A stretch of DNA of 64,000 nt. It comes from Candidatus Levyibacteriota bacterium (GTDB lineage Bacteria > Patescibacteriota > Microgenomatia > Levybacterales > UBA12049). Below are positions 1 through 64,000 of the stretch, piece after piece. Below the pieces are notes generated by a model. That model saw only the letters and a list, made by a program, of their open reading frames with translations, was not told the origin of the DNA and ran no database searches. The stretch is from the NCBI GenBank assembly GCA_963790825.1, contig CAWBPM010000002.1, positions 686,980-750,979 on the forward strand, written 5' to 3'. The position numbers and the translations under genes are program-made. Position 1 is the stretch's first letter. The number at the start of each line of letters is the position of its first letter.

Positions 1-35
1 TCCCTAACTTACTATAGTCTTAAGTTTTATGTTCT

Positions 36-111
36 TGGAGGCGCGAAGGGGACTCGAACCCCTGAATGACTGTTCTGCAAACAGCTGTGTTAGCCACTTC
101 ACCACCGCGCC
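36..111 (-). tRNA. tRNA-Cys (anticodon GCA), CCA encoded
   Basis: Reverse complement folds as a cloverleaf: acceptor GGCGCGG/TCGCGCC, anticodon stem GCTGT/ACAGT, loop TTGCAGA, T-arm AGGGG-TTCGAGT-CCCCT, 3' TCCA. Confidence 0.85.
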
Positions 112-144
112 TGGCGGAGCCAGGCCTTGCTCCGCAAGGCCCTT

Positions 145-402
145 TCACGATTGCTCTAAACTATCTTCAATTTGTTTCTTTAAATCCTTTTTTGCCGCAT
201 GATTCTTTAGTTGTTTTTCTCGTTTTGTTGCATCTCTTTTATTAAGATAAGCTTCATAATAAACTAGTTTCCATGGTCTATTAGGCCTAGTAGCTGCTAC
301 GTTTCCTTTATTATGATCTTGATATCGCCTCCGTAAGTCACCACTAAAATCTATGTATATATCATTATTTTTGTGACTATTTAAAACATATACATAAAAC
401 AT
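145..402 (-). CDS. GIY-YIG nuclease family protein (small, UPF0213/YhbQ-like)
   Basis: 85-aa ORF with YVYVL...GDLRRRYQDHN...WKLVYYEAY, which is the GIY-YIG fold signature; it sits just downstream of the 16S terminator. Confidence 0.7.
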   Translation of the reverse strand: MFYVYVLNSHKNNDIYIDFSGDLRRRYQDHNKGNVAATRPNRPWKLVYYEAYLNKRDATKREKQLKNHAAKKDLKKQIEDSLEQS

Positions 403-519
403 GTAGCTAGCTCTCTGTCATTTTAACATTATAAAGAAGGCGTAGCAAGCTCAGAGAGTACAAAATAGCATTTTGTTAGAAAGTTGAAAGATTGGAGAAA
501 ATATCCCATTATCTCCACA

Positions 520-546
520 AAAAATCCCTCCAATTGGAGGGATTTT
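520..546 (-). terminator. Rho-independent terminator following the 16S rRNA gene
   Basis: Hairpin AAATCCCTCC-AATT-GGAGGGATTT followed on the minus strand by a T6 run, about 300 nt past the 16S 3' end. Confidence 0.5.
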
Positions 547-847
547 GCTGACTAATCAAGAAGTGGTAGGAAAAGTCCATCCTTCGTATAAAACTACAAA
601 GGACGGTGCGAGAATGGTGTTCATTAATCTCTAAGTACTCGTTTCGTTCTAAAAAAGAACTTACAAGCCCCGCCTTGCGGCAAGTAGCGAGATTAACCAA
701 GAGCCATTCACTCCTCTTGTTGCCTATACACTGTTCTTGTCTATCCCAATACTGATTGCTCAATACTGTATAAAGCAAGATTGGTATCTTCCCCAATCCG
801 TGGTTCCTCTGCAACCATCAAAAGATGCTTACAAAAAAATTATTAGA

Positions 848-2338
<1,491 letters not shown>

Positions 2339-2543
2339 CAAAAAAAATCAACGAAGTTGTCCTGAATTTATTTCAGGATCTCCATCGAATATGAATAAGA
2401 ACAAAAAATTGTCTGTGCGTAAATTCCGAGGTTAATCAGAATAATTTAAGACAAGGGAAGTTCTTATTCGAAAATTCCCTACCACTTCTTGATTGTCAAG
2501 GAGCGACAAATGCGAAGCATTTTCGCTCCGCGATCCTTCCGTA

Positions 2544-2561
2544 GTTCGCCAGCTGGCGAAC
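2544..2561. promoter_or_regulatory. perfect 18-bp GC-rich palindrome GTTCGCCAGCTGGCGAAC in the 16S upstream region
   Basis: Exact self-reverse-complement; about 205 bp upstream of the 16S 5' end, between the fic terminator and the rRNA gene; no flanking T-run. Confidence 0.3.
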
Positions 2562-2607
2562 GAAGGAGGATCAAATTGTCCCAGTCTATATAAAGTAGTC
2601 CAGAGAC

Positions 2608-2630
2608 TAAAAAACCTCGCTAAGGCGAGG
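2608..2630 (-). terminator. Rho-independent terminator of the ficA-fic operon
   Basis: Hairpin CCTCGC-TAAG-GCGAGG preceded on the plus strand by A6 (T6 after the hairpin on the minus strand), about 95 nt downstream of the fic stop. Confidence 0.5.
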
Positions 2631-2724
2631 TATTCTCAAATCCTTGGCGAAAGAACTTTACATATCTAAAGCTCATTATAGCTTGATTTGAAGGATTGTC
2701 AAGCGGACAATATGAGGTTTACAG

Positions 2725-3603
2725 TTAAGCAATTAACTTTGTCTCTCCGGCCGGAGTTGGTTCTCTATTTATTTTTTGACTAATATCGATTGGTCTAAAT
2801 TTATCCCAAACATCTCCTAAATCTTTATTTCCAGCTATTTGTTTTTGACCCTTCTTCGTTATAGCTTCTTCTATTTCACTAACTATCCTCTGGTTATCTC
2901 CATCTTGCTCCTTACTCTCATACATAACTTTTAGACCTTCTAATAAGTGAATTTCAAGTGGTGTTGTATCTCCCAAACCGTCCACTTGTCTCATTGTATC
3001 TAAATGTTTATCTCTTGCTCCGCTATCATACCAATCGCCACCATATATAATACTTTCAAGTCCTCCCCCTTGCAGAACTCTATTCAAGACAAACCGTCCT
3101 GTTCTACCGTTACCATCAAAAAAAGGATGTATTCTAATCCAGCAGTAATAAGCCCAAGCTGCATCTTGAACTGTTTCAGCAATATGCCCATGAGGAGAAG
3201 GAGGAATCGATTCATCCTCAGTAGATCTTCTCTCGTTTTGTTTTGCTAGTCTTCTATCTAGCTCTCTTGTATATTCTCGCATAAGGGGAGTAATATCTGT
3301 ACCTCGCACAAATATATTTTCCGGATCCTTAGATACAGCAGTATCAATATGAATATCCGTTTCGCGAAATGTACCTGGCTCATGTGGATAATACCCCCGT
3401 GATTGATACTCTTCCACATTTTGTAAGAGGCTTTTATGTAGAACAGGAATAGCTAAGCCACTTGGTATGAATGGCCTACGCACCCATTCATCAAGCACAG
3501 AACGCGTAGTAGTAATATTTCGGATTTCTTCAAGAGTATGACCGTTTTCAACTTTAGGAGAAAGATCTTTTGCATTTTCGGGAGAATCACCTTTTATTTC
3601 CAT
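2725..3603 (-). CDS. fic: Fic family protein (putative AMPylating toxin, class I)
   Basis: 292-aa ORF with the canonical Fic motif HPFFDGNGRTGR (HPFx[DE]GNGRxxR); ATG start 5 nt after the stop of the upstream small gene. Confidence 0.8.
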   Translation of the reverse strand: MEIKGDSPENAKDLSPKVENGHTLEEIRNITTTRSVLDEWVRRPFIPSGLAIPVLHKSLLQNVEEYQSRGYYPHEPGTFRETDIHIDTAVSKDPENIFVRGTDITPLMREYTRELDRRLAKQNERRSTEDESIPPSPHGHIAETVQDAAWAYYCWIRIHPFFDGNGRTGRFVLNRVLQGGGLESIIYGGDWYDSGARDKHLDTMRQVDGLGDTTPLEIHLLEGLKVMYESKEQDGDNQRIVSEIEEAITKKGQKQIAGNKDLGDVWDKFRPIDISQKINREPTPAGETKLIA

Positions 3604-3608
3604 AAAGA

Positions 3609-3911
3609 TTATTTTTGATCAGCTGCTGAATCAGGTAAATTAAAGAATCGTAAGATATCTCCAATATGCTCTCCTTCTAATCCTTGAGTGGTAAAAGTCT
3701 CTTTGATTTGTTCAATATCTTTAGGATTTCCTCTTATTCGTTTATAAGCATCTTCTTCAATAAATATATTTGAAAGATCTGCTATAAAATTTCTGGATGC
3801 CAGAGGAAAAGTTTGTAGGCCTTTATTAAACTTCTTCCTTTCTTCCTCTGTCATTCTTTCTGGATTATCTCCCATACTTTGGTCAATTCTATTAGTTTCT
3901 CTACTATTCAT
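3609..3911 (-). CDS. FicA/VbhA-like antitoxin (small protein with the inhibitory TxxxEG motif)
   Basis: 100-aa ORF immediately upstream of and co-directional with fic; contains TQGLEG, matching [S/T]xxxE[G/N]; 5-nt intergenic gap suggests an operon. Confidence 0.55.
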   Translation of the reverse strand: MNSRETNRIDQSMGDNPERMTEEERKKFNKGLQTFPLASRNFIADLSNIFIEEDAYKRIRGNPKDIEQIKETFTTQGLEGEHIGDILRFFNLPDSAADQK

Positions 3912-3991
3912 GATAAGTATACCTGATTTCTTTTAGGAATTAAACTTTTAGCAATTATATCATAATTTATTTTTCTCCATCATTTCCCGAG

Positions 3992-5192
3992 TTCTAGAAA
4001 CGATCGCACCCCCCTGTAAGGTTTAATTAGGTACAATTCACTTCCTGAGGTAAGAGAGGGGGTGAATTATGAAACACAAAAAGATAACGCAAACGGAACG
4101 GGAATTGTTAGGCCAGTGGAAGAAGGAAGGAGTAGCGAATAAAGAAATCGCCAGAAGACTGTCTCGTCCCGTCTTGACTATTCGTCGTGAGTTGAAAAGG
4201 AATAAAACCAAAGTTGCTGTTGGCAAAGAGTGGGAATGGATCTACGAACCAATCCATGCCCAGCATGTCGCGATGGAACGGAAACAAAATGCATGGTTGG
4301 CTAAAGAGCCGTTGAAAAACAAAAAAGTATACAAATACGTCATTGACCATCTTCGCGAGAGTTGGAGCCCTGAACAAATATCAGGAAGGCTCAAACATGA
4401 AGATCATCCGGATGATAAGTCGTGGCATATCTGTATGGAAACCATATACGCTTTTATCTACAAAGAAAAAACTGATATAACAAAACAAGGAATTAAACAA
4501 CAAAGCATATTTAATAAACATCTGGCTGGAAAAGACAGAACGGTGGTAACAGTAACGGACTTTGACCGACCATTATACGAGTATTTGAGGCGGAAACAGA
4601 CAAGACGACGGAAAAGAAACGGCAGGAAAGTTCATAGGTCACATATACCTGATCGCGTCAGTATTCATAAAAGGCCATTGATTGTCGCCAGACGAAAACA
4701 ATTTGGTCACTGGGAAGGAGACAGTATTGTTGGAGATAAACACGCCTCAGGGTTACATACAGAATATGAACGGGTTTCAAGCCTTACCCGATTTGAGCGG
4801 ATGGTTCGGATAACAGCGGCAGATACAGTTATTGCCGGTAAGAAAATATTTAGTCCCTTCCCTGAAAAAGCAAGGCGATCAACAACGCTTGATAACGGAC
4901 CGGAAAACCATGGACATACAGAGCTTAAGAAAGACCTATCCATGCAGACATATTTTGCAGATCCATATTCCTCCTGGCAACGAGGAGGAAATGAGAATGC
5001 AAATCTTTGGATCAGATACTACTTTCCAAAAGGGACTGATTTTAGTACAATCTCAGATGAAGAATTAAAAGACGTTCAGGATGAAATAAACAACCGTCCC
5101 AGAAAACGTCTTAAATTCAGAACGCCTCAGGAAGTATTTTCTGAGTACCTCAATAAACCCTAAAGGGGTGCATTAGTTCCTAGAATACGGGT
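3992..5192 (+). mobile_element. IS30-family insertion sequence (about 1.2 kb)
   Basis: One transposase ORF flanked by imperfect terminal inverted repeats. Left is ...CTAGAAACGATCGCACCCCCCTGTAAGGTTTAATTAGG; the right reverse complement is ...CTAGGAACTAATGCACCCCTTTAGGGTTTATTGAG. The right IR overlaps the tnp stop. Boundaries are good to about 10 bp. Confidence 0.55.
4069..5163 (+). CDS. IS30 family transposase (DDE)
   Basis: 364 aa; N-terminal HTH, then HWEGDSIVG...LDNGPENHGH...YFADPYSSWQRGGNENANLWIRYYFPKGTDF, typical of IS30 transposases; GAGAGGGGG SD before the ATG. Confidence 0.85.
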   Translation: MKHKKITQTERELLGQWKKEGVANKEIARRLSRPVLTIRRELKRNKTKVAVGKEWEWIYEPIHAQHVAMERKQNAWLAKEPLKNKKVYKYVIDHLRESWSPEQISGRLKHEDHPDDKSWHICMETIYAFIYKEKTDITKQGIKQQSIFNKHLAGKDRTVVTVTDFDRPLYEYLRRKQTRRRKRNGRKVHRSHIPDRVSIHKRPLIVARRKQFGHWEGDSIVGDKHASGLHTEYERVSSLTRFERMVRITAADTVIAGKKIFSPFPEKARRSTTLDNGPENHGHTELKKDLSMQTYFADPYSSWQRGGNENANLWIRYYFPKGTDFSTISDEELKDVQDEINNRPRKRLKFRTPQEVFSEYLNKP

Positions 5193-5428
5193 TTATACAA
5201 CACGATTCCTAAACTAACATGACATTGAGCGAGACATTTACTCCTCATATCGGCAGTTCAACAATTTTATTACCTATATCTAATCGTATTTTTATATCAG
5301 AATAAAAAGGAGTTAAATGTCTGTGGAGAGAATCGTATCTATTATCTCAAATTTCATAATAACAAATATTTACAAATAAATAAAGACTTGTAAATATAAA
5401 ATTGTTGAGGTATATTAAAATCGTAAGG

Positions 5429-6583
5429 ATGGCAAGATTTGAATCTGAAATCTTATTAAATAGTCAGGTGCTTACAGCCGCTGCGCCTATAGAAAATGCA
5501 AAAAATTCCCCATACCGGATTAAATCCAATAATATTGTTTTTTTGGCAGGAAGAGGAAATACTCCGCTTGCAAGAGAAGTTACAGATTTACTAGGTAAAC
5601 CTTTATACACGCCAGCCAGTAGTTTTGCAGATGGTGAATCGGATGTAAAAATAGATGTGGAATCAGTTGATTTCACCGGAATAGATGTATTTATATCCCA
5701 GTCAACACAGCCCAAAGTTACACCTGACGGCCTCGGTGTTAATGACCATGTAATGGAACTATATTTCATGAATAAAGCCGCCAAGCGGGCCGGTGCAAAT
5801 AGAGTTGTCGATATCATTCCTTATTACGGATATGGCAGAGGTGATGCCGATAATCCCGGACGGACTCTGACTGCAGCAGATGTTGCACGATTGTTAACGA
5901 AACGAACCAGGGTAAAACGATTAATGAGTGTCGATCTGCATAATCCAGCTGTAAAAATGGCGGTTGAAAAACCTTGGGATAATTTATATGCCAGTAGAAG
6001 TCTTGTCCCGGTTATACGAAATAGATTAAAACAACATGGCGAGTTTGATAATGCCGTTATTGTGTCTCCGGATAATGGCGCTGTAAGACGATCCAGCGCA
6101 TTTGCCAGAGAAATCGGCATTAGAAGTTTGGCGATAATTCACAAGCATCGTCCAGAAGATGAGAAAGATAAATCGGAAGTCGTAGAAGTAGTTGGTGATG
6201 TAAAAGGGAAAGTAGCCGTGGTCGTCGATGATATAGCTAACACATTAGGAACTGCCGTTCATGGTGCTATAGGATTAATGGAACGCGGAGCAAAACGAGT
6301 TATATTCGTCGGGGTACATGGCATTTTATCAGGAGACGCACTTAAATATTTACAAAATCCGGCATTAGATCATGCTTACCTAATGAATACGATAGAACTG
6401 AGACCGGAAGTAATGCAGCAAGTTGGCGAAGTTATTGCAAATCCATTTGATGAGGAAAGCTATAAAGATACTGAAAATCCCGATAAAAAATTAACTATTG
6501 TATCTGTGGCGCCACAATTAGCTAAAACTATCTACACTTATGTAGCCACGAAAAAACGAAATAATCATCCCAATAAACATTAA
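5429..6583 (+). CDS. prs: ribose-phosphate pyrophosphokinase (PRPP synthetase)
   Basis: IVFLAGRGNTPLAREV...DGESDVKI...ELYFMNKAAKRAGANRVVDIIPYYGYGRGD...VVVDDIANTLGT. N-terminus is uncertain: the ORF track starts at a TTG at 5402 and the first ATG is 5429; there is a roughly 40-aa N-terminal extension relative to typical Prs. Confidence 0.75.
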   Translation: MARFESEILLNSQVLTAAAPIENAKNSPYRIKSNNIVFLAGRGNTPLAREVTDLLGKPLYTPASSFADGESDVKIDVESVDFTGIDVFISQSTQPKVTPDGLGVNDHVMELYFMNKAAKRAGANRVVDIIPYYGYGRGDADNPGRTLTAADVARLLTKRTRVKRLMSVDLHNPAVKMAVEKPWDNLYASRSLVPVIRNRLKQHGEFDNAVIVSPDNGAVRRSSAFAREIGIRSLAIIHKHRPEDEKDKSEVVEVVGDVKGKVAVVVDDIANTLGTAVHGAIGLMERGAKRVIFVGVHGILSGDALKYLQNPALDHAYLMNTIELRPEVMQQVGEVIANPFDEESYKDTENPDKKLTIVSVAPQLAKTIYTYVATKKRNNHPNKH

Positions 6584-6657
6584 TACGAATCCGTTTGCGT
6601 ATTCTTGGATTAATCAATCAGAAGAATAACCTTTATTTATACCTCTTTTATAAATCT

Positions 6658-7179
6658 TTAATTACCTGGTATAACACAATCCCCCAGACTTACCATCACG
6701 TTTAAACTTATATTTACTCCGTACATCGGCAGTTCGACAATTCCGTCGCACATTTCTAATACTTCTTTCGACACTCCCTTAGTTTCATGTCCCACAACCA
6801 ACGCAATCGGAAAATGATAATCAAATGTGTCATACGGCATACTTCTTGCGTGTTGTTCTATTGCCACCACCGTCAAATTTTCAATTTTCAATTTTAAATT
6901 TTCAATTGCTTCAGCTGCTGTTGGCGAGTACTCCCAGGGAACCCATTCGGTTGTATTGATTGAGGCTTTTTTTATGCGCGTATTTGGCGGCGTTTCTGAG
7001 CCTTTACAAAGAATTACTTTTTCTGCCGCCACTGCATCGGCGAGACGAAATATCGCGCCTATATTATAAGTATCCAGAACATTATCCAAAATAATATAGA
7101 TCGGATTCCGCTTTACCGCTTGCAATTTTCCAGCGTCTTTTTCCGACAACCGAAGTTCTGCTGCTTTCATCTTTATCAT
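6658..7179 (-). CDS. SpoU/TrmH-family RNA 2'-O-methyltransferase (TrmL-sized)
   Basis: 173 aa with SPOUT motifs YNIGAIFRLADAV, VVGHETKGVS, ELPMYGVNISLNV. Contains a low-complexity ENLKLKIENL insert encoded by the 8-bp repeat at 6874-6909. Confidence 0.75.
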   Translation of the reverse strand: MIKMKAAELRLSEKDAGKLQAVKRNPIYIILDNVLDTYNIGAIFRLADAVAAEKVILCKGSETPPNTRIKKASINTTEWVPWEYSPTAAEAIENLKLKIENLTVVAIEQHARSMPYDTFDYHFPIALVVGHETKGVSKEVLEMCDGIVELPMYGVNISLNVMVSLGDCVIPGN

Positions 7180-7265
7180 GCTTGTAATCTTACTAAAATT
7201 CCTCTCTTTTTACAAATATCAACGTAACTTGACACCCTTAATAACGACAGGTATATAATTGATAA

Positions 7266-7715
7266 ATGACTGCCACCTCTCATGCAATAATCGGTACCGT
7301 GATTGCAGCGAAAATCGGTAATCCTGCACTTGCCATACCAATTGCAATTGCTTCTCACGTCTTAGCAGACTTGTTCCCGCACTGGGATTTCGGCACACAC
7401 AGAAAAGAAAAAACCAAATTGCGCTTCACGCTCGAATCAATCGGAGACGTTTTGCTTAGCTTCGTTGTAGCCTACTTTCTTATCCAATTTCTTGCACCCG
7501 CTACAAATCTCATATACCTTTTCATCGTAGTTCTGGCTGCACAGTCCGTTGACTGGCTTTTTATGCCGTATTTATATTTAAATATGAAATTTCCTCCTTT
7601 TTCCTGGGCATTTAAGTTTTCCCGCATGACAAATACTAAGTTGGATAAACCCTGGGGAATTATTGGTCAAGTTTGGGTACTTATTCTTCTGGTTGCCTTC
7701 GCGAAACTATTTTAA
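7266..7715 (+). CDS. hypothetical membrane protein (possibly YdjM/DUF457-like metal-dependent hydrolase)
   Basis: 149 aa, 4 predicted TM helices, SHVLADLFPH histidine/aspartate motif; the family assignment is tentative. Confidence 0.4.
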   Translation: MTATSHAIIGTVIAAKIGNPALAIPIAIASHVLADLFPHWDFGTHRKEKTKLRFTLESIGDVLLSFVVAYFLIQFLAPATNLIYLFIVVLAAQSVDWLFMPYLYLNMKFPPFSWAFKFSRMTNTKLDKPWGIIGQVWVLILLVAFAKLF

Positions 7716-7760
7716 ACTTTTAAATTTGACATTCCTTTTTCACCTATAGATACTAGAGAT

Positions 7761-8705
7761 ATGGATCAAAAAAAGAAAGACGATGAGCTCAGACTTCCCG
7801 CCTCCTTGTATGACCTTCCAAAAGTTCCCGAGGAAATACCTACCGTTGCATCTTCTCTTCACCCTGTATTTCCGACTATTCCTACCTCAACAACTTTCCT
7901 TTCCCTAAATCAAACTGCTTCCAATCCCTCCGAGACACCTATCCCCCCACAAATCAAACCTCAGTTTTCCACGTCACCGATCGCCAATCCTAACCCGCCG
8001 ATTTTTAGGAAAATATTTTGGGTTTTATTAATTTTAGTACTCATTGCCGTTGGGCTTTTCGGAACTGCGTATTATCTCGTTTACCACTCTTTAAATCAGA
8101 AACTCGACCAGATCAACCACGTGAATGATCGGAGTGTCATTCTTCCCTCTTCTCCTACTCCTACCCAAACACCACTTGTTTGTCCTCCGAATACCGATTC
8201 GCAAACAGCGTCTTGGTCAACGTATATAAATCAGGCGTATGGTTTTTGTTTCCGATATCCCGAAGGATTATATACTGATTTTTTAACCACATCTGATGCA
8301 AAAACTCACTTCGTTCAAATCCATGCAGATAACCCACCTGGTTCAAAAAACTTTGGCACAGATCTTCAGCTGACACTGCTACAAGTAAATTTACCGCTTG
8401 ATGATTTCCTGTCCTCCCAGGCAGCAACATTACAAACTACTTCAAAAGTTAAAACCACGGTAGGAAGTGACGTCGCATATCAACTAGTTCGTTTCCCCGG
8501 GTATTTAGAAACACCTGCAGTAACGGGCTATGACATCATTTTTAAACACACGGGCACATTTTATTCATTCCTTTTCAGCGAAGAAGATTCTGCGATAGTA
8601 GAAACAAATCATAGTGGGTTTCCAACACAACAAAAAACTTTTGACTTAGTAGTTTCTTCATTCCAACTTCTTGTAGCAAGTTCCGAGGGACAAATCAGCA
8701 AATAA
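7761..8705 (+). CDS. hypothetical secreted/membrane-anchored protein with Pro-rich N-terminus
   Basis: 314 aa; proline-rich low-complexity N-terminal region, one TM helix (IFWVLLILVLIAVGLFGTAYYLV), then a globular domain. Confidence 0.45.
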   Translation: MDQKKKDDELRLPASLYDLPKVPEEIPTVASSLHPVFPTIPTSTTFLSLNQTASNPSETPIPPQIKPQFSTSPIANPNPPIFRKIFWVLLILVLIAVGLFGTAYYLVYHSLNQKLDQINHVNDRSVILPSSPTPTQTPLVCPPNTDSQTASWSTYINQAYGFCFRYPEGLYTDFLTTSDAKTHFVQIHADNPPGSKNFGTDLQLTLLQVNLPLDDFLSSQAATLQTTSKVKTTVGSDVAYQLVRFPGYLETPAVTGYDIIFKHTGTFYSFLFSEEDSAIVETNHSGFPTQQKTFDLVVSSFQLLVASSEGQISK

Positions 8706-8741
8706 TTATTGATTTTTGTCAAATTTGGAAATCAAATATTA

Positions 8742-9164
8742 CTATTTACTCCTCTTCAGCTTTTTCTTCGGGTTATAAGGTATCATAAAGAAGAGAACTA
8801 AGAAACTGACGATACAAAACCAACCATAAAAATTTATAAAAAATACATCCATCTCATGATATGCAGGCAAACTGGGACAAACATCAACACATTCTAAGCC
8901 TAATCCAAGTTGTGCCCAGAAATATTGTACAACCACAAACCCGAACGCAATTACACATAAAATAACTCTATATTTATATTTTATAGCTAAAGCAATACTG
9001 ACTAAAAGTAAATAAATAATGAATGGAATAAAACCTATAATCCAATCGAGTAGTGGCTGTGGTGAAGAACCGTGGCTTCCACCACCGATATAAGCATTAA
9101 TATACTCCAGTACGATTTCAATAACTAAAGTAATAATTAAAACAATTACTAATAATCTCCGCAT
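8742..9164 (-). CDS. hypothetical integral membrane protein
   Basis: 140 aa, 4 hydrophobic helices, basic C-terminus. Confidence 0.4.
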   Translation of the reverse strand: MRRLLVIVLIITLVIEIVLEYINAYIGGGSHGSSPQPLLDWIIGFIPFIIYLLLVSIALAIKYKYRVILCVIAFGFVVVQYFWAQLGLGLECVDVCPSLPAYHEMDVFFINFYGWFCIVSFLVLFFMIPYNPKKKLKRSK

Positions 9165-9201
9165 CAGATTTAGTATGATACAGCAATATTATGGTGTCAA
9201 A

Positions 9202-11481
9202 TTATGATTGTTTCGCAGATATAGTTTTTTTTCTTCTAATAACGCGTTTAACCATATTGCGCTTCGTTGCTACTTTAGTATTATTTGCCGGACGTGCTGT
9301 TTTCTTAGCAAAACTTGCCATATCTCCTTCTTTCCAATTTTTTATATCTTGCAGTTTCCAAGCTGCGAAGTCGCAACTGGGATAATTCGCACAGCCGTAA
9401 AATGTTCTGCCTTTTCGGGTTTTCCTTTCAACGATTTTACCATTGTCTTTCGGACAAATTAAATTTGTGTCTTTTGTGAGCGCTTTTGTAAATTTACATT
9501 CAGGAAATTTGCTGCATGAGAGAAATTTACCAAATCGTCCATGTCGGATAACCAGATTTGCGTTGCAAACTGGACATTTTTCGTCAACTTCTTCAACCGC
9601 AATTTTTACTCTCTCTGCTCCCTCAACTGCTTTTAGTTTTTCTTCAAATGGAGTATAAAATTCCCGCATCATTACTTTCCATTCTTTTTGCCCATTTGCA
9701 ATTTGATCGAGTTCATCTTCCATCAATGCGGTAAAGGGAATATCGTCGATGTTAGAAAAATTCGTTACCAGAAAGTCGTTAACCGCAGTGCCAATTGCCG
9801 TCGCTTGATATCTTTTGTTAACTCGTTCGACATAACCGCGGTCGGAAATAGTTGAAATAATAGATGCATAGGTTGATGGTCGGCCAATGCCTTTTTCCTC
9901 AAGGGTTTGGATAATCGATGCGTCATTATACCTCGGCGGTGGTAGTGTTTCATGCTCAGTTGGTAGTACTGAATCCGTAATGAGAACTTCTTCTGCGGTA
10001 AATTGCGGCAAGCGAGTATCTTGCAATGCCTGGGGTGTCAGCTTAAGAAATCCTTCGAAAAGCAAAACAGAGCCATTCGCCTTTAATCGATAAGGATTAT
10101 CCTTCTTGTCATTCTGGAACGAAGCCAAGTACCGTCCGGTACCTGGCGAAGCTATAGAATCTTTTTCATGAGATCCTATCGTCCCGCTAAGCGGGACTCC
10201 GGGATTACTGGTGCTCGTATCCGCGTATACAGTCGTTGACTCAATAATCGCATCTGCCATTTGCGAGGCAACTGTCCGCTTCCAAATTAAATCATATAGT
10301 CTGCCGTGATCGCGTCCCAAATTCTGCTCAATCATCATGCCGCTAGTCGTAAATTTTGTCGGTCGTATTCCCTCATGTGCTTCCTGAGCCGATTTTTGCT
10401 TGGTCATATACATTCGAGGTTTTACCGGTAAGAATTTATTTCCGAATTCGTGCTGAATATAATTTCTGATCTGCGTTATAGCAGTCGTAGCCAAGGTAAC
10501 AGAATCGGTACGGTGATAGGTAATATGGCCTTCTTCATAGAGTTTTTGCGCCAAGTTCATTGTTCGTTTTGCCGCAAACCCGAATCTCCGAGCGCTGTCT
10601 TGCTGTAAAGTCGACGTCGTAAACGGAGCATATGGACTCCTTCGCATTTCCCGCTCGACTACATCCGAGACGATAAGCTGTTTCTGTTTCAAATCTTCGC
10701 TAATTTGGTCTGCTTTAGTTTTCGAGTCAATCTGTGTTTTGGACAATTTATATTCTCCATCGTAGAGATCAAACTTCTGCTGCAGCTCAATTTTCTCACC
10801 ATTAATTTCGATAAGCGTAAATTCTACTATTTCGTTTTTTGTTTTAAGTTTTAAATCTTGAGTTGCTTTACAAAGCATTGCATGTATTGTCCAATATTTT
10901 TCCTTGACGAACTTTTCAATCTCCCGCTCTCTTTCTACAATAAGCCGGAGTGCGACACTTTGCACCCGTCCGGCCGAAAGTCCGCGTCTGACTTTTTTCC
11001 AAAGTACTGGAGAAAGTTGATAGCCAACCAGTCTGTCTAAAATTCGTCTGGCAGTTTGCGCATCGACGAGATTCGTATCGATATCCCGGGGATTGGCGAC
11101 AGCTTCTTTAATCGCTCCTTCGGTAATCTCATGAAATACAACACGGACAAACTTGTCTGCCGATATACCCTTTCCTTTCCCGCCGTCTATTAGTAGTTTT
11201 TTAATGTCTGCAGAAATTGCCTCCCCTTCACGGTCAGGGTCAGTTGCCAGCATCACCTTACCTGCCGACTTCGCTGCAGACCGAAGCTCTGCGATCATGG
11301 ATTTTTTGTCTTCAACAATCTCATATTGGGTTGCAAAATCATTCTGAACGTCCACGCCTAATTTACTCTTAGGTAAATCCATGACGTGCCCCATTGAAAA
11401 TTTTATGTCATAATCTGACCCTAAAAATTTACTGATGGTTCGCGCCTTAGTTGGGGACTCAACTATAACTAGGTTTCTCAT
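9202..11481 (-). CDS. topA: DNA topoisomerase I
   Basis: 759 aa; Toprim N-terminus MRNLVIVESPTKARTISKFLG, active-site region, and C-terminal C4 zinc ribbons (CPVCNANLV...CSKFPEC; CPKDNGKIV...CANYPSC). Confidence 0.9.
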   Translation of the reverse strand: MRNLVIVESPTKARTISKFLGSDYDIKFSMGHVMDLPKSKLGVDVQNDFATQYEIVEDKKSMIAELRSAAKSAGKVMLATDPDREGEAISADIKKLLIDGGKGKGISADKFVRVVFHEITEGAIKEAVANPRDIDTNLVDAQTARRILDRLVGYQLSPVLWKKVRRGLSAGRVQSVALRLIVEREREIEKFVKEKYWTIHAMLCKATQDLKLKTKNEIVEFTLIEINGEKIELQQKFDLYDGEYKLSKTQIDSKTKADQISEDLKQKQLIVSDVVEREMRRSPYAPFTTSTLQQDSARRFGFAAKRTMNLAQKLYEEGHITYHRTDSVTLATTAITQIRNYIQHEFGNKFLPVKPRMYMTKQKSAQEAHEGIRPTKFTTSGMMIEQNLGRDHGRLYDLIWKRTVASQMADAIIESTTVYADTSTSNPGVPLSGTIGSHEKDSIASPGTGRYLASFQNDKKDNPYRLKANGSVLLFEGFLKLTPQALQDTRLPQFTAEEVLITDSVLPTEHETLPPPRYNDASIIQTLEEKGIGRPSTYASIISTISDRGYVERVNKRYQATAIGTAVNDFLVTNFSNIDDIPFTALMEDELDQIANGQKEWKVMMREFYTPFEEKLKAVEGAERVKIAVEEVDEKCPVCNANLVIRHGRFGKFLSCSKFPECKFTKALTKDTNLICPKDNGKIVERKTRKGRTFYGCANYPSCDFAAWKLQDIKNWKEGDMASFAKKTARPANNTKVATKRNMVKRVIRRKKTISAKQS

Positions 11482-11572
11482 AAACAGAAAAAAGCAACAG
11501 GGATGGTACGTTTTTTACTTATTGCGTTACAATATTGTAGTCTACATTGTACACAACGTGTCAAGAGGAAAC

Positions 11573-12667
11573 TTATTTACATGTATAAGTAGAACCATTA
11601 TTCGTAATTAACCCCTTCATCTCCATGACCGTTAACAAGGTCCCAAGTGCTGACGACTGAAGACCTGTCTTACGCGAAATGATATCAAAATGTAATGATT
11701 CATTTTGTAAAAGATCAAGAATTCTTTGCTCTTCCTTCGTCTCTCCTTTAATATTATTTCTTTTCCCTTTTTTAATTTTTAACTCTGAATTTTGAATTTT
11801 GAAATCTTTTAAGATATCTTTGGCGCTGGTTACCATTTTCGCACCACTTTCGATAAGTGATAATGGCCCCTTCGAAAGACTAGAAGTAATCGGTCCGGGG
11901 ACTGCGAAAACTTTTCGTCCGTCTTTTAAAGCATCTTTGGCAGTAATGAGTGCCCCGCTATCCGCTGCTCCTTCTGTCACCAGAACAGCTTGCGACAATC
12001 CGGCGATAATACGGTTTCTCGAAGGAAAAGATCCGACAAGTGGTGACTGCGAAAGAGGAAATTCGGAAACGACTACCCCACCACTGGAAATAATTTTATC
12101 GTACAAACGTTGATTGCTCGTCGGATAACAGCAGTCCACACCGCAACCCAAAACTGCAATTGTTATCCCCTGATTTTCAATTGCTGCTACATGAGCTACC
12201 GCATCAACGCCCATTGCTAAACCGGAAACAATAACATATTCTGCAGCTACCAATTCCCTAGTTAAGGAAGCGGTTACTTCCCGTCCATATGAGGTAATTT
12301 TTCTTGTCCCAACAACGGCAATTGTTCTCTCATTTTCCACTGTGTTAAACGCAAACGTTCCCCAAACATACAGAACAAAAGGCGGACGGAAACTTTCTTT
12401 TAGAAGTTTCGGATATGCTGAGTCATTTAGTGTTAAAAACCAAACATTTGCCAAACGTAATTTTTCTTCATATGCTTCAATTGAAAAATATTTACGAAAG
12501 GTAAGGAATTTTGCTGACAATTTCTTACCCAAACAAGTAGTAAGGTCTCTATCCGTTGCTTTCCATGCATTTTCAGCGCTGTTAAATGTTTTAAGAAGCA
12601 GTTGAAACTTTACCGGCCCGATTCCCATTGCATTCGAAAATCCCAACCAATATCCTTCCTCATCCAT
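11573..12667 (-). CDS. dprA: DNA processing protein DprA (Smf)
   Basis: 364 aa; Rossmann-like core IAVVGTRKITSYGREV...VSGLAMGVDAVAH...PSRNRIIAGLS...VTEGAADSGALITA plus a C-terminal winged helix; the C-terminal region carries the FKIQNSELKIK insert. Confidence 0.85.
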   Translation of the reverse strand: MDEEGYWLGFSNAMGIGPVKFQLLLKTFNSAENAWKATDRDLTTCLGKKLSAKFLTFRKYFSIEAYEEKLRLANVWFLTLNDSAYPKLLKESFRPPFVLYVWGTFAFNTVENERTIAVVGTRKITSYGREVTASLTRELVAAEYVIVSGLAMGVDAVAHVAAIENQGITIAVLGCGVDCCYPTSNQRLYDKIISSGGVVVSEFPLSQSPLVGSFPSRNRIIAGLSQAVLVTEGAADSGALITAKDALKDGRKVFAVPGPITSSLSKGPLSLIESGAKMVTSAKDILKDFKIQNSELKIKKGKRNNIKGETKEEQRILDLLQNESLHFDIISRKTGLQSSALGTLLTVMEMKGLITNNGSTYTCK

Positions 12668-13126
12668 ATCATAATAGTAAGAACGTATGGGAAAATAGTA
12701 AAGAGGCTAATTTCTTGACAACTAGGCTAACTCATGGAATACTTGCATCATGCCAAACACAATTTCTAAAACAACCGATCCGAATAAAATTATTCCATCT
12801 TTTTTAAAAAACTTTTTATTCTGGTTTTTGCTTTATATAGTTCTAACTGCTGTTATTTACGGAATAATCTACGTCCTATTTCTACGCAAATAAGTTATTC
12901 ATGAAAATACTCATTATGAATATACTTACACTTCTGACACAAACAGTCATGCTGGAGTCCTGCTCTGCTGGATGATAGCATCTCATACATAAGATTATAT
13001 CAAGGCTTTCAGCCTCTCCAGAATGACAAAATTATGTTAGGACTGTGAATAGTTACTTACTATTTAATTTCTTCCTCTTTTATAAAATCTCTGCTATAAT
13101 AAATTGTAAGGCACGTTGCCTTATAT

Positions 13127-13402
13127 ATGCCTGAATTGGTTCGACCGCAACTTCCACCGCCAGATAATAACGAACTGCCAAAACTGCTTTCTGCTCCGAT
13201 GCCACTTGAACAGATTGCAGAAAGATCTCTTTCTATGTCTAGAATAGTTTTTAATCCAAAAGAATTCACTGTTAATCAACTAAATACTTTTAGCAAACTA
13301 CAAGTAAGATACAAAAAAAATCATGGTATATTCACCGAGGATGAACGTAATCGATTACGCTTTATCCGTTGGATACTTCGAACCGGTAGAATTACTCCTT
13401 AA
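13127..13402 (+). CDS. hypothetical small protein (uncertain)
   Basis: 91-aa ORF on the plus strand in the 766-bp spacer between the minus-strand dprA and mrdA; no recognisable motif. Confidence 0.25.
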   Translation: MPELVRPQLPPPDNNELPKLLSAPMPLEQIAERSLSMSRIVFNPKEFTVNQLNTFSKLQVRYKKNHGIFTEDERNRLRFIRWILRTGRITP

Positions 13403-13433
13403 GCGAGATCTCCGAATTTGAACAGTGGTAGAA

Positions 13434-15200
13434 TTATTTCTCCTCAAAATACGCTTCCAGAATTTGCTTGGCAATCGGTCCGGCTATTGTTGATCCTTCA
13501 CCGCTTGACTCGGATAACACGGTAACTACAATTTCCGGCTTATCGGCAGGCGCAAAAGCGGTAATCCAAGCATGAGCCAATGTATTCTCATCACCGTGTT
13601 GTGCTGTTCCAGTTTTACACGCAATTTGGATCTTCCTCATATCCGCAGACGTGGATGCTACAGGCAAGATATCTAAACCATTAATTTTTAACTTTGCATT
13701 TTTAACTGTAAACTGAAACAGCGGATACGCTACTCCTCCGGTGCTGCAACTGCCTATCATCCCCTGTTTAATTGCTAAGACCGTGCCGGAACTTAATACA
13801 TTTGCGGTTTTTTTCTCAGGTTTGTTTTTCAGTAAATGCGGAATATATAAAGAACCATCATTGGCAATAACCTCCGTCCATGCATTAACCTGAAGCGGCG
13901 TAGTGAGCAGATATCCTTGTCCGATGCCGTAATGATAGGTGTCTCCCAGGTACCAATTCTCCCCAATCGTTTTCTTCTTCCATTCTAGCGTCGGGACGAG
14001 ACCTTTTGCCTCTCCACTCAGATCAATTCCCAAAGTGTTTCCGAGTCCAAGTTTCCGCGCCATTTCCGATAACCGATCAACCGTTACCATCTCTGCTAGT
14101 TTATAGAAAAAAATATCATTACTGCGGACAAGCGCCCGAACGACGTTCAGAGGTCCTTGTTCTGTTCTTCCATAATCCGTGTAATACCAATTCGCGAAAG
14201 AAAATGATCCGATCTTAAGTATTCCCGGATCGGTAATTGTAAAATGAGTATCTATGACATGATCTTCAAGTCCTGCCGCAGCTGCAACAATTTTAAACGT
14301 CGAGCCGGGCGGATAGGTCCCGGCAATCGCCCGGTTTAATAATGGATGATTCTCTGCGTCTAATAAAACATCTGAGAGTTTTGGGTAAGCACTATTCGAA
14401 GCAGGTTTATAATTTACCCCTTGAGTAAATAAATTCGGGTCGAATGACGGCTTAGAAACCATTGCCAGTACTTCGCCTGTCGGAGTTGAGACAATGGCTG
14501 ATCCATGCGAAACAGAACTCATCGCCCGGTACACTGCTTGCTGAAGCTTTATGTCTATTGTTAAGGTAATGTTTTGCCCGGGAATCGGATCGGTTTGTCC
14601 AAGTGTTCTAACCGTTCTTCCCATAGCATCCACTTCGACAAGTTGTTTTCCGTCCACTCCACGAAGCAGATGTTCATATTGCTGTTCTATTCCCGCTTGT
14701 CCCAGTAAATCATCCAGTTGATAACCTGCAAATTCCGGCTGTTTTAATTGTTCTTTAGAAATCTGTCCGATATAGCCGATAACATGAGCTAAAACGTCTT
14801 TATACGGATACTGTCTGAAGGAATCAATCTCCAAATTTTTATCTCCTTTTGCCATAAGAGAAAGCGCAATGTCCCAGGATATGATCGTTGTTTTTCCTTT
14901 TATTACTTGTCGAAACCCAGGACTGTTGAAAACCAAAGGCACGCCGTTTCGGTCGAAAATAATTCCCCGCGGTGCATGGAGAATCTGGGTTCTGATCCGG
15001 TTGGAATCGGAAAGTGTTCTATAGAATTTTCCCTGCAGCAGTTGAAGAGAAACAAGTTTAACAAAAAGTATACTGCAGGTGAACAGTAAAAGGATGGTCA
15101 GCGGAAAAAGGCGCATTTTCCGTGATTTATTCTTCCCGTAATTTCTCTGGGGAATTTTTTCTGTTCTTATAGAGTCGCCAAATGCGATACCGGTATTCAT
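13434..15200 (-). CDS. mrdA: penicillin-binding protein 2 (peptidoglycan D,D-transpeptidase)
   Basis: 588 aa; N-terminal TM anchor, transpeptidase motifs STFK (SxxK), SxN region and KTGTA (KTG); lies downstream of mreBCD. Confidence 0.85.
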   Translation of the reverse strand: MNTGIAFGDSIRTEKIPQRNYGKNKSRKMRLFPLTILLLFTCSILFVKLVSLQLLQGKFYRTLSDSNRIRTQILHAPRGIIFDRNGVPLVFNSPGFRQVIKGKTTIISWDIALSLMAKGDKNLEIDSFRQYPYKDVLAHVIGYIGQISKEQLKQPEFAGYQLDDLLGQAGIEQQYEHLLRGVDGKQLVEVDAMGRTVRTLGQTDPIPGQNITLTIDIKLQQAVYRAMSSVSHGSAIVSTPTGEVLAMVSKPSFDPNLFTQGVNYKPASNSAYPKLSDVLLDAENHPLLNRAIAGTYPPGSTFKIVAAAAGLEDHVIDTHFTITDPGILKIGSFSFANWYYTDYGRTEQGPLNVVRALVRSNDIFFYKLAEMVTVDRLSEMARKLGLGNTLGIDLSGEAKGLVPTLEWKKKTIGENWYLGDTYHYGIGQGYLLTTPLQVNAWTEVIANDGSLYIPHLLKNKPEKKTANVLSSGTVLAIKQGMIGSCSTGGVAYPLFQFTVKNAKLKINGLDILPVASTSADMRKIQIACKTGTAQHGDENTLAHAWITAFAPADKPEIVVTVLSESSGEGSTIAGPIAKQILEAYFEEK

Positions 15201-15637
15201 ATACTCGCTACTTGCTTATTGTCGGGTTCTTTTTTTCTCAAAAAACTACCTGTTAAAAATATAAGAATTGCCAAAACGATACTAAGAAAAAGCTGGATAA
15301 ATAAATTGCTAAAACCAAAAATGAGAAAAAATAAAAGACAGCCAAAAAAAGACGTAAAAAAAACAAAGGGCACTGTCGTTATCTCATATTTTCTCTGGTA
15401 TAAAAGAATAAAAAATAAAAAAAGAATATAGAATAAACCGGTTTCTCCAAGCGGACGAACAGAGAGTATGTCTAAAAGAATTCCTGCAATAAACGCGACA
15501 GGAAAAATAAGAGCACTCTGTTGAGCAAGAGTAAAACAGAGCAAAAAAAGGAGTGTTAACGGTACGACATTTAGCGACGACTCGAGAAGTGTAATAAAAA
15601 ATAAAAAAATAAAAAATAAATATTGCATAGGATACAT
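15197..15637 (-). CDS. mreD: rod shape-determining protein MreD
   Basis: 146-aa polytopic membrane protein between mreC and mrdA; 4-bp overlap with the mrdA start. Confidence 0.6.
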   Translation of the reverse strand: MYPMQYLFFIFLFFITLLESSLNVVPLTLLFLLCFTLAQQSALIFPVAFIAGILLDILSVRPLGETGLFYILFLFFILLYQRKYEITTVPFVFFTSFFGCLLFFLIFGFSNLFIQLFLSIVLAILIFLTGSFLRKKEPDNKQVASI

Positions 15638-15646
15638 GTGTAACAG

Positions 15647-16447
15647 TTATCTCGTAATCATCATCACAAATATCGTTGTAAGTTCAGGTATATTAATGAG
15701 GCTTTTTACCTCTGCTGTTTGGAAAAGATTGCTTGGTTTTTTATTTATAGAAACTATTGTTCCGATTACGATATCCGGCGGATAAGATAGACTGTTATCA
15801 TCCGAGCTGCCTTTTGTTACAACGATATCTTTTTCCGTTAATTTATCAGACAAGACGACGTTTTCCAGAATCATTACACTATTTCCCTGTCCCTTAAGGA
15901 TACCGAGCGCATTCGTCTGTGAATCGCGTGCGGTTATCGACATATCCTGGCTCCCGATCGGCATAACAATTGCTTCATGGAGAGATACACGACTAATACT
16001 CCCAACTAAATTGTCTTTATAAATTGTAATCATACCCACTTTTAGCCCATCACTACTTCCTTTATCTATCGTAAGCGTGGTCGGCATAGCAATACCGGGA
16101 ATAAAGCTGGAAAGTCCGATTATATTTGCGGGCATTAGCTGTGTCGGAGTAAATTTTGTGTTTACAAATTGGTCGTGAAGGGCTGTATTTTCCCGTTCAA
16201 TCGCTTTCAGTTTTGCCAGTTGTCCTGCAATGTCCGCATTTTTCATACGCAGTTCTTTTATTTCTGAAGAGTCTGAGGTTGTGAAAGTAAAAGCTGATGA
16301 GTATGTTGCGCGTTGCAGCGGAAGTAGAATTTTTTCCGCAGAACCTCGTAGGGAGATTAACAATGGATTCTTTTCAAGAAGCAAAAGAATAAAAGAAAAA
16401 AGTAAAAAAAGGATAAATAAATGAAAAAATCCTGCTCGTTTTACCAT
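15647..16447 (-). CDS. mreC: rod shape-determining protein MreC
   Basis: N-terminal TM helix, coiled coil (ELRMKNADIAGQLAKLKAIERENTALHDQ), then beta-rich domains. The ORF track begins at a TTG at 16477; the ATG at 16447 is more likely. Confidence 0.75.
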   Translation of the reverse strand: MVKRAGFFHLFILFLLFSFILLLLEKNPLLISLRGSAEKILLPLQRATYSSAFTFTTSDSSEIKELRMKNADIAGQLAKLKAIERENTALHDQFVNTKFTPTQLMPANIIGLSSFIPGIAMPTTLTIDKGSSDGLKVGMITIYKDNLVGSISRVSLHEAIVMPIGSQDMSITARDSQTNALGILKGQGNSVMILENVVLSDKLTEKDIVVTKGSSDDNSLSYPPDIVIGTIVSINKKPSNLFQTAEVKSLINIPELTTIFVMMITR

Positions 16448-16534
16448 AGAGGTATTGTAACACTTTCCAAACCCCAAGCAAGTCAGAAATTACCTAAAAG
16501 AGGAAATAAAATTATAAGTATAGACCGCTGCGTT

Positions 16535-17245
16535 TTAAAGAGGATTGTTTACAAATCTTTTGTTATGTTCTTCTTTCCATTCATAGACCAACATTGCGCG
16601 ACTCTTTAATTTTTCTCTTCGCAAACGAGACTCTGCAGGAGATTCTCCTAAATATTCTTCCAGAGCATCAATTTGCTCATCTGAAAATATTTTCCTTTCT
16701 TCTATTACCTCCCTATAACGCTTAACGTCTTGTTCAGCTCTATGATAAAGCGCAGCATCTATTTCTGGTACGGTTTGAGCAGCAAAAGCTCCACCGCTTT
16801 CAGGATTATTCCATTGAAAAAGTCTGGCATATTCTTCTAATTCAGGGGACGTTTCGTCCGGACCTTTTGAAGTAACACCATTTATTAGCATATCCTCATA
16901 GCTGTGCCTCACGTAGACTACCGCGCTTGTCGGAAGAAGAGATAGGCTTAATAAGCCGGATAATTGAGTAATCAGTATGGGTCCACTTTCAGAATTCCTT
17001 CGTCTATTTGCCTCTCTTTTTCGTGTAGCTTCATATTGACTTAATTTTATAGCATCATCTCCTCCAGTAATTAGACTAGTCATGTCTTTCGCTGTTTTAT
17101 CCAGAAATGCTATTTCTTCGGAAGAGTAGAGGCTGGGAGGCAATAAATAAAATGCCCCTTTTAATCTGCAGTTAAGTTCTTGGGGAGATGGAAATTCTGA
17201 CCGTTCAGGTCCATGTTGTTCTATCATAAATATATTTTCTAACAC
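16535..17245 (-). CDS. hypothetical protein inserted between mreB and mreC
   Basis: 236-aa acidic ORF (GTG at 17245 or ATG at 17227), same strand as the mre genes; no recognisable domain. Confidence 0.5.
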   Translation of the reverse strand: MLENIFMIEQHGPERSEFPSPQELNCRLKGAFYLLPPSLYSSEEIAFLDKTAKDMTSLITGGDDAIKLSQYEATRKREANRRRNSESGPILITQLSGLLSLSLLPTSAVVYVRHSYEDMLINGVTSKGPDETSPELEEYARLFQWNNPESGGAFAAQTVPEIDAALYHRAEQDVKRYREVIEERKIFSDEQIDALEEYLGESPAESRLRREKLKSRAMLVYEWKEEHNKRFVNNPL

Positions 17246-17305
17246 AAATTAACCTATCTTGCAGTCTTACGTTTTACTATGAAAAATGTTTCTTTATAAG
17301 AAATA

Positions 17306-18571
17306 CTATTTCAATCCCCCGATAACTTTCACTCTATTCAGAAGCTCCTGATCTTCAAGTACTTTTCCGGTTCCGCGGACTACTGAAGTTAACGGATCAT
17401 CGGAAACAACTACCGGCATGTGCGTTCGCTCGACGATCAGCTGATCAAGACCGCGAAGTAATGCTCCACCTCCGGTCAGCAGAATTCCCCGTTCTAAAAT
17501 GTCAGTCAGAAGCTCCGGCGGCGTCTCCTCAAGTACGTCAGCAATTGCCTGGATAATTTGGGTAAATACCGGAGCCAGCGCTTCACGAACTTCTACTTCA
17601 GAAACCCGTAAGCTTTTTGGTAATCCTGTTTCTATGTCTCTCCCCCTAATGATTGCCATTCTATTCCCCTGCTCTTCAATAACTTTCTCTTCTCTGTCGC
17701 TGCTGTCATTCTGGAGCGCGACAGTATGAAATACATAGTCCCCTTGTGAGGTAGCGATAGAATCTTCTGGGGATCCTATCGGTCGCTTTGCTCCTTCCAG
17801 GATGACATCATCTTGTTTTTTATTTTTCTCTTCCTGCTCTTTTAATTTCAATTTTGCATTTTGAATTTTGAATTTTGAATTTGTGTCGTATGCGCTGCCG
17901 ATTTGTATCTTTAGATCCTCTGCCGTTTTCTCTCCAAGCAAAAGTCCATGGCGAAGCCTAATATAGTGTAGAATCGCCAGGTCCATATCATCTCCTGCCA
18001 GTTTTAGAGACCTGCTCACGACAATACCACCCAGTGAAATAATTGCTATCTCAGTTGTTCCGCCACCGATATCGACCACCATTATGCCATTTGACTGAAA
18101 TACAGAAACTCCTTCACCGATTGCACTTGCCATCGGCTCTTCAATCAGATATGCCTCTCCTGCTCCAGCCGACAGTGCTGCTTCCCAGACTGCACGTCTT
18201 TCAACCTCGGTAACTGATGAGGGAATTCCGATCACCACCCTAGGTCGAGCCAGGGTTTGAGTAAAAAGATTTCCCATTTCATGCACCTTTTTAATGTAAA
18301 AGCTTATCATTGCTTCTGTTGCATCAAAATCAGAAATTACACCTCCCCGAAGCGGTTTGACTGTCACGATAGAAGCAGGCGTTTTTCCCAGCATTTTTTT
18401 GGCTTCAGTTCCTATGGCAATTACTTGTTTACTTTTTTTATGCATTGCAACTACCGACGGCTCACGAATAACGATCCCCTTGTTCTTGACAAAAACCAAT
18501 GTATTCGCAGTACCCAAGTCTATGCCTATATCATGGCTAAATAAACTGTAAAATTTATGTGCTAGATTCAT
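17306..18571 (-). CDS. mreB: rod shape-determining protein MreB with an internal insertion of about 90 aa
   Basis: 421 aa; actin-fold motifs IGIDLGTANT, VVDIGGGTTEIAI, GILLTGGGALLRGL. An extra K/E-rich segment (…NSKFKIQNAKLKLKEQEEKNKKQDD…) is partly encoded by the (TTTTGAAT)x4 repeat at 17847-17882. Confidence 0.85.
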   Translation of the reverse strand: MNLAHKFYSLFSHDIGIDLGTANTLVFVKNKGIVIREPSVVAMHKKSKQVIAIGTEAKKMLGKTPASIVTVKPLRGGVISDFDATEAMISFYIKKVHEMGNLFTQTLARPRVVIGIPSSVTEVERRAVWEAALSAGAGEAYLIEEPMASAIGEGVSVFQSNGIMVVDIGGGTTEIAIISLGGIVVSRSLKLAGDDMDLAILHYIRLRHGLLLGEKTAEDLKIQIGSAYDTNSKFKIQNAKLKLKEQEEKNKKQDDVILEGAKRPIGSPEDSIATSQGDYVFHTVALQNDSSDREEKVIEEQGNRMAIIRGRDIETGLPKSLRVSEVEVREALAPVFTQIIQAIADVLEETPPELLTDILERGILLTGGGALLRGLDQLIVERTHMPVVVSDDPLTSVVRGTGKVLEDQELLNRVKVIGGLK

Positions 18572-18640
18572 AGTTGAATAACAGCTCGCCCCGTCAAAGC
18601 CGCAGCATGAGGCGTGAACGAATACATGCGGCTCCTCACT

Positions 18641-18676
18641 CAGAATTTTGAATTATAAATTTTGAATTCTGAATTC
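18641..18676. repeat. GAATTTTGAATT-ATAA-ATTTTGAATTC element (8-bp-periodic TTTTGAAT family) in the mreB / O-antigen-ligase divergent promoter region
   Basis: Shares an identical 22-mer TGAATTATAAATTTTGAATTCT with the rplK leader copy at 42606-42636. Confidence 0.5.
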
Positions 18677-18803
18677 TTTATTATAGCCACATTCTAACAG
18701 CTTGCCGGTTCTTTCTCAACCGGAATCCCCAGTTCTTATAAATATTTATTGGTTTTTTCTCTTGTTCCTTTTAAATTTAATATGCTAGAATAGATGAATA
18801 ATT

Positions 18804-21086
18804 ATGATAAAACTTTGCAATAGAGTTATCGAATACTCCTTCTACGCACTCTTTCTTCTTGTTCCCTTGGTACTTAGTAATTCTACTTATGAACTTTTTG
18901 AATTCAATAAAATGTGGCTGACCTTTGCTCTTACCATTATTATCGCTCTGGCTTGGTTTACTAAAATGATTTTAACCCGCCAAATTCGTGTTCAGCGAAC
19001 TCCACTTGATATTCCTATCCTCCTCTTCCTGCTTTCCCAGATTATTTCAACTATTTTCTCTATGGATTCCCATCTATCCTTATGGGGGTACTACTCTCGC
19101 TTTAATGGCGGTTTACTTTCTACTATCTCATATATTTTTCTCTACTTCACATTTGTTTCCAATCTGCAATTTAAGCATGTGATGCGTAACCTTTTCGTGA
19201 GTCTTATTGCCGGATTTATAGTTGCCCTGTGGGGATTTCCTTCTCATTTCGGATATGATCCGACCTGCTATTTATTCCGGGGCAGTTTGGATGTATCCTG
19301 CTGGACTGATGCGTTTCAGCCGAAAGTACGCATTTTTTCAACGCTTGGGCAGCCGGATTGGTTGGCAGCTTATTTAGCCTTACTTATTCCACTTTCGGTC
19401 GCATACGCACTCAAAAAATATTTTACTATCCATTCGCATACAAAGCCATCACTTAAGTTTTTCCTAAGTCCGGTTTTTATCATGCTCTACATATTAACAC
19501 TGCTTTTTTATGTAGATTTAACTTTCACGTTAACAAAAGCCGGATTCGATGCTTTTTGGCTAGGCATTTTTATTTTTTGGATTATTCTTTTTATAAAACA
19601 AATTATCCCGAGAAACATTCTGCTTATATGTTTTAGTTTGTTTACACTTTCATTTCTTATACTGAATTTCTTCTTCGGCATTCCGATAGGAGAACTATAT
19701 AAGTTTACTTTGCCTGTTATCCAGGCTCAGCAGCAAGCGGCAAAAACAAATCCATCAACACAAGCGCAACCCGCTACTCCGGCTCAGTCTCAGGCAGCTG
19801 CTCCGGCCGGTGACTTAGGTAGCACTGACTCCGGGAAAATTCGTCTTTTTGTTTGGCAAGGAGCAATAGATGTGTGGAAAAATTATCCGTTATTTGGCTC
19901 GGGGGTGGAAACTTTCGCTTTCGCGTATTATAAGTACCGGCCTGTCGGACACAACGAGACTTCGGAATGGGATTTTCTTTATAATAAAGCACATAATGAA
20001 TATTTAAACTATTTAGCAACCACAGGAATATTCGGACTTGGAACGTATTTGGTTATTATCTTTCTGTTTCTTTATCTCACTTTTAAGCATCTTTTACAAA
20101 CAAAAGATGGGGATCATACTTCGTTGACGAAAAGTTTACTCATCACGGGACTTGTCGCCGGATATATTACTATACTTATTACTAACTTCTTTGGTTTCTC
20201 CGTGGTTATTATGAATGAGTATCTCTTTCTCATTCCGGTTTTTGTTTTTATTCTTGGCGGAATGCTACCCGATAAAGCATTGCTTTTTGATTTCGGAGTA
20301 CGTAGTAACAAATCGGAAGCGCGCACTTATCCCATTAATTCTAATAATTCACAGACTATTAATCTCTACCAATGGACGTTATTGCTGGTCGTTTTGCTTC
20401 TGGCACTATTCTCTTTGTTTAGTCTTTATCAATTTTGGGATGCTGACACCGCATATGCGTTGGGACATAACTTCGACCAGGTCGGACAGTATCAGCAAGG
20501 TTATGCCCCACTTTTGAAAGCAGTGAATGAACGCCCGGGAGAGCCGGTATTTAGTGACGAGTTATCAGTTAATAATGCTACGCTGGCTTTGGCTTTTTTC
20601 CAACAAAAAGATACAGCACAAGCAACAGATCTCGCAAATCGTGCAATAACGATTAGTAATCAGCTTCTCCAGTCCTATCCTAATAACATTGTCTTTTTGA
20701 AAAGCCGTGTCCGTGTTTTCTATGCTCTTTCCGAAATTAATTCGCAATATATCGCGTACGCACTGGATGCAATGCAGAGAGCCTCCGTATTGGCCCCGAC
20801 TGATGCAAAAATCTGGTATAACCTCGGTGTTTTATATGGCGAAACCGGACAAACACAAAAAGGCATTGATATTCTAAATAGAACTATTCAAATGAAACCT
20901 GATTACCAAGATGCTTATTTTGCTCTGGGCCTTTTTTATCATCAAGCAGCAGTTGACAAGAAAGGAGTTGTTATAAATCCGCCTTTACAAGCGAAGGCAA
21001 TAGGTATCCTTAAATATGTTTTAACCAACCTTAACTCAAATAATACACAAGTGAAAAAAACATTGAAAAGCTGGGGTGCCGTTTGA
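18804..21086 (+). CDS. O-antigen ligase (Wzy_C)-domain membrane protein with C-terminal TPR repeats
   Basis: 760 aa; about 12 TM helices, conserved ...GSGVETFAFAYYKYRP...YNKAHNEYLNYL (O-antigen ligase signature), and C-terminal TPR-like repeats (WYNLGVLYGETGQTQKGIDILNRTIQMKPDYQDAYFALG). Confidence 0.7.
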   Translation: MIKLCNRVIEYSFYALFLLVPLVLSNSTYELFEFNKMWLTFALTIIIALAWFTKMILTRQIRVQRTPLDIPILLFLLSQIISTIFSMDSHLSLWGYYSRFNGGLLSTISYIFLYFTFVSNLQFKHVMRNLFVSLIAGFIVALWGFPSHFGYDPTCYLFRGSLDVSCWTDAFQPKVRIFSTLGQPDWLAAYLALLIPLSVAYALKKYFTIHSHTKPSLKFFLSPVFIMLYILTLLFYVDLTFTLTKAGFDAFWLGIFIFWIILFIKQIIPRNILLICFSLFTLSFLILNFFFGIPIGELYKFTLPVIQAQQQAAKTNPSTQAQPATPAQSQAAAPAGDLGSTDSGKIRLFVWQGAIDVWKNYPLFGSGVETFAFAYYKYRPVGHNETSEWDFLYNKAHNEYLNYLATTGIFGLGTYLVIIFLFLYLTFKHLLQTKDGDHTSLTKSLLITGLVAGYITILITNFFGFSVVIMNEYLFLIPVFVFILGGMLPDKALLFDFGVRSNKSEARTYPINSNNSQTINLYQWTLLLVVLLLALFSLFSLYQFWDADTAYALGHNFDQVGQYQQGYAPLLKAVNERPGEPVFSDELSVNNATLALAFFQQKDTAQATDLANRAITISNQLLQSYPNNIVFLKSRVRVFYALSEINSQYIAYALDAMQRASVLAPTDAKIWYNLGVLYGETGQTQKGIDILNRTIQMKPDYQDAYFALGLFYHQAAVDKKGVVINPPLQAKAIGILKYVLTNLNSNNTQVKKTLKSWGAV

Positions 21087-21138
21087 TAATAAAAATACCG
21101 CTGGACATGACAAAAAGAACAGATTAAAATACTAAACT

Positions 21139-21693
21139 ATGCTGAAAATAGTTCAAGCACCGGATGACGCACTTGCGAAAAAAGCGAAAAGTATTGAAAA
21201 AATTGATAAAGTAATTCTCCGCCTTATTTCCGAAATGACAGAAACACTTATGCGGCAAAAAGATCCGGAAGGCGTTGGTCTGGCAGCACCTCAAGTGGGT
21301 AAATCATTACGACTTTTTTTAGTACGCCTTACTCCGAAGTCGCCTGTCCTTAGCTTTATTAATCCGGTGATGTCTGTTCCTCTTGGCACACCGCTAACTA
21401 ATGATAAAACAGCGAAGAAAGAGAAGTCAATGCAACTTGAAGGATGTTTGTCCTTGAATAATATTTGGGGCGTGGTGAAAAGATATGAGTCGATTATGCT
21501 ATCTTTTACTGATGAAAAAGGTAAATATCATAAAAAAAAGTTCTCGGGTTTTTTATCAACTGTCATTCAGCATGAATATGACCATCTGCAGGGAATCCTC
21601 TTTCCGAAGCGCGTTTTAGAACAAAACGGTAAATTATATAAAGCAGTACTAAATGAAAAGAGAGAAACCATTTTCGAAGAAATAGAGATATAA
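21139..21693 (+). CDS. def: peptide deformylase
   Basis: 184 aa with the three PDF motifs GVGLAAPQVG, EGCLS and HEYDHLQG. Confidence 0.85.
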   Translation: MLKIVQAPDDALAKKAKSIEKIDKVILRLISEMTETLMRQKDPEGVGLAAPQVGKSLRLFLVRLTPKSPVLSFINPVMSVPLGTPLTNDKTAKKEKSMQLEGCLSLNNIWGVVKRYESIMLSFTDEKGKYHKKKFSGFLSTVIQHEYDHLQGILFPKRVLEQNGKLYKAVLNEKRETIFEEIEI

Positions 21694-21715
21694 TTTTACT
21701 CTACCCCTTTACGCG

Positions 21716-22882
21716 TTAGTTGTTGTTAACAGTACACCGCAAGGCAGGGATAAACATATTTCTTAACCAACCCGGCATACGAGGATGATCGGCAATAAAT
21801 CTCACAGCGAACCTAGCAAACCACATCGGCATATGGCATTTATATGGGGGCGTAGGAGTCACCGACACATGAGGCGTAATTGATACAGGAGGCAAACATA
21901 CATATTTTATACCGATAGCATCACAATGCTCTCCGGGGCCGGTTTGTGTACAACCAAACTTTTCAGATTGACACGAAGTACCGGATGGACATGAATTTGT
22001 TGCTCCCGGTGTACAACCTACGGCTTGCGTCGGCGTTCCATTAACTGGCTGCGTTGGAATTGTAGTAGTATTATTACCTCCAGCTGGCGAGGTAGGCACA
22101 GGCGTCATCGTTGACGTTGGAGAAACTGGTGTAGTTGGTATCTGCGTCGGTGGAGGACAACCAAGACAAAATACAGGAGTTGTAGGCGTTGGAGCTTCAG
22201 TCGGTGTTGAAACAACAGTTGTCGGAGTTGGAGGAGCTGATGTTGGTCCCCCTTGACCTACGGTAATTACGGCAGGAACCGTTGAGGAGATAACGTTCTC
22301 GCTTGCGGAATCATTTGGACTTACAGAGAAAGCCTGCGTATTACTCGAGAAAGCGACTGGTGAATTAGTCACGTTACCTAAAGCCGTAAGACTAAGTGTT
22401 CCTAGTGTGGCTGTTTGTTGGATTGCTTTGGTTGGGTCATTACCTACCGACAAAACCACCTGCACCTTACCCGTACTATAAATAGGACCCTCCAAAACCG
22501 TCGAGAAGGCTGCGCTATTCGGAACAAATGCAGTAGCACTGGTCGGCTGGAAATAAGTCGGATTATAGGTAATTTCCAATTTTACGAGAGATACCTCGTT
22601 CGTTCCGGGATTAAGTGTGATTGTTAACGGAATAACATCACCGATGTTTGAGTTAACCGCAGCAGGAGAGAATACAAGTGATGTCGCTGCTGTGGCATTA
22701 CTTTGGTATTGCTGCTGCATACGGGCTGCAGAAACTGCCAGAAGAATCACAAAAACTACAACGGCAACAACTAGGACAATGTAAAATTCTTTCCGAAGAT
22801 AAAGCGGCTTCTTTCGAGATGATACTGTTGCCTTTTTTTTCATAGCTGTGGCTGCTTTTTTCTTTTTATGACGGCTCGGCAT
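21716..22882 (-). CDS. hypothetical membrane-anchored surface protein (Thr/Pro-rich linker, Cys-rich C-terminal domain)
   Basis: 388 aa; basic N-terminus plus TM helix, beta-rich domain, TPTPTT/PTSP low-complexity linker, and a C-terminal region with 10 Cys; it sits between def and fmt on the opposite strand. Confidence 0.5.
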   Translation of the reverse strand: MPSRHKKKKAATAMKKKATVSSRKKPLYLRKEFYIVLVVAVVVFVILLAVSAARMQQQYQSNATAATSLVFSPAAVNSNIGDVIPLTITLNPGTNEVSLVKLEITYNPTYFQPTSATAFVPNSAAFSTVLEGPIYSTGKVQVVLSVGNDPTKAIQQTATLGTLSLTALGNVTNSPVAFSSNTQAFSVSPNDSASENVISSTVPAVITVGQGGPTSAPPTPTTVVSTPTEAPTPTTPVFCLGCPPPTQIPTTPVSPTSTMTPVPTSPAGGNNTTTIPTQPVNGTPTQAVGCTPGATNSCPSGTSCQSEKFGCTQTGPGEHCDAIGIKYVCLPPVSITPHVSVTPTPPYKCHMPMWFARFAVRFIADHPRMPGWLRNMFIPALRCTVNNN

Positions 22883-22993
22883 AGTTTACTATTCTTTCCA
22901 ATAATTAAGCTTATCCATATTTTGTCTTTCTTGTCAAGATCTAATTTGAAAGTAATTCTTTCACTCCTAAGGATTCCGTGATATAAATAGATC

Positions 22994-23851
22994 ATGAAAT
23001 TCAAGATTGTTTTTCTCGGTAACACTAAATATTCAACCATTGTCGAAAACCACTTGTTAAAACATTTCGGCCTAACTGCTGTCATTACTTTACCCGATCA
23101 GCCCCAGGGAAGAAAAAAAGTTTTGACGCCTACGCCCGTAAAAGCTCTCGCGCAAGCAAATAATGTTCCTGTGATTAGCGCTCGAAAATTAACCGAGGAT
23201 GTTATCCAGCAAATACAACGTCTGGAGCTGGACTTTCTGGTTGTCGCGGATTATGGATTAATTCTGCCTGTTACCCTTCTGGCAATACCTAAAGCCGCAC
23301 CTTTAAATGTTCATCACTCATTGCTGCCTAAATATAGAGGGCCTGCCCCGGCGCCTTCAGTTATTTTAGCCGGCGAAAAGACCTCCGGCGTTACTATTAT
23401 TAAAATGGTGAAAGAGATTGATGCCGGTGATATTTTGGCCCAAAAGATATATACGCTCTCATCTAAAGAAACCACTGATTCGCTTTTACGCAAACTTAAT
23501 ACATTAGGAGCGGAAATTATCGTACCTGTTATTGAAAATTTCCAAGGTCATAAGCAAAAAGCGCTGGCTCAAGACGCTAGGCAAGCTACTTTTACGAAGT
23601 ATCTTAAGAAACAGGACGGTTTTATAGATTTACAAAGTCCCCTAACTCCAGAAGAATTCGACCGGATGGTAAGAGCTTATTTTCCCTGGCCTACTGTTTG
23701 GACCAGGCTAAAAATTGGGAGCAGCGAAAAAATAGTCAAGTTTTTGCCCGAAAAAATACTGCAAGTAGAAGGTAAACAGCAGACATCTCTCAAAGATTTC
23801 CTAAATGGATACCCCAAGCTTCGTCCGCTTATTGAGCCACTATTTACATAG
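22994..23851 (+). CDS. fmt: methionyl-tRNA formyltransferase
   Basis: 285 aa; formyltransferase N-domain with HHSLLPKYRGPAP (the HxSLLPxxRG motif) and a C-terminal domain. Confidence 0.8.
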   Translation: MKFKIVFLGNTKYSTIVENHLLKHFGLTAVITLPDQPQGRKKVLTPTPVKALAQANNVPVISARKLTEDVIQQIQRLELDFLVVADYGLILPVTLLAIPKAAPLNVHHSLLPKYRGPAPAPSVILAGEKTSGVTIIKMVKEIDAGDILAQKIYTLSSKETTDSLLRKLNTLGAEIIVPVIENFQGHKQKALAQDARQATFTKYLKKQDGFIDLQSPLTPEEFDRMVRAYFPWPTVWTRLKIGSSEKIVKFLPEKILQVEGKQQTSLKDFLNGYPKLRPLIEPLFT

Positions 23852-23925
23852 TCACATCTACATTTTGTCAGGACTAAACGGCAAAAAGCCAGGGGTAAAA
23901 ATTAATACGGTAGAAAATAAGTAGA

Positions 23926-24150
23926 TTATACAGCGACAGCCTGAGAAGTCTTTGCGTTACGTGCTGCTTCAAGTCGTTTATACATTCTTTGGCATTTTGT
24001 ACAGAGTCTTCGGGTCTCCCGCATTGTCCCCACGAGAATCCGCGCTGAATGAAGATTCGGTTTAAAAGTTCTGTTGGTCCGGTTTTTTGCATGGGACACA
24101 TTATGCCCGAACATAACACCTTTTCCGCAATTATCACATTGCAATGCCAT
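23926..24150 (-). CDS. rpmB: 50S ribosomal protein L28
   Basis: MALQCDNCGKGVMFGHNVSHAKNRTNRTFKPNLH... matches the L28 family. The ORF track extends to a TTG at 24156; ATG at 24150. Confidence 0.75.
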   Translation of the reverse strand: MALQCDNCGKGVMFGHNVSHAKNRTNRTFKPNLHSARILVGTMRETRRLCTKCQRMYKRLEAARNAKTSQAVAV

Positions 24151-24225
24151 AGACAATTTTCCTCTTTGTTAGTATACTAAAAACTAATCGGAATTACAAA
24201 TCCCAATCTACTGCCTTAATTTTTT

Positions 24226-24894
24226 ATGGAAATTGCAACAAATCCATTATTTTTGGGTCTTTTGAGTATTATCATTTTAATTTTTTCAGCAATTTTTCAC
24301 GAGATTGCGCATGGTTACGTCGCAGAGCAGCTTGGCGATCCGACAGCCAGACTCATGGGGCGGTTGACCCTGGATCCCAGAAAACACATCGATCCGTTTA
24401 TGAGTATTCTTCTGCCTCTTATGCTCATTCTCTCAGGCTCTCCTGTAATTTTTGGCGGAGCAAAGCCGGTACCGATTGATCCGTTTAATTTAAAAGAGGG
24501 CAGAAAAGATATCGCGCTTGTTTCTTTGTCCGGACCACTAACAAATGTAATTATTGCTATTATTGCCGCTGTACTTTTTCGGGTTTTATTTCCCCATCCG
24601 CTCATGGAAATTACAAATCCTGCAGTTTATCTTTTTGGCTATATCTTACTAACTATTGCAAGGATTAATGTGCTTTTGGCAATTTTTAATTTAATCCCGA
24701 TTCCTCCACTTGACGGCTCAAAAGTATTTGCTCTTATTCTGCCTGAAGAAATGGCCGCAGTATATCTCGGACTTTCTTCAGTCGGCATGCTACTTCTTTT
24801 CTTTCTGCTTTTTTTCCCAATCGGTTCATTTTCTTTACAAACACTTATTTCTGACGTCTACGGCTTTAGTTTATCGCTTCTTGGCTTACCGTAA
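24226..24894 (+). CDS. site-2 protease (M50) family membrane metalloprotease
   Basis: 222 aa, polytopic; HEIAH zinc-binding HExxH inside a TM helix, LDGS-like motif (PPLDGSKV). Confidence 0.65.
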   Translation: MEIATNPLFLGLLSIIILIFSAIFHEIAHGYVAEQLGDPTARLMGRLTLDPRKHIDPFMSILLPLMLILSGSPVIFGGAKPVPIDPFNLKEGRKDIALVSLSGPLTNVIIAIIAAVLFRVLFPHPLMEITNPAVYLFGYILLTIARINVLLAIFNLIPIPPLDGSKVFALILPEEMAAVYLGLSSVGMLLLFFLLFFPIGSFSLQTLISDVYGFSLSLLGLP

Positions 24895-24906
24895 TAACGC
24901 AACATT

Positions 24907-25230
24907 TTAACGTGTTATTACCGAGAGTTCACTATATACATTGATTTTACCATTTACCCGGTCATATACTATAAATGCTCTTTGGTATTCGAGAAAGTTG
25001 GGATATTTTTTCTCTACAAGAATTAAACCTGAGGTACTCCGATCTAATATCGGGGAATGAGGTGCATTTTGTTCCGCTGTGGCGGGATAAATAACCTTCC
25101 TGTTACACTTCGGGAAAACTAACAACATTTCTCGATATCTAAAGAGTGTACTTATTGAAGCTCCGGCAAATTTATGCTGGAGAATTTTAATAAATTTTAT
25201 CGGAGCTGAAATCCAGCGAAGTTTTGTCAT
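24907..25230 (-). CDS. hypothetical protein
   Basis: 107-aa ORF with an ATG start, no recognisable motif. Confidence 0.35.
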   Translation of the reverse strand: MTKLRWISAPIKFIKILQHKFAGASISTLFRYREMLLVFPKCNRKVIYPATAEQNAPHSPILDRSTSGLILVEKKYPNFLEYQRAFIVYDRVNGKINVYSELSVITR

Positions 25231-25375
25231 CCGTAGCCACGTTTAGTTTCATGAATGTGGCGGAGGATGAAGCGAAGGCAGATTAAAACCATACTTTACT
25301 AGTGTGGTTTTTTTGTTGCAAACTTGTAAGTTGCGTAGATTTAGTCAGGTTTGATAGAATAAGCCATATCTGCCA

Positions 25376-25447
25376 GCCGACATAGCTCAGTGGTAGAGCA
25401 ACACTTTTGTAAAGTGAAGGTCGAGGGTTCAAATCCCCCTGTCGGCT
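25376..25447 (+). tRNA. tRNA-Thr (anticodon TGT)
   Basis: GCCGACA-TA-GCTC-AGTGGTA-GAGC...anticodon loop TTTGTAA...T-arm GAGGG-TTCAAAT-CCCCC...TGTCGGC; acceptor pairs perfectly; one A.A mismatch at the top of the anticodon stem. Confidence 0.75.
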
Positions 25448-25471
25448 CAAAAAAATGATATAATACTCGAT

Positions 25472-25886
25472 ATGGGTTTGTGCCTAGTTTGTAGCAGAAA
25501 ACCAAATAGGTCTTCCTATAAATACTGCTCAAATAAATGCCAACGTAATTATCAGTATCAAGAATATATCAGAAAATGGAAACTGGGGTTAGTAACTGGA
25601 GAAAGAGGCGTAGTTACTAAAAAATATTTCTAATCATGTTAAAAGATATCTTGTTGAAAAATATGGAGAACAATGTTTTCTATGTAAGTGGAATAAAAAG
25701 CATCCAGTAACGGGAAAAGTACCATTAGAGATAGATCATATAAATGGAAACGCTGAGGATAATCGCGAAGAAAACTTACGATTGATCTGCCCAAATTGCC
25801 ATGCATTGAGTTTAAATTTTAGAAATTTGAATAAAGGTAATGGGAGATATTGGAGAAAGATAAAATATATAAAAAATGTAATTTAG
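25472..25886 (+). pseudogene. HNH endonuclease, frameshifted (N-terminal Zn-ribbon part and C-terminal HNH core in different frames)
   Basis: Frame A 25472-25633 gives MGLCLVCSRKPNRSSYKYCSNKCQRNYQ...KKYF*. A frame open from 25614 to 25886 gives ...CFLCKWNKKHPVTGKVPLEIDHINGNAEDNREENLRLICPNCH... (complete HNH motif) but has no ATG. The frames overlap at an A6 run (25618-25623). Confidence 0.5.
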
Positions 25887-25893
25887 GATTCTT

Positions 25894-25977
25894 GCTGGGT
25901 TCGCATAGCGGCAATTGCATCTGGCTGTAGACCAGACGGTCGAAAGGCCTACGGGGGTTCGAGTCCCTCACCCAGCA
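25894..25977 (+). tRNA. tRNA-Tyr (anticodon GTA), type II with long variable arm
   Basis: Acceptor GCTGGGT/ACCCAGC, anticodon stem TCTGG/CCAGA with loop CTGTAGA, long variable arm, T-arm GGGGG-TTCGAGT-CCCTC. Confidence 0.8.
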
Positions 25978-26076
25978 CTGATATGCGGCGCTTACTTTGG
26001 CTTGCAAAAATGCTTCGCCAAAGAGCACTATATCAGTTGCAGGCATAGAAATTGTATATTGTTTCATTGTATGCTG

Positions 26077-26148
26077 CCGGCTTGGCTCAGTGGTAGAGCA
26101 AGTCATTGGTAATGACTAGATCGTGGGTCCGATTCCCACAGCCGGCTC
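26077..26148 (+). tRNA. tRNA-Thr (anticodon GGT)
   Basis: GCCGGCT-TG-GCTC-AGTGGTA-GAGC-A-AGTCA-TTGGTAA-TGACT-AGATC-GTGGG-TCCGATT-CCCAC-AGCCGGC-T; all stems pair. Confidence 0.85.
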
Positions 26149-26327
26149 AACTAATAACTTGCATATTATGGACCAGGATTACATCTTCAATTCACGAAAC
26201 ATTTGTGCTAAAATGTGAGGTAGTCGTTAAGAAGTTGTATGGTTTTGCGAGAACATTAAAAGAAAATTCTCATTAAGTTTAGTTTAGGCATTGAGTCTTA
26301 AGTATTTAATTTTTAGTTTTAAGTTAT

Positions 26328-26501
26328 ATGGCAAAAGCAGAACACAGAATCATTATTGGTCTTGTTTGTCCAATTTGTAAAAACCGGAATTATGTTTCGC
26401 AGAAAAATAAGCTTGAAACACCGGAAAAGTTGGTGTTAAAGAAATTCTGCAAGCATTGCCGTAAAGTAACGGAGCACAAGGAAACAGAGAAACTCAAATA
26501 G
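26328..26501 (+). CDS. rpmG: 50S ribosomal protein L33
   Basis: 57 aa MAKAEHRIIIGLVCPICKNRNYVSQKNKLETPEKLVLKKFCKHCRKVTEHKETEKLK with the L33 C4 zinc-ribbon pattern; too short for the ORF track. Confidence 0.8.
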   Translation: MAKAEHRIIIGLVCPICKNRNYVSQKNKLETPEKLVLKKFCKHCRKVTEHKETEKLK

Positions 26502-26599
26502 TATTCAGTAACTTGTATTATGTATCATGCATAACTACAAAAAAAACTCACCCACTCCTTTATACTTAATACAAAATACCTTATACTTAATACAAATCT

Positions 26600-26673
26600 A
26601 GGGGTGTGGTGAAACGGTATCACAGCAGTCTCCAAAACTGCTTTTCACGGTTCGAATCCGTGCACCCCTGCCA
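26600..26673 (+). tRNA. tRNA-Trp (anticodon CCA), CCA encoded
   Basis: AGGGGTG-TG-GTGA-AACGGTA-TCAC-A-GCAGT-CTCCAAA-ACTGC-TTTT-CACGG-TTCGAAT-CCGTG-CACCCCT-G-CCA; classic position after rpmG. Confidence 0.85.
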
Positions 26674-27020
26674 TGAAGGATGCGCTGAGAAGAGAAAAGT
26701 ATTTTAAAACAAACCCAGGTAAAAAAACTCTTAAATTAATGTTGCGCGAATTCCATGAATCTTCTCCTAAGGCACTTGGATAGATATTGAGGGCCAAGTG
26801 ACTGTGTATTCCAAAATTCAACTATCCTCCCCTCTTTTCCTTTCCTAAAATGGTCACCATTGAATTCACATTTTAGCTTGATTTGGCGACCCGTTCACCA
26901 TTTTGACCATTTAAATGGTGGTTTTCAAAGCTACCCAGCCTCAAGCAAACCATTTTAACCTGTTTAACCTTAAATTTTATACACTCACAAACGGATTCGA
27001 GCCTCTGTTATAATCTGTTT

Positions 27021-27449
27021 ATGAACGATCTAAATTTTATCGTCACGGAAGGTGAGCCAAAACCGGAAGATTTCAAAGCCCTCTCTACGGGTCTTCTCTC
27101 TCACCATGCCAGTCATTGCCACATAAGAACATGGGAGAAATATTGTATATTTCTAAAAGATAAACAAGGTAAAGCACACGCAGGCATTATTGTTACATTT
27201 TTATGGAATGGCATGCATATCGATTCCCTGTGGGTAGATGAATCGATTCGAGAACAAGACTTCGGAAGTCAACTTATGCTGATGGCGGAAGACGAAGCAC
27301 GGAAAAGAAATTGTACTATAGCGTATACAGATACTTTTTCCTGGCAAGCACCTGGTTTTTATGAAAAACTCGGATATACTCTTTATGGAAAACTTGAAGA
27401 CTTTCCGGAGGATAATGCATTAAGCTACTACAGTAAAAAGCTGACATAG
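27021..27449 (+). CDS. GNAT family N-acetyltransferase
   Basis: 142 aa with a GNAT fold pattern (…IAYTDTFSWQAPGFYEKLGYTLYGKL…); TGTTATAAT -10-like element just upstream. Confidence 0.65.
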   Translation: MNDLNFIVTEGEPKPEDFKALSTGLLSHHASHCHIRTWEKYCIFLKDKQGKAHAGIIVTFLWNGMHIDSLWVDESIREQDFGSQLMLMAEDEARKRNCTIAYTDTFSWQAPGFYEKLGYTLYGKLEDFPEDNALSYYSKKLT

Positions 27450-27618
27450 TTCCTAACTTCAGACGAATTGAAAAACAATTCGTTCCTACAAATTTACATA
27501 ACCGTGTAAAATATATTTCATCATGCCCGTATTATAAAAGATTAGGTAATGGTTGCGCAAAAAGCCCTTGTTTTTTACCTTCCATTTCCCTATACTCCTT
27601 TTGCTAATTTAAAATACT

Positions 27619-29223
27619 ATGCCGGCTATAAGTGAACTTACTCGTCCCCTCTTAGAAGAACAGCGATATCTAGCTGACTTTCCCTGGACCAATGTTGAGG
27701 CAGATCTAGACAGAATTTATGGCCGCGGGCAAATCGAGATCGGCTTCCCCCCGGGAGTTGCGAGAATCTTTCCCCAAGCAGCCAGGAATAATTCGGCTGC
27801 CATAAATGGCGTCATGTACGGAGATGAGGGAAAAGGCAGATGGGTCGATAATAAAATTGCCGGCCTTTTAGAAGCTCCTGGTATTCAATCAGTGAATGCT
27901 ATTCGCTACCAAGGCGGTAATAACGCGGGACATACTATTGAAATGGAAAATGGAAAACGCGTTGCCCTGCATGTTATCCCGTCAGCGATTATGTATGAGA
28001 AAGCACGAGGAATAATCGACCAAGGAGTCGTCGTCCACGTAGAAGATCTCCGGACAGAAATGGGATACGCCGAAGGAATAGTTGGGAATTTGAAAGGGAG
28101 AGTACTTCTCTCGAGTCATGCGCTCTTGTGCACAGACTTGGAGCGTGCTGAAGAAGTTGCAAATCGAGTGAAATCAAACGGTGCTGCAAATGGAGGAACA
28201 GCACGAGGTATCGGACCCACCTACGCACATCACTATGATAGGTTAGGACTTAAAGTTGAAGATTTAGTAAAAGAAAATTGGAGAACACGTTTAGGTGACC
28301 GGTATGATCGATATCAAAAAGAATTTGCCAGTATCGGCATGGACCTTGCGACTACAAAAGTTCCCGATTTTCATTCTGTAAAACTCGAAGGAAAAATGGC
28401 CAGCCGTACCGTGGGCTTGAAAGAAGAATTTTTAGATCGTCTTGAAGTATCCCGGCAGTGGCTGCTTAGTCGGAACATGACGACAGATACCCTGCCTCTC
28501 CACCGGGAAATATTCCATGACCCAAGCCAAGGGGTACTATTTGAAGGTGCCCAGGGAATTGGTCTGAATGCCTGGTTCGGCTCGTATCCTGATGTTACCG
28601 CATCTGATACATCCGCCTGGGGTATTTTAGCAGGCACAGGATATTGGCGTCCCGATAATGTAAAAGAAAGAATCGGAATACTGAAAGGTCCATATACTTC
28701 AAGCGTTGGCAAACGCCGGCTCCCAACACAAATTCATTTGGCAAAAGATAATAACGACCTGCCGTCCCATGCCACACTTGTAGAAGAACGGGGAGTTTTT
28801 ATCCGTAATAAAGCACGTGAACGAGGAACAACCACCGGCAGATGGCGGGACGTCTCAGAGCTCGACCTAGCCAATCTTTCGTATAATGCAGTCGTGGCAG
28901 GAGTTGACGTGCTGGCAGTAACCATGATGGACGTTGTAAGAGAAACTGATACTATCCGCGTCAGCACACACCATGAAAAAGATGGAAAACCAGTTCCCTT
29001 CAGACCTGGAATGGAATACATGAGCTGCCTTACTCCTGTATACGTGAATTTACCTGGATGGGACGGTGAAAAATGCAGCCAGGCAACCTCGATAGCAGAA
29101 TTCCCCATAGAAGCACAGCAATATCTCTCATTTATCCAAGCCCGAACCGCTGTTCCGATTGTCGCAGTAACTGCGAGTCCCGCCAGAAATAGGCTCATAA
29201 CCCTCCCCGGCTACAAAGTTTGA
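27619..29223 (+). CDS. purA: adenylosuccinate synthetase-like protein (long, divergent PurA)
   Basis: 534 aa; AdSS signature motifs GDEGKGR (P-loop), GGNNAGHT, GTARGIGPTY, GTTTGRWR; about 100 aa longer than canonical PurA. Confidence 0.65.
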   Translation: MPAISELTRPLLEEQRYLADFPWTNVEADLDRIYGRGQIEIGFPPGVARIFPQAARNNSAAINGVMYGDEGKGRWVDNKIAGLLEAPGIQSVNAIRYQGGNNAGHTIEMENGKRVALHVIPSAIMYEKARGIIDQGVVVHVEDLRTEMGYAEGIVGNLKGRVLLSSHALLCTDLERAEEVANRVKSNGAANGGTARGIGPTYAHHYDRLGLKVEDLVKENWRTRLGDRYDRYQKEFASIGMDLATTKVPDFHSVKLEGKMASRTVGLKEEFLDRLEVSRQWLLSRNMTTDTLPLHREIFHDPSQGVLFEGAQGIGLNAWFGSYPDVTASDTSAWGILAGTGYWRPDNVKERIGILKGPYTSSVGKRRLPTQIHLAKDNNDLPSHATLVEERGVFIRNKARERGTTTGRWRDVSELDLANLSYNAVVAGVDVLAVTMMDVVRETDTIRVSTHHEKDGKPVPFRPGMEYMSCLTPVYVNLPGWDGEKCSQATSIAEFPIEAQQYLSFIQARTAVPIVAVTASPARNRLITLPGYKV

Positions 29224-29271
29224 AGCTAGTCAACTAAAAACTACAGCAATTCTCAGACATAGTCTTCTCGT

Positions 29272-29829
29272 CTATAAACCGGATAGTAGCTCAAGTAGGA
29301 ATGGGAATTTTGTATATTCCGGATTTTGACTCGTACTAAAATGACCCTGCCCTTTCTTTATAATAAGTTCAGCACCTAGTTTCTCAGACAAATACTGTGC
29401 ATGCTCCAAAGGACAATGAGGATCATTATCTGAGTGAATAAAAATAAACTTTTTTGCCTTGCTTTTGATCTTGTCAAAATCAAAATCTTCCAGAAAAAGC
29501 TCCTGGAGCGACTTCCAACCCAAATCATTTTTGAATGCCCCAACTAAAACGCATGTTTCAACCTTTGTGTTTTCCGGCAAATGTTGCAGTAAGCCTAATA
29601 TTGCGACAGCTCCTGACGAGTGTCCTACTATTGCAGTTTCTTCATCAAACAACCAATCTTTATTCTGAAAAATAAATTCGTTATACCTTCCGATGTTTGG
29701 TTTTTCTGAATGAGGTAAATCAGGAACCCATACGGTAAATCCCCTCTTTTCCAGCTCTTTTTTCAACCAAGGAAACCAATTATCTTTTGAGCTGCTACCT
29801 GTACCATGTAATATGAGAACTCGCTTCAT
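29272..29829 (-). CDS. alpha/beta-fold serine hydrolase (YdeN/RBBP9-like)
   Basis: 185 aa; VLILHGTGSSSKDNWFPW..., nucleophile elbow GHSSG, catalytic HSDNDPHCP region. Confidence 0.55.
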   Translation of the reverse strand: MKRVLILHGTGSSSKDNWFPWLKKELEKRGFTVWVPDLPHSEKPNIGRYNEFIFQNKDWLFDEETAIVGHSSGAVAILGLLQHLPENTKVETCVLVGAFKNDLGWKSLQELFLEDFDFDKIKSKAKKFIFIHSDNDPHCPLEHAQYLSEKLGAELIIKKGQGHFSTSQNPEYTKFPFLLELLSGL

Positions 29830-29833
29830 AATC

Positions 29834-30385
29834 TCACTTCCATAATTTTTCGAGTTTATCCAGTGCTTCTAATGTACCCGGATCTGTCACTAAACTGTTC
29901 GCGGCAGATGAACTGAGCCATTTTGTTTCATAAAACTCCTTTGCAAGTTTCTCTTGATCTGGATTAAAATTATCCCTCTTCACATGTACAAAATGCCAAA
30001 TGTCATAGTGTATTCGGCAAGGCTGCTTACCGGGATTATCGATATAGGTAATGGTCAATAACAAAGGTCTGCCAATTCTATCTGCTGGGATATCTAGTCC
30101 CCATTCTTCCCCTATTTCCCGATCTAACGCCTGTTCGGGAGCTTCACCCTTATCTATATGACCTCCGTTAAATAACCATAAACCCGATTTTTTATGTTTG
30201 CCCATAAAAACTTCTTTTGCTACTGGGTCATTTGCGGCAAAATAAACACAGAAATGAGTCTCTTTATTTTCGTCTCTCGTCAATTTACCTTGATTTGCTC
30301 GTGCCAGAAACCGCTGAGCTACTTCCTCAGTACTAATGTTTTGAGAAATCCATTGCTTGAGCTTCTTTCCTAACTGATTATTCAT
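29834..30385 (-). CDS. NUDIX hydrolase
   Basis: 183 aa with Nudix box GGHIDKGEAPEQALDREIGEEWGL (Gx5Ex7REUxEExGU). Confidence 0.7.
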   Translation of the reverse strand: MNNQLGKKLKQWISQNISTEEVAQRFLARANQGKLTRDENKETHFCVYFAANDPVAKEVFMGKHKKSGLWLFNGGHIDKGEAPEQALDREIGEEWGLDIPADRIGRPLLLTITYIDNPGKQPCRIHYDIWHFVHVKRDNFNPDQEKLAKEFYETKWLSSSAANSLVTDPGTLEALDKLEKLWK

Positions 30386-30499
30386 AGTTGCAGTATAGCA
30401 ACTTCAGTAAGATTTTACTAAGAGTTTCTTGCTACAATACAGCTATAAAAATAAAAACCGAAGATAATATTCAGCCATTTGAAACTCAAGTGATTATTA

Positions 30500-31171
30500 T
30501 TAATCACTTTTGAGTGTCGAAAGCATATAATTAAATATCGTTTCATACGCACTTTTTGCACGTATTATGAGAAGATCGTTTGTTCTCGGCAGAACGACGT
30601 CTTCCGACTGCTCTCCACTTGAATCCTGAAAATATTCCTTTGTCCCCTTAATCGCCGCAACCGTTATCGGAGTTCCCGCTCCGCCGATTGCAAGCTGATC
30701 CGAGTATGACCTTGTGCTGACAGAGACCGAAATGAAACGCGAACTTGTTGAAGCAATGTTTGTGTTGAAGACAACAAAACTAGGCACAAGCGGCTCAAGT
30801 GCTCCTTGGTCTTGCACGACCCAGTCAGGCGAATATTTAATTGAATAGCCATACTTTGCATTGGTATAGGTAACCCAACTTATTCCGGGAACAAGCGTTG
30901 GCGTGGGAGTGTCAGGAATAGAAGTATCCTCTGGAGTAACCGTTGGAATTGGAATAGAAGGCGTCGACGAAGGTCGATTGTTTTGCGTGAGTGCTAAGAA
31001 AGTTTGCGAAGATAGTTTTCTAGCTGAAGGGACAAAAACAATGTATATAATCATTGCCAGCGTTAGAACAAATAAAATTAGTACTAATCCATAATTATTT
31101 TTATAAAAGGGTGTTTTAGTTCCTTGATCGGGATTGACTAGTTGTTGTGGCGCTTCCTGTTCCCCATTCAT
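30500..31171 (-). CDS. hypothetical membrane-anchored secreted protein (Pro/Thr-rich linker)
   Basis: 223 aa; N-terminal TM helix, then PSSTPSIPIPTVTPEDTSIPDTPTPTLVPG linker and a beta-rich domain. Confidence 0.45.
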   Translation of the reverse strand: MNGEQEAPQQLVNPDQGTKTPFYKNNYGLVLILFVLTLAMIIYIVFVPSARKLSSQTFLALTQNNRPSSTPSIPIPTVTPEDTSIPDTPTPTLVPGISWVTYTNAKYGYSIKYSPDWVVQDQGALEPLVPSFVVFNTNIASTSSRFISVSVSTRSYSDQLAIGGAGTPITVAAIKGTKEYFQDSSGEQSEDVVLPRTNDLLIIRAKSAYETIFNYMLSTLKSD

Positions 31172-31261
31172 ACCTTTATGCTTTCACATTCCGCAGAAGT
31201 GTGTCAAGAGATTGTCCCCCTCCCTTTACTTTTTCCCCAGTCTCTTATACGCTAATCATAG

Positions 31262-31954
31262 ATGTTTAGTGAGTTTAGAGACAGATTACTTCGGATAAAA
31301 CTGCAACGAGATGAGAAAATGGTATCTTTCCTCTTTAGCATAGAGGGAATCGTTATTATTCTCTTGGTAGCAAATATTATTTTTCTCAATTTATATATTT
31401 TGCATAATTTATCTGCTGCGAAATCCACTGCTAATACTACTGCTCCTTCGCCTACTGCTGCTGTCTCTTCCAATTCTCCACTTTCCTCGTCCCCCACAAT
31501 TCTTCCTACAACTTGTCCTAATTGTTTAAATCAAACTCTTTCTCCAACTGTTCTGCCGGTAAATACTTCTTCGCAACCGGTAGTAAATCCGGTAAAAGAT
31601 TATTTTATTCCTCTAGGCAGTGGAACAAATCAAACAAGCGACTGGACCGATATTCCCGGAGTTCAGGCAATTGTCGATTTCGGACAATACCAAAACATTA
31701 AAGAAATTCATCTTGAAGCATCGATCTACGTGCCGACAGCCAACGAAACAGTTTCCGTCAGACTTTATAATCAGTCGGACAATCATCCGGTTTGGTATTC
31801 GGAAATGACAACAGATGGAAGCGCTTCGGATTATTTGACGTCTCCTGCAATAATTTACGATACTGGCTCCAAGCTCTATCAAGTCCAGATGAAAACCCAA
31901 CTCCAATACCCGGCCAATTTGGTCCAGTCCCGAATCCACGTGGTATTAAAGTAG
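31262..31954 (+). CDS. hypothetical membrane-anchored secreted protein
   Basis: 230 aa; TM helix, then a Ser/Thr/Pro-rich linker and a C-terminal domain. Confidence 0.4.
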   Translation: MFSEFRDRLLRIKLQRDEKMVSFLFSIEGIVIILLVANIIFLNLYILHNLSAAKSTANTTAPSPTAAVSSNSPLSSSPTILPTTCPNCLNQTLSPTVLPVNTSSQPVVNPVKDYFIPLGSGTNQTSDWTDIPGVQAIVDFGQYQNIKEIHLEASIYVPTANETVSVRLYNQSDNHPVWYSEMTTDGSASDYLTSPAIIYDTGSKLYQVQMKTQLQYPANLVQSRIHVVLK

Positions 31955-32080
31955 AAAAATATGAAAGAACAGTATAAGTTTTTACTATCACGAATGTTAT
32001 GTCTATAAGAAGAGCAGCGAGACAAAGTGAAATAAATCAAGGCACTTGACTTTTCTATTTTTACTTGGAATACTTGAGAT

Positions 32081-33247
32081 ATGGACCCAGAAACTAATAG
32101 CCAAACACCTATTCAACCGCCACCAATCCCTCCCCTAACTCCTTCCCAAACAACGCCAGTTACGCCTGTTAAAGAACCAACTCTGATAAAAATTATCGCA
32201 GGTATATATGCGGTATTCGGTGCCCTAGGTATTCTTTTTTCACTTCTTCTTATAATCTATATTATTTTTGTCTATTCACAGTCCGACAATGTTTCGCCCT
32301 TTACGACTCCGGCGATTGCTGTTATGTACGAATTGCCGATCTTATCCTCGCTTTTTATTATCTGGTCAATCTTGACAATGTTGTCTCTGATCGCATTATC
32401 AGTCAGCAGTTTGAAAATTTCGTCCGCTCTTCACAAGTTAGAAATTCAAGGATACAAAACAGCTATGCTTCTTCTTGCAATCGGTATTTTCAATATCGTT
32501 TTTCAGACAATATCGGAAGTAGTAATGATAAACTCCCCTTCAATAAGCATTTTTACCAATGGAGGCATTGTGATTTTTTGGCTCGCCATATTCTTCCTAC
32601 TCAAATCACAACGTTCTTTCTTTATAAATATAAATCCAAAAAGTCATTTATTCAAGTACAATATTGTTCTGCAAATCATTATAACTTTACTTCTTATAGT
32701 GTTTCCATTTCTTGCTTACCATACTACTTCTCCGGAGGGTCCGATTCCTGTAATTCCTGAACAGAGTTTTGATACCAACACGCCGACACCGGAAGCAAAA
32801 ATATCTTTGTGGCAGAACTATGCAAACACAGAATATCATTTTTCGATTGCAATTCCACAAGGATGGTACACCAAAATTTATCCTGATGTGTATACCCCTG
32901 AAAAAAAGACCCTCGTTTTTAGTCAGCAATCACTGCCGCAAAATCTTATTAATGTAGCTGATAAGCAAAAGATATACCAACTCACTGTCTTCCCTGTTTC
33001 TGACACTGATGATTATGTTAATTATAAAAACGCTCAAGGTTCGGTTGGAGAGTTTAATAAGAAAGGAACGTTAGATAACGTTTCCGCCGTGATCCAAGAT
33101 AATATTAGCGAATACCATATTGAAGCGGAATATAAAGGGAATGTTTTTGATTTGTGGCTGCAGGATTCCGCAGACCCAAATGCAGACCATTACGTTCTAA
33201 CAGATATAGATAACCATCTTGTTTCTTCATTTAAATTTACAAATTGA
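32081..33247 (+). CDS. hypothetical polytopic membrane protein with extracytoplasmic C-terminal domain
   Basis: 388 aa; Pro-rich N-terminus, about 6 TM helices, then a 170-aa soluble domain. Confidence 0.45.
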   Translation: MDPETNSQTPIQPPPIPPLTPSQTTPVTPVKEPTLIKIIAGIYAVFGALGILFSLLLIIYIIFVYSQSDNVSPFTTPAIAVMYELPILSSLFIIWSILTMLSLIALSVSSLKISSALHKLEIQGYKTAMLLLAIGIFNIVFQTISEVVMINSPSISIFTNGGIVIFWLAIFFLLKSQRSFFININPKSHLFKYNIVLQIIITLLLIVFPFLAYHTTSPEGPIPVIPEQSFDTNTPTPEAKISLWQNYANTEYHFSIAIPQGWYTKIYPDVYTPEKKTLVFSQQSLPQNLINVADKQKIYQLTVFPVSDTDDYVNYKNAQGSVGEFNKKGTLDNVSAVIQDNISEYHIEAEYKGNVFDLWLQDSADPNADHYVLTDIDNHLVSSFKFTN

Positions 33248-33284
33248 TTAAGTAAAAGTCTCTCTTTTTATTTCCATAATATAT

Positions 33285-34028
33285 TTAGATTTTACCCGCC
33301 AAATACTTCTTTCGTTCTTCTTCCGGAAACCTCTCAATTGCATAACGCAAAGCCGTTCTTGGCATAGTTCTATATCGTGTTTTTAAAAATGCTTCCTCTT
33401 TTTCCTGAGAAACCCGCTTTCCTACTTCTCTCAGCATCCAGCCAACTGCTTTCTGGATGAGATCATGCTTGTCTTGCAACAATATGTCAGCAATTGCAAA
33501 AGTAATGTCAAACTGCCCCCTCTTAATAAATGCGAACGTTGCAATCATTGCAATTCTTTTCTCCCAAATATTTTTTGAATTAGCAAGTCGGAGTAATGTG
33601 TCATTACGAAGATGACCACTCGAGTGGACAGACGCGGAAATCTTATACAAATATTCTCCGACAATTTTATCAGCCGAGAGATCCACCAAATCCCAATTAT
33701 TAATATACTTCGTATGAGCCAAATAAAAGTCAAGGATCTCTTTTTGTTTATCCTCCGAAGCTTTAGCGAAGGAGGAAAATTGATAAATAAGAATCAAAAG
33801 TGCAATCAGCCGTTCTTCATGAAATTTCGACCGAAGCAAATCTTTAATATCCACCAAAGATAAATCTTTGTATTTTGATGCGATTTTTCGCGACTCTGGA
33901 ACGGTAATGCCGAGAAATATGTCGCCTTCAGCGTACTCACCCTTTTTTGTTTTAAAAAATCCGGCCAGAAATCTGGCTTTTTCAGGATTTGACGCTTTTT
34001 GAACCGCTTCTCGTATTTTTGTAGGCAT
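33285..34028 (-). CDS. DNA alkylation repair enzyme (AlkD/AlkC-like HEAT-repeat glycosylase family)
   Basis: 247 aa; pattern KARFLAGFFKTKKGEYAEGDIFLGITVPESRKIA...ERLIALLILI...NNWDLVD typical of pfam08713 DNA_alkylation. Confidence 0.65.
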   Translation of the reverse strand: MPTKIREAVQKASNPEKARFLAGFFKTKKGEYAEGDIFLGITVPESRKIASKYKDLSLVDIKDLLRSKFHEERLIALLILIYQFSSFAKASEDKQKEILDFYLAHTKYINNWDLVDLSADKIVGEYLYKISASVHSSGHLRNDTLLRLANSKNIWEKRIAMIATFAFIKRGQFDITFAIADILLQDKHDLIQKAVGWMLREVGKRVSQEKEEAFLKTRYRTMPRTALRYAIERFPEEERKKYLAGKI

Positions 34029-34074
34029 AAACAGATTATTACTTATTATTCTACTAAAGAACTAGGAAAAAAGA

Positions 34075-35154
34075 TTACGTGAGAGAAGTTTTTAGCTCTC
34101 GATTCTTTTGCTTATTTTCAATCGCCAAATCAATAAGTCTGGAAATAAGTGCTGGATAGGAAATACCGCTTGCTTGCCAAAGCTTAGGATACATACTGAT
34201 ATTAGTAAATCCGGGAATTGTGTTAACCTCATTAACAAAAATCTTATTTGTCTTGGTTAGAAAAAAGTCAACTCTTGCCATACCTGAACAACATAATACT
34301 TGAAATGCCCGTATAGCTAAGTTCTGAATGTTTTTCTTTATTCCATGGGTTACATTGGCCGGGATAATAACTTCCGCTCCTTGCGGATCAAGATATTTTG
34401 CTTCATATGAATAGAACTCGTGATGCGGAATTATTTCTCCAATCTCCGATGCTTGAGGATTGTCATTCCCGAGTATGGCACACTCAATTTCCCGACCCAT
34501 TATCGCCTGTTCAATAAGTATTTTTGTGTCATATAAGAATGCTGTTTTTAAAGCTTGGACAAATAACTTTTGTGAGATAACTTTCGAAATACCAACCGAT
34601 GATCCAAGATTGGCGGGTTTAATAAAAAGCGTATTACCCAATCTTCTACTGATATTGGCGTATGTTAACTTTTCAGCCTCAGCTTGTCTGATGACGAGAT
34701 AATTCGCAATTGGTATTCTAGCTTCTTTTAACAGTCGCTTCATCACATCTTTATCCATTCCAACTGCTGACGCCAATACGTCAGAACCGACAAACGGAAT
34801 ACCGGCAAGTTTCAATAAGCCTTGTACTGTTCCGTCTTCTCCATACGGACCGTGAAGTATAGGGAAAACAACATCTAGATGTGCCAGATCCAAAGAAGCA
34901 GGTACAAGAGAGTTGTCAGTATTTATGAGTTGTGTTTCTCGAGGAGAGATAGGTAAAACGAGATTTATTTTTTCTCCAAGGACTGCAGACTTTTGGTTAA
35001 ATTGCCAAATACCCTCTTTAGTGATTTTAATAAGCACCGGTTCATATTTATCTTCATCTAACGCTTCCAGCACGTTTTTAGCAGATTGAAGAGAAACTTC
35101 ATGCTCAGCCGACCTGCCGCCAAAAATAATTCCCACCTTAATTTTTTTGGCCAT
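34075..35154 (-). CDS. ddl: D-alanine--D-alanine ligase
   Basis: 359 aa; VGIIFGGRSAEHEVSLQSA N-terminus, ATP-grasp core, C-terminal ...EVNTIPGFT... Confidence 0.85.
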   Translation of the reverse strand: MAKKIKVGIIFGGRSAEHEVSLQSAKNVLEALDEDKYEPVLIKITKEGIWQFNQKSAVLGEKINLVLPISPRETQLINTDNSLVPASLDLAHLDVVFPILHGPYGEDGTVQGLLKLAGIPFVGSDVLASAVGMDKDVMKRLLKEARIPIANYLVIRQAEAEKLTYANISRRLGNTLFIKPANLGSSVGISKVISQKLFVQALKTAFLYDTKILIEQAIMGREIECAILGNDNPQASEIGEIIPHHEFYSYEAKYLDPQGAEVIIPANVTHGIKKNIQNLAIRAFQVLCCSGMARVDFFLTKTNKIFVNEVNTIPGFTNISMYPKLWQASGISYPALISRLIDLAIENKQKNRELKTSLT

Positions 35155-35245
35155 AAATCCAGTCCATTATAACAAATTTATGTCAACATAATAAAAGTAG
35201 AATAGTAGACAGTTAACTTTTATTAGGTTAAGATTAAAATGAAGT

Positions 35246-36904
35246 ATGCAACTACTTATTATCTGCATCATCTTTATCCTTTCTTCCGCATACGTTCTTC
35301 TCCTTGATCATTTATCTTTGTCACTTGAATTACTGCAGCGGGCACTCGTACTGCCAATTATCATTTCCCTACTGGCCTTCTATTACTTCTATGTTCGAAA
35401 CCTATGGAAAGAGTTTTTTAATTCATACGAAAAATGGCCGCTTTTATTCCTTGGTTCATTTCTCATACAATTGCTCATCATCGCAACAGGTGGAATAAAC
35501 AGTCCATTTTTCATTTTGGTCTATTTGTTTATGATTGGACTAAGTTTTATTTTTAGTTTCTCGGTTGCTTTAATTTTTTCACTAATAACCTTTTTACTTA
35601 TCTTTTTCGATATCTCCTTTCATCAGAATGTATTCCATTTCATTGTCGGTAACCCGAGAATAACTATTTTACAATTAGTTGCTCTACTTACCAGTATGCC
35701 TATTGCCTATATTGTTTCCTATAAATACCACGTTAAAGATTGGTTTTTTACGATGTTAGAAACGAAAGTTGCGACCGACGAGGCAATTTTAGCAAGTCTT
35801 AATGAATTAATTATTGTAACCGATCTTAAGTTGCATATTATTTCTGTCAACGACACGGTAGAGCGAGCAATGCTTAAATCACGATCAGAGCTTTTATACA
35901 AACCGGTTTTTGATGAATTTTTATTTAAAGACAAAAAAGGTAGATTTGTAACTAAAGAAACATTTTTTTCTGAAGGAAATACATCCTTACAACCAAAGAT
36001 AATAAATGATGTATTTACACTCTTCGGTTCCGTGACTTCAGACAGAGAAGTAACTATCCGAGTTCAAAAAACAAAAGAACTAGAATCGAATATGAATCAG
36101 ATTAGTTTTATTATTTCCTTTACGAAGAGACCTATCACAGCTAGTATGACAACTGTGTTAAAAAAGGCTAGAATGAAGTATGAAGCGATGAACGAAAATC
36201 TAAAAAAACGCTTAAAGGAGGAAAAGCTTTATGATATTAGGACGCAAATAATTTTATTAGAAAAAATTGAAAGTGATATTTATAATGTTAATACCGCTAA
36301 AGAACAGCTAAAAACAGTGCACATTTCCAAGATTGATGTAACGAAATTGTGCAAACACGCAGTAATTTTAGAGCATGATTTTGCTCATTCTTTTCATGTA
36401 GCAATCGATTTTGAACTATGTAATTTTGGCGTTAAAGATATTGCGCCTCTCGTAACAAAAGGTTTTTCGATCAAACCCGAAGATTGGACGGGACCATTTT
36501 TTACAGTTGCCTGTGATATGGAACGTGTTGAAATAGTTATAAAAAAATTATTAGATATGGCTGTATTTCTTGCTTCAACTCAAAAGAATCCGAAAATACT
36601 TTTGCAAGTTGAAAGAGAGAGAAAAGACACAATTGTTATAAAAGTTGTCGGCGATTGCCCGGTGATAAATAACACCGACATAGCTGAAATATTTAAACCT
36701 TACTACGGGGCACTATACGAAAAAAGTAATCTACATTTAGGATCAGGACTTGAAGGGTATTTGGTAAAAACCATCTGCGACATTTTGGCTATTCCGATTA
36801 ATGTTAATGTGGCGCAAAATAATCTTACTTTACCTAAGATAACTTTTTCATTACCTATCAAAAAACTTCCCTCAAAAAACAGCGTCTTATTTTCCCCAAG
36901 GTAA
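35246..36904 (+). CDS. membrane sensor protein with PAS-like and HATPase_c-like domains (degenerate histidine-kinase-like)
   Basis: 552 aa; 5-6 N-terminal TM helices, central PAS-like region, C-terminal GHKL-like G-box (GSGLEGYLVKTICDIL); no clear H-box found. Confidence 0.45.
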   Translation: MQLLIICIIFILSSAYVLLLDHLSLSLELLQRALVLPIIISLLAFYYFYVRNLWKEFFNSYEKWPLLFLGSFLIQLLIIATGGINSPFFILVYLFMIGLSFIFSFSVALIFSLITFLLIFFDISFHQNVFHFIVGNPRITILQLVALLTSMPIAYIVSYKYHVKDWFFTMLETKVATDEAILASLNELIIVTDLKLHIISVNDTVERAMLKSRSELLYKPVFDEFLFKDKKGRFVTKETFFSEGNTSLQPKIINDVFTLFGSVTSDREVTIRVQKTKELESNMNQISFIISFTKRPITASMTTVLKKARMKYEAMNENLKKRLKEEKLYDIRTQIILLEKIESDIYNVNTAKEQLKTVHISKIDVTKLCKHAVILEHDFAHSFHVAIDFELCNFGVKDIAPLVTKGFSIKPEDWTGPFFTVACDMERVEIVIKKLLDMAVFLASTQKNPKILLQVERERKDTIVIKVVGDCPVINNTDIAEIFKPYYGALYEKSNLHLGSGLEGYLVKTICDILAIPINVNVAQNNLTLPKITFSLPIKKLPSKNSVLFSPR

Positions 36905-37065
36905 AGTTATTGCTAAGGCAATATAAACAAGTACACCTAAAGCAGTAAGCAGTATGGCAATCATTATCTGCCTATTCTTTTTATTATCAGAATCCATAAC
37001 TATATTGTAGAGATATTCTTTGACTAAAACTATAAGTGAAATAGAACAATTTCTACTTTTAAAAC

Positions 37066-38493
37066 TTATGCAGCTTGAGAGAAAATTACCGTTTCTTTTG
37101 GAAGTCTTTTACTAAGGAGAACACCAATCATATCTACCCCTGTTTTTCCGGGATGAACAGGGTCTGGCATTTTAGCCATTTCCGCTATATATACATCTCT
37201 AACTTTTTTAGCTTGTTCAGTCAATCCTGCATCTTTCAAGTGTAGTAACGTCTCTTGTACTTTTAACATATTTCCTAATCCGACAGCCCATGGATCTGGG
37301 AAAAAAGTTCCACAGCTAGTCACTCCCGCCTCACTTGTTGCTTTCGCACTAAGCAGAGAACTTGTGGTAGCATCTTTATATATTTGTTTTTTTCCAGGAT
37401 TAGCCAATAAGTCTCCAAAGTTGTCTGACATTGTTTCAACTAACTCATCATCTGACATTGCCAATTGGTCTTTTATAATGCCTGTAATCATCCCATTAAC
37501 CAAGTGATGCGCCCGGTAAAATGGCTCTTTCCATCTTGAGTCGCCACCAGTACACCCACATCCCCCATGCCACCTCACCAGATCGCCATGTGGGCAACTC
37601 CACGCAGTTCGTTCATTTAGCCGGCCACTGGCGACATTGTCCAGTTTCAATTCATTTATTGAAATAGGAGTGATTCCCCGTCTGGGAAGTGATTCATACA
37701 ATAAATATCTCAAAAATTCGTCTCCTTGCTCCCAGTGAAGTCCAAATGTTTCTCCGTCGGTCCAAATAATTGGCTTATTGTGTGGATCAATAAAATTATA
37801 TTTCCAGGCAATCGATGCATCGGCAAAGAAATCTGCATTCGATTTATCCTTAAGACCAATATCACGTGACATAAGCCCATCAAATGGAAGAGCAATGATT
37901 CCCTTGCCTTCTTTGCCTTCTTCGTCGACTAATTTCAACCGTGTCGGTTGGTCATCCGCAGACCTACCATTTTCTAATTGTATTTGTTCCGGCGCACAAA
38001 GCACTCCTTCATAATACTGAGCTAAATTATATGCGAATCGAGTATTTAAGGCTGTTTCCGGTACCCAAACAAATCGTGCCGCATGATTACCGGCATCTTT
38101 TTCAAATTGCTTATAACCGGCTGCGATATTAATCCGCTGATCCAAATCTGACAAATCAGGGCCTAGTGCATGAATATAGGGCGTTGCCACCCCATTAGCA
38201 GCCATAGAGCTTTGGATGATTTTTCTCGTCTCGCGAATTTCATCTGCCCGATCAGGGTATGCAGCAATCATGCGGTCAAATTCATGATGACCTAATGTCG
38301 GCTGGAGATCAAAAGAAGTTTTTGGATATAGCTTTTTCCTGGCACGAGGAGCATATGATTTATCATGTGCTAGTAATGTCCAATCTACCTGCGGGTCCGC
38401 AGGATCAGTATAGACATTTTCTACGCCATTATGCGTGCCAGCCCTAGAAGGCTGATAGTCATGTACTCCAATAACAATTTGACGCTCTGGCAT
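37066..38493 (-). CDS. glycoside hydrolase family 57-like protein
   Basis: 475 aa; GH57-like conserved regions VIGVHDYQP (HxHQP-like) and FVWVPETA (WxPE nucleophile region); the assignment is tentative. Confidence 0.45.
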   Translation of the reverse strand: MPERQIVIGVHDYQPSRAGTHNGVENVYTDPADPQVDWTLLAHDKSYAPRARKKLYPKTSFDLQPTLGHHEFDRMIAAYPDRADEIRETRKIIQSSMAANGVATPYIHALGPDLSDLDQRINIAAGYKQFEKDAGNHAARFVWVPETALNTRFAYNLAQYYEGVLCAPEQIQLENGRSADDQPTRLKLVDEEGKEGKGIIALPFDGLMSRDIGLKDKSNADFFADASIAWKYNFIDPHNKPIIWTDGETFGLHWEQGDEFLRYLLYESLPRRGITPISINELKLDNVASGRLNERTAWSCPHGDLVRWHGGCGCTGGDSRWKEPFYRAHHLVNGMITGIIKDQLAMSDDELVETMSDNFGDLLANPGKKQIYKDATTSSLLSAKATSEAGVTSCGTFFPDPWAVGLGNMLKVQETLLHLKDAGLTEQAKKVRDVYIAEMAKMPDPVHPGKTGVDMIGVLLSKRLPKETVIFSQAA

Positions 38494-38739
38494 AATATTA
38501 TTTCCTTAGATAAGGAAATAATAAGGAAATTCATACTGCTCTTACTGTTCATGGCAGATTTACTATTCCTCAAGCAAGAGTTTTTATAGTGACCTCAACT
38601 ATACTACCTTAATGCTAACATGAAGACATAGAACTGTCAATCGTATTTCCGAGCTTTCTACGTCTCTACTATTATTAGCTCGACAAGGATCCACGAGTCA
38701 AAAATTGAACATATATCTCTTCTGTGCTACAATCCTGTA

Positions 38740-39045
38740 GTGTTTTTTAGTAACAATAATATATTAAATCTTACTTGTCCGGTCTGTATCCGGTTGGCTT
38801 TTTACGGAGTAGCAATTATTACTATCCTAGTACTTTCTCTTAGCGGAAAACAATTATTAAGTCCGCAGATAGATCTTCGTAGCGTAAAAATCATTCCATC
38901 TATTCATAAAAAAGGTATTCTCGAGACAGATAAAATCTCCCAGATTTCTGCATCTTTTCATATGGTTCCCGAAATTGATGCTGAAGTACTCTTTGCCAAG
39001 CCGTCCCCCATCCTCATCCCTATTTTTACTGCATCATACAAGTAA
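38740..39045 (+). CDS. hypothetical small membrane protein (uncertain)
   Basis: 101-aa ORF, one TM helix, no motif. Confidence 0.25.
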   Translation: MFFSNNNILNLTCPVCIRLAFYGVAIITILVLSLSGKQLLSPQIDLRSVKIIPSIHKKGILETDKISQISASFHMVPEIDAEVLFAKPSPILIPIFTASYK

Positions 39046-39118
39046 TCATTGTTGCCAGATATGCAAAAAATAGATGCTAATGGGTTTATTTTACAAAGCC
39101 ATTTGAGGTAGACTAGAA

Positions 39119-39733
39119 CTACGTTTGATATTCGAGCTTTTTTGCTTGTTCCAGCCACATAAAATATCTTCTGACTGCGGCACATTTTCTGTTAATTGAT
39201 GAAAAGGAATATACTTGTTGTTTTACCAGATAATCTTCATATGAGGCAATAACATTGTCGCTGATATAATTCAGGAGGTAAAAATGAATTGCCGAACCTT
39301 TGTAGGAAGTTCCCATTTTGGTAATCCATTTCAGAAATTGCCGCACATCAATACAATAATATTTAATGGTCAAATTCGACGCGTTATATACTTTCAGATA
39401 ATAAGCAAATTCATCCATTTCCGCAAAATCTTTTTTTTGCGGTTTTGCATAAAGAGAGGTAATTATATTATGTTTGACCATTCCTTCTTCCTGTAGGTAT
39501 TGAAAAAACCTTCGCAAAGAGGAAATATGCCGATTCAGAGAAAGCTGCGAAAGTTTTTTAGTTTTTAAGTATTGTTTAATATGTTCCTGTGAAATTTTTT
39601 TAGGCGAAAAAGATGTATGACTCGTATTCTCATACCAATGGATAAATTGCGCTACATCGGCAAGATAATTTTTAACTGTTAATTTAGAAAGCTTTTGCTT
39701 AATGAGTAAATAAATACGAAACTGTTGTGTCAT
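39119..39733 (-). CDS. tandem phage-integrase N-terminal SAM-like (core-binding) domain protein, no catalytic domain
   Basis: 204 aa with two copies of the XerC/D-type N-terminal core-binding pattern (…LSLNRHISSLRRFFQYL… and …INRKCAAVRRYFMWL…); no RHRY catalytic domain. Confidence 0.5.
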   Translation of the reverse strand: MTQQFRIYLLIKQKLSKLTVKNYLADVAQFIHWYENTSHTSFSPKKISQEHIKQYLKTKKLSQLSLNRHISSLRRFFQYLQEEGMVKHNIITSLYAKPQKKDFAEMDEFAYYLKVYNASNLTIKYYCIDVRQFLKWITKMGTSYKGSAIHFYLLNYISDNVIASYEDYLVKQQVYSFSSINRKCAAVRRYFMWLEQAKKLEYQT

Positions 39734-39819
39734 GATAAATTCCTAATATTAATATAGTCTGACACAACGGAAAAAATTTTTCAAGATAGGTAAATTATTA
39801 ATAAGAAGTATTAAAGAAT

Positions 39820-40449
39820 CTATAAAGCGGTAAGTGCGAAAATTCCCATGGAGATTCCCAGAATCGTACCGCCGATAACATCCGATGTCCAGTGTTCTCC
39901 TAAATAAACCCGCGAAACAAGCATAGTAAAATCATAGAGAATAAGAATAACAAGAAGTAGTATCTTTATTTGAAAGGATACTTTTTTTAAGCGCCAAATA
40001 ATAACTCCCAATATAATCGATAAAAATAGTGTCCGCGCGCTGTGTCCCGACGGATAAGAAAAATCAGCTGAAACATATAGTTGAGGAAAATTTACCAGGC
40101 TTTCTGTTCGCAGCATAAAATGCGGCGGCGGCGGATGGTCAACAAATAATTTACCGAAAATTTCAAACAAATGAAAAAAACCAAAAAGAAAAAGGATCCA
40201 GAAACTTCGCCATTTCCGAAGAAATATAAGTATTATTGCAGTAAGCAGAACTGCTGATGTTTCAAAATTGCCTAAAATACTAAAAAAAGAAAAAATACCG
40301 TCAAACCGCCTGTTAATATGGTCCTGTAACCGAACGGTTGTATTAAAATCAAGACTCGTAAAAAGATTCCTGTGAACTAAAAATGAGAAAAGAAGAAAGA
40401 TTAGAAAAAAACCTACTGCTCCGAGAATTATTTGCCAGCGTTTTTTCAT
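39820..40449 (-). CDS. PAP2-family phosphatase (phosphatidic acid / undecaprenyl-diphosphate phosphatase type)
   Basis: 209 aa membrane protein with PAP2 motifs PSGHSARTLF and SRVYLGEHWTSDVIGG. Confidence 0.7.
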   Translation of the reverse strand: MKKRWQIILGAVGFFLIFLLFSFLVHRNLFTSLDFNTTVRLQDHINRRFDGIFSFFSILGNFETSAVLLTAIILIFLRKWRSFWILFLFGFFHLFEIFGKLFVDHPPPPHFMLRTESLVNFPQLYVSADFSYPSGHSARTLFLSIILGVIIWRLKKVSFQIKILLLVILILYDFTMLVSRVYLGEHWTSDVIGGTILGISMGIFALTAL

Positions 40450-40501
40450 TAATTAATCATAGCATGGAAACAGATTTTATTCCAAGAAGAAGCATGAGTT
40501 C

Positions 40502-41398
40502 TTATTTAATCTTTAGCTCTTTGAGGTATTTTTTGAAATCCTGGCTAAGTTCTGGATGATCCATACCAAACTCAACAACAGTCTTTAAATATTCAAGCTT
40601 ATTACCGGTATCATAATACTTTCCACCTTTAATCTTACTCGCAAGAACGTGTTTTTTGTCAGCCAGCATTAATTTAAGCGCATCATTATAGTACAGCTCT
40701 TCGCCCGGCTTGAGATTTGCCAGAGCCTGATCTAAGTAATTAAAAATATCGGGTGTAAAAATAGAACCTGAAACATTTGCCAGATTTGACGGTGCGTTTT
40801 CTTTTCCCGGCTTTTCAATAAGTGTTTCAACGTCAATCAGCCCTTCCCTCAGCTCTTTCCCGCCTGCTATTCCATATCGATCATAATCTTCGTCCTTCGT
40901 CACCTCAATACTCCCAAGTACCGACCAACCATACTCTTCGTAAACTTCAATTAATTGCTGAAAGCGGGATTTAGGTGTTGCTTTAATAAAATCGTCACTC
41001 CAAGTATAGATAAATGGCTCATCTCCGACGATTTGTCTGACATTCAGAAGCGGCGTACCATTACCATACGGGCCTTTTTGCCGGACATAGACGAAGTTGG
41101 CCATATTTGCTATTTTTTCAGTCTGTTCAAGAAGCGGCTTTTTCTTCTCTCCACCCATTCGCAGATTCTCAACCAGTTCCAGACTTGGACGGTCAAAATG
41201 ATCTTCGATTGAGCGCTTGTGATATCCAGTAACAATAATAATGTCTTCAATACCGGCATTTACCAGCTCTTCAACGATATACTGAATGATAGGCTTATCG
41301 ACAATCGGCAGCATTTCTTTAGGCATGGCTTTCGTTTGCGGAAGGAAACGTGTTCCAAAACCAGCGGCGGGAATCACAGCTTTTCTTATTTTTTTCAT
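40502..41398 (-). CDS. galU: UTP--glucose-1-phosphate uridylyltransferase
   Basis: 298 aa; MKKIRKAVIPAAGFGTRFLPQTKAMPKEMLPIVDKPIIQY... is the canonical GalU N-terminus. Confidence 0.85.
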   Translation of the reverse strand: MKKIRKAVIPAAGFGTRFLPQTKAMPKEMLPIVDKPIIQYIVEELVNAGIEDIIIVTGYHKRSIEDHFDRPSLELVENLRMGGEKKKPLLEQTEKIANMANFVYVRQKGPYGNGTPLLNVRQIVGDEPFIYTWSDDFIKATPKSRFQQLIEVYEEYGWSVLGSIEVTKDEDYDRYGIAGGKELREGLIDVETLIEKPGKENAPSNLANVSGSIFTPDIFNYLDQALANLKPGEELYYNDALKLMLADKKHVLASKIKGGKYYDTGNKLEYLKTVVEFGMDHPELSQDFKKYLKELKIK

Positions 41399-41546
41399 AT
41401 TATAAATACTATAAGTTGATATTAATTATATCTCATTTATTATCTGATAGCAATACTTTACACAGGATTGGTAATCTGATAAAATGTTCCAACTACTCCT
41501 AAGTTGTGGAGTAGATTTTTAGTGAACATTAAAAGTAAGATTATAT

Positions 41547-41738
41547 ATGACAACACCTCAGAAATTTTTACTAGAAGCGCGTGATGAGCTGAGAAAAGTT
41601 GTCTGGCCGACACGAGCAGAAATTATCAGACTAACATTGGTTGTTCTAACTATTAGTCTTTTGGTCGGTCTTTATATCGGCGTGTTGGATTATGTATTTG
41701 CAAAAATTGTAGAATTTATTATTAGTTTAAGAAAATAA
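41547..41738 (+). CDS. secE: preprotein translocase subunit SecE
   Basis: 63 aa; ELRKVVWPTRAEI then a single TM helix; immediately precedes nusG. Confidence 0.8.
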   Translation: MTTPQKFLLEARDELRKVVWPTRAEIIRLTLVVLTISLLVGLYIGVLDYVFAKIVEFIISLRK

Positions 41739-41739
41739 T

Positions 41740-42306
41740 ATGGATCAAGTAGCAGTAAAAGAAGAAAAGAACATTAATTCGGAAAACGGTAAATGGTATA
41801 TCGTACACACGTATGCCGGACATGAAAATAAAGTGGCCAAAAACCTCATGCAGCGGGTTGAATCCATGGGTTTTGAAGAGAGAATTTTTGAGGTAATCGT
41901 CCCGACACGTAATACTATTAAAGTAACACAAGGCAAGAAAGAAACTGTTAAAGAGAAAATTTTTCCTGGCTACGTTCTCATTAAAATGATTTTGAATGAT
42001 GAATCCTGGCTGCTGGTTCGAAGCACTCAAGGTGTTACTGCTTTTATCGGTGCAGCCAATAAGCCAACACCGATTTCTGAGAAAGAAGTTGAGGCGATCC
42101 AAAAGTTTATGCAAATGGAAGAGCCGCTCTACAAAGCAGCTTTCTCTATGGGTGAGGCAGTAAAGATCACAGACGGTCCGTTTGCCGATTTTTTAGGAAC
42201 AATTGATAATATTGACGAGGCGCGCGGAAAACTGCGCGTTTTAGTTAGTATCTTTGGTCGTGAGACACCGGTCGAGCTTGATTTTTTACAAGTTAAAAAA
42301 ATCTAA
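41740..42306 (+). CDS. nusG: transcription termination/antitermination factor NusG
   Basis: 188 aa; NGN domain (WYIVHTYAGHENKVAKNL) and KOW (GEAVKITDGPFADFLGTI). Confidence 0.9.
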   Translation: MDQVAVKEEKNINSENGKWYIVHTYAGHENKVAKNLMQRVESMGFEERIFEVIVPTRNTIKVTQGKKETVKEKIFPGYVLIKMILNDESWLLVRSTQGVTAFIGAANKPTPISEKEVEAIQKFMQMEEPLYKAAFSMGEAVKITDGPFADFLGTIDNIDEARGKLRVLVSIFGRETPVELDFLQVKKI

Positions 42307-42310
42307 ATAT

Positions 42311-42601
42311 ATGGAAAAAGAAGAATTTATAACAGAAAAAGCATTGCAGCAACTTTCCGGCGATCATGTTCTAAGTGCCCATAGAATACTGCGACTTGGG
42401 AATATAGAACTACCATTTGGTCCATATAGAGTTGTTGAGACAAGACCAGAGACTGACAGAAGATATTATTCTGAGCCGCAAGCAATGTATCCATCATATA
42501 CGACAATTATTGCACAAGTTCCAGGAGCTAGATCGGCAGAAGAAGCTCTTGCCAGGTATAACAGTCATCATGGGAGAAAAGATCATGTTAAAAAGGTTTA
42601 A
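42311..42601 (+). CDS. hypothetical small protein inserted between nusG and rplK
   Basis: 96-aa ORF starting at the ATG 5 nt after the nusG stop (the ORF-track version starting at 42254 overlaps nusG and is likely over-extended); no homology recognised. Confidence 0.4.
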   Translation: MEKEEFITEKALQQLSGDHVLSAHRILRLGNIELPFGPYRVVETRPETDRRYYSEPQAMYPSYTTIIAQVPGARSAEEALARYNSHHGRKDHVKKV

Positions 42602-42605
42602 TTAA

Positions 42606-42636
42606 TTCTGAATTATAAATTTTGAATTCTAAATTA
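42606..42636. repeat. same repeat element in the rplK 5' leader
   Basis: TTCTGAATTATAAATTTTGAATTCTAAATTA; related 8-periodic copies at 43090-43112 (rplA leader), 44101-44160 (rplJ leader), 44840-44915 (rplL leader). Confidence 0.5.
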
Positions 42637-42643
42637 TTAAAGT

Positions 42644-43069
42644 ATGGCTAAAAAAATTAAAACAATCATTAAACTAAATATTCCGGCCGGAGCCGCGACG
42701 CCTGCACCGCCTGTTGGACCGGCTCTAGGTCAACACGGACTGCCGATTATGGAGTTTGTGAAAGCGTATAACGATAGAACTCAGGACCAAAAAGGCAATA
42801 TTTTACCGGTCGTGATTACGGTATTTGAAGACCGCACATTTACTTTTATTACAAAAAAACCGCCGGTTGCCGAGATGATTAAAAAAGCCATGAGCCGGGA
42901 AAAAGGTTCACAAAAGCCGGGACGTGAGAAAGCAGGGACAATTTCCCTATCTCAAGCACGAAAAATTGCTGAAGATAAGCTTGAAGATCTAAACACTACC
43001 AATGTCGATCAGGCAGTAAAAGTCGTTATGGGCACAGCCCGGTCAATGGGCGTAGAAGTAGCAGGTTAA
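42644..43069 (+). CDS. rplK: 50S ribosomal protein L11
   Basis: [43 protein letters not shown]..., canonical L11. Confidence 0.9.
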
Positions 43070-43113
43070 ATGCCAAACAAAAACAAGTATTTAGAAATTA
43101 GAATTTAGAATTT

Positions 43114-43126
43114 CTCCTGAAAGGAG
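43114..43126 (+). promoter_or_regulatory. SD-sequestering hairpin CTCCT-GAA-AGGAG at the rplA ribosome-binding site
   Basis: Anti-SD CTCCT pairs with the AGGAG Shine-Dalgarno 4 nt before the rplA ATG; the same 14-mer TCTCCTGAAAGGAG recurs at 44911-44924 before rplL. Confidence 0.35.
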
Positions 43127-43130
43127 CTTT

Positions 43131-43970
43131 ATGGGAAAAATTAGAATTAAAACACTCGGCGATGAAACAGTCGAAAAAAAACAAAGAGAAGAGGCTCGTC
43201 TCGATCGAGAAGCTAAGCAGGCAAAAAAGCAAGCAGAAGCAAAAAAAATCGAAGCCGAAAAAGAAATGGGGCAAAAAGCCGAAGAGGTAAAAGTTACTGA
43301 AGCTCCTAAGTCTCAGGAGAAAGCAGCTAGTAGTGAAGAAAAGAAAAAAACAGTAAAGAAAAAGTTTGCTTTGAAAAGAGCGCAAAAGCATGGTGTAAAT
43401 TATGTAAACGTCGCGAAATTGGTAGAAAAAAACAAATCGTACTCCTTAGCTGAAGCACTTGTTGTTTTGCCGAAACTGAAACGGGCGAAGTTTGATGAAA
43501 CAGTCGAGCTACATATTAATACAACTCAGGCAGTTTCCGGCAATATGACACTTCCCCACGGAACCGGTAAGAAAATGCGCGTTGCGATCGCGGATGACGA
43601 CGTAATTGCCAAAGTTAGCAGTGGAAAAATTGATTTTGATATTCTTCTTGCTCAGCCGCAAATGATGCCAAAATTGGCAAAAGTTGCCCGTATCTTAGGC
43701 CCGAAGGGCTTGATGCCAAATCCAAAAAACGGCACAATAACAGCAAAACCTGAAGAAGTAGCAAAGAAATATGAAGGCGGCCAAATTAATTTTAAGTCAG
43801 AAGCGAAGTTTCCCATCCTTCATCTGACAGTAGGAAAACTCTCTTTTGCTGAAAAAAAGCTTGGGGAAAATATTGAAACAGCAATCAGAGCAGTCGGATC
43901 GCAAAATATTAAGACTTTAACATTAAAATCTACTATGAGTCCGGGAATCAAACTCAATCCTTTATTGTAA
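43131..43970 (+). CDS. rplA: 50S ribosomal protein L1 with a K/E-rich N-terminal extension of about 75 aa
   Basis: 279 aa; residues about 76-279 align with canonical L1 (…VAKLVEKNKSYSLAEALVVLPKLKRAKFDETVELHINT…GKKMRVAI…); residues 1-75 are lysine/glutamate-rich low complexity (KKQREEARLDREAKQAKKQAEAKKIEAEKE…). Confidence 0.85.
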   Translation: MGKIRIKTLGDETVEKKQREEARLDREAKQAKKQAEAKKIEAEKEMGQKAEEVKVTEAPKSQEKAASSEEKKKTVKKKFALKRAQKHGVNYVNVAKLVEKNKSYSLAEALVVLPKLKRAKFDETVELHINTTQAVSGNMTLPHGTGKKMRVAIADDDVIAKVSSGKIDFDILLAQPQMMPKLAKVARILGPKGLMPNPKNGTITAKPEEVAKKYEGGQINFKSEAKFPILHLTVGKLSFAEKKLGENIETAIRAVGSQNIKTLTLKSTMSPGIKLNPLL

Positions 43971-44100
43971 AAATACTTTCTTCCTTGCGCGAATCCAAAT
44001 AATCTGCTATTATAGTCAAGTCCAAAGACAGCAAGCGACGGGAAATGACCCAGTACCTTTGGGTACAGAAAAATAAGCCTTGCCGAGGAACGCAAAGAAT

Positions 44101-44160
44101 TCAGAGTTATGAATTCTTAATTCAGAATTAAATTATGAATTTTGAATTATAGATTCTGAA
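44101..44160. repeat. same repeat family, extended copy in the rplA-rplJ spacer
   Basis: …GAATTCAGAGTTATGAATTCTTAATTCAGAATTAAATTATGAATTTTGAATTATAGATTCTGAATTAAA…; 8-bp periodic (T)TNTGAATT units, shares GAATTTTGAATTATA with the 18641 copy. Confidence 0.45.
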
Positions 44161-44168
44161 TTAAACTG

Positions 44169-44190
44169 GCTCCTCAAAGGAGCTTTTTTT
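44169..44190 (+). terminator. hairpin plus U-tract (attenuator/terminator) in the rplA-rplJ intergenic leader
   Basis: GCTCC-TCAAA-GGAGC followed by T7; immediately followed by a 12-codon uORF (44191-44229, MSFCEKSEPPKL) and then the rplJ ATG. Confidence 0.4.
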
Positions 44191-44235
44191 ATGAGCTTTT
44201 GTGAAAAAAGCGAACCCCCGAAGCTTTAACGAAAG

Positions 44236-44826
44236 ATGGGTGAATACTTTTATAATATTATGGATAAAATAAGTACAAACAGACAAAAGAAAGAAGCGAT
44301 CGTCGCTGAGGTTTCTGAAAAAGTTCAGCGGGCTCGTGGCATGGTCTTTGCCAATTATCAAGGACTTACCCACCACCAGCTTGAAAGTATTAAAAAAGCT
44401 GCCAGATCGGTCGAAGCAGAATTCGTGGCGACAAAAAATACGCTCCTTCTGAGGACTTTGAAAGATAAAAATTTAACTGATGATGAGAAAAAACACTTTA
44501 AACGCCCGACGGCAACACTTTTTATGTACAATGATGTGGTCGAACCTCTGAAACAGCTTGCGAAAACGATTAAAGAATTGCAGATGCCGGTTGTTAAATT
44601 CGCTATTATTTCCCGCGAAGCGGGATCCGACTCCGCCAGAGAAGGGTTTCAGGTACTAGCAGCTGATCAGGTAATGAGACTTTCTACTTTACCGCCACTT
44701 CCCGTTCTTCGCGCGCAGCTTTTAGGACAAATGAACTCCCCGATTCAGGGTTTACATAGAGCACTGCAGTGGAATCTTAAGTCTCTTGTTATGACACTAG
44801 ATGCTATTGTTCAAAAAAAACAGTAA
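44236..44826 (+). CDS. rplJ: 50S ribosomal protein L10
   Basis: …MDKISTNRQKKEAIVAEVSEKVQRARGMVFANYQGLTHHQLESIKKAARSVEAEFVATKNTLLLRTL… is canonical L10; by alignment the second ATG at 44260 may be the true start. Confidence 0.85.
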   Translation: MGEYFYNIMDKISTNRQKKEAIVAEVSEKVQRARGMVFANYQGLTHHQLESIKKAARSVEAEFVATKNTLLLRTLKDKNLTDDEKKHFKRPTATLFMYNDVVEPLKQLAKTIKELQMPVVKFAIISREAGSDSAREGFQVLAADQVMRLSTLPPLPVLRAQLLGQMNSPIQGLHRALQWNLKSLVMTLDAIVQKKQ

Positions 44827-44931
44827 TTTTCAGTTTCTAATTTTTAATTTTCATTGAATGAATTAATTTTTAAACATTTAGTAATTGATTATTGATTGAG
44901 AATTGATAATTCTCCTGAAAGGAGGTGTATT

Positions 44932-45327
44932 ATGGCAAATAAATTAACTAAGGAACAACTTATGGAAGCAATCGGGGAGATGTCTGTTTTGGAACTTTCT
45001 GACTTGGTGAAGGCACTGGAGGAAAAATTCGGTGTTTCAAGTGCAGTAATGGCGACTCCTGCAGCTAGCACAAACGCAGTCGCGTCTGACGCGACAGCCC
45101 CGGCAGAAGAACAAACTGTATTTAATGTTGTTCTTGCAAGTTCCGGAGCACAGAAAATTGCAGTTATTAAAGCACTTCGCGAACTCGTCCCGACACTTGG
45201 TCTTAAGGAAGCAAAAGACCTAGTCGACGGCGCGCCAAAAGAAGTTATGGCTCAAGTCAATAAGAAAACAGCTGAAGAAGCGAAAACAAAATTAACAACC
45301 GCCGGTGCAACAGTTGAGTTGAAGTAA
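44932..45327 (+). CDS. rplL: 50S ribosomal protein L7/L12
   Basis: [36 protein letters not shown]…Ala-rich hinge…[14 protein letters not shown]; AAGGAGG SD 5 nt upstream (the ORF-track start at 44896 is over-extended). Confidence 0.9.
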
Positions 45328-46416
45328 TATATTACCTCGTCAATTATTATCTGAAAAATATTTTTGATAAAAGGCGAGGTAATATTGTATAAATACTGTT
45401 ATTCCTCTTCCCTATCTTCAAATTTGCCTCTTGGTAGATATAGTTAATTATCAGTCAATATCTTGTATATTTCTTTATATTATTATTCCAAGTAATGTAA
45501 TATTTATTGAGTAAAATTATGCAGCAATTTGTCTAAGCCTGTATTTCAGTCTTTCAGGCTTATAAAATCGTATTAGATCAGCCTGACTCTCTCAATTTTT
45601 CTGAACTATACTTTTTTAGCTGTCCTTATTAGGTATTTTTAGCCTTTATTTCCCATAATTAAAGAAATATCCATGTTTATACCTACTATAAATCGTGTCT
45701 CTGTGAAAACTCAAAAAATCAGAAAATTGCGAAAGATCCGTTTAGTTCAATTATTTGTTCATTTTCTGCTGGTTTTTATCTAATCTAAGACATAGGATGA
45801 CCAAAAGTACCACAAAAAACTGTTCAGCGCTCCCCCAAATAATTCCCGAAAAACTCTTTGCAGCGTTTATGTGAAAATTCGGTAAAAACTTAATTCCCGA
45901 AAACTATCTTGTCATTTTGGGAGGACTGAAAGCTATTTTGTCATGCTGGAGCAAAGCGATAGCATCTTCTTAATGAGAGACTCTATCGCCACATTCAGTT
46001 TACATGAACGTGACTCCAGAATAACATGACTAGCACTTATTTTATATTACAGTCTTGTCTTAGTAGCGAGAGATAAAATACATCTTTCCCTAAACGACGC
46101 GTCCTAGGGCATCCTGGAGGTTTTTAGCTTCGAAATTATTGTAGATTTTTGTAGTTTAACCGCTTTTTGAAAAGACTTTTACGAAATCCGCCTTCCTTCA
46201 TATGTTTTTCCTTCAATGAGGTTATAAGTTTATCTATCAGATAATTCGTCTATTTCTCTTATCTCCCCTATCTCCTTAAGGTGTTCCTGTTAACGGGCCT
46301 GCCCCGTTACTGGTCATCCTGGCCCCTAGGTCTTTAGTCTAGGGATCTAAGGACTTGACCAGGATTTACAACTTGATTCTGGAGTCGTCGCGTTTCTTCT
46401 CCCCAGAATGACGATA

Positions 46417-49400
46417 CTACGGTGAACCAGTAATGGGGGCGAAGTTTACTGCACCACCACCATTGTAGAGTAGTTTTACTTGTAAGGGGGTCAGGACATA
46501 ATTAAAGATTCGCGCGTCATCAATCTGGCCTGGGAAATTATCAAATGCTGGCCAGCCAGCCACTTGACCTATTTGAAGGTCTACGTTGTTTACTATTGAT
46601 CCACCTGATAAAGCATCTCCCGTGTACCTCTGCTGTTGTAGTACTCCGTCGGTATAAAGTGTAATTCCGGAGGAGAGCCCCGATCCGTTATATGTCGCTA
46701 CTATATGATGCCACTGTCCATCGCTTACAATCTTCATATCTTCCTTACAAGTCTCGTGACTCACATCATGCGTTACACAAAACTCTATATCTCCGAGTCC
46801 GGAATCAGCCATCAGAAAGGCGTATCCTTTTACGGAACCGTCCATTTTATTTACTATATATGTATTTGCACTACTGGAGGTTTTGATCCAAGCGGAAATC
46901 GAGAAGCTGTTAGTATATTCGAAATTAAATAATGGCGATTTTCCTACGTCTACATAATCATCAATCCCATCGAAGTTTAGACTGGAATTAAATTTACCGT
47001 TTCGTCCGTTGTACCATGCAGTCGCTCCACTAGCTATGCAAGTCCCGACTGAATCCTGGTGTCCTGTTCCCCCACCCGTACCGATTGTAATCGTCCCGTC
47101 ATTGCCAAAGCCTGAATTATCATGCGCCACAGTACCCTGGCACTCGTCAAATTTCCACCAACCTACCGGTCCTCCCCGGTTGTAGTCCCAGGCTATTTGA
47201 GCCGGTGTTCTGGCATAGTTATAGAGTTTAACAGAGTCGATAGATCCATTAAAAGCGCCTAATCCATCACCACTATTGCCAATCTTCAAGTTATAACTTG
47301 TATCTGAGTAACGTGTACCTGAACTATCTCCTTGATTACCATATGTAATTTCCCGTCCGTTAACATATATATGTACATTTGATGAGGAACCTGTACCTGC
47401 TGTCCCATTCCAAGTTACTTCAATATATTGCCACTGGTTCAATTTTATAGCATTACTCACACCGTTAACTTCCAAATGATCTGTACCAAAATCTACAGCG
47501 AACATTATCGTGTTCGTATACCCGATACTTGCACCAGTCGCAAGATATAAACCCCATCCTTTATAAGGCAAGGGGCTGCTGTCTACAGTCTGATGTTTAC
47601 CAATAATATAGTTTCCATAAGTAGCATTAACACTTTTGGGATAAATCCACGCACTGGCAGTAATTGCGGGAAGGTTATTGATACTACTTGCATGAGCTAC
47701 ACTTACATTGTCATCCAATCCGTTGAAATTTCCCGCTCCGTTATATTTTCCCGCTACCCAGTGAGCAGAGCCTGTCCCGGTCCACGTTCCGTTATTTCCG
47801 TTTCCGGAGATATCATTTACAATTGAACCGTATCTCTCGTCAAAATTCCATTCCCCTACAGGCGGATTACACATGGAAGAATCTCCGGGGACACAGTAGG
47901 TTCCTGAGGCGGAGAAACCGCTTTGTGAATTGGTATAAAGCGCCTGTATTTCATCTGCAGAAAGAGCCCGGTTATAGATACGTACTTCATCGATGGAACC
48001 GGGGAAATAAGAAGATGCTGTCCAACCGTCAAAACCGATATTGGTCGGCCAGCCGGTGAGATTGACTCCCGATGCACTGGAAATATCTAACGTACCTTTA
48101 GCTACGCCGTCAACATATGATGTGGCTAAACCGCTTCTGTTAAAAGTTACAGCTATATGATGCCATTTATTATCTCGCAGATCGTACCCGCTATCATTTT
48201 TCTCGACAAAGGGGCCGCCACTGGGATAAATTCCATAATCAAGAGCTCCGCCTGAAACCTGAAAACGGAATCTAATAGTTCCTTCGTAACTTATAATACT
48301 TTGATAATTTGCAGCGCTTGCGGTTTTAATCCAAGCTGAAAGCGTAAAGCTATTGGTACCGATAGAAAGACCGTTTGCACTGACATACTGACTCGTTCCG
48401 TTAAAACTCCCTGCATTACCGTATTTTCCCACTACCGGTGAATTACTGCTAAAACTATTTCCTGTTCCGTTAATATTATTCCCGCTGCTGTCTTTTACTT
48501 CCCCTGCCGTTCCATTCCACGAGAGCAGTGGTTCATCCATCTTCCAATACCCCACCAATCCATTGGTTAGAGTACTGGAGTAAGCTCCTAAGACTGTAGC
48601 AGAGTTGTGGTTATAATCCATCTGGATTTCCGAGGAAGTTAAGATATAATTATAGAATTTTAAATCATCTATTGCCCCATAAAAATAACTATCACTCCCA
48701 TTTCGTGAACCTATACTATAATTTGAAGCAACTGTTGTCGTGTCACCACCATCATTTGCCGTTACTTTTAGCTTTCCATCAACATATGCATAGATTTTAT
48801 TACCTGGATCTCGGACACAAGCGACATAATGCCATTTATTGTCACGTAAATCTACTGTATCACGTGCATAATAGTCAGTCGGATTATTGTAATATTCACA
48901 AGATAATAATCCATTATACAGATATGCAGATATAGGTTCTATTGTACTAGAATTCCCTTTATAGAATATTCTTTCATATGTATTGCCGGATACAACTGCT
49001 CGGATCCAAGCTGAAACTGTATACGCATTTGTATTTATTGAGCCTGTACTCGCAAGGCTAATATAATTACTTGAACCATTAAAGTTCACAGCTCTACCAA
49101 ATTTACCGTCGTTTATCCAGGTTGCACCACTTATATTTCCGTTCCATGTGGCGCCTCCGTTTCCTGCATTGTTCGCAGTGGTTCCGTAGCCTTCATCAAA
49201 CTTCCAATACCCAATAGGTCCTGACCTTCCTCCGCCAACTGAAACAGTCGATGCTCCCCCGTTCATATCCTGGATGATTTGTTTTTGCGAGATAGCGTAG
49301 TTATAGATACGGACGTCATCAATTATACCCATCCACCGATAATTATTTTGAATTGACCCAATCTCTAGTGAGTTTGAAGTAGTAGATGTCCCAGTAAGAA

Positions 49401-51693
49401 TTGCTGATCCCGCAAGTATGCCATTTGAATAAACACTAACGGTAGTACCTTTTCTGACCATTGTTAGATATTGCCATTGATTATATAAAGGTCCAGTACC
49501 GGATGCCGGAGTTATGGTTGCGGTACTTAATCCTGCATAAACGTCATATGTATTCCCAGTTGTAAATAGATTGAGACCATATTCACAGTTTGCAGCACCA
49601 TTATCTTTGCAGAAAATTTGCTCTGATACGAATTGTGCAGCATCTGTATTATAAGTCCATGCACTGACAGTAAAATCGCCACCACCAAGTTCTATATTGC
49701 TTTTGTCAGGTATACTTACATAATTATCCGTTCCGTTGAAATTTCCTCCCCAGCCATATTTTCCCTGTTTCCATTGACTTCCCAGAGTTCCCTGCCAAGT
49801 TCCATTATTTCCATAACCTGATTTATCTGTCAAAGTTGAACCCGTTGCATCCTCAAAGTTATAATACGCTACCGGTCCTGGGGCATAGTTATATAAATTT
49901 TGTATGTCCTGCTGTGATAGAATACGATTATAGATACGCACTTCGTCGATTGACCCCTTCCACCACTCATTATAAAGACCGCATAGAGTATAACCTGGCC
50001 CACTACATTGTGCTCCGATAGTATAATTAATAGTTGTGTTGTTTGGAGCACAAGCTGCAGTCATTTTTAACACTCCGTCAACATATACTTCTACGTTTTT
50101 TCCATCATAGGTATTAACCCAGAAATGCCAATTGCCGTCGCTAACTGATGCGCCGGAATCATAATCATTGGTTCCTTGACAGAATGCTCCGGCATCCCCA
50201 CCAACCATTTCCATCTGCCAACCGTGAACCCCGCCGCCATCTTCGGCGCTAAATACCTCCGCTAAAGCTTTTTTTGTAGTTTTTACCCACGCGCTTGAGG
50301 TAAGAACGCTCCCAACATTAAGACTACTGGAATTAGGTATGCCTACAAAGTTATCAACCCCGTCAAATTGTCCGGCATTACCGAATTTCCCCGGACTTCC
50401 CGAATAGGCTTTACTTTTGGTCGGGCCTTGGGCTGTCCCGTTATTGCCATTACCGGATGAATCAATAACTTCATTTAGTGTTCCGCTCCAAGTCGCTTCA
50501 TCCATCTTCCAGTACCCAACGAGTCCGTTATTCAAAGCTGAGAATTGGTTATTGGTCGCAACTCCCATCACTGCACCTGCGCCTTTTGCGCTTCCCCGGG
50601 AATTATAATCGGCCTTCACCTGCGCGTCAGACCGGGCGTAGGGGTAGATCTTCACTTCATCGAGTCTACCATTATAAAGTAGTGACGGCCCTGTTGAACT
50701 GCCAAAATATACCTGATTAAACGTATGTAACGATCCGGATTGCGAAACAGACGTAGCGTTCGGAAGTCCGTTGAGATAAAGACGGACATTCGAACCGTCA
50801 TACGTCACTGATACGAAATACCACTGGTTAGCTGAGATTGTAGAATTTGTAGTAATACCTACTACACTATTACTGGCATTTCTCACATAACAATCAATCT
50901 GATTAGTGGCGTCAAACTGACAATAAACAATACCTTGGGAGCTGCCGCTGTCATAACCTACGACGTGCGCAGTCCAACTGCTCCAGTTAGGCGCGGCTTT
51001 AAACCAGTAGCTCAACGTCACGCCACTAAAAGACGGATAGGAATAAGATGATGCTAGCGCATAACTTGAGCTTCCGTTAAATGACAAACATTTTCCGCTG
51101 ACACACTGGTCCTCTGTCTGCCAGGAAGGAGATGTGGTACCACTCAATGTGCCATCGTTGTGGTTAATTGTATTGTCATGCACCGTTGTACCATACCCTT
51201 CATCAAATTTCCAGTAGGCCACTGGCTGGCCGAATGAACCCATGTAAACGCCTGGATTTGCGAAATTGTACCAACCGACATCTTGTGACCATACATAACC
51301 GGAAAATGCTCCTGATTGTAGGTCAATCCTTACATTACTGTTGTTGTTACTAAAGTATAAATATTCTCCCGAATTCATTATGTATGCCTTTCCGCTCACC
51401 ACTCCGTTACCCAAGTTCAGGGTTACCGGCCCTGATGGATTATCTGTTGAACCGAATGCTACCCAGCCTAAATCTTCTGAAAAAGCATATCCAGAAAAAA
51501 CACCCGTATTAGTGTCAATTGTGACGTTGCTGTTGTAATTGGTGAAGTCCAGATACGCTCCGGTATTAGCAGCAGTCGCCTTACCGGTGACTTTTACAAT
51601 TGAGGCAAAGGCAGGAGAGGCTGATGCAAGGAAAAATCCTCCTGTCAGAAATAGCAAACATAACAAAATAAGCCGTTTAACTTTGACTCCCAT
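46417..51693 (-). CDS. giant secreted protein with multiple LamG-like (Laminin_G_3 / concanavalin-A-like) repeats
   Basis: About 1760 aa; N-terminal signal/TM (LILLCLLFLTGGFFLASASPAFA); at least 8 repeats, each ending in the Laminin_G_3 signature G(S/R)(I/L)DE(V/A)(R/K)IY(N/P)…(L/A)(S/T)..(E/Q)I. The ORF track starts at a TTG at 51729; the ATG at 51693 is more likely. Confidence 0.8.
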   Translation of the reverse strand: MGVKVKRLILLCLLFLTGGFFLASASPAFASIVKVTGKATAANTGAYLDFTNYNSNVTIDTNTGVFSGYAFSEDLGWVAFGSTDNPSGPVTLNLGNGVVSGKAYIMNSGEYLYFSNNNSNVRIDLQSGAFSGYVWSQDVGWYNFANPGVYMGSFGQPVAYWKFDEGYGTTVHDNTINHNDGTLSGTTSPSWQTEDQCVSGKCLSFNGSSSYALASSYSYPSFSGVTLSYWFKAAPNWSSWTAHVVGYDSGSSQGIVYCQFDATNQIDCYVRNASNSVVGITTNSTISANQWYFVSVTYDGSNVRLYLNGLPNATSVSQSGSLHTFNQVYFGSSTGPSLLYNGRLDEVKIYPYARSDAQVKADYNSRGSAKGAGAVMGVATNNQFSALNNGLVGYWKMDEATWSGTLNEVIDSSGNGNNGTAQGPTKSKAYSGSPGKFGNAGQFDGVDNFVGIPNSSSLNVGSVLTSSAWVKTTKKALAEVFSAEDGGGVHGWQMEMVGGDAGAFCQGTNDYDSGASVSDGNWHFWVNTYDGKNVEVYVDGVLKMTAACAPNNTTINYTIGAQCSGPGYTLCGLYNEWWKGSIDEVRIYNRILSQQDIQNLYNYAPGPVAYYNFEDATGSTLTDKSGYGNNGTWQGTLGSQWKQGKYGWGGNFNGTDNYVSIPDKSNIELGGGDFTVSAWTYNTDAAQFVSEQIFCKDNGAANCEYGLNLFTTGNTYDVYAGLSTATITPASGTGPLYNQWQYLTMVRKGTTVSVYSNGILAGSAILTGTSTTSNSLEIGSIQNNYRWMGIIDDVRIYNYAISQKQIIQDMNGGASTVSVGGGRSGPIGYWKFDEGYGTTANNAGNGGATWNGNISGATWINDGKFGRAVNFNGSSNYISLASTGSINTNAYTVSAWIRAVVSGNTYERIFYKGNSSTIEPISAYLYNGLLSCEYYNNPTDYYARDTVDLRDNKWHYVACVRDPGNKIYAYVDGKLKVTANDGGDTTTVASNYSIGSRNGSDSYFYGAIDDLKFYNYILTSSEIQMDYNHNSATVLGAYSSTLTNGLVGYWKMDEPLLSWNGTAGEVKDSSGNNINGTGNSFSSNSPVVGKYGNAGSFNGTSQYVSANGLSIGTNSFTLSAWIKTASAANYQSIISYEGTIRFRFQVSGGALDYGIYPSGGPFVEKNDSGYDLRDNKWHHIAVTFNRSGLATSYVDGVAKGTLDISSASGVNLTGWPTNIGFDGWTASSYFPGSIDEVRIYNRALSADEIQALYTNSQSGFSASGTYCVPGDSSMCNPPVGEWNFDERYGSIVNDISGNGNNGTWTGTGSAHWVAGKYNGAGNFNGLDDNVSVAHASSINNLPAITASAWIYPKSVNATYGNYIIGKHQTVDSSPLPYKGWGLYLATGASIGYTNTIMFAVDFGTDHLEVNGVSNAIKLNQWQYIEVTWNGTAGTGSSSNVHIYVNGREITYGNQGDSSGTRYSDTSYNLKIGNSGDGLGAFNGSIDSVKLYNYARTPAQIAWDYNRGGPVGWWKFDECQGTVAHDNSGFGNDGTITIGTGGGTGHQDSVGTCIASGATAWYNGRNGKFNSSLNFDGIDDYVDVGKSPLFNFEYTNSFSISAWIKTSSSANTYIVNKMDGSVKGYAFLMADSGLGDIEFCVTHDVSHETCKEDMKIVSDGQWHHIVATYNGSGLSSGITLYTDGVLQQQRYTGDALSGGSIVNNVDLQIGQVAGWPAFDNFPGQIDDARIFNYVLTPLQVKLLYNGGGAVNFAPITGSP

Positions 51694-51771
51694 ATTATAA
51701 ATATTATAACTTTTCCTTTTGCTTGACAAGCAAGGGTAAAGAAATTAGTATAAAAGGGAAAGTAAAATAAT

Positions 51772-52650
51772 ATGAAAATGGAAAAAATCAAATCATACTT
51801 CATAAATCACATTATGAAAAAGCTCACATTCAGAAAGATAATACTACTATGTTGTGCACTTTGTCTGGTGATCAGTGGCATATTTTACTTCTATACCCGT
51901 GTTTTCGGGGAACAGTCCGGCTCCTCTCCCGATTCCTTGACTACATCACGTCTGAAGACTGTTTCGAATGCAGTTACTTCTCTGAGTTACGGTGCTACCA
52001 CAGCCGGTACATGGGGAGACTGGGGAAGTATGTGGAACAGAACCTATTCAGCAGCACAGGGACAGTTTAACGACGCAAAAGCTAAAGGTAATATGGAAGC
52101 AGGTAGTGGCACAGGAGGCCTTTCTGGTTTTACTCAAGCATTAGGAGGAGTTGATGATTACAACAATAATGGAGGAATGCCTTCCGATACGTATACCAGC
52201 GGGACTTGGACAGCTTGCAATGCCGGTAATAGTTATTGTAATACAAGTAGAAGCGTAGCGGAAAAACAGGACCCCAATACCGGTCTGGTCTGGTCAGCGC
52301 AAATTTCAGCTTCTGCCACCTGGTTCGTCGCAAATAACTGTGTACCTGGCACATGTACGTCTAACGGACAAGCAGGCTGTGTCTGTACGAAGCAAACCGG
52401 AGGAAGCAAAACAGGTTGTGAGGCATATGATGACGGACTCTGGCGTCTTCCTTCCCAGAAAGAGCTGGAGCAGTCCTATATTGACGGATCCAACAGTAAT
52501 TTAACTAATCCTAATTTCAATTACGTGTCTTCTACTACTGAAAGCACGGGTACACAGTATGCGTGGTACATAAAACAAAGCACTGGCAACGCGGACAACT
52601 ATACAAACGCCACTAAGACATTAACTTTCGCTGCAAGATGCGTACGCTGA
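51772..52650 (+). CDS. DUF1566 (Lcl C-terminal domain)-containing membrane-anchored protein, paralog 1
   Basis: 292 aa; N-terminal TM anchor, conserved GEQSGSSPDS, then the DUF1566 pattern DPNTGLVWS…GCEAYDDGLWRLPSQKELEQSYIDGS…AWYIK…ARCVR (the terminal RCVR is characteristic). Confidence 0.7.
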   Translation: MKMEKIKSYFINHIMKKLTFRKIILLCCALCLVISGIFYFYTRVFGEQSGSSPDSLTTSRLKTVSNAVTSLSYGATTAGTWGDWGSMWNRTYSAAQGQFNDAKAKGNMEAGSGTGGLSGFTQALGGVDDYNNNGGMPSDTYTSGTWTACNAGNSYCNTSRSVAEKQDPNTGLVWSAQISASATWFVANNCVPGTCTSNGQAGCVCTKQTGGSKTGCEAYDDGLWRLPSQKELEQSYIDGSNSNLTNPNFNYVSSTTESTGTQYAWYIKQSTGNADNYTNATKTLTFAARCVR

Positions 52651-52653
52651 GTT

Positions 52654-53508
52654 ATGAAAAAGGTTACAAAATATATTAAAAATAAATTTGTAAGTAAATT
52701 GATAATCCGTAAGGCATTCGTTCTGGGGTGTGTTCTTTTTTTAACCGGAATGTGTATATTTTATTATCCTGCCCGTGTTTTTGCAGAACAATCCGGTTCC
52801 TCTCCTGATTCAGGTGTAAATTCGAGACTTTTAACGATTTATAATGCATTAACTGCCCTAAATTACGGCAGTACCACAGCTGGAACATGGGGAGACTGGG
52901 GAAATATGTGGAACCGTGTCTACTCAGCAGCACAGGGACAGTTTAACGACGCAAAAGCGAAAGGCATGAAATCCGGTAGCGGCACAGGAGGCCTCTCAGC
53001 TTTCACTCAGGTACTAGGAGGAGTTGATGATTATAACAATGGCGGAGGGACGCCTTCTAATTCGTATACCAGCGGAACATGGACAACCTGTAATGCCGGC
53101 AACAGTTATTGCGGAACAGGCAGGAGTGTAGCGGAAAAACAGGATCCAAATACCGGTCTTGTTTGGTCACCGCGACTCAGTGGCCTTACGAACTGGTACA
53201 AGGCAAATAACTGTTCTAATAGCGATGGCAATCCCTGTGTAAAGAGAATGAGCGCCCAAACAGGTTGTGAGGGTTATGATGATCTTAACTGGCGTCTTCC
53301 TTCCCAGAAAGAACTGATGCAATCTTATATTGACGGATCCAACAGTAATTTATCCAATCCTAGTAACAATTACTGGTCGTCTAATACCAGCAGCACAGGT
53401 ACTACGTATGCTTGGTACATAGACCTGAACAACGGCTACGCGGCCAACTACAACACTGCCAATGGTAAAAGTTGGGGTCTCTCCGTCTATGCAAGGTGTG
53501 TACGCTAG
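52654..53508 (+). CDS. DUF1566 (Lcl C-terminal domain)-containing membrane-anchored protein, paralog 2
   Basis: 284 aa; same architecture and roughly 60% identical to the upstream gene (…DPNTGLVWSPRL…GCEGYDDLNWRLPSQKELMQSYIDGS…AWYIDL…ARCVR); 3-nt spacing from paralog 1. Confidence 0.7.
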   Translation: MKKVTKYIKNKFVSKLIIRKAFVLGCVLFLTGMCIFYYPARVFAEQSGSSPDSGVNSRLLTIYNALTALNYGSTTAGTWGDWGNMWNRVYSAAQGQFNDAKAKGMKSGSGTGGLSAFTQVLGGVDDYNNGGGTPSNSYTSGTWTTCNAGNSYCGTGRSVAEKQDPNTGLVWSPRLSGLTNWYKANNCSNSDGNPCVKRMSAQTGCEGYDDLNWRLPSQKELMQSYIDGSNSNLSNPSNNYWSSNTSSTGTTYAWYIDLNNGYAANYNTANGKSWGLSVYARCVR

Positions 53509-53741
53509 ATTTACTCTATAATTATTAAATTTGAATAACTGTTTCAGTTTTATAAATTCTGCCTCTATATTTAGTATATAAGTAGTATTGCTTAGCAAAC
53601 AAGAACTATGAATGATAATTGCTAAATTATTTCATTGTTAAATTGTTTCGCTTTTCTCCATATATATTTTAATAATTCGCCGCTACTTCGTAGCTAGTCC
53701 CCTTGGGAGATAGTAATTTAATAATGAGTGGACTGTCTTCG

Positions 53742-56700
53742 TTAGTTTACGATCCACCAGCTGACTTTAACGTCACTTGCTTGAGACTTACTTAGGGTAA
53801 TTGTGAAGCTAGTTGCGTCATTGGCTTTGCTGCCAACCGGCACAGGCGTATCTGAAGTAGTGAAAATTCGAGATTTCGCTGTCAGAGCAGTAGTCGTTAC
53901 GACCGCTTGTGTCCCCCCTGCTTTAATCACGACATCTCCCAAACTCGCACTTGCGCTGTCGGAATTGTCAATATTTACCTTATGAGCAGTCAGTACTCCT
54001 TGGGTTGTAATGTCTCCGTTGGTCTTGATTACTACGCTATTGTTCTCAAGCTCGATATTGGCAAGACCTTCGGATTGTAACTGTAGGGGTTGAGAAATAG
54101 TATCAATAGTACCGTTTAGTCCGTCAATTGTAGTTACTCCCGCAGTAATAGTTCCTGTTACTCCCAGATCGTTTAGGGTAGTTCTTCCCAGTACTTCCAG
54201 CTGTCCTGATACTGTTGCATCCTGCATATCCAGACTTCCGACGTCTGCGAATGTTCCGCTGCCTGAGGCAATTAAGCTACTTAGGAGTGGACTCTGGAGC
54301 ATTGAGGTTAGGAATGCACTCTGAGAAGCCAGTTGATTCTCCTGATCTGACAGATTATTTACCTGTCCGGAGAGAGAAGTGATCTCGCTTCCTTGTTGAG
54401 ACGTGGTATTCTCCAGATTCGTCAATCTTGCTTCGTCGGTGGCACCGAGCGTCTCCGGTTCCGTTTGACTCGATTGAGCCGGCGGCTCGCTAACTGTAGC
54501 TACATAACCGGAATTACTATTGTTCGCCGTACTTGTATAAACATTACCGCTTGCAGTAATAAAGGTAGACGGAGCAAACAAGGTTGGCCCAACCAAGACT
54601 TCAATCGTCCCCACCCCTGAATCGGAATAACTTTGTAGGGCTTTACCTACGACCTTACCAAATGTCGTTGCCTTTACGCCGACACCCTGAGTATTAGACA
54701 AGGTAATATAATCCCCTGCTTGAATTGGTCCATTGTCTGTAGAAACTAGAGTATTAACTTCTCCCGATAAACCGATAGTGATTGATGCATTTCCTTGGTC
54801 TTGTCCTCCGACGAAACCGGGATATTCTGAAGCCACACCGACAATATCACCGCTTGTATTACTACTCCCGCAAGGATGTACTATTCCGTTTGTATCTTCA
54901 CAAAGTATTGAACCCCACGGAATTGTTTCATTCGGATCCTTAGATAAATATTCTGCCAAGTCCGCAATACCTGATGTTTTCCATGTCACTCCTGTACCAT
55001 TTGCTTGAGCACTACCCCTTAGATTTCCATTTCCATCTAACAGATTAATAAAGTGGTCTTCGCTGTTATTCGTAATAGCTGTATAACCCAGCTGAACCAG
55101 GAGCCCTACAGGACCGCTATTACCTACTCCTGAAGTACTATTTAAATTATATATTCTTGCAGATGCAGTTGCTGACTGATTATCCTGTACATCAAGTGCT
55201 AATCCAGGCGTTGCAGTTCCTATCCCTACTTTGTATGTTGGTTGTACGGTCAATTGTCCCGAGATGGTCGCTGCACCGTTAACACTGAAAGCTTGGGAAT
55301 TAACTATTACGTTTCCGGAGTTATAAGTACCCAGTGTCAGGTCACTTGAAGTATAGAGATCTCCTGCTTGAAGCGTCAAAGCGGACGACGATTTTATAAA
55401 CGATGCTGTAGGATTGGTGAAATCCAAATCATAAGCCATTGTCGTATCTCCGGGGGCGGTAAATTGTACCGGTAGATTACCTAAAATTTGACTCTGTGAA
55501 ACTGAAAAGTCTGTGGAGCCGTTATCCATAATATTAAAGATATTAGCAATTGAACCATTCGCTCCGCTTGCGTTTGCTCCGACATTGAGGTCTAGTACGT
55601 CTCCTGTAGATGTAGTTGCACTTCCGGGGTTATAGCTGAAGTATCCCAGAGCTCCGTTGGTAGTCAACCCGGTTGAGGTAGAACTAATATCCAAACCATA
55701 TCCGGTAGTTAAGGAGTTGGCGTTAAGCATATCGGCAATACCGGTTGAAGCATTGCTGTTCTGGATAATACTTCCGTCATTCTGGATTACAAACCTTGTT
55801 GCACCGCTCACGGAAGCAGTAAAGATATCTCCGTTTCCTGAGTTATCAACCACCAGTGCTGCAGCTGAAGTCTTGCCTGAGATTGAGGCAACAGGAGTAA
55901 TTCCAGATAAAGTTGTATTCCCAACACCACGTACATCAAGAATTGCATTTGGGCTGGAAGAATTAATTCCTATATCACCCGAAGAGTCGATAGCAAATCT
56001 ATTTGCAGCAGCGGTCTGATCAGTAATTGCGAAGGTACCATTGGCTACGTAAGGTCCATCGCCTATCCTCCAAGCTCTTCCGTTAGTGCCTGTATTAGTA
56101 ATCCAAATTTCAGAGCCTGGGGAACTTGTATCACTGCCACTAATTTGCAGCGCTGCACCCGGAATACTCGTCCCAATTCCGACCCATCCGCTGTTATTAA
56201 CTACAAACCTTGTTGCACCGCTTACAGAAGCGGTAAAGAGATCTCCCTTCCCTGAGTTACTAACTACCAGGGCAGAATAGGAAGTATTCGCTGCTATGGA
56301 AGCAACCGGAGAGGTACCGGCAAGAGTTGAACCGTAGACATGGAAGGTAGCGGAGGGAGTTGAAATTCCGCCCAGGAGTAGATCAACCGTCGCATTCTTT
56401 GGAGAAATTGTTCCATTAACTTGATTCCAGAGATTAACTCCGGGAGAAGTATCGCAAGCTCCCCAGGTAGGAGCAGCACTAGTATTGGCAAGCAAGCATT
56501 GTGCAGTTGTTCCCATAGCAAGGGCTCCGCCTAAGACTCCGGTAGACGTGTAGTACGGGAGAGCGTATTGGGCAGCTGCACTATTGTTGAATCCTGTACC
56601 GCCGTACTGACTGGTGATAAGTGTTGCGTTCCAGGTACCAGTGGTGATAGTACCGGTATTGGCAGTAATTGCTAATCCATTAATTGTTCCTAGTCCGGTA

Positions 56701-59700
56701 ATGATTTGTGAGTTTCCGGTAATTTGACCTATTAAGGTATGTGCTCCCAGTTGTAAGGTGCCGGAAGAGGCAGAAATTATGTGGTTACCGGTACCTGTGG
56801 AGAAAGTAAGTCCCGCACCATTTCCCGTTAGGGTAAGACCGGTGGTACCGGACGAGGTGATATCCGTTCCTTGGATAGTGCTACTAGTATTAATCGTACC
56901 AAAACCAGTTGTAATAGATCCCGCGGAGAGAGCACTGACTGTTGTCAGGGAGGAGGAGGTAACACCGGTTCCCAGGGTTGTACCCGAAAGAACATCGGTA
57001 CTATTAATCTTGAAGGTAGAGCCGGTTGAGAGATTAAGATTACCGGCAATATCCAGTTTCTGGGTTGGAAGACTGGTACCGATTCCTACGTTACCACTCT
57101 GAGTGATAACAAATCTACTAAGTCCCGAGGAAGAAGCGGTAAAGAGATCTCCCTTCCCTGAGTTATTAACTACCAATGCAGCATAGGCAGTAGTCGCTGC
57201 TATGGAAGCAACCGGATTTATTCCTTCTGCGGTTGTACCATAGATATGGAAATTAGCGGAGGAAGTACTAACTCCACCCAGGAGTAGATCCTGAGTAATA
57301 TTAGATTGTATAATAGTTCCTCCCGAACTGACGAATCCTCCGCATGTTCCCCAAGTAGGAGCAGCACTACTGTTACTATTCAAGCATTGTCCGGTTGTTC
57401 CGACTGCCAAAGTTCCGCCTAAGACTCCGGTTGCCGAGTAGTACGGGAGAGCGTATTGGGCAGCTACACTATTGTTGAATCCTGTACCGCCGTACTGACT
57501 GGTGATAAGTGTTGCGTTCCAGGTACCGGAGGTGAGTGTTCCGACTGTTGTCAGGGAGGAGGAGGTAACACCGGTTCCCAGGGTTGTTGAGGAGAGAACG
57601 CTGTTGCCGGCGATCTGGTAAGCACCGCTGACACTGTTAAGGTTACCCGAGTGGTCAAGGGTAAAGACCGTAGTACCGGATGCACTGGCAGTCAGGATAT
57701 TCTGGTTGCCGGTTTCATTAAGTGAGACTAAGGCTTTACCGGTTTGTTTCCCGTTGACTTCCAGCTGGAAGTTAGTGGTAGCATTACCGCCGAGAATGAG
57801 TTTATCAGTATTGGTAGCGGCATTTCCGGGTGAGATGACGTTTGAGGTATCTGTCCAGTAGTTGGTAGTTCCGGCACAGTTACCGGTTGAGAGACAGAGA
57901 GTACCGCTGGCATCCGGAATAGTAAGGGTTCTGGTATTTCCGGTAGTAATTCCTGAGAGCTGGAAGGCAAGCTTTTTAGTACTGTCTAAATTATTCTGGA
58001 AGAGAGTGGAGCTATCGGTTAGGGTTTTATTGGTTAGAGTGTCTGTACTGGCACGTCCGACAATAGTATCGGACACGGACGGGAAAGTTAAGGTGGTACC
58101 ATCGGTTCCGGCAAAGGTAAGGTTATTGTTGACAGTCAGGATTTTCCCGGCAGCAATGGAAAGAGTATTAGTACCGTTATTGGTGATTGTTAAACCATTA
58201 ACTGTTCCTGAGGCAGTAAGGTTACCCGAGTGGTCAAGGGTAAAGACCGTAGTACCGGATGCACTGGCAGTCAGGATATTCTGGTTGCCGGTTTCATTAA
58301 GTGAGACTAAGGCTTTACCGGTTTGTTTCCCGTTGACTTCCAGCTGGAAGTTAGTGGTAGCATTACCGCCGAGAATGAGTTTATCAGTATTGGTAGCGGC
58401 ATTTCCGGGTGAGATGACGTTTGAGGTATCTGTCCAGTAGTTGGTAGTTCCGGCACAGTTACCGGTTGAGAGACAGAGAGTACCGCTGGCATCCGGAATA
58501 GTAAGGGTTCTGGTATTTCCGGTAGTAATTCCTGAGAGCTGGAAGGCAAGCTTTTTAGTACTGTCTAAATTATTCTGGAAGAGAGTGGAGCTATCGGTTA
58601 GGGTTTTATTGGTTAGAGTGTCTGTACTGGCACGTCCGACAATAGTATCGGACACGGACGGGAAAGTTAAGGTGGTACCATCGGTTCCGGCAAAGGTAAG
58701 GTTATTGTTGACAGTCAGGATTTTCCCGGCAGCAATGGAAAGAGTATTAGTACCGTTATTGGTGATTGTTAAACCATTAACTGTTCCTGAGGCAGTAAGG
58801 TTACCCGAGTGGTCAAGGGTAAAGACCGTAGTACCGGATGCACTGGCAGTCAGGATATTCTGGTTGCCGGTTTCATTAAGTGAGACTAAGGCTTTACCGG
58901 TTTGTTTCCCGTTGACTTCCAGCTGGAAGTTAGTGGTAGCATTACCGCCGAGAATGAGTTTATCAGTATTGGTAGCGGCATTTCCGGGTGAGATGACGTT
59001 TGAGGTATCTGTCCAGTAGTTGGTAGTTCCGGCACAGTTACCGGTTGAGAGACAGAGAGTACCGCTGGCATCCGGAATAGTAAGGGTTCTGGTATTTCCG
59101 GTAGTAATTCCTGAGAGCTGGAAGGCAAGCTTTTTAGTACTGTCTAAATTATTCTGGAAGAGAGTGGAGCTATCGGTTAGGGTTTTATTGGTTAGAGTGT
59201 CTGTACTGGCACGTCCGACAATAGTATCGGACACGGACGGGAAAGTTAAGGTGGTACCATCGGTTCCGGCAAAGGTAAGGTTATTGTTGACAGTCAGGAT
59301 TTTCCCGGCAGCAATGGAAAGAGTATTAGTACCGTTATTGGTGATTGTTAAACCATTAACTGTTCCTGAGGCAGTAAGGTTACCCGAGTGGTCAAGGGTA
59401 AAGACCGTAGTACCGGATGCACTGGCAGTCAGGATATTCTGGTTGCCGGTTTCATTAAGTGAGACTAAGGCTTTACCGGTTTGTTTCCCGTTGACTTCCA
59501 GCTGGAAGTTAGTGGTAGCATTACCGCCGAGAATGAGTTTATCAGTATTGGTAGCGGCATTTCCGGGTGAGATGACGTTTGAGGTATCTGTCCAGTAGTT
59601 GGTAGTTCCGGCACAGTTACCGGTTGAGAGACAGAGAGTACCGCTGGCATCCGGAATAGTAAGGGTTCTGGTATTTCCGGTAGTAATTCCTGAGAGCTGG

Positions 59701-62700
59701 AAGGCAAGCTTTTTAGTACTGTCTAAATTATTCTGGAAGAGAGTGGAGCTATCGGTTAGGGTTTTATTGGTTAGAGTGTCTGTACTGGCACGTCCGACAA
59801 TAGTATCGGACACGGACGGGAAAGTTAAGGTGGTACCATCGGTTCCGGCAAAGGTAAGGTTATTGTTGACAGTCAGGATTTTCCCGGCAGCAATGGAAAG
59901 AGTATTAGTACCGTTATTGGTGATTGTTAAACCATTAACTGTTCCTGAGGCAGTAAGGTTACCCGAGCGGTCAAGGGTAAAGACCGTAGTACCGGATGCA
60001 CTGGCAGTCAGGATATTCTGGTTGCCGGTTTCATTAAGAATAGTAAGGGCTTTCCCCGTTACTTTCCCTTCAACATCGAGTTTTGATACCGGAGTTATCC
60101 CTACGCCAAGCAGTTTATTAGTACTGTCAAAGTACAAGGTAGAATCAGACGAGATAGTACTACTACCAGTAAAGAAAGCCAACTGGTTGGCAACTCCACC
60201 TGAAGCTGTAACTCCGCTCGTACCGGTACAAGATCCCCAAGAAGGAACAGCAGTGACACCTCCCGATACCAGGCAGGAACCGATTGCTACATCCGAGAGT
60301 TTCCCCCAGGTATTTGTTCCCGATCCGTAGAGAAGATCTCCGGTGGTAACGGTTGTCTGTCCTGTACCGCCGTAGAGTGTACCTATAGCACTTCCCTGCC
60401 AAGTACCAGTACCAATTGTCCCGACCGTTGTCAGGGAGGAGGAGGTAACACCGGTTCCCAGGGTTGTTGAGGAGAGAACGCTGTTACCGGCGATCTGGTA
60501 AGCACCGCTGACACTGTTAAGGTTACCCGAGTGGTCAAGGGTAAAGACCGTAGTACCGGATGCACTGGCAGTCAGGATATTCTGGTTGCCGGTTTCATTA
60601 AGTGAGACTAAGGCTTTACCGGTTTGTTTCCCGTTGACTTCCAGCTGGAAGTTAGTGGTAGCATTACCGCCGAGAATGAGTTTATCAGTATTGGTAGCGG
60701 CATTTCCGGGTGAGATGACGTTTGAGGTATCTGTCCAGTAGTTGGTAGTTCCGGCACAGTTACCGGTTGAGAGACAGAGAGTACCGCTGGCATCCGGAAT
60801 AGTAAGGGTTCTGGTATTTCCGGTAGTAATTCCTGAGAGCTGGAAGGCAAGCTTTTTAGTACTGTCTAAATTATTCTGGAAGAGAGTGGAGCTATCGGTT
60901 AGGGTTTTATTGGTTAGAGTGTCTGTACTGGCACGTCCGACAATAGTATCGGACACGGACGGGAAAGTTAAGGTGGTACCATCGGTTCCGGCAAAGGTAA
61001 GGTTATTGTTGACAGTCAGGATTTTCCCGGCAGCAATGGAAAGAGTATTAGTACCGTTATTGGTGATTGTTAAACCATTAACTGTTCCTGAGGCAGTAAG
61101 GTTACCCGAGTGGTCAAGGGTAAAGACCGTAGTACCGGATGCACTGGCAGTCAGGATATTCTGGTTGCCGGTTTCATTAAGTGAGACTAAGGCTTTACCG
61201 GTTTGTTTCCCGTTGACTTCCAGCTGGAAGTTAGTGGTAGCATTACCGCCGAGAATGAGTTTATCAGTATTGGTAGCGGCATTTCCGGGTGAGATGACGT
61301 TTGAGGTATCTGTCCAGTAGTTGGTAGTTCCGGCACAGTTACCGGTTGAGAGACAGAGAGTACCGCTGGCATCCGGAATAGTAAGGGTTCTGGTATTTCC
61401 GGTAGTAATTCCTGAGAGCTGGAAGGCAAGCTTTTTAGTACTGTCTAAATTATTCTGGAAGAGAGTGGAGCTATCGGTTAGGGTTTTATTGGTTAGAGTG
61501 TCTGTACTGGCACGTCCGACAATAGTATCGGACACGGACGGGAAAGTTAAGGTGGTACCATCGGTTCCGGCAAAGGTAAGGTTATTGTTGACAGTCAGGA
61601 TTTTCCCGGCAGCAATGGAAAGAGTATTAGTACCGTTATTGGTGATTGTTAAACCATTAACTGTTCCTGAGGCAGTAAGGTTACCCGAGTGGTCAAGGGT
61701 AAAGACCGTAGTACCGGATGCACTGGCAGTCAGGATATTCTGGTTGCCGGTTTCATTAAGCGAGACTAAGGCTTTACCGGTTTGTTTCCCGTTGACTTCC
61801 AGCTGGAAGTTAGTGGTAGCATTACCGCCGAGAATGAGTTTATCAGTATTGGTAGCGGCATTTCCGGGTGAGATGACGTTTGAGGTATCTGTCCAGTAGT
61901 TGGTAGTTCCGGCACAGTTACCGGTTGAGAGACAGAGAGTACCGCTGGCATCCGGAATAGTAAGGGTTCTGGTATTTCCGGTAGTAATTCCTGAGAGCTG
62001 GAAGGCAAGCTTTTTAGTACTGTCTAAATTATTCTGGAAGAGAGTGGAGCTATCGGTTAGGGTTTTATTGGTTAGAGTGTCTGTACTGGCACGTCCGACA
62101 ATAGTATCGGACACGGACGGGAAAGTTAAGGTGGTACCATCGGTTCCGGCAAAGGTAAGGTTATTGTTGACAGTCAGGATTTTCCCGGCAGCAATGGAAA
62201 GAGTATTAGTACCGTTATTGGTGATTGTTAAACCATTAACTGTTCCTGAGGCAGTAAGGTTACCCGAGCGGTCAAGGGTAAAGACCGTAGTACCGGATGC
62301 ACTGGCAGTCAGGATATTCTGGTTGCCGGTTTCATTAAGTGAGACTAAGGCTTTACCGGTTTGTTTCCCGTTGACTTCCAGCCTGAAGTTAGTCGTAGTT
62401 CCCGAGTCAGCCAGGAGGAGTGAATCGCTGGCTGTTGCCGGAGAGAGGGTAGTGGTATTTCTCTGGAAGTAATTGGTGCCCAGTCCGGTACAAGACGACC
62501 AGCTTGGTGCAGCAGTGGTATTGCCAACCAGACATTGTCCGGTTGTTCCGACTGCCAAAGTTCCGCCTAAGACTCCGGTTGCCGAGTAGTACGGGAGAGC
62601 GTATTGGGCAGCTGCACTATTGTTGAATCCTGTACCGCCGTACTGACTGGTGATAAGTGTTGCGTTCCAGGTACCGGAGGTGAGTGTTCCGACTGTTGTC

Positions 62701-64000
62701 AGGGAGGAGGAGGTAACACCGGTTCCCAGGGTTGTACCCGAAAGAACATCGGTACTATTAATCTTGAAGGTAGAGCCGGTTGAGAGATTAAGATTACCGG
62801 CAATATCCAGTTTCTGGGTTGGAAGACTGGTACCGATTCCTACATTACCACTCTGAGTGATAACAAATCTACTAAGTCCCGAGGAAGAAGCGGTAAAGAG
62901 ATCTCCCTTCCCTGAGTTATTAACTACCAGGGCAGCATAGGCAGTAGTCGCTGCTATGGAAGCAACCGGATTTATTCCTTCTGCGGTTGTACCATAGATA
63001 TGGAAATTAGCGGAGGAAGTACTAACTCCACCCAGGAGTAGATCCTGAGTAATATTAGATTGTATAATAGTTCCTCCCGAACTGACGAATCCTCCGCATG
63101 TTCCCCAAGTAGGAGCAGCACTACTGTTACTATTCAAGCATTGTCCGGTTGTTCCCATAGCAAGGGTTCCGCCTAAGACTCCGGTTGCCGAGTAGTACGG
63201 GAGAGCGTATTGGGCAGCTGCACTATTGTTGAATCCTGTACCGCCGTACTGACTGGTGATAAGTGTTGCGTTCCAGGTACCGGAGGTGAGTGTTCCGACT
63301 GTTGTCAGGGAGGAGGAGGTAACACCGGTTCCCAGGGTTGTTGAGGAGAGAACGCTGTTGCCGGCGATCTGGTAAGCACCGCTGACACTGTTAAGGTTAC
63401 CCGAGCGGTCAAGGGTAAAGACCGTAGTACCGGATGCACTGGCAGTCAGGATATTCTGGTTGCCGGTTTCATTAAGCGAGACTAAGGCTTTACCGGTTTG
63501 TTTCCCGTTGACTTCCAGCCTGAAGTTAGTCGTAGTTCCCGAGTCAGCCAGGAGGAGTGAATCGCTGGCTGTTGCCGGAGAGAGGGTAGTGGTATTTCTC
63601 TGGAAGTAATTGGTGCCCAGTCCGGTACAAGACGACCAGCTTGGTGCAGCAGTGGTATTGCCAACCAGACATTGTCCGGTTGTTCCGACTGCCAAAGTTC
63701 CGCCTAAGACTCCGGTTGCCGAGTAGTACGGGAGAGCGTATTGGGCAGCTGCACTATTGTTGAATCCTGTACCGCCGTACTGACTGGTGATAAGTGTTGC
63801 GTTCCAGGTACCGGAGGTGAGTGTTCCGACTGTTGTCAGGGAGGAGGAGGTAACACCGGTTCCCAGGGTTGTTGAGGAGAGAACGCTGTTACCGGCGATC
63901 TGGTAAGCACCGCTGACACTGTTAAGGTTACCCGAGTGGTCAAGGGTAAAGACCGTAGTACCGGATGCACTGGCAGTCAGGATATTCTGGTTGCCGGTTT
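53742..64000 (-). CDS. giant Gly/Thr/Ser/Asn-rich repetitive surface protein (over 3,400 aa; N-terminus lies beyond the window edge)
   Basis: Single open minus-strand frame from the stop at 53742 to the window end; the listed start at 63695 is only an in-frame TTG and upstream codons continue the repeat. Contains at least 10 near-identical 193-aa repeats and a higher-order repeat of about 380 aa; the non-repetitive C-terminal 600 aa has a coiled-coil-like segment followed by a beta-rich domain. Confidence 0.8.
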   Translation of the reverse strand, partial: TGNQNILTASASGTTVFTLDHSGNLNSVSGAYQIAGNSVLSSTTLGTGVTSSSLTTVGTLTSGTWNATLITSQYGGTGFNNSAAAQYALPYYSATGVLGGTLAVGTTGQCLVGNTTAAPSWSSCTGLGTNYFQRNTTTLSPATASDSLLLADSGTTTNFRLEVNGKQTGKALVSLNETGNQNILTASASGTTVFTLDRSGNLNSVSGAYQIAGNSVLSSTTLGTGVTSSSLTTVGTLTSGTWNATLITSQYGGTGFNNSAAAQYALPYYSATGVLGGTLAMGTTGQCLNSNSSAAPTWGTCGGFVSSGGTIIQSNITQDLLLGGVSTSSANFHIYGTTAEGINPVASIAATTAYAALVVNNSGKGDLFTASSSGLSRFVITQSGNVGIGTSLPTQKLDIAGNLNLSTGSTFKINSTDVLSGTTLGTGVTSSSLTTVGTLTSGTWNATLITSQYGGTGFNNSAAAQYALPYYSATGVLGGTLAVGTTGQCLVGNTTAAPSWSSCTGLGTNYFQRNTTTLSPATASDSLLLADSGTTTNFRLEVNGKQTGKALVSLNETGNQNILTASASGTTVFTLDRSGNLTASGTVNGLTITNNGTNTLSIAAGKILTVNNNLTFAGTDGTTLTFPSVSDTIVGRASTDTLTNKTLTDSSTLFQNNLDSTKKLAFQLSGITTGNTRTLTIPDASGTLCLSTGNCAGTTNYWTDTSNVISPGNAATNTDKLILGGNATTNFQLEVNGKQTGKALVSLNETGNQNILTASASGTTVFTLDHSGNLTASGTVNGLTITNNGTNTLSIAAGKILTVNNNLTFAGTDGTTLTFPSVSDTIVGRASTDTLTNKTLTDSSTLFQNNLDSTKKLAFQLSGITTGNTRTLTIPDASGTLCLSTGNCAGTTNYWTDTSNVISPGNAATNTDKLILGGNATTNFQLEVNGKQTGKALVSLNETGNQNILTASASGTTVFTLDHSGNLTASGTVNGLTITNNGTNTLSIAAGKILTVNNNLTFAGTDGTTLTFPSVSDTIVGRASTDTLTNKTLTDSSTLFQNNLDSTKKLAFQLSGITTGNTRTLTIPDASGTLCLSTGNCAGTTNYWTDTSNVISPGNAATNTDKLILGGNATTNFQLEVNGKQTGKALVSLNETGNQNILTASASGTTVFTLDHSGNLNSVSGAYQIAGNSVLSSTTLGTGVTSSSLTTVGTIGTGTWQGSAIGTLYGGTGQTTVTTGDLLYGSGTNTWGKLSDVAIGSCLVSGGVTAVPSWGSCTGTSGVTASGGVANQLAFFTGSSTISSDSTLYFDSTNKLLGVGITPVSKLDVEGKVTGKALTILNETGNQNILTASASGTTVFTLDRSGNLTASGTVNGLTITNNGTNTLSIAAGKILTVNNNLTFAGTDGTTLTFPSVSDTIVGRASTDTLTNKTLTDSSTLFQNNLDSTKKLAFQLSGITTGNTRTLTIPDASGTLCLSTGNCAGTTNYWTDTSNVISPGNAATNTDKLILGGNATTNFQLEVNGKQTGKALVSLNETGNQNILTASASGTTVFTLDHSGNLTASGTVNGLTITNNGTNTLSIAAGKILTVNNNLTFAGTDGTTLTFPSVSDTIVGRASTDTLTNKTLTDSSTLFQNNLDSTKKLAFQLSGITTGNTRTLTIPDASGTLCLSTGNCAGTTNYWTDTSNVISPGNAATNTDKLILGGNATTNFQLEVNGKQTGKALVSLNETGNQNILTASASGTTVFTLDHSGNLTASGTVNGLTITNNGTNTLSIAAGKILTVNNNLTFAGTDGTTLTFPSVSDTIVGRASTDTLTNKTLTDSSTLFQNNLDSTKKLAFQLSGITTGNTRTLTIPDASGTLCLSTGNCAGTTNYWTDTSNVISPGNAATNTDKLILGGNATTNFQLEVNGKQTGKALVSLNETGNQNILTASASGTTVFTLDHSGNLTASGTVNGLTITNNGTNTLSIAAGKILTVNNNLTFAGTDGTTLTFPSVSDTIVGRASTDTLTNKTLTDSSTLFQNNLDSTKKLAFQLSGITTGNTRTLTIPDASGTLCLSTGNCAGTTNYWTDTSNVISPGNAATNTDKLILGGNATTNFQLEVNGKQTGKALVSLNETGNQNILTASASGTTVFTLDHSGNLNSVSGAYQIAGNSVLSSTTLGTGVTSSSLTTVGTLTSGTWNATLITSQYGGTGFNNSVAAQYALPYYSATGVLGGTLAVGTTGQCLNSNSSAAPTWGTCGGFVSSGGTIIQSNITQDLLLGGVSTSSANFHIYGTTAEGINPVASIAATTAYAALVVNNSGKGDLFTASSSGLSRFVITQSGNVGIGTSLPTQKLDIAGNLNLSTGSTFKINSTDVLSGTTLGTGVTSSSLTTVSALSAGSITTGFGTINTSSTIQGTDITSSGTTGLTLTGNGAGLTFSTGTGNHIISASSGTLQLGAHTLIGQITGNSQIITGLGTINGLAITANTGTITTGTWNATLITSQYGGTGFNNSAAAQYALPYYTSTGVLGGALAMGTTAQCLLANTSAAPTWGACDTSPGVNLWNQVNGTISPKNATVDLLLGGISTPSATFHVYGSTLAGTSPVASIAANTSYSALVVSNSGKGDLFTASVSGATRFVVNNSGWVGIGTSIPGAALQISGSDTSSPGSEIWITNTGTNGRAWRIGDGPYVANGTFAITDQTAAANRFAIDSSGDIGINSSSPNAILDVRGVGNTTLSGITPVASISGKTSAAALVVDNSGNGDIFTASVSGATRFVIQNDGSIIQNSNASTGIADMLNANSLTTGYGLDISSTSTGLTTNGALGYFSYNPGSATTSTGDVLDLNVGANASGANGSIANIFNIMDNGSTDFSVSQSQILGNLPVQFTAPGDTTMAYDLDFTNPTASFIKSSSALTLQAGDLYTSSDLTLGTYNSGNVIVNSQAFSVNGAATISGQLTVQPTYKVGIGTATPGLALDVQDNQSATASARIYNLNSTSGVGNSGPVGLLVQLGYTAITNNSEDHFINLLDGNGNLRGSAQANGTGVTWKTSGIADLAEYLSKDPNETIPWGSILCEDTNGIVHPCGSSNTSGDIVGVASEYPGFVGGQDQGNASITIGLSGEVNTLVSTDNGPIQAGDYITLSNTQGVGVKATTFGKVVGKALQSYSDSGVGTIEVLVGPTLFAPSTFITASGNVYTSTANNSNSGYVATVSEPPAQSSQTEPETLGATDEARLTNLENTTSQQGSEITSLSGQVNNLSDQENQLASQSAFLTSMLQSPLLSSLIASGSGTFADVGSLDMQDATVSGQLEVLGRTTLNDLGVTGTITAGVTTIDGLNGTIDTISQPLQLQSEGLANIELENNSVVIKTNGDITTQGVLTAHKVNIDNSDSASASLGDVVIKAGGTQAVVTTTALTAKSRIFTTSDTPVPVGSKANDATSFTITLSKSQASDVKVSWWIVN
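57550..60050 (-). repeat. tandem array A of near-identical 579-bp intragenic repeats (about 4.3 units)
   Basis: Identical alternative-frame ORF shadows spaced exactly 579 bp apart (plus 57862/58441/59020/59599; minus 57728/58307/58886/59465) show roughly 99-100% DNA identity between units. Confidence 0.75.
60450..62350 (-). repeat. tandem array B of the same 579-bp unit (about 3.3 units)
   Basis: Shadow ORFs at plus 60742/61321/61900 and minus 60608/61187/61766 are identical to those of array A; the arrays are separated by a 380-aa block that itself recurs near 63400+. Confidence 0.75.

Follow-up and report, generated by a model that had tools for sequence, protein, structure and literature searches.

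Heptanucleotide GAATTNT repeat arrays in ribosomal-protein leaders, spacers and genes of a Levybacteria-like bacterium

Introduction

Heptamer simple-sequence repeats (SSRs) are over-represented in bacteria, where they prefer about four units and are sometimes inverted (PMC4692102). They include the over-represented heptameric LSSRs of Mrazek et al. 2007, as summarised in PMC4679880 and PMC4692102, GGGAATC in Xanthomonas and GGGGAYT in Nostoc (Rehm et al. 2015), and the STRR heptamers of Calothrix and Nostocales. TAACTGA direct repeats, described from marine Beggiatoaceae, some Cyanobacteria and Bacteroidetes (MacGregor 2015, PMC4679880), lie before start codons and inside ribosomal-protein operons, without SD sequences, and run in reverse within ORFs; each CspB protein binds a single heptamer, and S1 and cold-shock proteins have been proposed in connection with the repeats (PMC4679880). 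Phase-variable 7-bp repeats are known from the hmw1A and hmw2A promoters of Haemophilus influenzae (ATCTTTC; PMC8262952, PMC12721329).

The arrays described here, found in a 64,000-nucleotide stretch of DNA (the window), share with TAACTGA a 7-nt unit in short tandem sets (2-6 copies in TAACTGA), a mostly intergenic position a few nucleotides upstream of start codons and internal to ribosomal-protein operons, a downstream gene that usually lacks an SD sequence, and a "forward" orientation with stops in three frames, ORF copies being "reverse" only and placed in peripheral or non-conserved parts. They differ in their GAATTNT unit, their Levybacteria (candidate phyla radiation) host and their degenerate rather than perfect units, in that some are palindromic or inverted and fold, and in that two coding copies lie mid-protein in conserved housekeeping proteins and are kept across species. 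With the bacterial heptamer SSRs (LSSRs, GGGAATC, STRR) they have in common a preference for period 7 over neighbouring periods, an intergenic excess, about four units, occasional inverted pairs, the flanking of the same genes in related species with sequence variation, and polymerase slippage as the proposed origin. The studied heptamer SSRs, however, are G-rich and quadruplex-forming or belong to large genomes, their length polymorphism between strains is documented whereas we saw none, and no tie to ribosomal-protein leaders has been reported for them. Like the hmw repeats, which can affect expression, GAATTNT arrays may place 7-bp tandem units between promoter and start codon; unlike those long, perfect tracts with documented copy-number switching at surface-protein genes, they are short and imperfect, with copy number conserved between species, at housekeeping genes.

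Results

The AT-rich tandem arrays listed in the preliminary description are present at every site, but the 8-bp period given for them is wrong: TRF returned period 7 at all sites, with a unit close to GAATTNT, and TTTTGAAT starts at 17859, 17866 and 17873, in 7-bp steps. With an array defined as at least 21 of 28 matches at lag 7 and 200 local third-order Markov simulations as expectation, the window holds seven period-7 arrays against a mean of 0.01; the same scan found none at periods 4-6 and 8-13, and by TRF and the scan together arrays arise at periods 7 and 14 only. RAATTNTRAATTNT has 12 matches against 0.30 expected, 11 of them on the plus strand and the twelfth also readable there as GAATTTA GAATTT. 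The family thus exceeds what oligonucleotide composition predicts, and a compositional artefact is ruled out, even though the single 8-mer TTTTGAAT is not significantly enriched (13 vs 8.2). The identical 22-mer noted in two copies is also real: TGAATTATAAATTTTGAATTCT occurs exactly at 18649 and 42609 (0.01 expected). Arrays span 20-70 bp and hold 3-9 degenerate units; a GAATTNT core is common to eight loci, the order GAATTAT-ARATTYT-GAATT to three intergenic arrays, and the exact three-unit order in two arrays exceeds the prediction of random unit order (p ~0.014 by unit shuffling, post hoc). Slippage by a single unit inside a gene would still shift the frame, as had been pointed out for 8 bp, because 7 is not a multiple of 3 either.

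Some nine family arrays occur in the window, six of them in the non-coding DNA that makes up 13% of it (binomial p ~3e-4, our own calculation). Each of the five ribosomal-protein genes in the window (rplK, rplA, rplJ, rplL and rpmG) has an array in its upstream spacer, as against 2 of 44 other genes (Fisher p ~1e-5, also our calculation; four of the five genes form one operon), and the mreB/Wzy spacer carries one as well. The in-frame arrays, in mreB, dprA and spoU, without exception run in the orientation free of stops and fall in a variable loop or linker. SD-like motifs precede only 4 of 49 genes, and a -10-like box stands 4-10 nt before the ATG of 12 of 49 (background 4.7%); the genome has next to no SD sequences, and many of its genes have a leaderless look. 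Elsewhere, promoters of the ordinary TTGACA/TATAAT-like kind can be seen.

The rplK leader array (42603-42637, plus strand; units TAATTCT, GAATTAT, AAATTTT, GAATTCT and AAATTAT; TRF periods 7 and 14) follows the preceding ORF's stop codon without a gap and stops 6 nt short of the rplK ATG, with no SD sequence upstream of the gene; we call it unstructured because its RNA fold has z = -0.26. The rplA array (43089-43113, plus strand; about 3.6 copies of TTAGAAT; TRF period 7, 88% matches; fold z = +0.98) adjoins a CTCCTGAAAGGAG hairpin. This hairpin (CUCCU-GAA-AGGAG; 43114-43126, plus strand), an associated feature rather than a repeat unit, pairs the rplA SD sequence and is identical in the relative L006, a species whose L1 protein is about 53% identical to this one and whose leader conserves about 40 of its final 45 nt. 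Upstream of the rplJ array lies an L10-leader-like core (AAGACAGCAAG...CUUGCCGAGG; 44004-44095, plus strand), whose match to Rfam RF00557 (33.1 bits, E = 0.0087) is sub-threshold relative to the gathering score of 44. The rplJ array itself (44096-44163, plus strand; about nine GAATTNN units by TRF) is self-complementary through its GAATTC cores and yields a long AU-rich hairpin (MFE -29.7 kcal/mol, z = -4.16, 0 of 200 shuffles as good, for a segment that includes the terminator-like hairpin); a GGCUCCUCAAAGGAGCU hairpin followed by U7 (44168-44190, plus strand) gives the leader a terminator- or attenuator-like end. An rplL copy exists as described, in the weak form of two degenerate arrays: one (44824-44851, plus strand; TAATTTT x4; TRF period 7, 71% matches) begins at the rplJ stop codon, the other (44883-44910, plus strand; NNNTTGA x4) is partly complementary to it and adjoins a second CTCCTGAAAGGAG hairpin at 44912-44924, and the leader (44827-44935) folds with z = -1.6. 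Missing from the preliminary description was the array before rpmG (L33; Pfam match 1.1e-18), at 26279-26327 on the plus strand (about seven TTWAGTN units; period scan 21/28), which runs up to the base next to the ATG at 26328, with no SD sequence upstream of the gene and a fold z of -0.8.

Between the divergent mreB and Wzy_C (O-antigen ligase-like) genes, an array at 18643-18677 (plus strand; GAATTTT, GAATTAT, AAATTTT, GAATTCT and again GAATTCT) precedes both start codons, by 126 nt in the case of the Wzy ATG and by 71 nt in that of mreB; on the mreB strand it closely follows a TATAAT-like box. The relative L004 has (TTGAAAA)4 5 nt before its own Wzy ATG. The suggestion that the repeat folds as an AU-rich hairpin held for this spacer (18630-18690; z = -3.4 on the plus strand, -1.7 on the minus strand) and for rplJ (z = -4.2), and failed for the same 22-mer in the rplK leader. 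More generally, inverted arrays reach z -2.5 to -4.3, including the nusG/rplK spacers of L207 and L208 (z = -4.3 and -3.1), the mreB/mreC spacer of L002 (z = -3.2) and a spacer of L006 (z = -2.5), whereas direct arrays fold no better than shuffles, and no significant structure was found in those before rplK, rplA, rpmG and the L004 Wzy gene or in any coding array.

All three coding copies are in frame and encode the peptides quoted for them; the term insertion fits them only loosely. The mreB array (17846-17882, minus strand), with the coding-strand units AATTCAA x3, AATGCAA and AATTGAA, encodes NSKFKIQNAKLK and opens a lineage-specific insertion of about 78 aa relative to solved MreBs; its RNA is unstructured (z = +1.6). 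It aligns gap-free in three species (with L002 and L004), five units in each, and the same substitutions recur across units, giving AGTTCAA in L002 and ATCTCAA in L004. In dprA (11769-11807, minus strand), the array gives FKIQNSELKIK in the linker that joins the Rossmann-like domain to the C-terminal winged helix. Compared with 3maj, this interdomain linker is normal and has gained no net insertion; heptamer DNA arrays occupy the same site in L210 and L211, and the peptide recurs in orthologues. The array in the spoU/TrmH-family gene (6876-6907, minus strand; AATTTTC x4.6 on the plus strand) encodes ENLKLKIENL, within a loop that varies strongly across the lineage and shows only a 2-residue gap against solved structures; on the coding strand the unit is ATTGAAA, with T variants at just those positions that would otherwise create TGA. 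Inside genes the stop-free orientation alone is used: (TTTTGAA)n has TGA in all three frames, and (TTCAAAA)n is open and reads NSKFKIQ.

The idea of lineage-specific insertions in these genes fared poorly against orthologues, as MreB and DprA of related Levybacteria share both peptide and site: SKxKxQxxK (MreB) and FKIQNSK (DprA) are encoded there, again by a heptamer array, and in both genes the periodicity is kept across species while unit letters and residues change. Period-7 arrays abound in Levybacteria relatives, which have them at matching positions within mreB and the linker of dprA, ahead of Wzy and in the leader of rplA, but are almost absent from about 300 kb of distant L1 loci; some other relatives have 1-nt spacers and no array. 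Given these same-place arrays and the equal mreB unit number, the coding copies are old shared features, not recent insertions, and an origin like that of Rickettsia palindromic elements (RPEs) fails. The population check on unit number returned no polymorphism, either against the independent Logan assembly L001, identical over 6.5 kb, or between L002 and L003, two identical samples of one relative.

Arrays of (TTTTGAA)n also occur in Cyanobacteria, Bacteroidota and other phyla, including many Nostocales genomes, and the same 20-mer arises independently in unrelated Bacteroidota. Among 117 such arrays from other phyla, four units are commonest, and none lies within an ORF in the stop-containing orientation, against 35-40 in the open one. 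With respect to downstream start codons, 19-21 are forward and 7-9 reverse, with up to 15 ambiguous; allowing for open-frame ambiguity, this shows no clear bias. In viral contigs, composition-matched permuted heptamers formed 48, 48 and at least 120 arrays, against 85 for TTTTGAA.

Discussion

Taken as a whole, the arrays are probably heptanucleotide simple-sequence repeats, born of slippage and surviving where they are tolerated. Slipped-strand mispairing in a 7-nt register would make them, and unit-to-unit exchange would then keep them periodic; they persist only where tolerated, in intercistronic spacers, 5' leaders and variable loops or linkers. In transcripts, direct arrays would supply an A/U-rich, structure-free stretch with three-frame stops right before the start codon, and palindromic or inverted ones long AU hairpins, effects that the folds bear out in part. 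The leader arrays might, at a likelihood well short of even, act as regions of SD-independent initiation, or as spacers, for internal ribosomal-protein cistrons, with S1 or cold-shock-type OB-fold proteins (footprint ~7 nt) as candidate binders; coding copies would then be tolerated passengers. Several observations count against this reading: persistence over about 30-40% protein divergence exceeds neutral microsatellite expectation, conservation of the rplA leader points to sequence-level constraint rather than filler, the exact three-unit order is shared, and the cross-phylum orientation bias is unclear. With unit number unchanged between samples and five mreB units in three species, active slippage is at most hypothetical, and because relatives do without arrays, any function of theirs is dispensable.

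That the arrays are instead selected cis-acting RNA elements, rows of 7-nt sites for an OB-fold protein (cold-shock protein or S1), seems rather unlikely. Binding of such a protein would promote or modulate SD-independent translation of internal cistrons with high expression, and selection would preserve the mreB and dprA copies for their RNA, not their peptide. This would accord with an array upstream of all five ribosomal-protein genes, the GAAUUNU reading of every leader array in the mRNA sense (11 of 12 matches on the plus strand, the twelfth readable too), the lack of SD sequences at rplK and rpmG, the rplA leader conserved in L006, mreB and dprA periodicity outlasting changes of letters and residues, and a TAACTGA system of the same anatomy with one CspB protein per heptamer (PMC4679880). 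Yet units differ among related species at orthologous sites, some relatives lack any spacer, arrays of permuted heptamers are roughly as frequent in viral contigs as those of TTTTGAA, no clear orientation bias emerges across phyla, RNA within ORFs reads the complementary A-rich strand, and no CSP gene was found within the window. There is a slimmer chance that the palindromic or inverted arrays are intercistronic hairpins for RNase III-type processing, mRNA stability or part of an L10-leader attenuator, setting the relative output of neighbouring cistrons much as enterobacterial REP/BIME elements do. Significant folds in the rplJ leader, the mreB/Wzy spacer and the L207, L208, L002 and L006 spacers, and the position of the rplJ hairpin between the L10-leader-like core and the terminator-like hairpin, would suit that role; but the direct leader arrays (rplK, rplA, rpmG, L004 Wzy) and all coding arrays lack significant structure, the hairpins are AU-rich with G-U pairs, their arms are not alignable between species, and a self-complementary unit core (GAATTC, TTCGAA) gives hairpins automatically.

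Very unlikely, in our judgement, are DNA sites for a transcription factor or nucleoid protein recognising GAATT at 7-bp spacing, despite the core at eight loci, the common unit order in three intergenic arrays and the position of the 18643 array in a divergent promoter region. Most copies are intercistronic within an operon or intragenic rather than at promoters, which elsewhere look ordinary, and 7-bp spacing would put successive sites on different helix faces. A fixed regulator-binding sequence, as raised in the preliminary description, is improbable, since relatives build the orthologous arrays from other units (ATCTCAA, TTCGAAT, AAGTTAC, AATAGTA). RPEs are dispersed elements of 100-150 bp that have a defined consensus and palindromic ends and were inserted once orthologues had diverged. 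GAATTNT arrays resemble them as repeated DNA able to sit in frame in conserved genes and add a peptide segment, and the identical 22-mer at two loci 24 kb apart, the exact three-unit order and the near-identical MreB and DprA peptides might suggest a small copied RPE- or MITE-like element inserted into leaders and, in frame, into genes. The analogy breaks down, however, on the arrays' form, degenerate tandem 7-mers of varying length (20-70 bp) with no common ends or terminal inverted repeats in the flanks read, on orthologues (~60-80% protein identity) that share the gene copies at the same codon positions, and on the independent origin of the same 20-mer in Bacteroidota. A mobile element is thus largely refuted and, as an account of the arrays, retains only the faintest probability; the repeat family is not one.

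Slippage-born heptamer repeats kept where tolerated therefore remain our preferred reading. A role in SD-poor translation initiation would be plausible, and the GAATTNT arrays are a fresh example, in a Levybacteria-like (candidate phyla radiation) bacterium, of the known heptamer repeats of bacteria.

Period and excess of the arrays

AT-rich tandem arrays were confirmed, by reading the sequence, at every coordinate of the preliminary description, and they repeat every 7 bp rather than the 8 bp it had claimed: the three copies of TTTTGAAT in mreB begin 7 bases apart, and Tandem Repeats Finder returns period 7 (or 14) at 6876-6907 (spoU, a SpoU-family methyltransferase gene), 11769-11803 (dprA), 17846-17882 (mreB), 18643-18675 (mreB/Wzy spacer), 42604-42637 (rplK leader), 43089-43113 (rplA leader), 44096-44163 (rplJ leader) and 44824-44851 (rplL leader). 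A lag scan of the window recovers seven arrays at period 7, others only at period 14, and none at periods 5, 6 or 8-11. Against these seven, 200 local third-order Markov simulations gave a mean of 0.01, and the pattern RAATTNTRAATTNT has 12 matches in the window where 0.30 are expected; the simulations and the excess of pattern matches rule out chance or a composition artefact. For the 8-mer TTTTGAAT on its own, 13 occurrences versus 8.2 expected amount to no significant enrichment. The 22-mer said to be shared by two arrays does occur exactly twice (0.01 expected), and its identity is no more than suggestive of copying, with p ~0.014 upon unit shuffling in a post hoc comparison. Look-up of the RplK protein led to only one Logan contig, L001, an independent assembly of the same locus that is identical over 6.5 kb including four arrays, so the arrays are not assembly noise. 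The finding is real but had been mis-measured.

The window (G+C ~40%) is ~87% genic and 13% non-coding, and carries a 16S rRNA gene, five tRNA genes, an mreBCD/PBP2 cluster, dprA, spoU and secE-nusG-rplK-rplA-rplJ-rplL; its MreB, L1 and DprA have their nearest named homologues in Candidatus Levybacteria (Patescibacteria, candidate phyla radiation). It also holds repeats of other kinds. A ~21-bp direct repeat (26551-26593; CCTTATACTTAATACAAAATA twice, each 3 x 7 nt) lies directly upstream of tRNA-Trp. At 57638-61975, within a 3317-aa ORF (53742-63695, minus strand), 579-bp tandem repeats encode a giant protein with 193-aa repeats; seven copies are 100% identical over 300 nt, next to diverged ones, a perfect match that points to a very recent amplification or to a collapse during assembly. 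Between tRNA-Thr and tRNA-Tyr lie two short ORFs (25472-25633, Cys-rich, and 25782-25886), the second of which, with the preceding frame, contains an HNH-like motif (...DHINGN...NLRLICPNCH); the pair looks like an HNH endonuclease gene that has been split or frameshifted.

Placement upstream of ribosomal-protein genes

Six of the roughly nine family arrays are found in spacers, that is, in the 13% non-coding part of the window, and all five ribosomal-protein genes present have an array in their upstream spacer. Four of these copies are internal to the secE-nusG-rplK-rplA-rplJ-rplL operon: the rplK array ends 6 nt before the ATG without a Shine-Dalgarno (SD) sequence, the rplJ array is positioned upstream in the leader, and the rplA and rplL arrays each adjoin a CTCCTGAAAGGAG hairpin that holds the SD and stands between array and ATG. 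The fifth, missed in the preliminary description, precedes rpmG (L33) at 26279-26327, its last base directly 5' of the ATG, again without SD. The divergent spacer between mreB and the Wzy gene (Wzy_C, O-antigen ligase-like) contains the only intergenic copy outside ribosomal-protein leaders. In a scan for sigma-70 promoters, the arrays could not be read consistently as promoters, with ordinary ones visible elsewhere.

Every leader copy reads GAAUUNU on the mRNA-sense strand, and 11 of the 12 RAATTNTRAATTNT matches are on the plus strand, where the twelfth likewise reads GAATTTA GAATTT. As this orientation holds TGA, three units give a stop in every frame. SD-like GGAG/GAGG is present upstream of only 4 of 49 genes, though the 3' end of the 16S rRNA reads ...GGATCACCTCCTTTCT (CCUCCU), and 12 of the 49 have a -10-like hexamer 4-10 nt 5' of the ATG (background 4.7%), a distribution suggesting that many mRNAs of this genome may be leaderless.

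Two further features of the operon concern its coding content. The 5' part of rplA (43131-43390) encodes a K/E/A-rich N-terminal extension of L1 of ~80 residues, missing in most bacterial L1 proteins and common to the Levybacteria relatives (260-299 aa). Between nusG and rplK, a 96-aa ORF (42311-42601) without Pfam match is either lineage-specific or spurious, since at this place relatives have no more than a spacer of 11-118 nt.

RNA structure of the leaders

The proposal that the leader copies fold as AU-rich hairpins holds for the rplJ leader (z = -4.2) and for 18630-18690 (z = -3.4) but not for rplK, rplA or rpmG. Direct arrays fold no better than shuffled sequences (z = -0.26 for rplK, +0.98 for rplA, -0.8 for rpmG and -0.3 for the Wzy leader of the Levybacteria-relative locus L004), and coding arrays range from z = +0.4 to +1.6. 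Long AU-rich hairpins arise instead from arrays with palindromic cores (GAATTC) or from inverted pairs. Among the loci of relatives, such hairpins were found in the nusG-rplK spacers of L207 (1994-2075, z = -4.3) and L208 (1883-1985, z = -3.1), in the mreB-mreC spacer of L002 (4109-4217, z = -3.2) and in a spacer of L006 (z = -2.5); in L002, L207 and L208 they are built by paired, oppositely oriented heptamer arrays and fill the respective spacers.

No leader family reached the Rfam gathering threshold in the window. Upstream of rplJ, the L10 leader model RF00557 scores 33.1 bits (E = 0.0087), short of its gathering score of 44; the conserved AAGACAGCA...UGCCGAGG core of that leader is present and is followed by a hairpin and U7. 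The region looks like a divergent, putative L10-leader member. The rplJ array is flanked by this sub-threshold core and the GGCUCCUCAAAGGAGCU-U7 hairpin. Within the L10-leader-like stretch (44004-44229), a 12-codon mini-ORF (ATG at 44191, MSFCEKSEPPKL) comes after the hairpin and U7. RplJ read from the first ATG has no exact protein match, and the true rplJ start is probably 44260. The CTCCTGAAAGGAG element is exact before rplA (43114-43126) and rplL (44912-44924), with the variant CTCCTCAAAGGAG in the rplJ leader (44170-44182). It forms a 5-bp hairpin in which an anti-SD-like CUCCU pairs with the SD, and may regulate by sequestering the SD; at rplA, L006 has an identical copy.

Coding copies

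The coding strand of mreB, dprA and spoU, which are all minus-strand genes, bears the complementary, open orientation. Three 7-nt units make 21 nt, or seven codons, so (TTCAAAA)n encodes NSKFKIQ and yields a near-identical peptide in MreB and DprA. The spoU coding-strand unit ATTGAAA would yield TGA, and both units in which this would happen have T instead (ATTTAAA, ATTTGAC).

All three had been described as in-frame insertions, a reading that fits only loosely. Solved MreB structures lack an equivalent of MreB residues 229-306, the first 14 of which stem from the repeat, but the insertion is common to the lineage: it is present at this site in 18 of 18 Levybacteria-type MreBs, with variable length and a start of the form SKxKxQxxK. 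The DprA repeat falls in the normal linker that leads to the C-terminal winged helix and does not exceed that of the Rhodopseudomonas structure in length, and FKIQNSK or near variants are found in many DprA orthologues. In SpoU, the gap relative to solved structures is only 2 residues, at a loop where relatives have inserted up to ~60. The preliminary description had proposed lineage-specific insertions and had named the presence of the segments in orthologues from unrelated lineages as evidence to the contrary; within the lineage, orthologues of MreB and DprA do have the same segments. By these alignments, the coding copies occupy tolerant loops and linkers, but are old and shared.

Further along spoU, a run of five G (6682-6686, minus strand) seems to change the reading frame: homologues end unlike the annotated ...SLGDCVIPGN* and agree with the +1 frame, GIVLYQVIKDL*. 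Either an error in sequencing or assembly or a true frameshift that removes the last helix accounts for this.

Evolution at orthologous sites

The mreB DNA of L002 and L004 aligns gap-free to the window array, with five units in all three species and units of AGTTCAA/AATTCAA and ATCTCAA/ATTTCAA, respectively, the same substitutions recurring across several units. The dprA genes of L210 and L211 contain AATTCAA arrays at the same site as in the window, and the L004 Wzy orthologue has (TTGAAAA)4 positioned 5 nt before its ATG. In L006, the 45 nt at the end of the rplA leader agree with the window at ~40 positions, and this stretch takes in the array end and the CTCCTGAAAGGAG hairpin. Other spacers of the ribosomal-protein operon have quite different units (AATAGTA in L207; AAAAGTN and AAGTTAY in L208), array-bearing spacers range from 1 to 118 nt between species, and the rplK-rplA spacer of L205, L207 and L209 is 1 nt long and without array. 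Sequences are identical between L001 and the window and between L002 and L003. Control loci from distant bacteria (~300 kb) yielded three period-7 arrays in total. Taken together, these patterns point to arrays that evolve in place, with exchange between units.

Class and distribution across phyla

Head-to-tail 7-nt units, an excess over composition and over-representation in non-coding DNA place the arrays in the known class of heptanucleotide simple-sequence repeats (LSSR/STRR), as its Levybacteria member with unit GAATTNT. The nearest described analogue is the TAACTGA heptamer repeat of Beggiatoaceae, Cyanobacteria and Bacteroidetes, which is found just upstream of start codons and inside ribosomal-protein operons, usually without SD, with stops in three frames in forward orientation and only reversed copies in ORFs; S1 or cold-shock proteins have been proposed as its binders, CspB binding one heptamer per protein (MacGregor 2015, PMC4679880). 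The family described here differs in its unit and shares three traits: a stop-containing array close before an ATG without SD at rplK and rpmG, copies internal to the ribosomal-protein operon, and copies in mreB, dprA and spoU in open orientation only, outside conserved domains. Heptameric repeats are over-represented in bacteria, with four units preferred and occasional inverted pairs; polymerase slippage has been cited as a hypothesis for them and their function stated as unknown (Rehm et al. 2015, PMC4692102).

A cross-phylum scan with TGAATTNTNAATTTTGAATT, one genome per species, gave at least 120 matches. A rough tally by record titles among the matches listed comprises ~40 loci from Cyanobacteria including Nostocales, ~45 from Bacteroidota and 8 from the candidate phyla radiation, the rest being Acidobacteriota and others; four is the most frequent copy number among them. 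The listed loci contain 279 period-7 arrays, 103 of them of the seeded unit, and 7-16 arrays at each of periods 5, 6, 8 and 9. Among the 117 listed arrays not at locus ends, none in the stop-containing orientation (TTTTGAA sense) falls in a long ORF, compared with 35-40 in the open one (TTCAAAA sense), of which 25 are clearly internal and encode ...IQNSKFKIQNS.... Within 80 nt upstream of an ATG-initiated ORF, there are 19-21 forward and 7-9 reverse arrays among the matches listed; 15 more reverse arrays, in open frames that precede the first ATG, are ambiguous, and the counts therefore do not establish an orientation rule across phyla.

We rejected TTTTGAA as a special universal motif. In viral contigs, a collection rich in giant viruses and a poor proxy, permuted units form 48, 48 and at least 120 arrays versus 85 for TTTTGAA, the hexamer version being at least as common and the octamer version rarer (20); with permuted units about as frequent, the unit itself is not special. 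In Nostoc-type genomes (six Nostocales loci: L092, L097, L158, L166, L185 and L196), a composite (GGCAGAA)n ... TTTAA(TTTTGAA)nTTGATTT ... (CATCTCC)n recurs, and a second recurring context has (TTTTGAA)n after an ATG on the opposite strand (MNQFKIQNSKFKI...).

Origin and possible function

Rickettsia palindromic elements, which the arrays had been said to resemble, are defined dispersed elements of ~100-150 bp with a conserved consensus and palindromic ends, inserted in frame and absent from orthologues. The arrays span 20-70 bp, their units vary and the flanks examined share no ends, while orthologous MreB and DprA have the same segment, its DNA again a heptamer array; a mobile-element reading is wrong on these grounds. 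Arrays at the same sites with differing units in relatives argue against a mobile element as well as against a fixed binding sequence. Phase-variable contingency repeats are long perfect tracts whose copy number switches a gene on or off, whereas here there are 3-5 imperfect units and mreB keeps its copy number from species to species. The origin best supported is slippage combined with homogenisation within arrays.

The arrays may act in SD-independent initiation or in intercistronic RNA structure. A leaderless start is not open to internal cistrons, and before these an A/U-rich, unstructured and stop-rich spacer would plausibly substitute for the SD; the 1-nt spacers of some relatives indicate that such a role is dispensable. 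We consider it unlikely that heptamer arrays are a general cis-element of SD-sparing bacteria (candidate phyla radiation, Bacteroidota, Cyanobacteria), in which each unit would dock an OB-fold chaperone (cold-shock protein or S1 domain), 3-5 units before a start codon would replace the SD for internal cistrons, and RNA selection would keep the periodicity in mreB and dprA. No cold-shock-protein gene is present in the window. If true, the cis-element reading would assign a role to repeats that have been on record since 1990 without any explanation.

For annotation, a single DNA repeat underlies the K/Q-rich NSKFKIQ peptide segments of many phyla, and periodic AT-rich leaders should not be taken for mobile elements. 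Among the longer simple repeats of bacteria, the heptameric class is the most over-represented, and it has no accepted function. New here are the entry of a candidate-phyla-radiation lineage into their record, the close link between arrays and each ribosomal-protein gene of the window, in a genome nearly without SD sequences, and the orthologous arrays in two housekeeping genes, whose 7-nt periodicity persists as the letters of their units change. For distinguishing neutral slippage products from sites of SD-independent translation or RNA-chaperone binding, the leaders of rplK and rpmG and the arrays of mreB and dprA offer test cases.

Follow-up and report, generated by a model that had tools for sequence, protein, structure and literature searches.

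Patescibacteria typically have large surface proteins and lectins of the concanavalin type (PMC13059738, PMC12911398). Proteins with the DUF1566 domain form the CLec2 class among targets of diversity-generating retroelements (DGRs; PMC5758913). In the eukaryotic MYRF/MrfA proteins a single chain carries a DNA-binding domain together with a TM helix and a tailspike autochaperone (PMC3828593). In the locus described here rplL is followed, at the coordinates first annotated, by genes for a secreted LamG protein, two Lcl_C/DUF1566 proteins and a giant fibre protein (Table 1). The window is the whole stretch of DNA analysed, 64,000 nucleotides. It seems probable that this island consists of two independently inherited modules with a role at the cell surface: Module A, the giant fibre gene, and Module B, the LamG gene with the two Lcl_C genes.

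Table 1. Coordinates of features in the window (dot, no strand)
Feature	Position	Strand	Details
nusG	41740-42306	+	
rplK	42644-43069	+	
rplA	43131-43970	+	
rplJ	44236-44826	+	
rplL (L7/L12)	44896-45327	+	Pfam Ribosomal_L12, Ribosomal_L12_N; closes nusG-rplKAJL cluster; syntenic anchor
Non-coding spacer, rplL to LamG gene	45328-46416	.	1,089 bp
Possible remnant of 23S_rRNA_IVP / four-helix-bundle (Avd-like) gene	46145-46246	-	34 codons, stops upstream
Secreted LamG protein	46417-51693	-	1758 aa from ATG 51693; mechanical ORF to TTG 51729
N-terminal twin-repeat module of LamG protein	51223-51603	-	aa 31-157 of 1758-aa form
Divergent spacer, LamG gene / Lcl_C protein 1 gene	51694-51771	.	78 bp
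Inverted repeat TTGCTTGACAAGCAA	51719-51733	.	TTGCTTG-A-CAAGCAA; inside divergent spacer
Candidate promoter TTGACA-17-TAGTAT	51723-51728, 51746-51751	+	consensus match only
Candidate promoter TTGTCA-17-TAATAT	within 51694-51771	-	consensus match only
Lcl_C/DUF1566 protein 1	51772-52650	+	292 aa; Lcl_C 41.1 bits
Putative DGR variable-region equivalent, protein 1	~52510-52647	+	alignment to L084 VR/TR
Lcl_C/DUF1566 protein 2	52654-53508	+	284 aa; Lcl_C 53.5 bits
Putative DGR variable-region equivalent, protein 2	~53359-53505	+	
Giant fibre gene, 3' 10.26 kb	53742-64000	-	3,418 codons and stop; 5' end beyond window
Predicted C-terminal beta-sandwich, K1 capsule lyase / tailspike C-terminal type	53748-53915	-	pLDDT 80-92, residues 531-599
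Predicted long alpha-helix (coiled-coil-like)	54267-54440	-	between G2-like core and terminal domain
Predicted Peptidase_G2-like (phi29 gp12-type) autochaperone core	54801-55067	-	motif A-D-L-A-E-Y; Asp codon 54960-54962
Four identical 579-bp (193-aa) repeats	57638-59953	-	579/579 identity
Three more copies of the 579-bp repeat	60518-62254	-	579/579, 579/579 and 578/579 vs reference copy

Gene order around rplL

The organism is a Levybacteria-like member of the CPR, as its rplL shares 74% identity with MAG loci of Candidatus Levybacteria, in agreement with the initial annotation, which had called it CPR-like. The same annotation had placed the surface locus in the usual position of rpoB and rpoC. 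In a motif search, 56 of all 80 loci had rpoB downstream of rplL, compared with none of the eight CPR relatives with enough flank (L001-L005, L013 from WWE3, L052 from Peribacteria and L081). An rplL without rpoBC is thus a lineage trait, and nothing has been displaced at this locus.

In this clade the giant gene appears to have been next to rplL ancestrally. In three relatives (L001, L003 and L081) an orthologue is convergent on rplL with no LamG or Lcl_C gene between them, and the C-terminal 350-535 amino acids of the giant are 45%, 33% and 32% identical, respectively, to the products of these genes. The gene order that L081 has in common with the window comprises PAP2, NTP_transferase, secE, nusG and rplKAJL. 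The region after rplL, annotated as 1.1 kb of noncoding DNA, indeed contains no stop-to-stop ORF of at least 50 amino acids, an Rfam search of it gave no match at E<=1, and it resembles none of the corresponding spacers in relatives. A short stretch within it could perhaps be the remnant of an Avd-like gene: tblastn with the L081 gene (12900-13424), run against the window only, gave 50% identity over 34 amino acids (E 8e-6), and in L081 the intact gene lies at the equivalent site in the interval between rplL and the fibre gene, oriented to the fibre gene as in the window.

The giant protein, a probable fibre

The C-terminus of the giant is predicted to be of tailspike type, based on its homologues and a structural model with a mean pLDDT of 52. 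The tail-fibre searches and C-terminal structure prediction proposed at annotation point in this direction, with matches in the window to Pfam Peptidase_G2 (E 4.9e-4, 20 bits, cutoff 25) and K1-lyase_C (E 3.1e-3, 18.4 bits, cutoff 27) that are both below threshold. Five of the 11 fibre family members match Peptidase_G2 (best 4e-8) and four match K1-lyase_C (best 1.5e-6). The family profile matches the D4 chaperone of the Dpo31 tailspike (1.6e-3) and the phi29 gp12 autochaperone 3gqh (9.9e-3), aligned on DxAEYF. In the AF2 model of the C-terminal 599 amino acids the confident segment is 201-340, and comparison with BFVD gave 43 matches at E<=1e-3; among them are preneck appendage, K1-lyase_C, S74 and tail proteins, with 'preneck appendage protein' reaching E 1.1e-8. 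In a Foldseek search of the PDB the beta-sandwich came closest to the C-terminal domains of Pam1, K64-1, Sf6 and R2 pyocin, none with an E below 5e-3. DSSP places helices at 368-405, 409-415 and 418-425, where pLDDT is <50, and P0238, which comes from another assembly, has an almost identical coiled-coil-like segment.

The visible part of the giant has no hydrophobic segment. The full protein would be about 4,280 amino acids long, with a MerR helix-turn-helix (HTH) and one membrane helix in the N-terminal part. This N-terminus is taken from P0239, a fragment of another assembly in which amino acids 861-1152 are 98.6% identical to amino acids 1-292 of the window giant, and which overlaps a repeated unit. 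In P0239, MerR covers amino acids 12-48 (45.4 bits), and a TM segment follows at about 172-199. The orthologue in L081, an ORF of 3,572 amino acids, carries MerR (1.4e-13) and a TM helix as well as Peptidase_G2 (30.5 bits) and, at its end, K1-lyase_C (27.4 bits). A stop-to-stop ORF of 5,510 amino acids in L090 begins with a region resembling MerR and has the C-terminus seen in the other fibres, and P0321 (1,377 amino acids) combines MerR_1 and Peptidase_G2 in a single chain.

This architecture raises the question of whether the giant serves mainly as a transcription factor or sensor of MerR type that is tethered to the membrane. Its huge ectodomain would then sense contact or be processed, upon which the cytoplasmic HTH would regulate genes, with adhesion being secondary. 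MerR Pfam domains occur in 15 of 90 giant homologues, an N-terminal MerR HTH above the Pfam threshold followed by one TM helix is found in L081, L088, L090, P0239 and P0321, and MYRF/MrfA offers a precedent for the combination with a tailspike autochaperone. However, the domain order differs from that of MYRF, and cleavage at the chaperone of the giant cannot release the HTH because the chaperone is predicted to be extracellular and about 4,000 amino acids away. Such a primary function is unlikely, considering also that the complete relative L089 (3,986 amino acids) lacks the HTH, that no operator or target was found and that the window holds no N-terminus of the giant.

The giant had been described as a Gly/Thr/Ser/Asn-rich protein of more than 3,400 amino acids with near-identical repeats, and this description stands: T constitutes 17.6%, G 12.2%, S 11.5% and N 9.2%, no internal stop interrupts the frame from 53742 to the window edge, and all seven copies of the 579-bp unit are identical except one that differs at a single position. 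Shifted by 579, the sequence matches itself exactly over at most 1,751 nt, and the repeat shaft matches no known family. There is a rather slim chance that assembly errors account in part for the extreme length and the perfect repeats, through a wrong repeat copy number or a chimeric ORF. The copy number of identical units depends on assembly quality, and short-read assemblies of near-identical genes break in the repeats, as seen in P0239 and P0238, which end in repeat sequence. On the other hand, the frame is open over 10.26 kb, ORFs of 3,572, 3,986 and 5,510 amino acids run without interruption in independent relatives, and the 751-kb source contig suggests a long-read or curated assembly; the copy number alone is at stake, not the existence of the gene.

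The LamG and Lcl_C proteins

The LamG protein matches Laminin_G_3 with E 2.6e-163 in seven stretches (Pfam) and has seven domain-start and seven domain-end motifs, so that the LamG identity given initially is retained while the number of repeats is exactly seven, not at least eight. The mechanical ORF (46417-51729, minus strand) has 1770 amino acids from a TTG start. The N-terminus is signal-peptide-like (MGVKVKRLILLCLLFLTGGFFLASASPAFA|S). The gene most likely starts at ATG 51693; the database copy P0088 has 1758 amino acids and is 100% identical. With this start the divergent spacer, earlier taken as a shared promoter region of 42 bp, is 78 bp and wholly includes the palindrome. The palindrome with its embedded TTGACA is present as annotated and occurs once in the window, where similar sites with at most three mismatches are not above chance (6 found vs 2.6 expected). 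It is missing upstream of homologous Lcl_C genes and lacks comparative support as a regulatory site.

The first ~125 amino acids of the LamG protein form a twin-repeat module distinct from LamG. It appears to belong to no described family: the Pfam search gave nothing meaningful (only Gloverin, E 0.17), and no match better than E 1.5 was found among PDB sequences. At E<=1e-3 the module matches 940 cluster representatives; these are secreted multi-domain proteins in which it nearly always occupies residues ~30-150, with fn3, Pur_ac_phosph_N, Big_13, CarboxypepD_reg or LamG as fusion partners.

The two Lcl_C proteins are adjacent paralogues, as annotated, with 63% identity and scores above the Pfam cutoff of 34.9 bits. 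The database copy of protein 1 (P0016) begins two codons later. The model of protein 2 (AF2, pLDDT 74) has a predicted fold resembling the C-terminal domain of Legionella Lcl (8q4e, best PDB match, E 3.6e-4); the next matches are to the tip domain of Bdellovibrio Bd2740, InvE and C-type lectin domains. The pair was thought to be membrane-anchored; the N-terminal hydrophobic segment is there, but its end (...RVFA|EQSGSS) means that it could be a cleavable signal peptide instead.

Protein 1 is 46-54% identical to homologues that are DGR targets. At four other loci the Lcl_C homologues have VR/TR pairs in which 14/14, 15/16, 10/11 and 21/21 mismatches are at template adenines. Because DGRs hypermutate the last ~45 codons in these relatives, the Lcl_C domain is probably a ligand-binding tip. 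The two paralogues of the window differ most in their C-terminal 20-40 amino acids. The Lcl_C genes of the window may never be diversified in their own genome because no DGR component (RT, Avd or TR) was found within the 64 kb.

Inheritance of the modules and role at the cell surface

A gene with the N-terminal module is found within 10 kb of Lcl_C in 6/6 loci compared with 0/21 background CPR loci (Fisher p 3.4e-6), or in 4/4 when three look-alike DGR cassettes are counted once (p ~8e-5). Of the four genes only the LamG-type and Lcl_C pairing recurs, or more exactly an Lcl_C gene beside a protein with the N-terminal module of the LamG protein. The linkage shows co-inheritance, not interaction, although its consistency suggests that the two kinds of protein act together on the surface, where they might be physical partners.

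The initial annotation had regarded all four genes as one dedicated attachment or host-interaction unit, and a single co-evolving system in the usual rpoB/rpoC slot would fit the contiguity of the genes and their exported or surface-type products. In L085 and L088, too, an Lcl_C gene is within 10 kb of a fibre with the C-terminal chaperone domain, and L085 additionally has a LamG giant of 1,701 amino acids. Nevertheless, comparison with related genomes reveals that the four-gene block at rplL is not conserved. Only the giant gene abuts rplL in L001, L003 and L081, Module B (46417-53508) is placed between rplL and the fibre gene in this genome only, just 3 of ~9 fibre loci (L085, L088 and the window itself) have Lcl_C near the fibre gene, LamG and Lcl_C are both missing beside the fibre homologues of L082, L089 and L090, the Lcl_C loci L083, L084, L086 and L087 have no fibre, and no CPR relative examined has rpoBC after rplL. 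A single system therefore appears largely refuted by synteny and is improbable, while the surface role remains a sensible part of the original proposal.

An origin of the region as a decayed prophage or an element resembling a phage tail, with the giant as a plain tail fibre, is most improbable, despite the phage-type C-terminal domains of the giant and the matches of the LamG protein to PHROGs 'virion structural protein' families, since the LamG domain alone explains those matches, the fibre C-terminus has no PHROG match, an IMG/VR search gave no relatives, the locus holds these four genes only with no RT, Avd or TR in the window, the place beside rplL is kept across genomes with rplL only 74% identical, and the N-terminal HTH and TM anchor are a cellular architecture.

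With two independently inherited modules, the giant of Module A would have a cytoplasmic MerR-type HTH followed by one membrane helix, with the N-terminus inside, and ~3,800 extracellular Thr/Gly/Ser/Asn-rich repeat residues in which the seven 193-residue units are probably a length-variable shaft. The Peptidase_G2-like autochaperone core with DxAEY, the coiled coil and the K1-lyase_C-like beta-sandwich would nucleate trimerisation, as in phi29 gp12 and endosialidase-type fibres, and cleavage at Ala|Asp may release this C-terminal module. The giant would thus most likely be a long trimeric fibre, tethered to the cell via its N-terminal helix and binding a partner cell or surface. Module B would contribute divergently transcribed units, one for a Sec-secreted protein with the N-terminal module and seven LamG lectin-like domains and the other for the two small tandem Lcl_C proteins. 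The four proteins probably mediate attachment, and such a surface or host-interaction role would agree with the large surface proteins published for Patescibacteria (PMC13059738, PMC12911398).

Gene order around rplL

The ribosomal cluster of the window ends in rplL, which is followed by a spacer of 1,089 bp without any ORF of 50 aa or more and then by a block of four protein genes, as the initial annotation had described. The spacer matches no Rfam family and has no DNA conserved with the relatives. It holds a weak tblastn match, in the same relative orientation, to an Avd-like gene of the syntenic relative locus L081. The best matches of rplL in a species-representative genome set are from Candidatus Levybacteria and Patescibacteria MAGs (74% identity).

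Coordinates of the features in the window
Feature	Position	Strand	Evidence or remark
tRNA-Cys	36-111	-	
16S rRNA gene	847-2345	-	full length, 1,499 nt, no intron
Wzy_C (O-antigen-ligase-like) and TPR protein	18804-21086		760 aa
Cohesin-domain protein	21716-22882		weak match
tRNA cluster Thr-Tyr-Thr-Trp	25376-26673		
nusG, rplK, rplA, rplJ, rplL	nusG at 41740; rplL end 45327	+	gene calls/Pfam
rplA	43131-43970	+	279 aa, unusually long; Pfam L1 match in two stretches
Avd-like remnant	46145-46246		34 codons
LamG protein	46417-51729	-	1770 codons; Laminin_G_3 (PF13385) E 2.6e-163
Promoter palindrome	51719-51733		TTGCTTG-A-CAAGCAA
First Lcl_C/DUF1566 protein (PF07603), D1	51772-52650	+	Pfam 41.1 bits, cutoff 34.9
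Second Lcl_C/DUF1566 protein (PF07603), D2	52654-53508	+	Pfam 53.5 bits, cutoff 34.9
Second, imperfect palindrome	53588-53602		TTGCTTAGCAAACAA
Giant fibre gene	53742-64000	-	reading frame of 3,418 codons, open to the window end

The block had been considered notable for occupying the position of rpoB and rpoC. The general rule that rpoB follows rplL across bacteria is borne out, in that the invariant rpoB motif GDKxxxRHGNKG was found on the same strand downstream of rplL in 56 of 80 retrieved loci. However, no CPR locus with sufficient flanking sequence has the motif (L001-L005, L013 from WWE3 and L052 from Peribacteria), and neither does L081. In the window, rpoB is not found within about 5 kb downstream of rplL and no upstream ORF exceeds 760 aa. 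Because all these loci lack the motif, rplL without rpoBC is normal for the lineage and does not point to insertion or misassembly, and the position as such therefore carries no information. The tRNA cluster Thr-Tyr-Thr-Trp precedes tufA/secE-nusG in many bacteria. In the window it lies about 15 kb from nusG, and thus the usual order is broken on both sides of rplKAJL and not only at rpoBC.

Comparison with other genomes separates the giant gene from its present neighbours. In L001 and L003 a giant ORF follows directly after rplL in convergent orientation and runs off the contig (1,642+ and 2,359+ aa), and the C-termini are 45% and 33% identical to that of the window protein. L081, a 721-kb JGI contig, has PAP2, NTP_transferase, secE, nusG, rplK, rplA, rplJ and rplL in the same order as the window, and its convergent gene is a complete ORF of 3,572 aa that in its last 535 aa shares 32% identity with the window protein. 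Three genes for 23S_rRNA_IVP/bAvd-like four-helix-bundle proteins and a MerR/HTH_17 gene (12367-14369) separate fibre gene and rplL in L081, and the 22 kb retrieved contain no reverse transcriptase. In all three loci, LamG and Lcl_C genes are missing from the interval between rplL and the fibre gene. These comparisons point to the giant gene as the ancestral neighbour of rplL, and because of them the simplest history is a later arrival of the LamG/Lcl_C block, in the lineage of the window, at a site between rplL and a fibre gene that was already there. The four genes had been proposed to form one unit; the association of Lcl_C genes with the N-terminal module of the LamG protein recurs elsewhere, but in these three loci the fibre gene neighbours rplL without LamG or Lcl_C genes in between.

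The island (46000-64000) has a G+C of 0.43-0.51 compared to 0.36-0.40 in the flanks, which is explained at least in part by its Gly/Thr/Ala/Ser-rich composition. The cumulative GC skew has a minimum near 50-52 kb and then rises through the giant gene. Both skew and G+C are likely to result from the biased amino acid composition that the giant gene encodes; a replication origin or foreign DNA is the less likely cause.

Some further features of gene content were observed. L081 has a GT4 glycosyltransferase gene that splits rplA from rplJ (15632-16957). The tRNA-Cys gene is found about 735 bp downstream of the 16S rRNA gene of the window, instead of tRNA-Ile/Ala and 23S; the rRNA genes may be unlinked in this genome because no 23S gene is found within the window. 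A 760-aa Wzy_C/TPR protein is encoded near a fibre homologue in L082 (9533-11815), as it is elsewhere in the window.

Architecture of the giant, probably fibre-forming protein

The giant protein is rich in Thr, Gly, Ser and Asn. The initial annotation, which reported more than 3,400 aa with nested and almost identical repeats, agrees with the open frame and with seven units of 579 bp, identical in 579/579 positions at the DNA level (one in 578/579) and arranged in arrays of four and three, a copy number that depends on assembly quality. The period exceeds the limit of 500 in TRF, and the repeats were mapped with a self-repeat search and a script. Searches of Pfam, PHROGs, NCBIfam and PDB gave no match for them. 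Identity at this level suggests a shaft of repeats that has recently been expanded or homogenised.

A tail-fibre-type C-terminus had been raised as a possibility, and profile searches and structure prediction support it as a Peptidase_G2/K1-lyase_C-like region, sub-threshold in the window protein. Its last 599 aa match Peptidase_G2 (PF11962) with 20 bits against a cutoff of 25 (E 4.9e-4) and K1-lyase_C with E 3.1e-3, both below threshold. Among 11 members of the family alignment, Peptidase_G2 is found in five (best 4e-8), K1-lyase_C in four (best 1.5e-6) and Peptidase_S74 in one. The L081 orthologue is above both gathering thresholds, with 30.5 bits for Peptidase_G2, and the database protein P0321 reaches 28.9 bits. 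The region in the window is accordingly best regarded as homologous to the Peptidase_G2 members though itself sub-threshold. The family profile matches the solved autochaperones Dpo31 tailspike D4 (1.6e-3) and phi29 gp12 (3gqh; 9.9e-3). The alignment begins at DxAEYF, the motif after the gp12 cleavage site (Asp692, residue 1 of 3gqh; also Dpo31 D4), and the window protein has A-D-L-A-E-Y at residue 3012.

The AF2 model of the C-terminus has an overall pLDDT of 52 and is confident at residues 201-340 and 531-599. Its best matches in PDB are all C-terminal domains of phage tailspikes or pyocin fibres and are weak (E>=5e-3). Against viral predicted structures there were 43 matches at E<=1e-3, including a preneck appendage protein (1.1e-8, 27% identity) and K1-lyase_C-domain, S74-domain and tail proteins. 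Peptidase_S74 (PF13884) has no match in the window protein and is present in related fibres of L085 and L088. Searches of the fibre C-terminus in PHROGs, NCBIfam and, as a single sequence, PDB gave no match.

A C-terminal fibre fragment from another assembly, P0238, is near-identical to the window in the coiled-coil/stalk segment and only about 60% identical overall to 53742-56000 across its last 406 aa, with divergence around the G2-like core, where it reads GLDYAENY and the window has GIADLAEY. The pattern looks like mosaic recombination, as is typical of phage receptor-binding proteins and fibres.

The 5' end of the gene lies outside the window. A stand-in for it is P0239, a piece of 1,159 aa in a different assembly; its aa 861-1152 agree at 98.6% identity with the first 292 residues that are visible in the window protein. 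If the two are collinear the whole protein would have about 4,280 aa. P0239 starts with a MerR HTH (aa 12-48, 45.4 bits, cutoff 28.2); after a linker, a single helix of strong hydrophobicity lies at about aa 172-199, and from this fragment a MerR HTH and a TM helix are predicted for the N-terminus of the window giant. The same HTH-TM start is seen in L081 (MerR 1.4e-13) and in a 2,521-aa WWE3 protein of L088, which has MerR together with Peptidase_S74. The N-terminal segment of a 5,510-aa ORF in L090 is MerR-like and 42% identical to that of L081, and P0321 combines MerR_1 and Peptidase_G2 in a single chain of 1,377 aa. MerR Pfam domains occur in 15 of 90 shaft-region homologues, several of which are named 'MerR family transcriptional regulator' by NCBI. 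On the other hand, L089, a complete relative of 3,986 aa, has the TM helix but no HTH.

P0239, L081 and L088 all continue from the HTH through a linker and a TM helix into an extracellular part that is thousands of residues long. They therefore differ from soluble MerR proteins of about 130-300 aa with a C-terminal coiled-coil for dimerisation and an effector-binding domain, and the NCBI label misleads when it is given to relatives that measure 1,000-5,500 aa and lie largely outside the cell.

The Lcl_C pair, the LamG protein and their linkage

Both of the adjacent DUF1566/Lcl_C paralogs pass the Pfam threshold. They had been described as membrane-anchored, and hydrophobic N-termini are indeed present, but these end in RVFA|EQSGSS and could instead be signal peptides that are removed by cleavage. 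The paralogs share 63% identity, with a highly conserved middle region of about 120 aa that belongs to no known family and with the extreme C-terminus as the most divergent part. An AF2 model built with an alignment of 44 sequences has a pLDDT of 74. Its best fold match in PDB is the C-terminal domain of Legionella Lcl (8q4e; E 3.6e-4, TM 0.56 normalised to target), followed by the C-terminal domain of the Bdellovibrio MAT-fibre tip Bd2740 (8oks), Yersinia InvE and animal C-type lectin domains.

DUF1566 is the CLec2 class of targets of diversity-generating retroelements (DGRs) (PMC5758913), and DGRs are enriched in CPR (PMC8144416). Six loci with homologues 46-54% identical were compared, and in four of them (L084, L086, L087 and L088) the last 131-137 nt of the Lcl_C gene is a DGR variable region. 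Mismatches between variable and template repeat are at template adenines in 14/14, 15/16, 10/11 and 21/21 cases, respectively. The template adjoins RVT_1 in all four, and bAvd is also present in L084, L086 and L087 but not in L088. The C-terminal ...RCVR scaffold of the window proteins aligns with these variable regions. No template-like copy of either 3' end was found within 64 kb, Pfam searches of the large window ORFs found no reverse transcriptase or Avd, and tblastn with four reverse transcriptases and five Avd-like proteins from relatives gave no reverse transcriptase in the window and only the 34-aa Avd-like remnant. D1 and D2 are thus of the DGR-target type, with no sign within the 64 kb of a retroelement that would diversify them. 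They could be imagined as products of one shared template, but they differ throughout and not only at putative adenine positions, as ordinary diverged paralogues do.

The complete DGR cassettes, each with template, RVT_1 and an Lcl_C target, are found at L084 7166-10900, L086 10001-12462, L087 8332-10960 and L088 10001-13256. In L084, L086 and L087 the cassette lies beside a MacB-type ABC transporter and a protein of about 1,055 aa with Pur_ac_phosph_N and the N-module, an N-terminal module described below. T4SS-pilin, relaxase, TrwB-like and recombinase genes near the cassette in L084 and L087 suggest that it is carried on a conjugative or integrative element. In L088, a 283-aa ORF (9011-9862) and the linker in the N-terminus of the giant (8205-8804) contain translated copies of a short repeated DNA element with motifs such as VGAGFIRPS...EGRMNATPTL. 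Copies are found at several places in the locus, and it may be a REP-like element of CPR that has come to lie in coding sequence.

The LamG protein matches Laminin_G_3 with 537.7 bits (cutoff 27.6) in seven stretches, and seven start and seven end motifs give exactly seven domains. The initial annotation was right about a secreted LamG-repeat giant, in that a signal peptide is present, but its count of at least eight repeats was too high. The gene most likely starts at ATG 51693; the copy P0088 has 1758 aa and a classical signal peptide. With this start the divergent spacer would be 78 bp and not 42 bp as had been proposed. An NCBIfam TafC match (245 bits, cutoff 410) reflects only the shared LamG domain.

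The inverted repeat described in this spacer is present and contains an embedded TTGACA. Consensus-type sites upstream of the Lcl_C genes (TTGACA-17-TAGTAT) and of the LamG gene (TTGTCA-17-TAATAT) are reasonable candidates for sigma-70-type promoters, in a region where 32 promoter-like sites were found compared to 21.9 ± 4.4 expected, only a modest enrichment. The palindrome was rejected as an operator: it occurs once, similar sites are no more frequent than chance predicts and the regions upstream of homologous genes do not conserve it, and therefore no regulatory claim is justified. The second Lcl_C gene and the giant gene converge, and the 233 bp between their stop codons hold the second palindrome, which differs from the first by three mismatches, a similarity not above chance.

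Between the signal peptide and the LamG domains is the N-module, a twin-repeat module of about 125 aa with GYAxSExxGW motifs. It has no meaningful match in Pfam or PDB and was found in 940 cluster representatives (E<=1e-3), almost always at residues ~30-150. Among 55 proteins it is fused to fn3 in 19, Pur_ac_phosph_N in 14, Big_13 in 14, CarboxypepD_reg in seven and LamG in four. All six Lcl_C loci encode an N-module no more than 10 kb from the Lcl_C gene, whereas 21 other CPR loci, 285 kb in total, have none (Fisher p 3.4e-6; 4/4 versus 0/21 and p ~8e-5 with three similar DGR cassettes counted once), in comparative samples that are small and with statistics that ignore phylogenetic relatedness. 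In L083 the N-module protein is the direct neighbour of Lcl_C, in L084-L087 only one gene or the DGR cassette intervenes, and in L088 the module forms part of the adjacent fibre protein. The divergent LamG/Lcl_C arrangement thus reflects an association that is real and recurrent, in which the N-module and not the LamG array is the conserved element.

Possible function and relation to known systems

A prophage origin of the locus was rejected, because it consists of only four genes, none of phage type, the fibre C-terminus lacks a PHROG match, and no relatives were confirmed in IMG/VR, where a single-protein query with the fibre found none. The giant protein nevertheless resembles the phage fibres phi29 gp12 (Peptidase_G2), endosialidase and T5 pb1 (Peptidase_S74) and K1 capsule lyase. 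It shares DxAEY(F), which aligns with gp12 Asp692, and ends in a beta-sandwich of K1-lyase_C type, its relatives in L085 and L088 have an S74-type in place of the G2-type chaperone, and identity between strains is mosaic (P0238). Unlike phage fibres it is chromosomal, conserved in its place next to rplL, 3-5 times longer and apparently anchored by an HTH and a TM helix instead of a virion-attachment domain. In addition, no phage family matches its shaft repeats, the scores of the window protein fall below the Pfam thresholds and any cleavage is putative.

We infer an N-in, membrane-tethered fibre, probably trimerising, in which the identical repeats would form the shaft and the phage-type C-terminal module would drive assembly and, by analogy with gp12, may be cleaved at Ala|Asp. 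The locus would serve attachment or adhesion. The mosaic adhesive trimer (MAT) fibres of Bdellovibrio bacteriovorus are cell-encoded phage-fibre-like adhesins (PMC10769870) of a bacterium that must recognise other bacteria. The predicted fold of the Lcl_C domain of the window matches the C-terminal domain of the MAT tip Bd2740 (8oks). Size, anchoring (HTH-TM in the giant) and host envelope (CPR, Gram-positive-like) differ, and the comparison of MAT fibres with the giant is one without demonstrated sequence homology.

The Lcl_C pair resembles the Legionella adhesin Lcl and the CLec2 protein LdtA (PMC5758913) in its above-threshold domain and in the fold match to 8q4e. It differs from Lcl in having no collagen-like region, from LdtA in having no lipobox, from both in its middle domain and from CLec2 DGR variable proteins in having no template, reverse transcriptase or Avd within 64 kb. 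Patescibacteria are known to encode large LamG/concanavalin-type and other proteins of more than 1,500 aa, which are assumed to be for host attachment (PMC13059738, PMC12911398). The window protein is similar to the LamG/concanavalin-A-like ones in its signal peptide, tandem Laminin_G_3 domains, length and CPR genome, but unlike those described it carries the N-module common to fn3, Big_13 and purple-acid-phosphatase-N proteins.

With the N-terminus predicted from P0239, the giant would resemble ToxR/CadC-type one-component regulators, in which a DNA-binding domain at the N-terminus is joined by a single TM helix to an extracytoplasmic domain. The nearest conceptual analogue for a DNA-binding domain and TM helix combined with a tailspike chaperone would be eukaryotic MYRF/MrfA, which joins a DNA-binding domain to a tailspike ICA/Peptidase_S74 autochaperone (PMC3828593). 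Unlike ToxR/CadC and MYRF, the giant has a predicted MerR-type HTH (outside the window) and an ectodomain that would be a fibre of about 4,000 aa, and any regulatory role is putative. The order of the domains is not that of MYRF: the chaperone is extracellular and distal, and therefore a MYRF-like release is impossible.

An encompassing reading, to which we give little credence, is that the giant proteins are an undescribed CPR class, with a cytoplasmic MerR-type domain, one membrane helix and a tail-fibre-like appendage of about 4,000 residues, that is both an attachment organelle and the input of a contact-sensing, tethered transcription factor, and that might also hold DNA where the cell is attached. 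Alongside it, DGR-diversifiable Lcl_C proteins and N-module exoproteins would be a second, two-part tunable adhesin.

DUF1566 DGR targets and cell-encoded phage-fibre-like adhesins (Bdellovibrio, PMC10769870) are already known. We found no description of the architecture of MerR-HTH, TM helix, giant fibre and tailspike autochaperone or of its conserved position after rplL in Levybacteria-like genomes, nor of the N-module or its linkage to Lcl_C genes. To our knowledge, it is largely unknown how ultra-small CPR bacteria recognise and hold host cells, and almost none have been cultured. The locus gives three concrete candidates for CPR host attachment: a clade-conserved giant fibre that combines a phage-type assembly module with an unexpected, predicted cytoplasmic MerR domain, a family of small C-type-lectin proteins whose relatives are hypermutated by DGRs, which marks the ligand-binding surface, and the N-module, a widespread but undescribed module that is genomically tied to the lectin genes.

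What the first reader, a model, noticed from the sequence alone, without database searches (positions are those of the whole stretch)
57550..62350. Near-100%-identical 579-bp tandem repeats inside the giant gene suggest recent expansion and probable copy-number (antigenic/length) variation
Alternative-frame ORF shadows of identical amino-acid sequence recur at exactly 579-bp spacing at least 8 times in two arrays, and a larger unit of about 1.1 kb and a 5.7-kb higher-order repeat are also visible (shadow ORFs 62345/63482 and 56896/62650 are identical). Divergence between units is limited to a few SNPs (for example PEWSRV versus PERSRV). This is the pattern of concerted evolution or recent slipped or unequal recombination. 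Such arrays are hard to assemble from short reads and typically vary in copy number between cells or strains, giving variable-length surface fibres.
Basis: seen in the sequence. Interest (0 to 1): 0.55.

Follow-up and report, generated by a model that had tools for sequence, protein, structure and literature searches.

The report
Identical repeat modules in giant fibre gene
A giant surface-fibre gene of a tiny (CPR/Patescibacteria) bacterium carries seven virtually identical 579-bp, in-frame modules in two arrays, which points to very recent duplication or gene conversion and could let the fibre change length, but this is a known kind of behaviour for bacterial surface proteins and length variation itself was not shown.

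Summary
Seven complete 579-nt (193-codon) units lie in two arrays, 3 units at 60516-62252 and 4 units at 57636-59951. Four units are identical at every base, and across 4,053 nt there is one synonymous SNP plus the junction codon.

The gene is on the minus strand, stops at 53742, and is still open at the window edge, so it encodes at least 3,418 aa. It sits in ordinary chromosome (16S, nusG-rplKAJ, topA, mreB) of a Levyibacteriota-like CPR bacterium. The protein is a chain of 140-300-aa modules that all end in one conserved hinge. That hinge matches the capping-loop repeat of the solved Bdellovibrio trimeric fibre Bd2133 (E 4e-7). The C-terminus resembles the phage phi29 gp12 autochaperone. 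A near-identical relative supplies an N-terminal MerR-HTH plus TM anchor.

Identity at synonymous sites argues for recent unequal recombination or gene conversion. Copy-number variation is plausible ("Periscope"-like) but untested. The only hint is a different module order in the closest relative's fragmented assembly. "Antigenic" is unsupported. Moderate interest: a new member of a known kind.

The parts
53742..64000 (-). Giant fibre gene. Stop codon at 53742-53744, coding 53745-63998, 5' end cut by the window edge (at least 3,418 codons).
   Evidence: The frame is open up to base 64000. The ORF listing reports it from an internal TTG at 63695 only. Composition is T 17.6%, G 12.2%, S 11.5%. 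Homologues are giant CPR proteins.
60516..62252 (-). Array A: three 579-nt R units (M4, M5, M6; 193 aa each).
   Evidence: M4 carries the only intra-unit SNP (TCG vs TCA, synonymous).
57636..59951 (-). Array B: four 579-nt R units (M8-M11).
   Evidence: M8, M9 and M10 are identical to each other and to M5 of array A.
59952..60515 (-). S3-type module (M7, 188 aa) separating the two arrays. It shares its last 87 nt (hinge) with R units and its first ~95 nt (head) with S1/S2 modules.
62253..63920 (-). Modules M1 (S1, 177 aa), M2 (S2, 184 aa) and M3 (S1', 195 aa), N-terminal to array A.
   Evidence: M1 vs M3 is 508/530 nt. M2 is a 98% copy of M12.
63921..63998 (-). Hinge of a further upstream module (M0), cut by the window edge. 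It carries the His (CAC) hinge codon otherwise seen only after R units.
   Evidence: That an R unit precedes it is inference only.
55764..57635 (-). Modules M12 (S2 type, 57084-57635), M13 (302 aa, 56178-57083) and M14 (138 aa, 55764-56177), with canonical 'SGNVGIGT..P...L' capping-loop motifs.
   Evidence: A single-sequence search of 55719-57161 hits the Bdellovibrio Bd2133 fibre 8ond_A at E 4e-7 across three of its capping loops.
54960..55763 (-). Distal beta-rich region conserved with P0084 (76% identity) and P0085. It is a candidate tip or binding region.
   Evidence: No Pfam or NCBIfam model matches. The function is inferred from position only.
54567..54959 (-). Peptidase_G2-like (phi29 gp12-type) autochaperone-like beta domain.
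   Evidence: Pfam PF11962 scores 21.7 bits, below the 25-bit cut-off. AF2 pLDDT is 91-98. Foldseek matches 3suc at E 2.3e-5 and BFVD 'preneck appendage protein' at E 1.3e-11. The family profile hits 3gqh at E 3.5e-5 and tailspike chaperone 28nb at E 4.8e-4.
54267..54440 (-). Long alpha-helix (predicted coiled coil). Its protein sequence is 100% identical to P0084.
53745..53954 (-). C-terminal beta-sandwich ending '...WWIVN', conserved in P0266, P0178 and P0084.
   Evidence: (pLDDT 91-97). Weak K1-lyase_C hit, 17 bits.
57862..62472 (+). They are not genes.
   Evidence: The antisense frame has one stop per 579-nt unit.

Best explanation
The 579-bp repeats are in-frame copies of one 193-aa stalk module of a giant cell-surface fibre protein of a CPR/Patescibacteria bacterium. 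The protein is a chain of at least 15 modules. Each module ends in the same hinge (...LNETGNQNILTASASGTTVFTLD(H/R)SGNL). This hinge is homologous to the capping-loop repeat of trimeric beta-helix fibres (Bdellovibrio MAT proteins, phage tail fibres). By homology the protein is anchored by an N-terminal TM helix with a cytoplasmic MerR-type HTH. It ends distally in a tip region, a phi29-gp12-like autochaperone, a coiled coil and a small beta-sandwich. The seven R modules are identical even at synonymous sites, so they arose or were homogenised very recently by homologous (unequal) recombination or gene conversion between 579-bp repeats. Each gain or loss keeps the reading frame and changes the stalk by 193 residues per chain. 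Different module types also share 87-251 nt of near-identical DNA at their ends, so modules can also be reshuffled in frame. Shown: the repeat anatomy, the identity pattern, the gene context, the homologies. Inferred: trimeric fibre, surface display, recombination as the mechanism. Not shown: length variation in the population and its functional use (reach or attachment to a host or surface).
For: Repeat anatomy and near-absolute identity, including third codon positions. Older duplicates in the same gene are 1.8-4.2% diverged, so the R units are younger or actively homogenised. Units in the two separate arrays are identical to each other. Shared recombination handles between module types are 87-131 nt at tails and 95-251 nt at heads, and a 38-nt hinge occurs 10 times exactly. 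Chromosomal context is 16S, tRNAs, nusG-rplKAJ, topA, mreB, PBP2 and purA, with no phage genes. The window's proteins sit on one 751,017-nt contig. The nearest TopA relatives are Ca. Levyibacteriota at 60-65%. Fibre nature: the giant's own sequence hits Bd2133 (8ond) at E 4e-7 through the hinge motif, and the family profile hits it at E 1.5e-15 along with six further Bdellovibrio MAT entries. MAT proteins are surface-displayed intertwined trimers with swappable tips (PMC10769870). The C-terminal autochaperone-like domain is supported. N-terminal MerR HTH + TM is seen in P0288 (288/292 identical over the overlap) and in P0178 and P0190. Recent internal duplication is a family trait: 18 of 111 homologues of at least 1,000 aa have a window of at least 95/100 identical residues, and 7 have 100/100. 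Module order differs in the closest relative, and P0084 is a mosaic of 100%-identical and 60-76% blocks.
Against: No reads and no second assembly of the arrays were available, so neither the copy number nor its variability is verified. The perfect identity could be partly produced by consensus polishing over multi-mapping reads. The AF2 monomer model of two units is poor (pLDDT 58.5, pTM 0.29), so the fold and oligomeric state of the R unit are unknown. A profile made only from the window's module tails did not reach the MAT structures. The R unit has only a degenerate capping loop (LILGGNATTNFQLEV). The N-terminus of this gene lies outside the window, so the HTH/TM anchor is borrowed from P0288, which could be a paralogue. 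P0288 and P0084 come from fragmented contigs that could not be retrieved, so their different module order might be an assembly artefact.
Confidence: 0.62

Rival explanations
1. Assembly or polishing artefact: the number of units (3 + 4) and/or their perfect identity is produced by the assembler or by consensus polishing with multi-mapping reads. The real locus has a different copy number or slightly diverged units.
For: 2.3 kb of perfectly periodic sequence cannot be resolved by short reads. An independent k-mer assembly of the same strain (Logan ERR11594402, L001, 100% identical over 6,567 nt) is fragmented in this neighbourhood. No exact copy of the hinge exists in the other collections to cross-check.
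Against: The reading frame is intact over at least 10.2 kb. Both arrays start and end at proper module junctions with the type-specific His/Arg hinge codon. The source contig is 751,017 nt, the size of a closed CPR genome, which implies long-read or curated assembly. Collapse rather than expansion is the usual artefact. Near-identical internal repeats recur in many independently assembled homologues.
Confidence: 0.12
2. A real but static recent duplication: the modules were duplicated recently (for example one segmental duplication of R x 3 plus flanks) and are now a fixed part of the stalk, with no ongoing copy-number variation and no adaptive use of length changes.
For: Lag 2880 shows 1,953/1,956 identity between 57547-59502 and 60427-62382, compatible with one recent block duplication. 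No population data are available.
Against: 579-bp perfect direct repeats are efficient substrates for RecA-dependent deletion and expansion (established knowledge). Four identical adjacent copies are hard to keep static. The family shows repeated independent cases of near-identical internal duplicates, and module order differs in the closest relative.
Confidence: 0.2
3. The gene is a prophage or tailocin tail-fibre gene rather than a cellular surface protein, and the repeats are ordinary phage fibre shaft repeats.
For: PHROG 692 'virion structural protein' hits each unit. The unit core occurs in Rhodobacter and Rhodococcus phage proteins. The C-terminus resembles the phi29 gp12 autochaperone.
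Against: No phage genes lie within about 15 kb on the readable side; the neighbours are ribosomal-protein genes, a LamG giant and DUF1566 proteins. Homologues carry an N-terminal HTH plus TM anchor. Viral contigs hold no copy of the hinge, and the C-terminal 504 aa has no sequence match in 50,697 phage genomes.
Confidence: 0.04
4. Identity is maintained by selection on the nucleotide or RNA sequence itself (for example a structured or regulatory RNA, or an antisense gene encoded by the + strand ORFs).
For: Long + strand ORFs with the same period exist.
Against: The + strand ORFs are bounded by a single stop per unit and simply mirror the repeat. Rfam finds nothing there. The sense frame has clear protein homologues.
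Confidence: 0.02

Closest known systems
Periscope Proteins (Whelan et al. 2021, PNAS; PMC8201768): variable-length bacterial surface proteins such as SasG, Aap, Rib, Sgo_0707, Esp and CdrA
   Same: Long in-frame tandem arrays of highly identical DNA repeats in a surface protein. The high DNA identity is proposed to permit intragenic recombination that adds or removes repeats and so changes how far a distal functional region projects.
   Different: Periscope repeats are usually single globular domains (80-130 aa, mostly with Pfam families) in monomeric rods of cultured pathogens, and inter-strain length variation is documented. Here the unit is a 193-aa composite segment with no Pfam model, probably part of a trimeric beta-helical fibre. 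The arrays are interrupted by other module types. The organism is an uncultured CPR bacterium, and no length variation has been observed.
Mosaic adhesive trimer (MAT) fibre superfamily of Bdellovibrio bacteriovorus (Caulton et al. 2024, Nat Microbiol; PMC10769870; PDB 8ond, 8ojn, 8oml, 8on4, 8ol4)
   Same: Sequence homology through the recurring capping-loop/hinge motif (E 4e-7; E 1.5e-15). Long phage-like fibre with a conserved proximal part and swappable distal modules. A C-terminal autoproteolytic-chaperone-type domain is present in many members. Mosaicism between paralogues resembles P0084 here.
   Different: MATs are about 1,000 aa, start with a signal peptide and a conserved ~130-aa beta domain, and use S74 chaperones or other tips. 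This protein is at least 3,418 aa, its likely N-terminus is a MerR HTH plus TM helix, and its chaperone-like domain is of the G2 (phi29 gp12) type. It contains arrays of identical modules, which the passages of the MAT paper that I read do not describe.
Phage phi29 gp12 pre-neck appendage / tailspikes with C-terminal intramolecular chaperones (Peptidase_G2, PF11962; PDB 3suc, 3gqh)
   Same: The fold and weak sequence similarity of residues ~3014-3144 to the gp12 autochaperone region, followed by a helical segment.
   Different: Sequence similarity is below Pfam's threshold. The catalytic and cleavage residues were not checked. The protein is encoded in a cellular chromosome with a membrane anchor, not in a phage.
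Giant repeat-rich proteins of uncultured bacteria (e.g. Omnitrophota giant genes, West-Roberts et al. 2023, bioRxiv 10.1101/2023.11.21.568195)
   Same: Very long membrane-anchored extracellular proteins whose repeats fragment short-read assemblies.
   Different: Different phylum, domain content and size class (over 30,000 aa). No sequence relationship was found here.

Membership tests
Periscope Proteins | Tandem array of long, highly identical repeats at DNA level, in frame, inside one gene | tested here: met
   7 units of 579 nt with at most 1 intra-unit SNP.
Periscope Proteins | Repeat number varies between strains or isolates | not testable with these tools
   No reads are available, and no second assembly of the array exists in viral, JGI or GTDB collections. 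The only hint is the different module order in P0288.
Periscope Proteins | Repeats are folded domains that form an elongated rod projecting a functional domain | tested here: inconclusive
   The AF2 monomer model of two units has pLDDT 58.5 and almost no secondary structure. Rod or fibre character is inferred only from MAT and tail-fibre homology of the hinge.
Periscope Proteins | Cell-surface anchoring | tested here: inconclusive
   The N-terminus is outside the window. The near-identical relative P0288 has a MerR HTH (45 bits, above the cut-off) followed by a hydrophobic helix.
MAT (mosaic adhesive trimer) fibres | Recurring capping-loop motif (V-G-G/N-pi-x-x-P-x-x-x-L) on a beta-helical shaft | tested here: met
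   SGNVGIGTSLPTQKLDIAG and similar motifs in M2/M12, M13, M14 and the C-terminal region align to three capping loops of Bd2133 (E 4e-7). The R unit has a degenerate version, LILGGNATTNFQLEV. A window-only tail profile did not hit.
MAT (mosaic adhesive trimer) fibres | Intertwined homotrimer | not testable with these tools
   Only monomer prediction is available.
MAT (mosaic adhesive trimer) fibres | Signal peptide followed by a conserved ~130-aa N-terminal beta domain | tested here: not met
   The gene's own N-terminus is outside the window. The closest relatives (P0288, P0178, P0190) start instead with a MerR-type HTH and a TM helix. I therefore treat it as MAT-like, not as a MAT member in the strict sense.
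MAT (mosaic adhesive trimer) fibres | C-terminal S74 chaperone/protease (SDxxxK) or an alternative adhesive tip | tested here: not met
   No Peptidase_S74 hit in the giant. It has a G2-like domain instead. Some homologues do carry PF13884.
Peptidase_G2 / phi29 gp12-type autochaperone | Sequence match to PF11962 above threshold | tested here: not met
   21.7 bits against a gathering score of 25. Several homologues have precomputed PF11962 hits.
Peptidase_G2 / phi29 gp12-type autochaperone | Fold similarity to the gp12 C-terminal domain | tested here: met
   Foldseek 3suc E 2.3e-5 and BFVD preneck appendage proteins E 1.3e-11, TMt 0.65. The family profile hits 3gqh at E 3.5e-5.
Peptidase_G2 / phi29 gp12-type autochaperone | Autoproteolytic cleavage and catalytic residues | not tested
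   No residue-level comparison or experiment was done.
Prophage / tailocin tail fibre | Embedded in a cluster of phage structural genes | tested here: not met
   Housekeeping and surface-protein genes lie on the readable side. The upstream side is outside the window.

The most novel reading that the evidence does not exclude
Across CPR/Patescibacteria there is a class of giant proteins in which a cytoplasmic DNA-binding domain (MerR-type HTH, or in other members an integrase SAM-like domain) is tethered by one TM helix to a multi-thousand-residue trimeric, phage-like fibre. In this reading the fibre is the episymbiont's host-contact organ, its length and tip are rapidly re-tuned by recombination between identical modules and shared 'handles' (possibly using paralogues such as P0084 as donor cassettes), and contact is signalled to the HTH domain. 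That would be a combined variable adhesin and contact sensor.
Probability: 0.12. Interest if true: 0.75.

Novelty: new member of a known kind. Interest (0 to 1): 0.38.

Why it matters
CPR bacteria are thought to live attached to host cells, yet their attachment machinery is largely unknown, and short-read MAGs systematically break or collapse genes like this one. A closed-genome example shows three things. These fibres are built from interchangeable modules. Parts of the stalk have been duplicated or homogenised so recently that no synonymous change has accumulated. The family is related to the Bdellovibrio prey-recognition fibres and to phage tailspikes. If length or module order varies within populations, this would extend the 'Periscope' principle from cultured pathogens to uncultured episymbionts and give a concrete locus for studying host-range adaptation. 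Practically, it flags a region where copy number in any assembly should be verified with long reads.

Tried and rejected
- TRF found nothing because its period limit is 500.
- Pfam on the whole protein gave only spurious sub-threshold hits (Lon_C, VWA_N, RHS) driven by repetition.
- NCBIfam has no model for any part.
- Single-sequence PDB searches with the R unit and with the C-terminal 819 aa found nothing.
- The full-length protein homology search timed out twice.
- Looking for the same locus elsewhere failed. The exact neighbour proteins are not on record. The contigs of P0084 and P0288 are not retrievable. The C-terminus has no relative in the GTDB representatives. Viral contigs and JGI metagenomes hold no exact hinge 30-mer.
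- The AF2 model of two R units is too poor to use for a fold search.
- A profile of only the window's module tails did not reach the MAT structures.
- I rejected the 'higher-order 5.7-kb repeat': identity at lag 5754 is confined to 829 nt, an S2-type module plus its flanks.
- I rejected the idea that the Logan contig L001 breaks because of repeats in the LamG gene: that gene has no high-identity DNA repeats, at most 68/100.
- I rejected the + strand ORFs as genes.
- I considered the elevated GC of the gene as a sign of foreign origin. It is mostly second-position GC (0.54) from the Thr/Gly/Ser/Ala-rich composition. GC3 in the repeats is only modestly higher, 0.47 against 0.33-0.40.

Full report

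In 53000-64000 the best self-match is at a shift of 579 nt, followed by 2880, 2301, 1158, 3459 and 5754. Tandem Repeats Finder reported nothing only because its longest period is 500. The direct-repeat finder shows copies spaced 579, 579, 579, 1143, 579, 579, 579.

At lag 579, region 57638-60038 has 1 mismatch in 1,822 compared positions, and region 60518-62382 has 3 in 1,286. Cut in codon register, there are seven complete 579-nt units: M4-M6 (62252-60516) and M8-M11 (59951-57636). Four of them (M5, M8, M9, M10) are identical at all 579 positions. M4 differs by one synonymous change (TCG/TCA). M6 and M11 differ only in the last codon, which is really the junction to the next module type.

The + strand ORFs it used as markers (57862-62472) are antisense shadows, because that frame has exactly one stop per unit.

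The other lags are also real:
- Lag 1137: 480/481 identical.
- Lag 5754: 817/829.
- Lag 2880: 1,953/1,956.

These are by-products of the module grammar described below, not larger repeat units. At lag 5754, identity is confined to about 830 nt.

The 'PEWSRV/PERSRV' SNP is a CAC(His)/CGC(Arg) codon in the hinge. His follows every R unit, and Arg follows the S1- and S3-type modules.

**2. What is the gene?**

The ORF is on the minus strand and stops at 53742. It has no in-frame stop up to base 64000, so its 5' end is outside the window and it encodes at least 3,418 residues.

The window is ordinary bacterial chromosome:
- A full-length 16S rRNA and five tRNAs.
- nusG-rplK-rplA-rplJ.
- topA, PBP2, mreB, purA and prs.

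Next to the giant gene lie a 1,770-aa protein with seven Laminin_G_3 domains and two tandem Lcl_C/DUF1566 genes. No phage genes were seen.

Exact copies of the window's housekeeping proteins are recorded on a single contig of 751,017 nt (NCBI/ENA/Logan). From my own knowledge, that is the size of a closed CPR genome. The nearest TopA sequences among GTDB representatives are Candidatus Levyibacteriota MAGs at 60-65% identity. Homologues of the giant carry names from Saccharimonadales, Gottesman-, Levy-, Lipton-, Woese- and Daviesbacteria.

A Logan contig from run ERR11594402 is 100% identical to window 41303-47869, so the strain exists in an independent data set.

**3. Anatomy of the protein.**

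A regular-expression scan shows 14 occurrences of one hinge motif, TAS.SG...F.[LIV]...G. These cut the readable part into modules of 138-302 aa:

M0 (hinge only) | S1 | S2 | S1' | R R R | S3 | R R R R | S2 | M13 | M14 | distal region | G2-like domain | coiled coil | beta-sandwich.

The S1, S2 and S3 modules share the same head (SVSGAYQIAGNSVLSSTTLGTGVTSSSLTTVGT...). The R, S1 and S3 modules share the same tail.

At DNA level, different module types share 87-131 nt at their tails and 95-251 nt at their heads with at most two mismatches. One 38-nt hinge string occurs ten times exactly, against zero in 100 shuffles.

Older duplicates are measurably diverged. The two S2 modules are 542/552 identical, and S1 vs S1' is 508/530.

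**4. What kind of protein?**

Pfam and NCBIfam have no model for the R unit. PHROG 692 ('virion structural protein') matches all seven units.

An exhaustive search with the unit found 3,579 representative proteins. The conserved part is a ~70-aa core (TLTFP..DT.VGR.TTDTLTNKTL ... F.D..D.TKKLAFQLSGITTGNTRTLTIPDASGT), present up to 44 times per protein. The whole 193-aa unit is recovered only in a few giant proteins (P0178, P0266, P0190, P0283). In cultured phages the core occurs only in 'hypothetical proteins'.

The informative links are structural:
- The giant's own residues ~2280-2760 hit the solved Bdellovibrio fibre Bd2133 (8ond) at E 4e-7. The match runs through the hinge/capping-loop motif (SGNVGIGTSLPTQKLDIAG against three loops of Bd2133).
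- A family profile hits the same protein at 1.5e-15 and six further 'cell wall surface anchor family protein' entries from the same study.

[quoted passage not shown] Its members are surface-displayed, intertwined trimeric beta-helix fibres with a recurring capping loop, swappable adhesive tips and often a C-terminal autoproteolytic chaperone.

The evidence on the giant's C-terminus is:
- The C-terminal 504 residues gave an AF2 model with three confident parts. Its best PDB match is the pre-mature phage phi29 gp12 (3suc, E 2.3e-5), and its best viral match is 'preneck appendage protein' (E 1.3e-11).
- This agrees with a sub-threshold Peptidase_G2 hit (21.7 bits against a 25-bit cut-off).
- The family profile also hits the gp12 C-terminal fragment 3gqh (3.5e-5) and a tailspike chaperone domain.

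The AF2 monomer model of two R units was poor (pLDDT 58.5). That says nothing for or against a fold. An obligate trimer could give such a result, but this is not evidence.

**5. The N-terminus and the nearest relatives.**

P0288 (1,159 aa, on a 55,514-nt contig) is 288/292 identical to the first 292 residues readable in the window. Upstream of that it has a MerR-type HTH (45 bits, above the cut-off), a hydrophobic helix and a stalk. Many family members have the same start.

P0288 has a perfect S1-S1 tandem (lag 177 aa), where this genome reads S1-S2-S1'.

P0084 (1,175 aa, on a 239,846-nt contig) is a mosaic relative of the C-terminal part. It has 100%-identical blocks of ~95 and ~170 aa flanking blocks of 60-76% identity or no similarity.

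Both come from an assembly other than the 751-kb contig, and I could not retrieve either contig. They are consistent with module exchange between alleles or paralogues, but assembly artefacts cannot be excluded.

**6. Mechanism.**

Identity at synonymous sites cannot be maintained by selection on the protein. The R units must have been duplicated, or homogenised by gene conversion, very recently relative to the S-type duplicates.

Units in two physically separate arrays are identical. This needs either a recent block duplication (lag 2880) or conversion between arrays.

Perfect 579-bp direct repeats are classical substrates for RecA-dependent unequal exchange (established knowledge). Because 579 = 3 x 193, every such event is in frame.

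This is the logic of 'Periscope Proteins' (PMC8201768). There, high DNA identity among tandem repeats allows gain and loss of repeats and thereby changes how far a distal domain projects.

Within the family, 18 of 111 homologues of at least 1,000 aa have an internal window of at least 95/100 identical residues, and 7 have 100/100. Their longest perfect runs are 49-204 aa, against 617 aa here. The difference is expected if short-read assemblies collapse or break such arrays. It also makes this gene the extreme case among those sampled.

**7. What remains unproven.**
- The copy number and its variability. No reads and no second assembly were available.
- Whether polishing exaggerated the identity.
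- The trimeric state and fold of the R unit.
- Surface display.
- The true N-terminus.
- Any 'antigenic' role, for which there is no evidence.

**8. Verdict.**

The interpretation (recent expansion or concerted evolution) is well supported. The prediction (copy-number and length variation) is plausible but untested.

The object is a new member of known kinds: a MAT/tail-fibre-like giant surface fibre with Periscope-like identical stalk modules, found in a CPR bacterium. Interest is moderate.

Noticed in passing
P0288, P0178, P0190 and many hits (outside the window): Many homologues of the giant fibre begin with a cytoplasmic MerR-type HTH (PF00376/PF13411/PF12728) and one TM helix. Others begin with an integrase SAM-like domain (PF02899/PF13495). 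NCBI consequently names multi-thousand-residue fibres 'MerR family transcriptional regulator' or 'site-specific integrase'. A membrane-tethered DNA-binding domain on a giant extracellular fibre is an unexplained architecture.
   Followed up: partly
P0084 vs window 53745-57638: A mosaic relative: protein blocks of ~95 aa and ~170 aa are 100% identical to the giant, next to blocks of 60-76% identity and an unrelated middle. This is the pattern expected from recombination or cassette exchange between fibre genes or alleles. Its contig (239,846 nt) could not be fetched.
   Followed up: partly
window 46417-51729 (-): A second giant surface-type gene (1,770 aa, seven Laminin_G_3 domains, PHROG hits to virion structural proteins) lies directly beside the fibre gene. 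It has no high-identity DNA repeats (at most 68/100). The Logan contig L001 nevertheless ends inside it at 47869.
   Followed up: partly
window 51772-52650 and 52654-53508 (+): Two tandem paralogous genes with an N-terminal hydrophobic segment and an Lcl_C/DUF1566 domain are wedged between the two giant genes, convergent with the fibre gene. No terminator-like site lies in the 233-nt gap to the fibre gene's stop.
   Followed up: no
window 39119-39733 (-): A 204-aa ORF that matches only integrase N-terminal SAM-like domains (two stretches), with no catalytic domain called. The same domain type heads some giant fibre homologues.
   Followed up: no
window 847-2345 (-) and 36-111 (-): A full-length 16S rRNA gene is followed by tRNA-Cys, and no 23S rRNA lies in the window. 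The rRNA genes may be unlinked, as is often reported for CPR bacteria.
   Followed up: no
window 43131-43970 (+): Ribosomal protein L1 is 279 aa, and its Pfam match is split into two stretches (the best covers residues 155-271). This suggests an insertion or N-terminal extension.
   Followed up: no
window 53745-63998 (-): The giant gene is compositionally distinct. GC at second codon positions is 0.54 against 0.34-0.44 in housekeeping genes, and GC3 is 0.47 in the repeat arrays against 0.33-0.40 elsewhere. This is largely explained by its Thr/Gly/Ser/Ala-rich composition.
   Followed up: yes
P0137, P0136: Unrelated giant proteins consist almost entirely of the ~70-aa core motif (up to 44 copies). 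P0137 has many 100%-identical ~69-aa repeats. So near-identical repetition of this motif also occurs outside the CPR fibre family.
   Followed up: no
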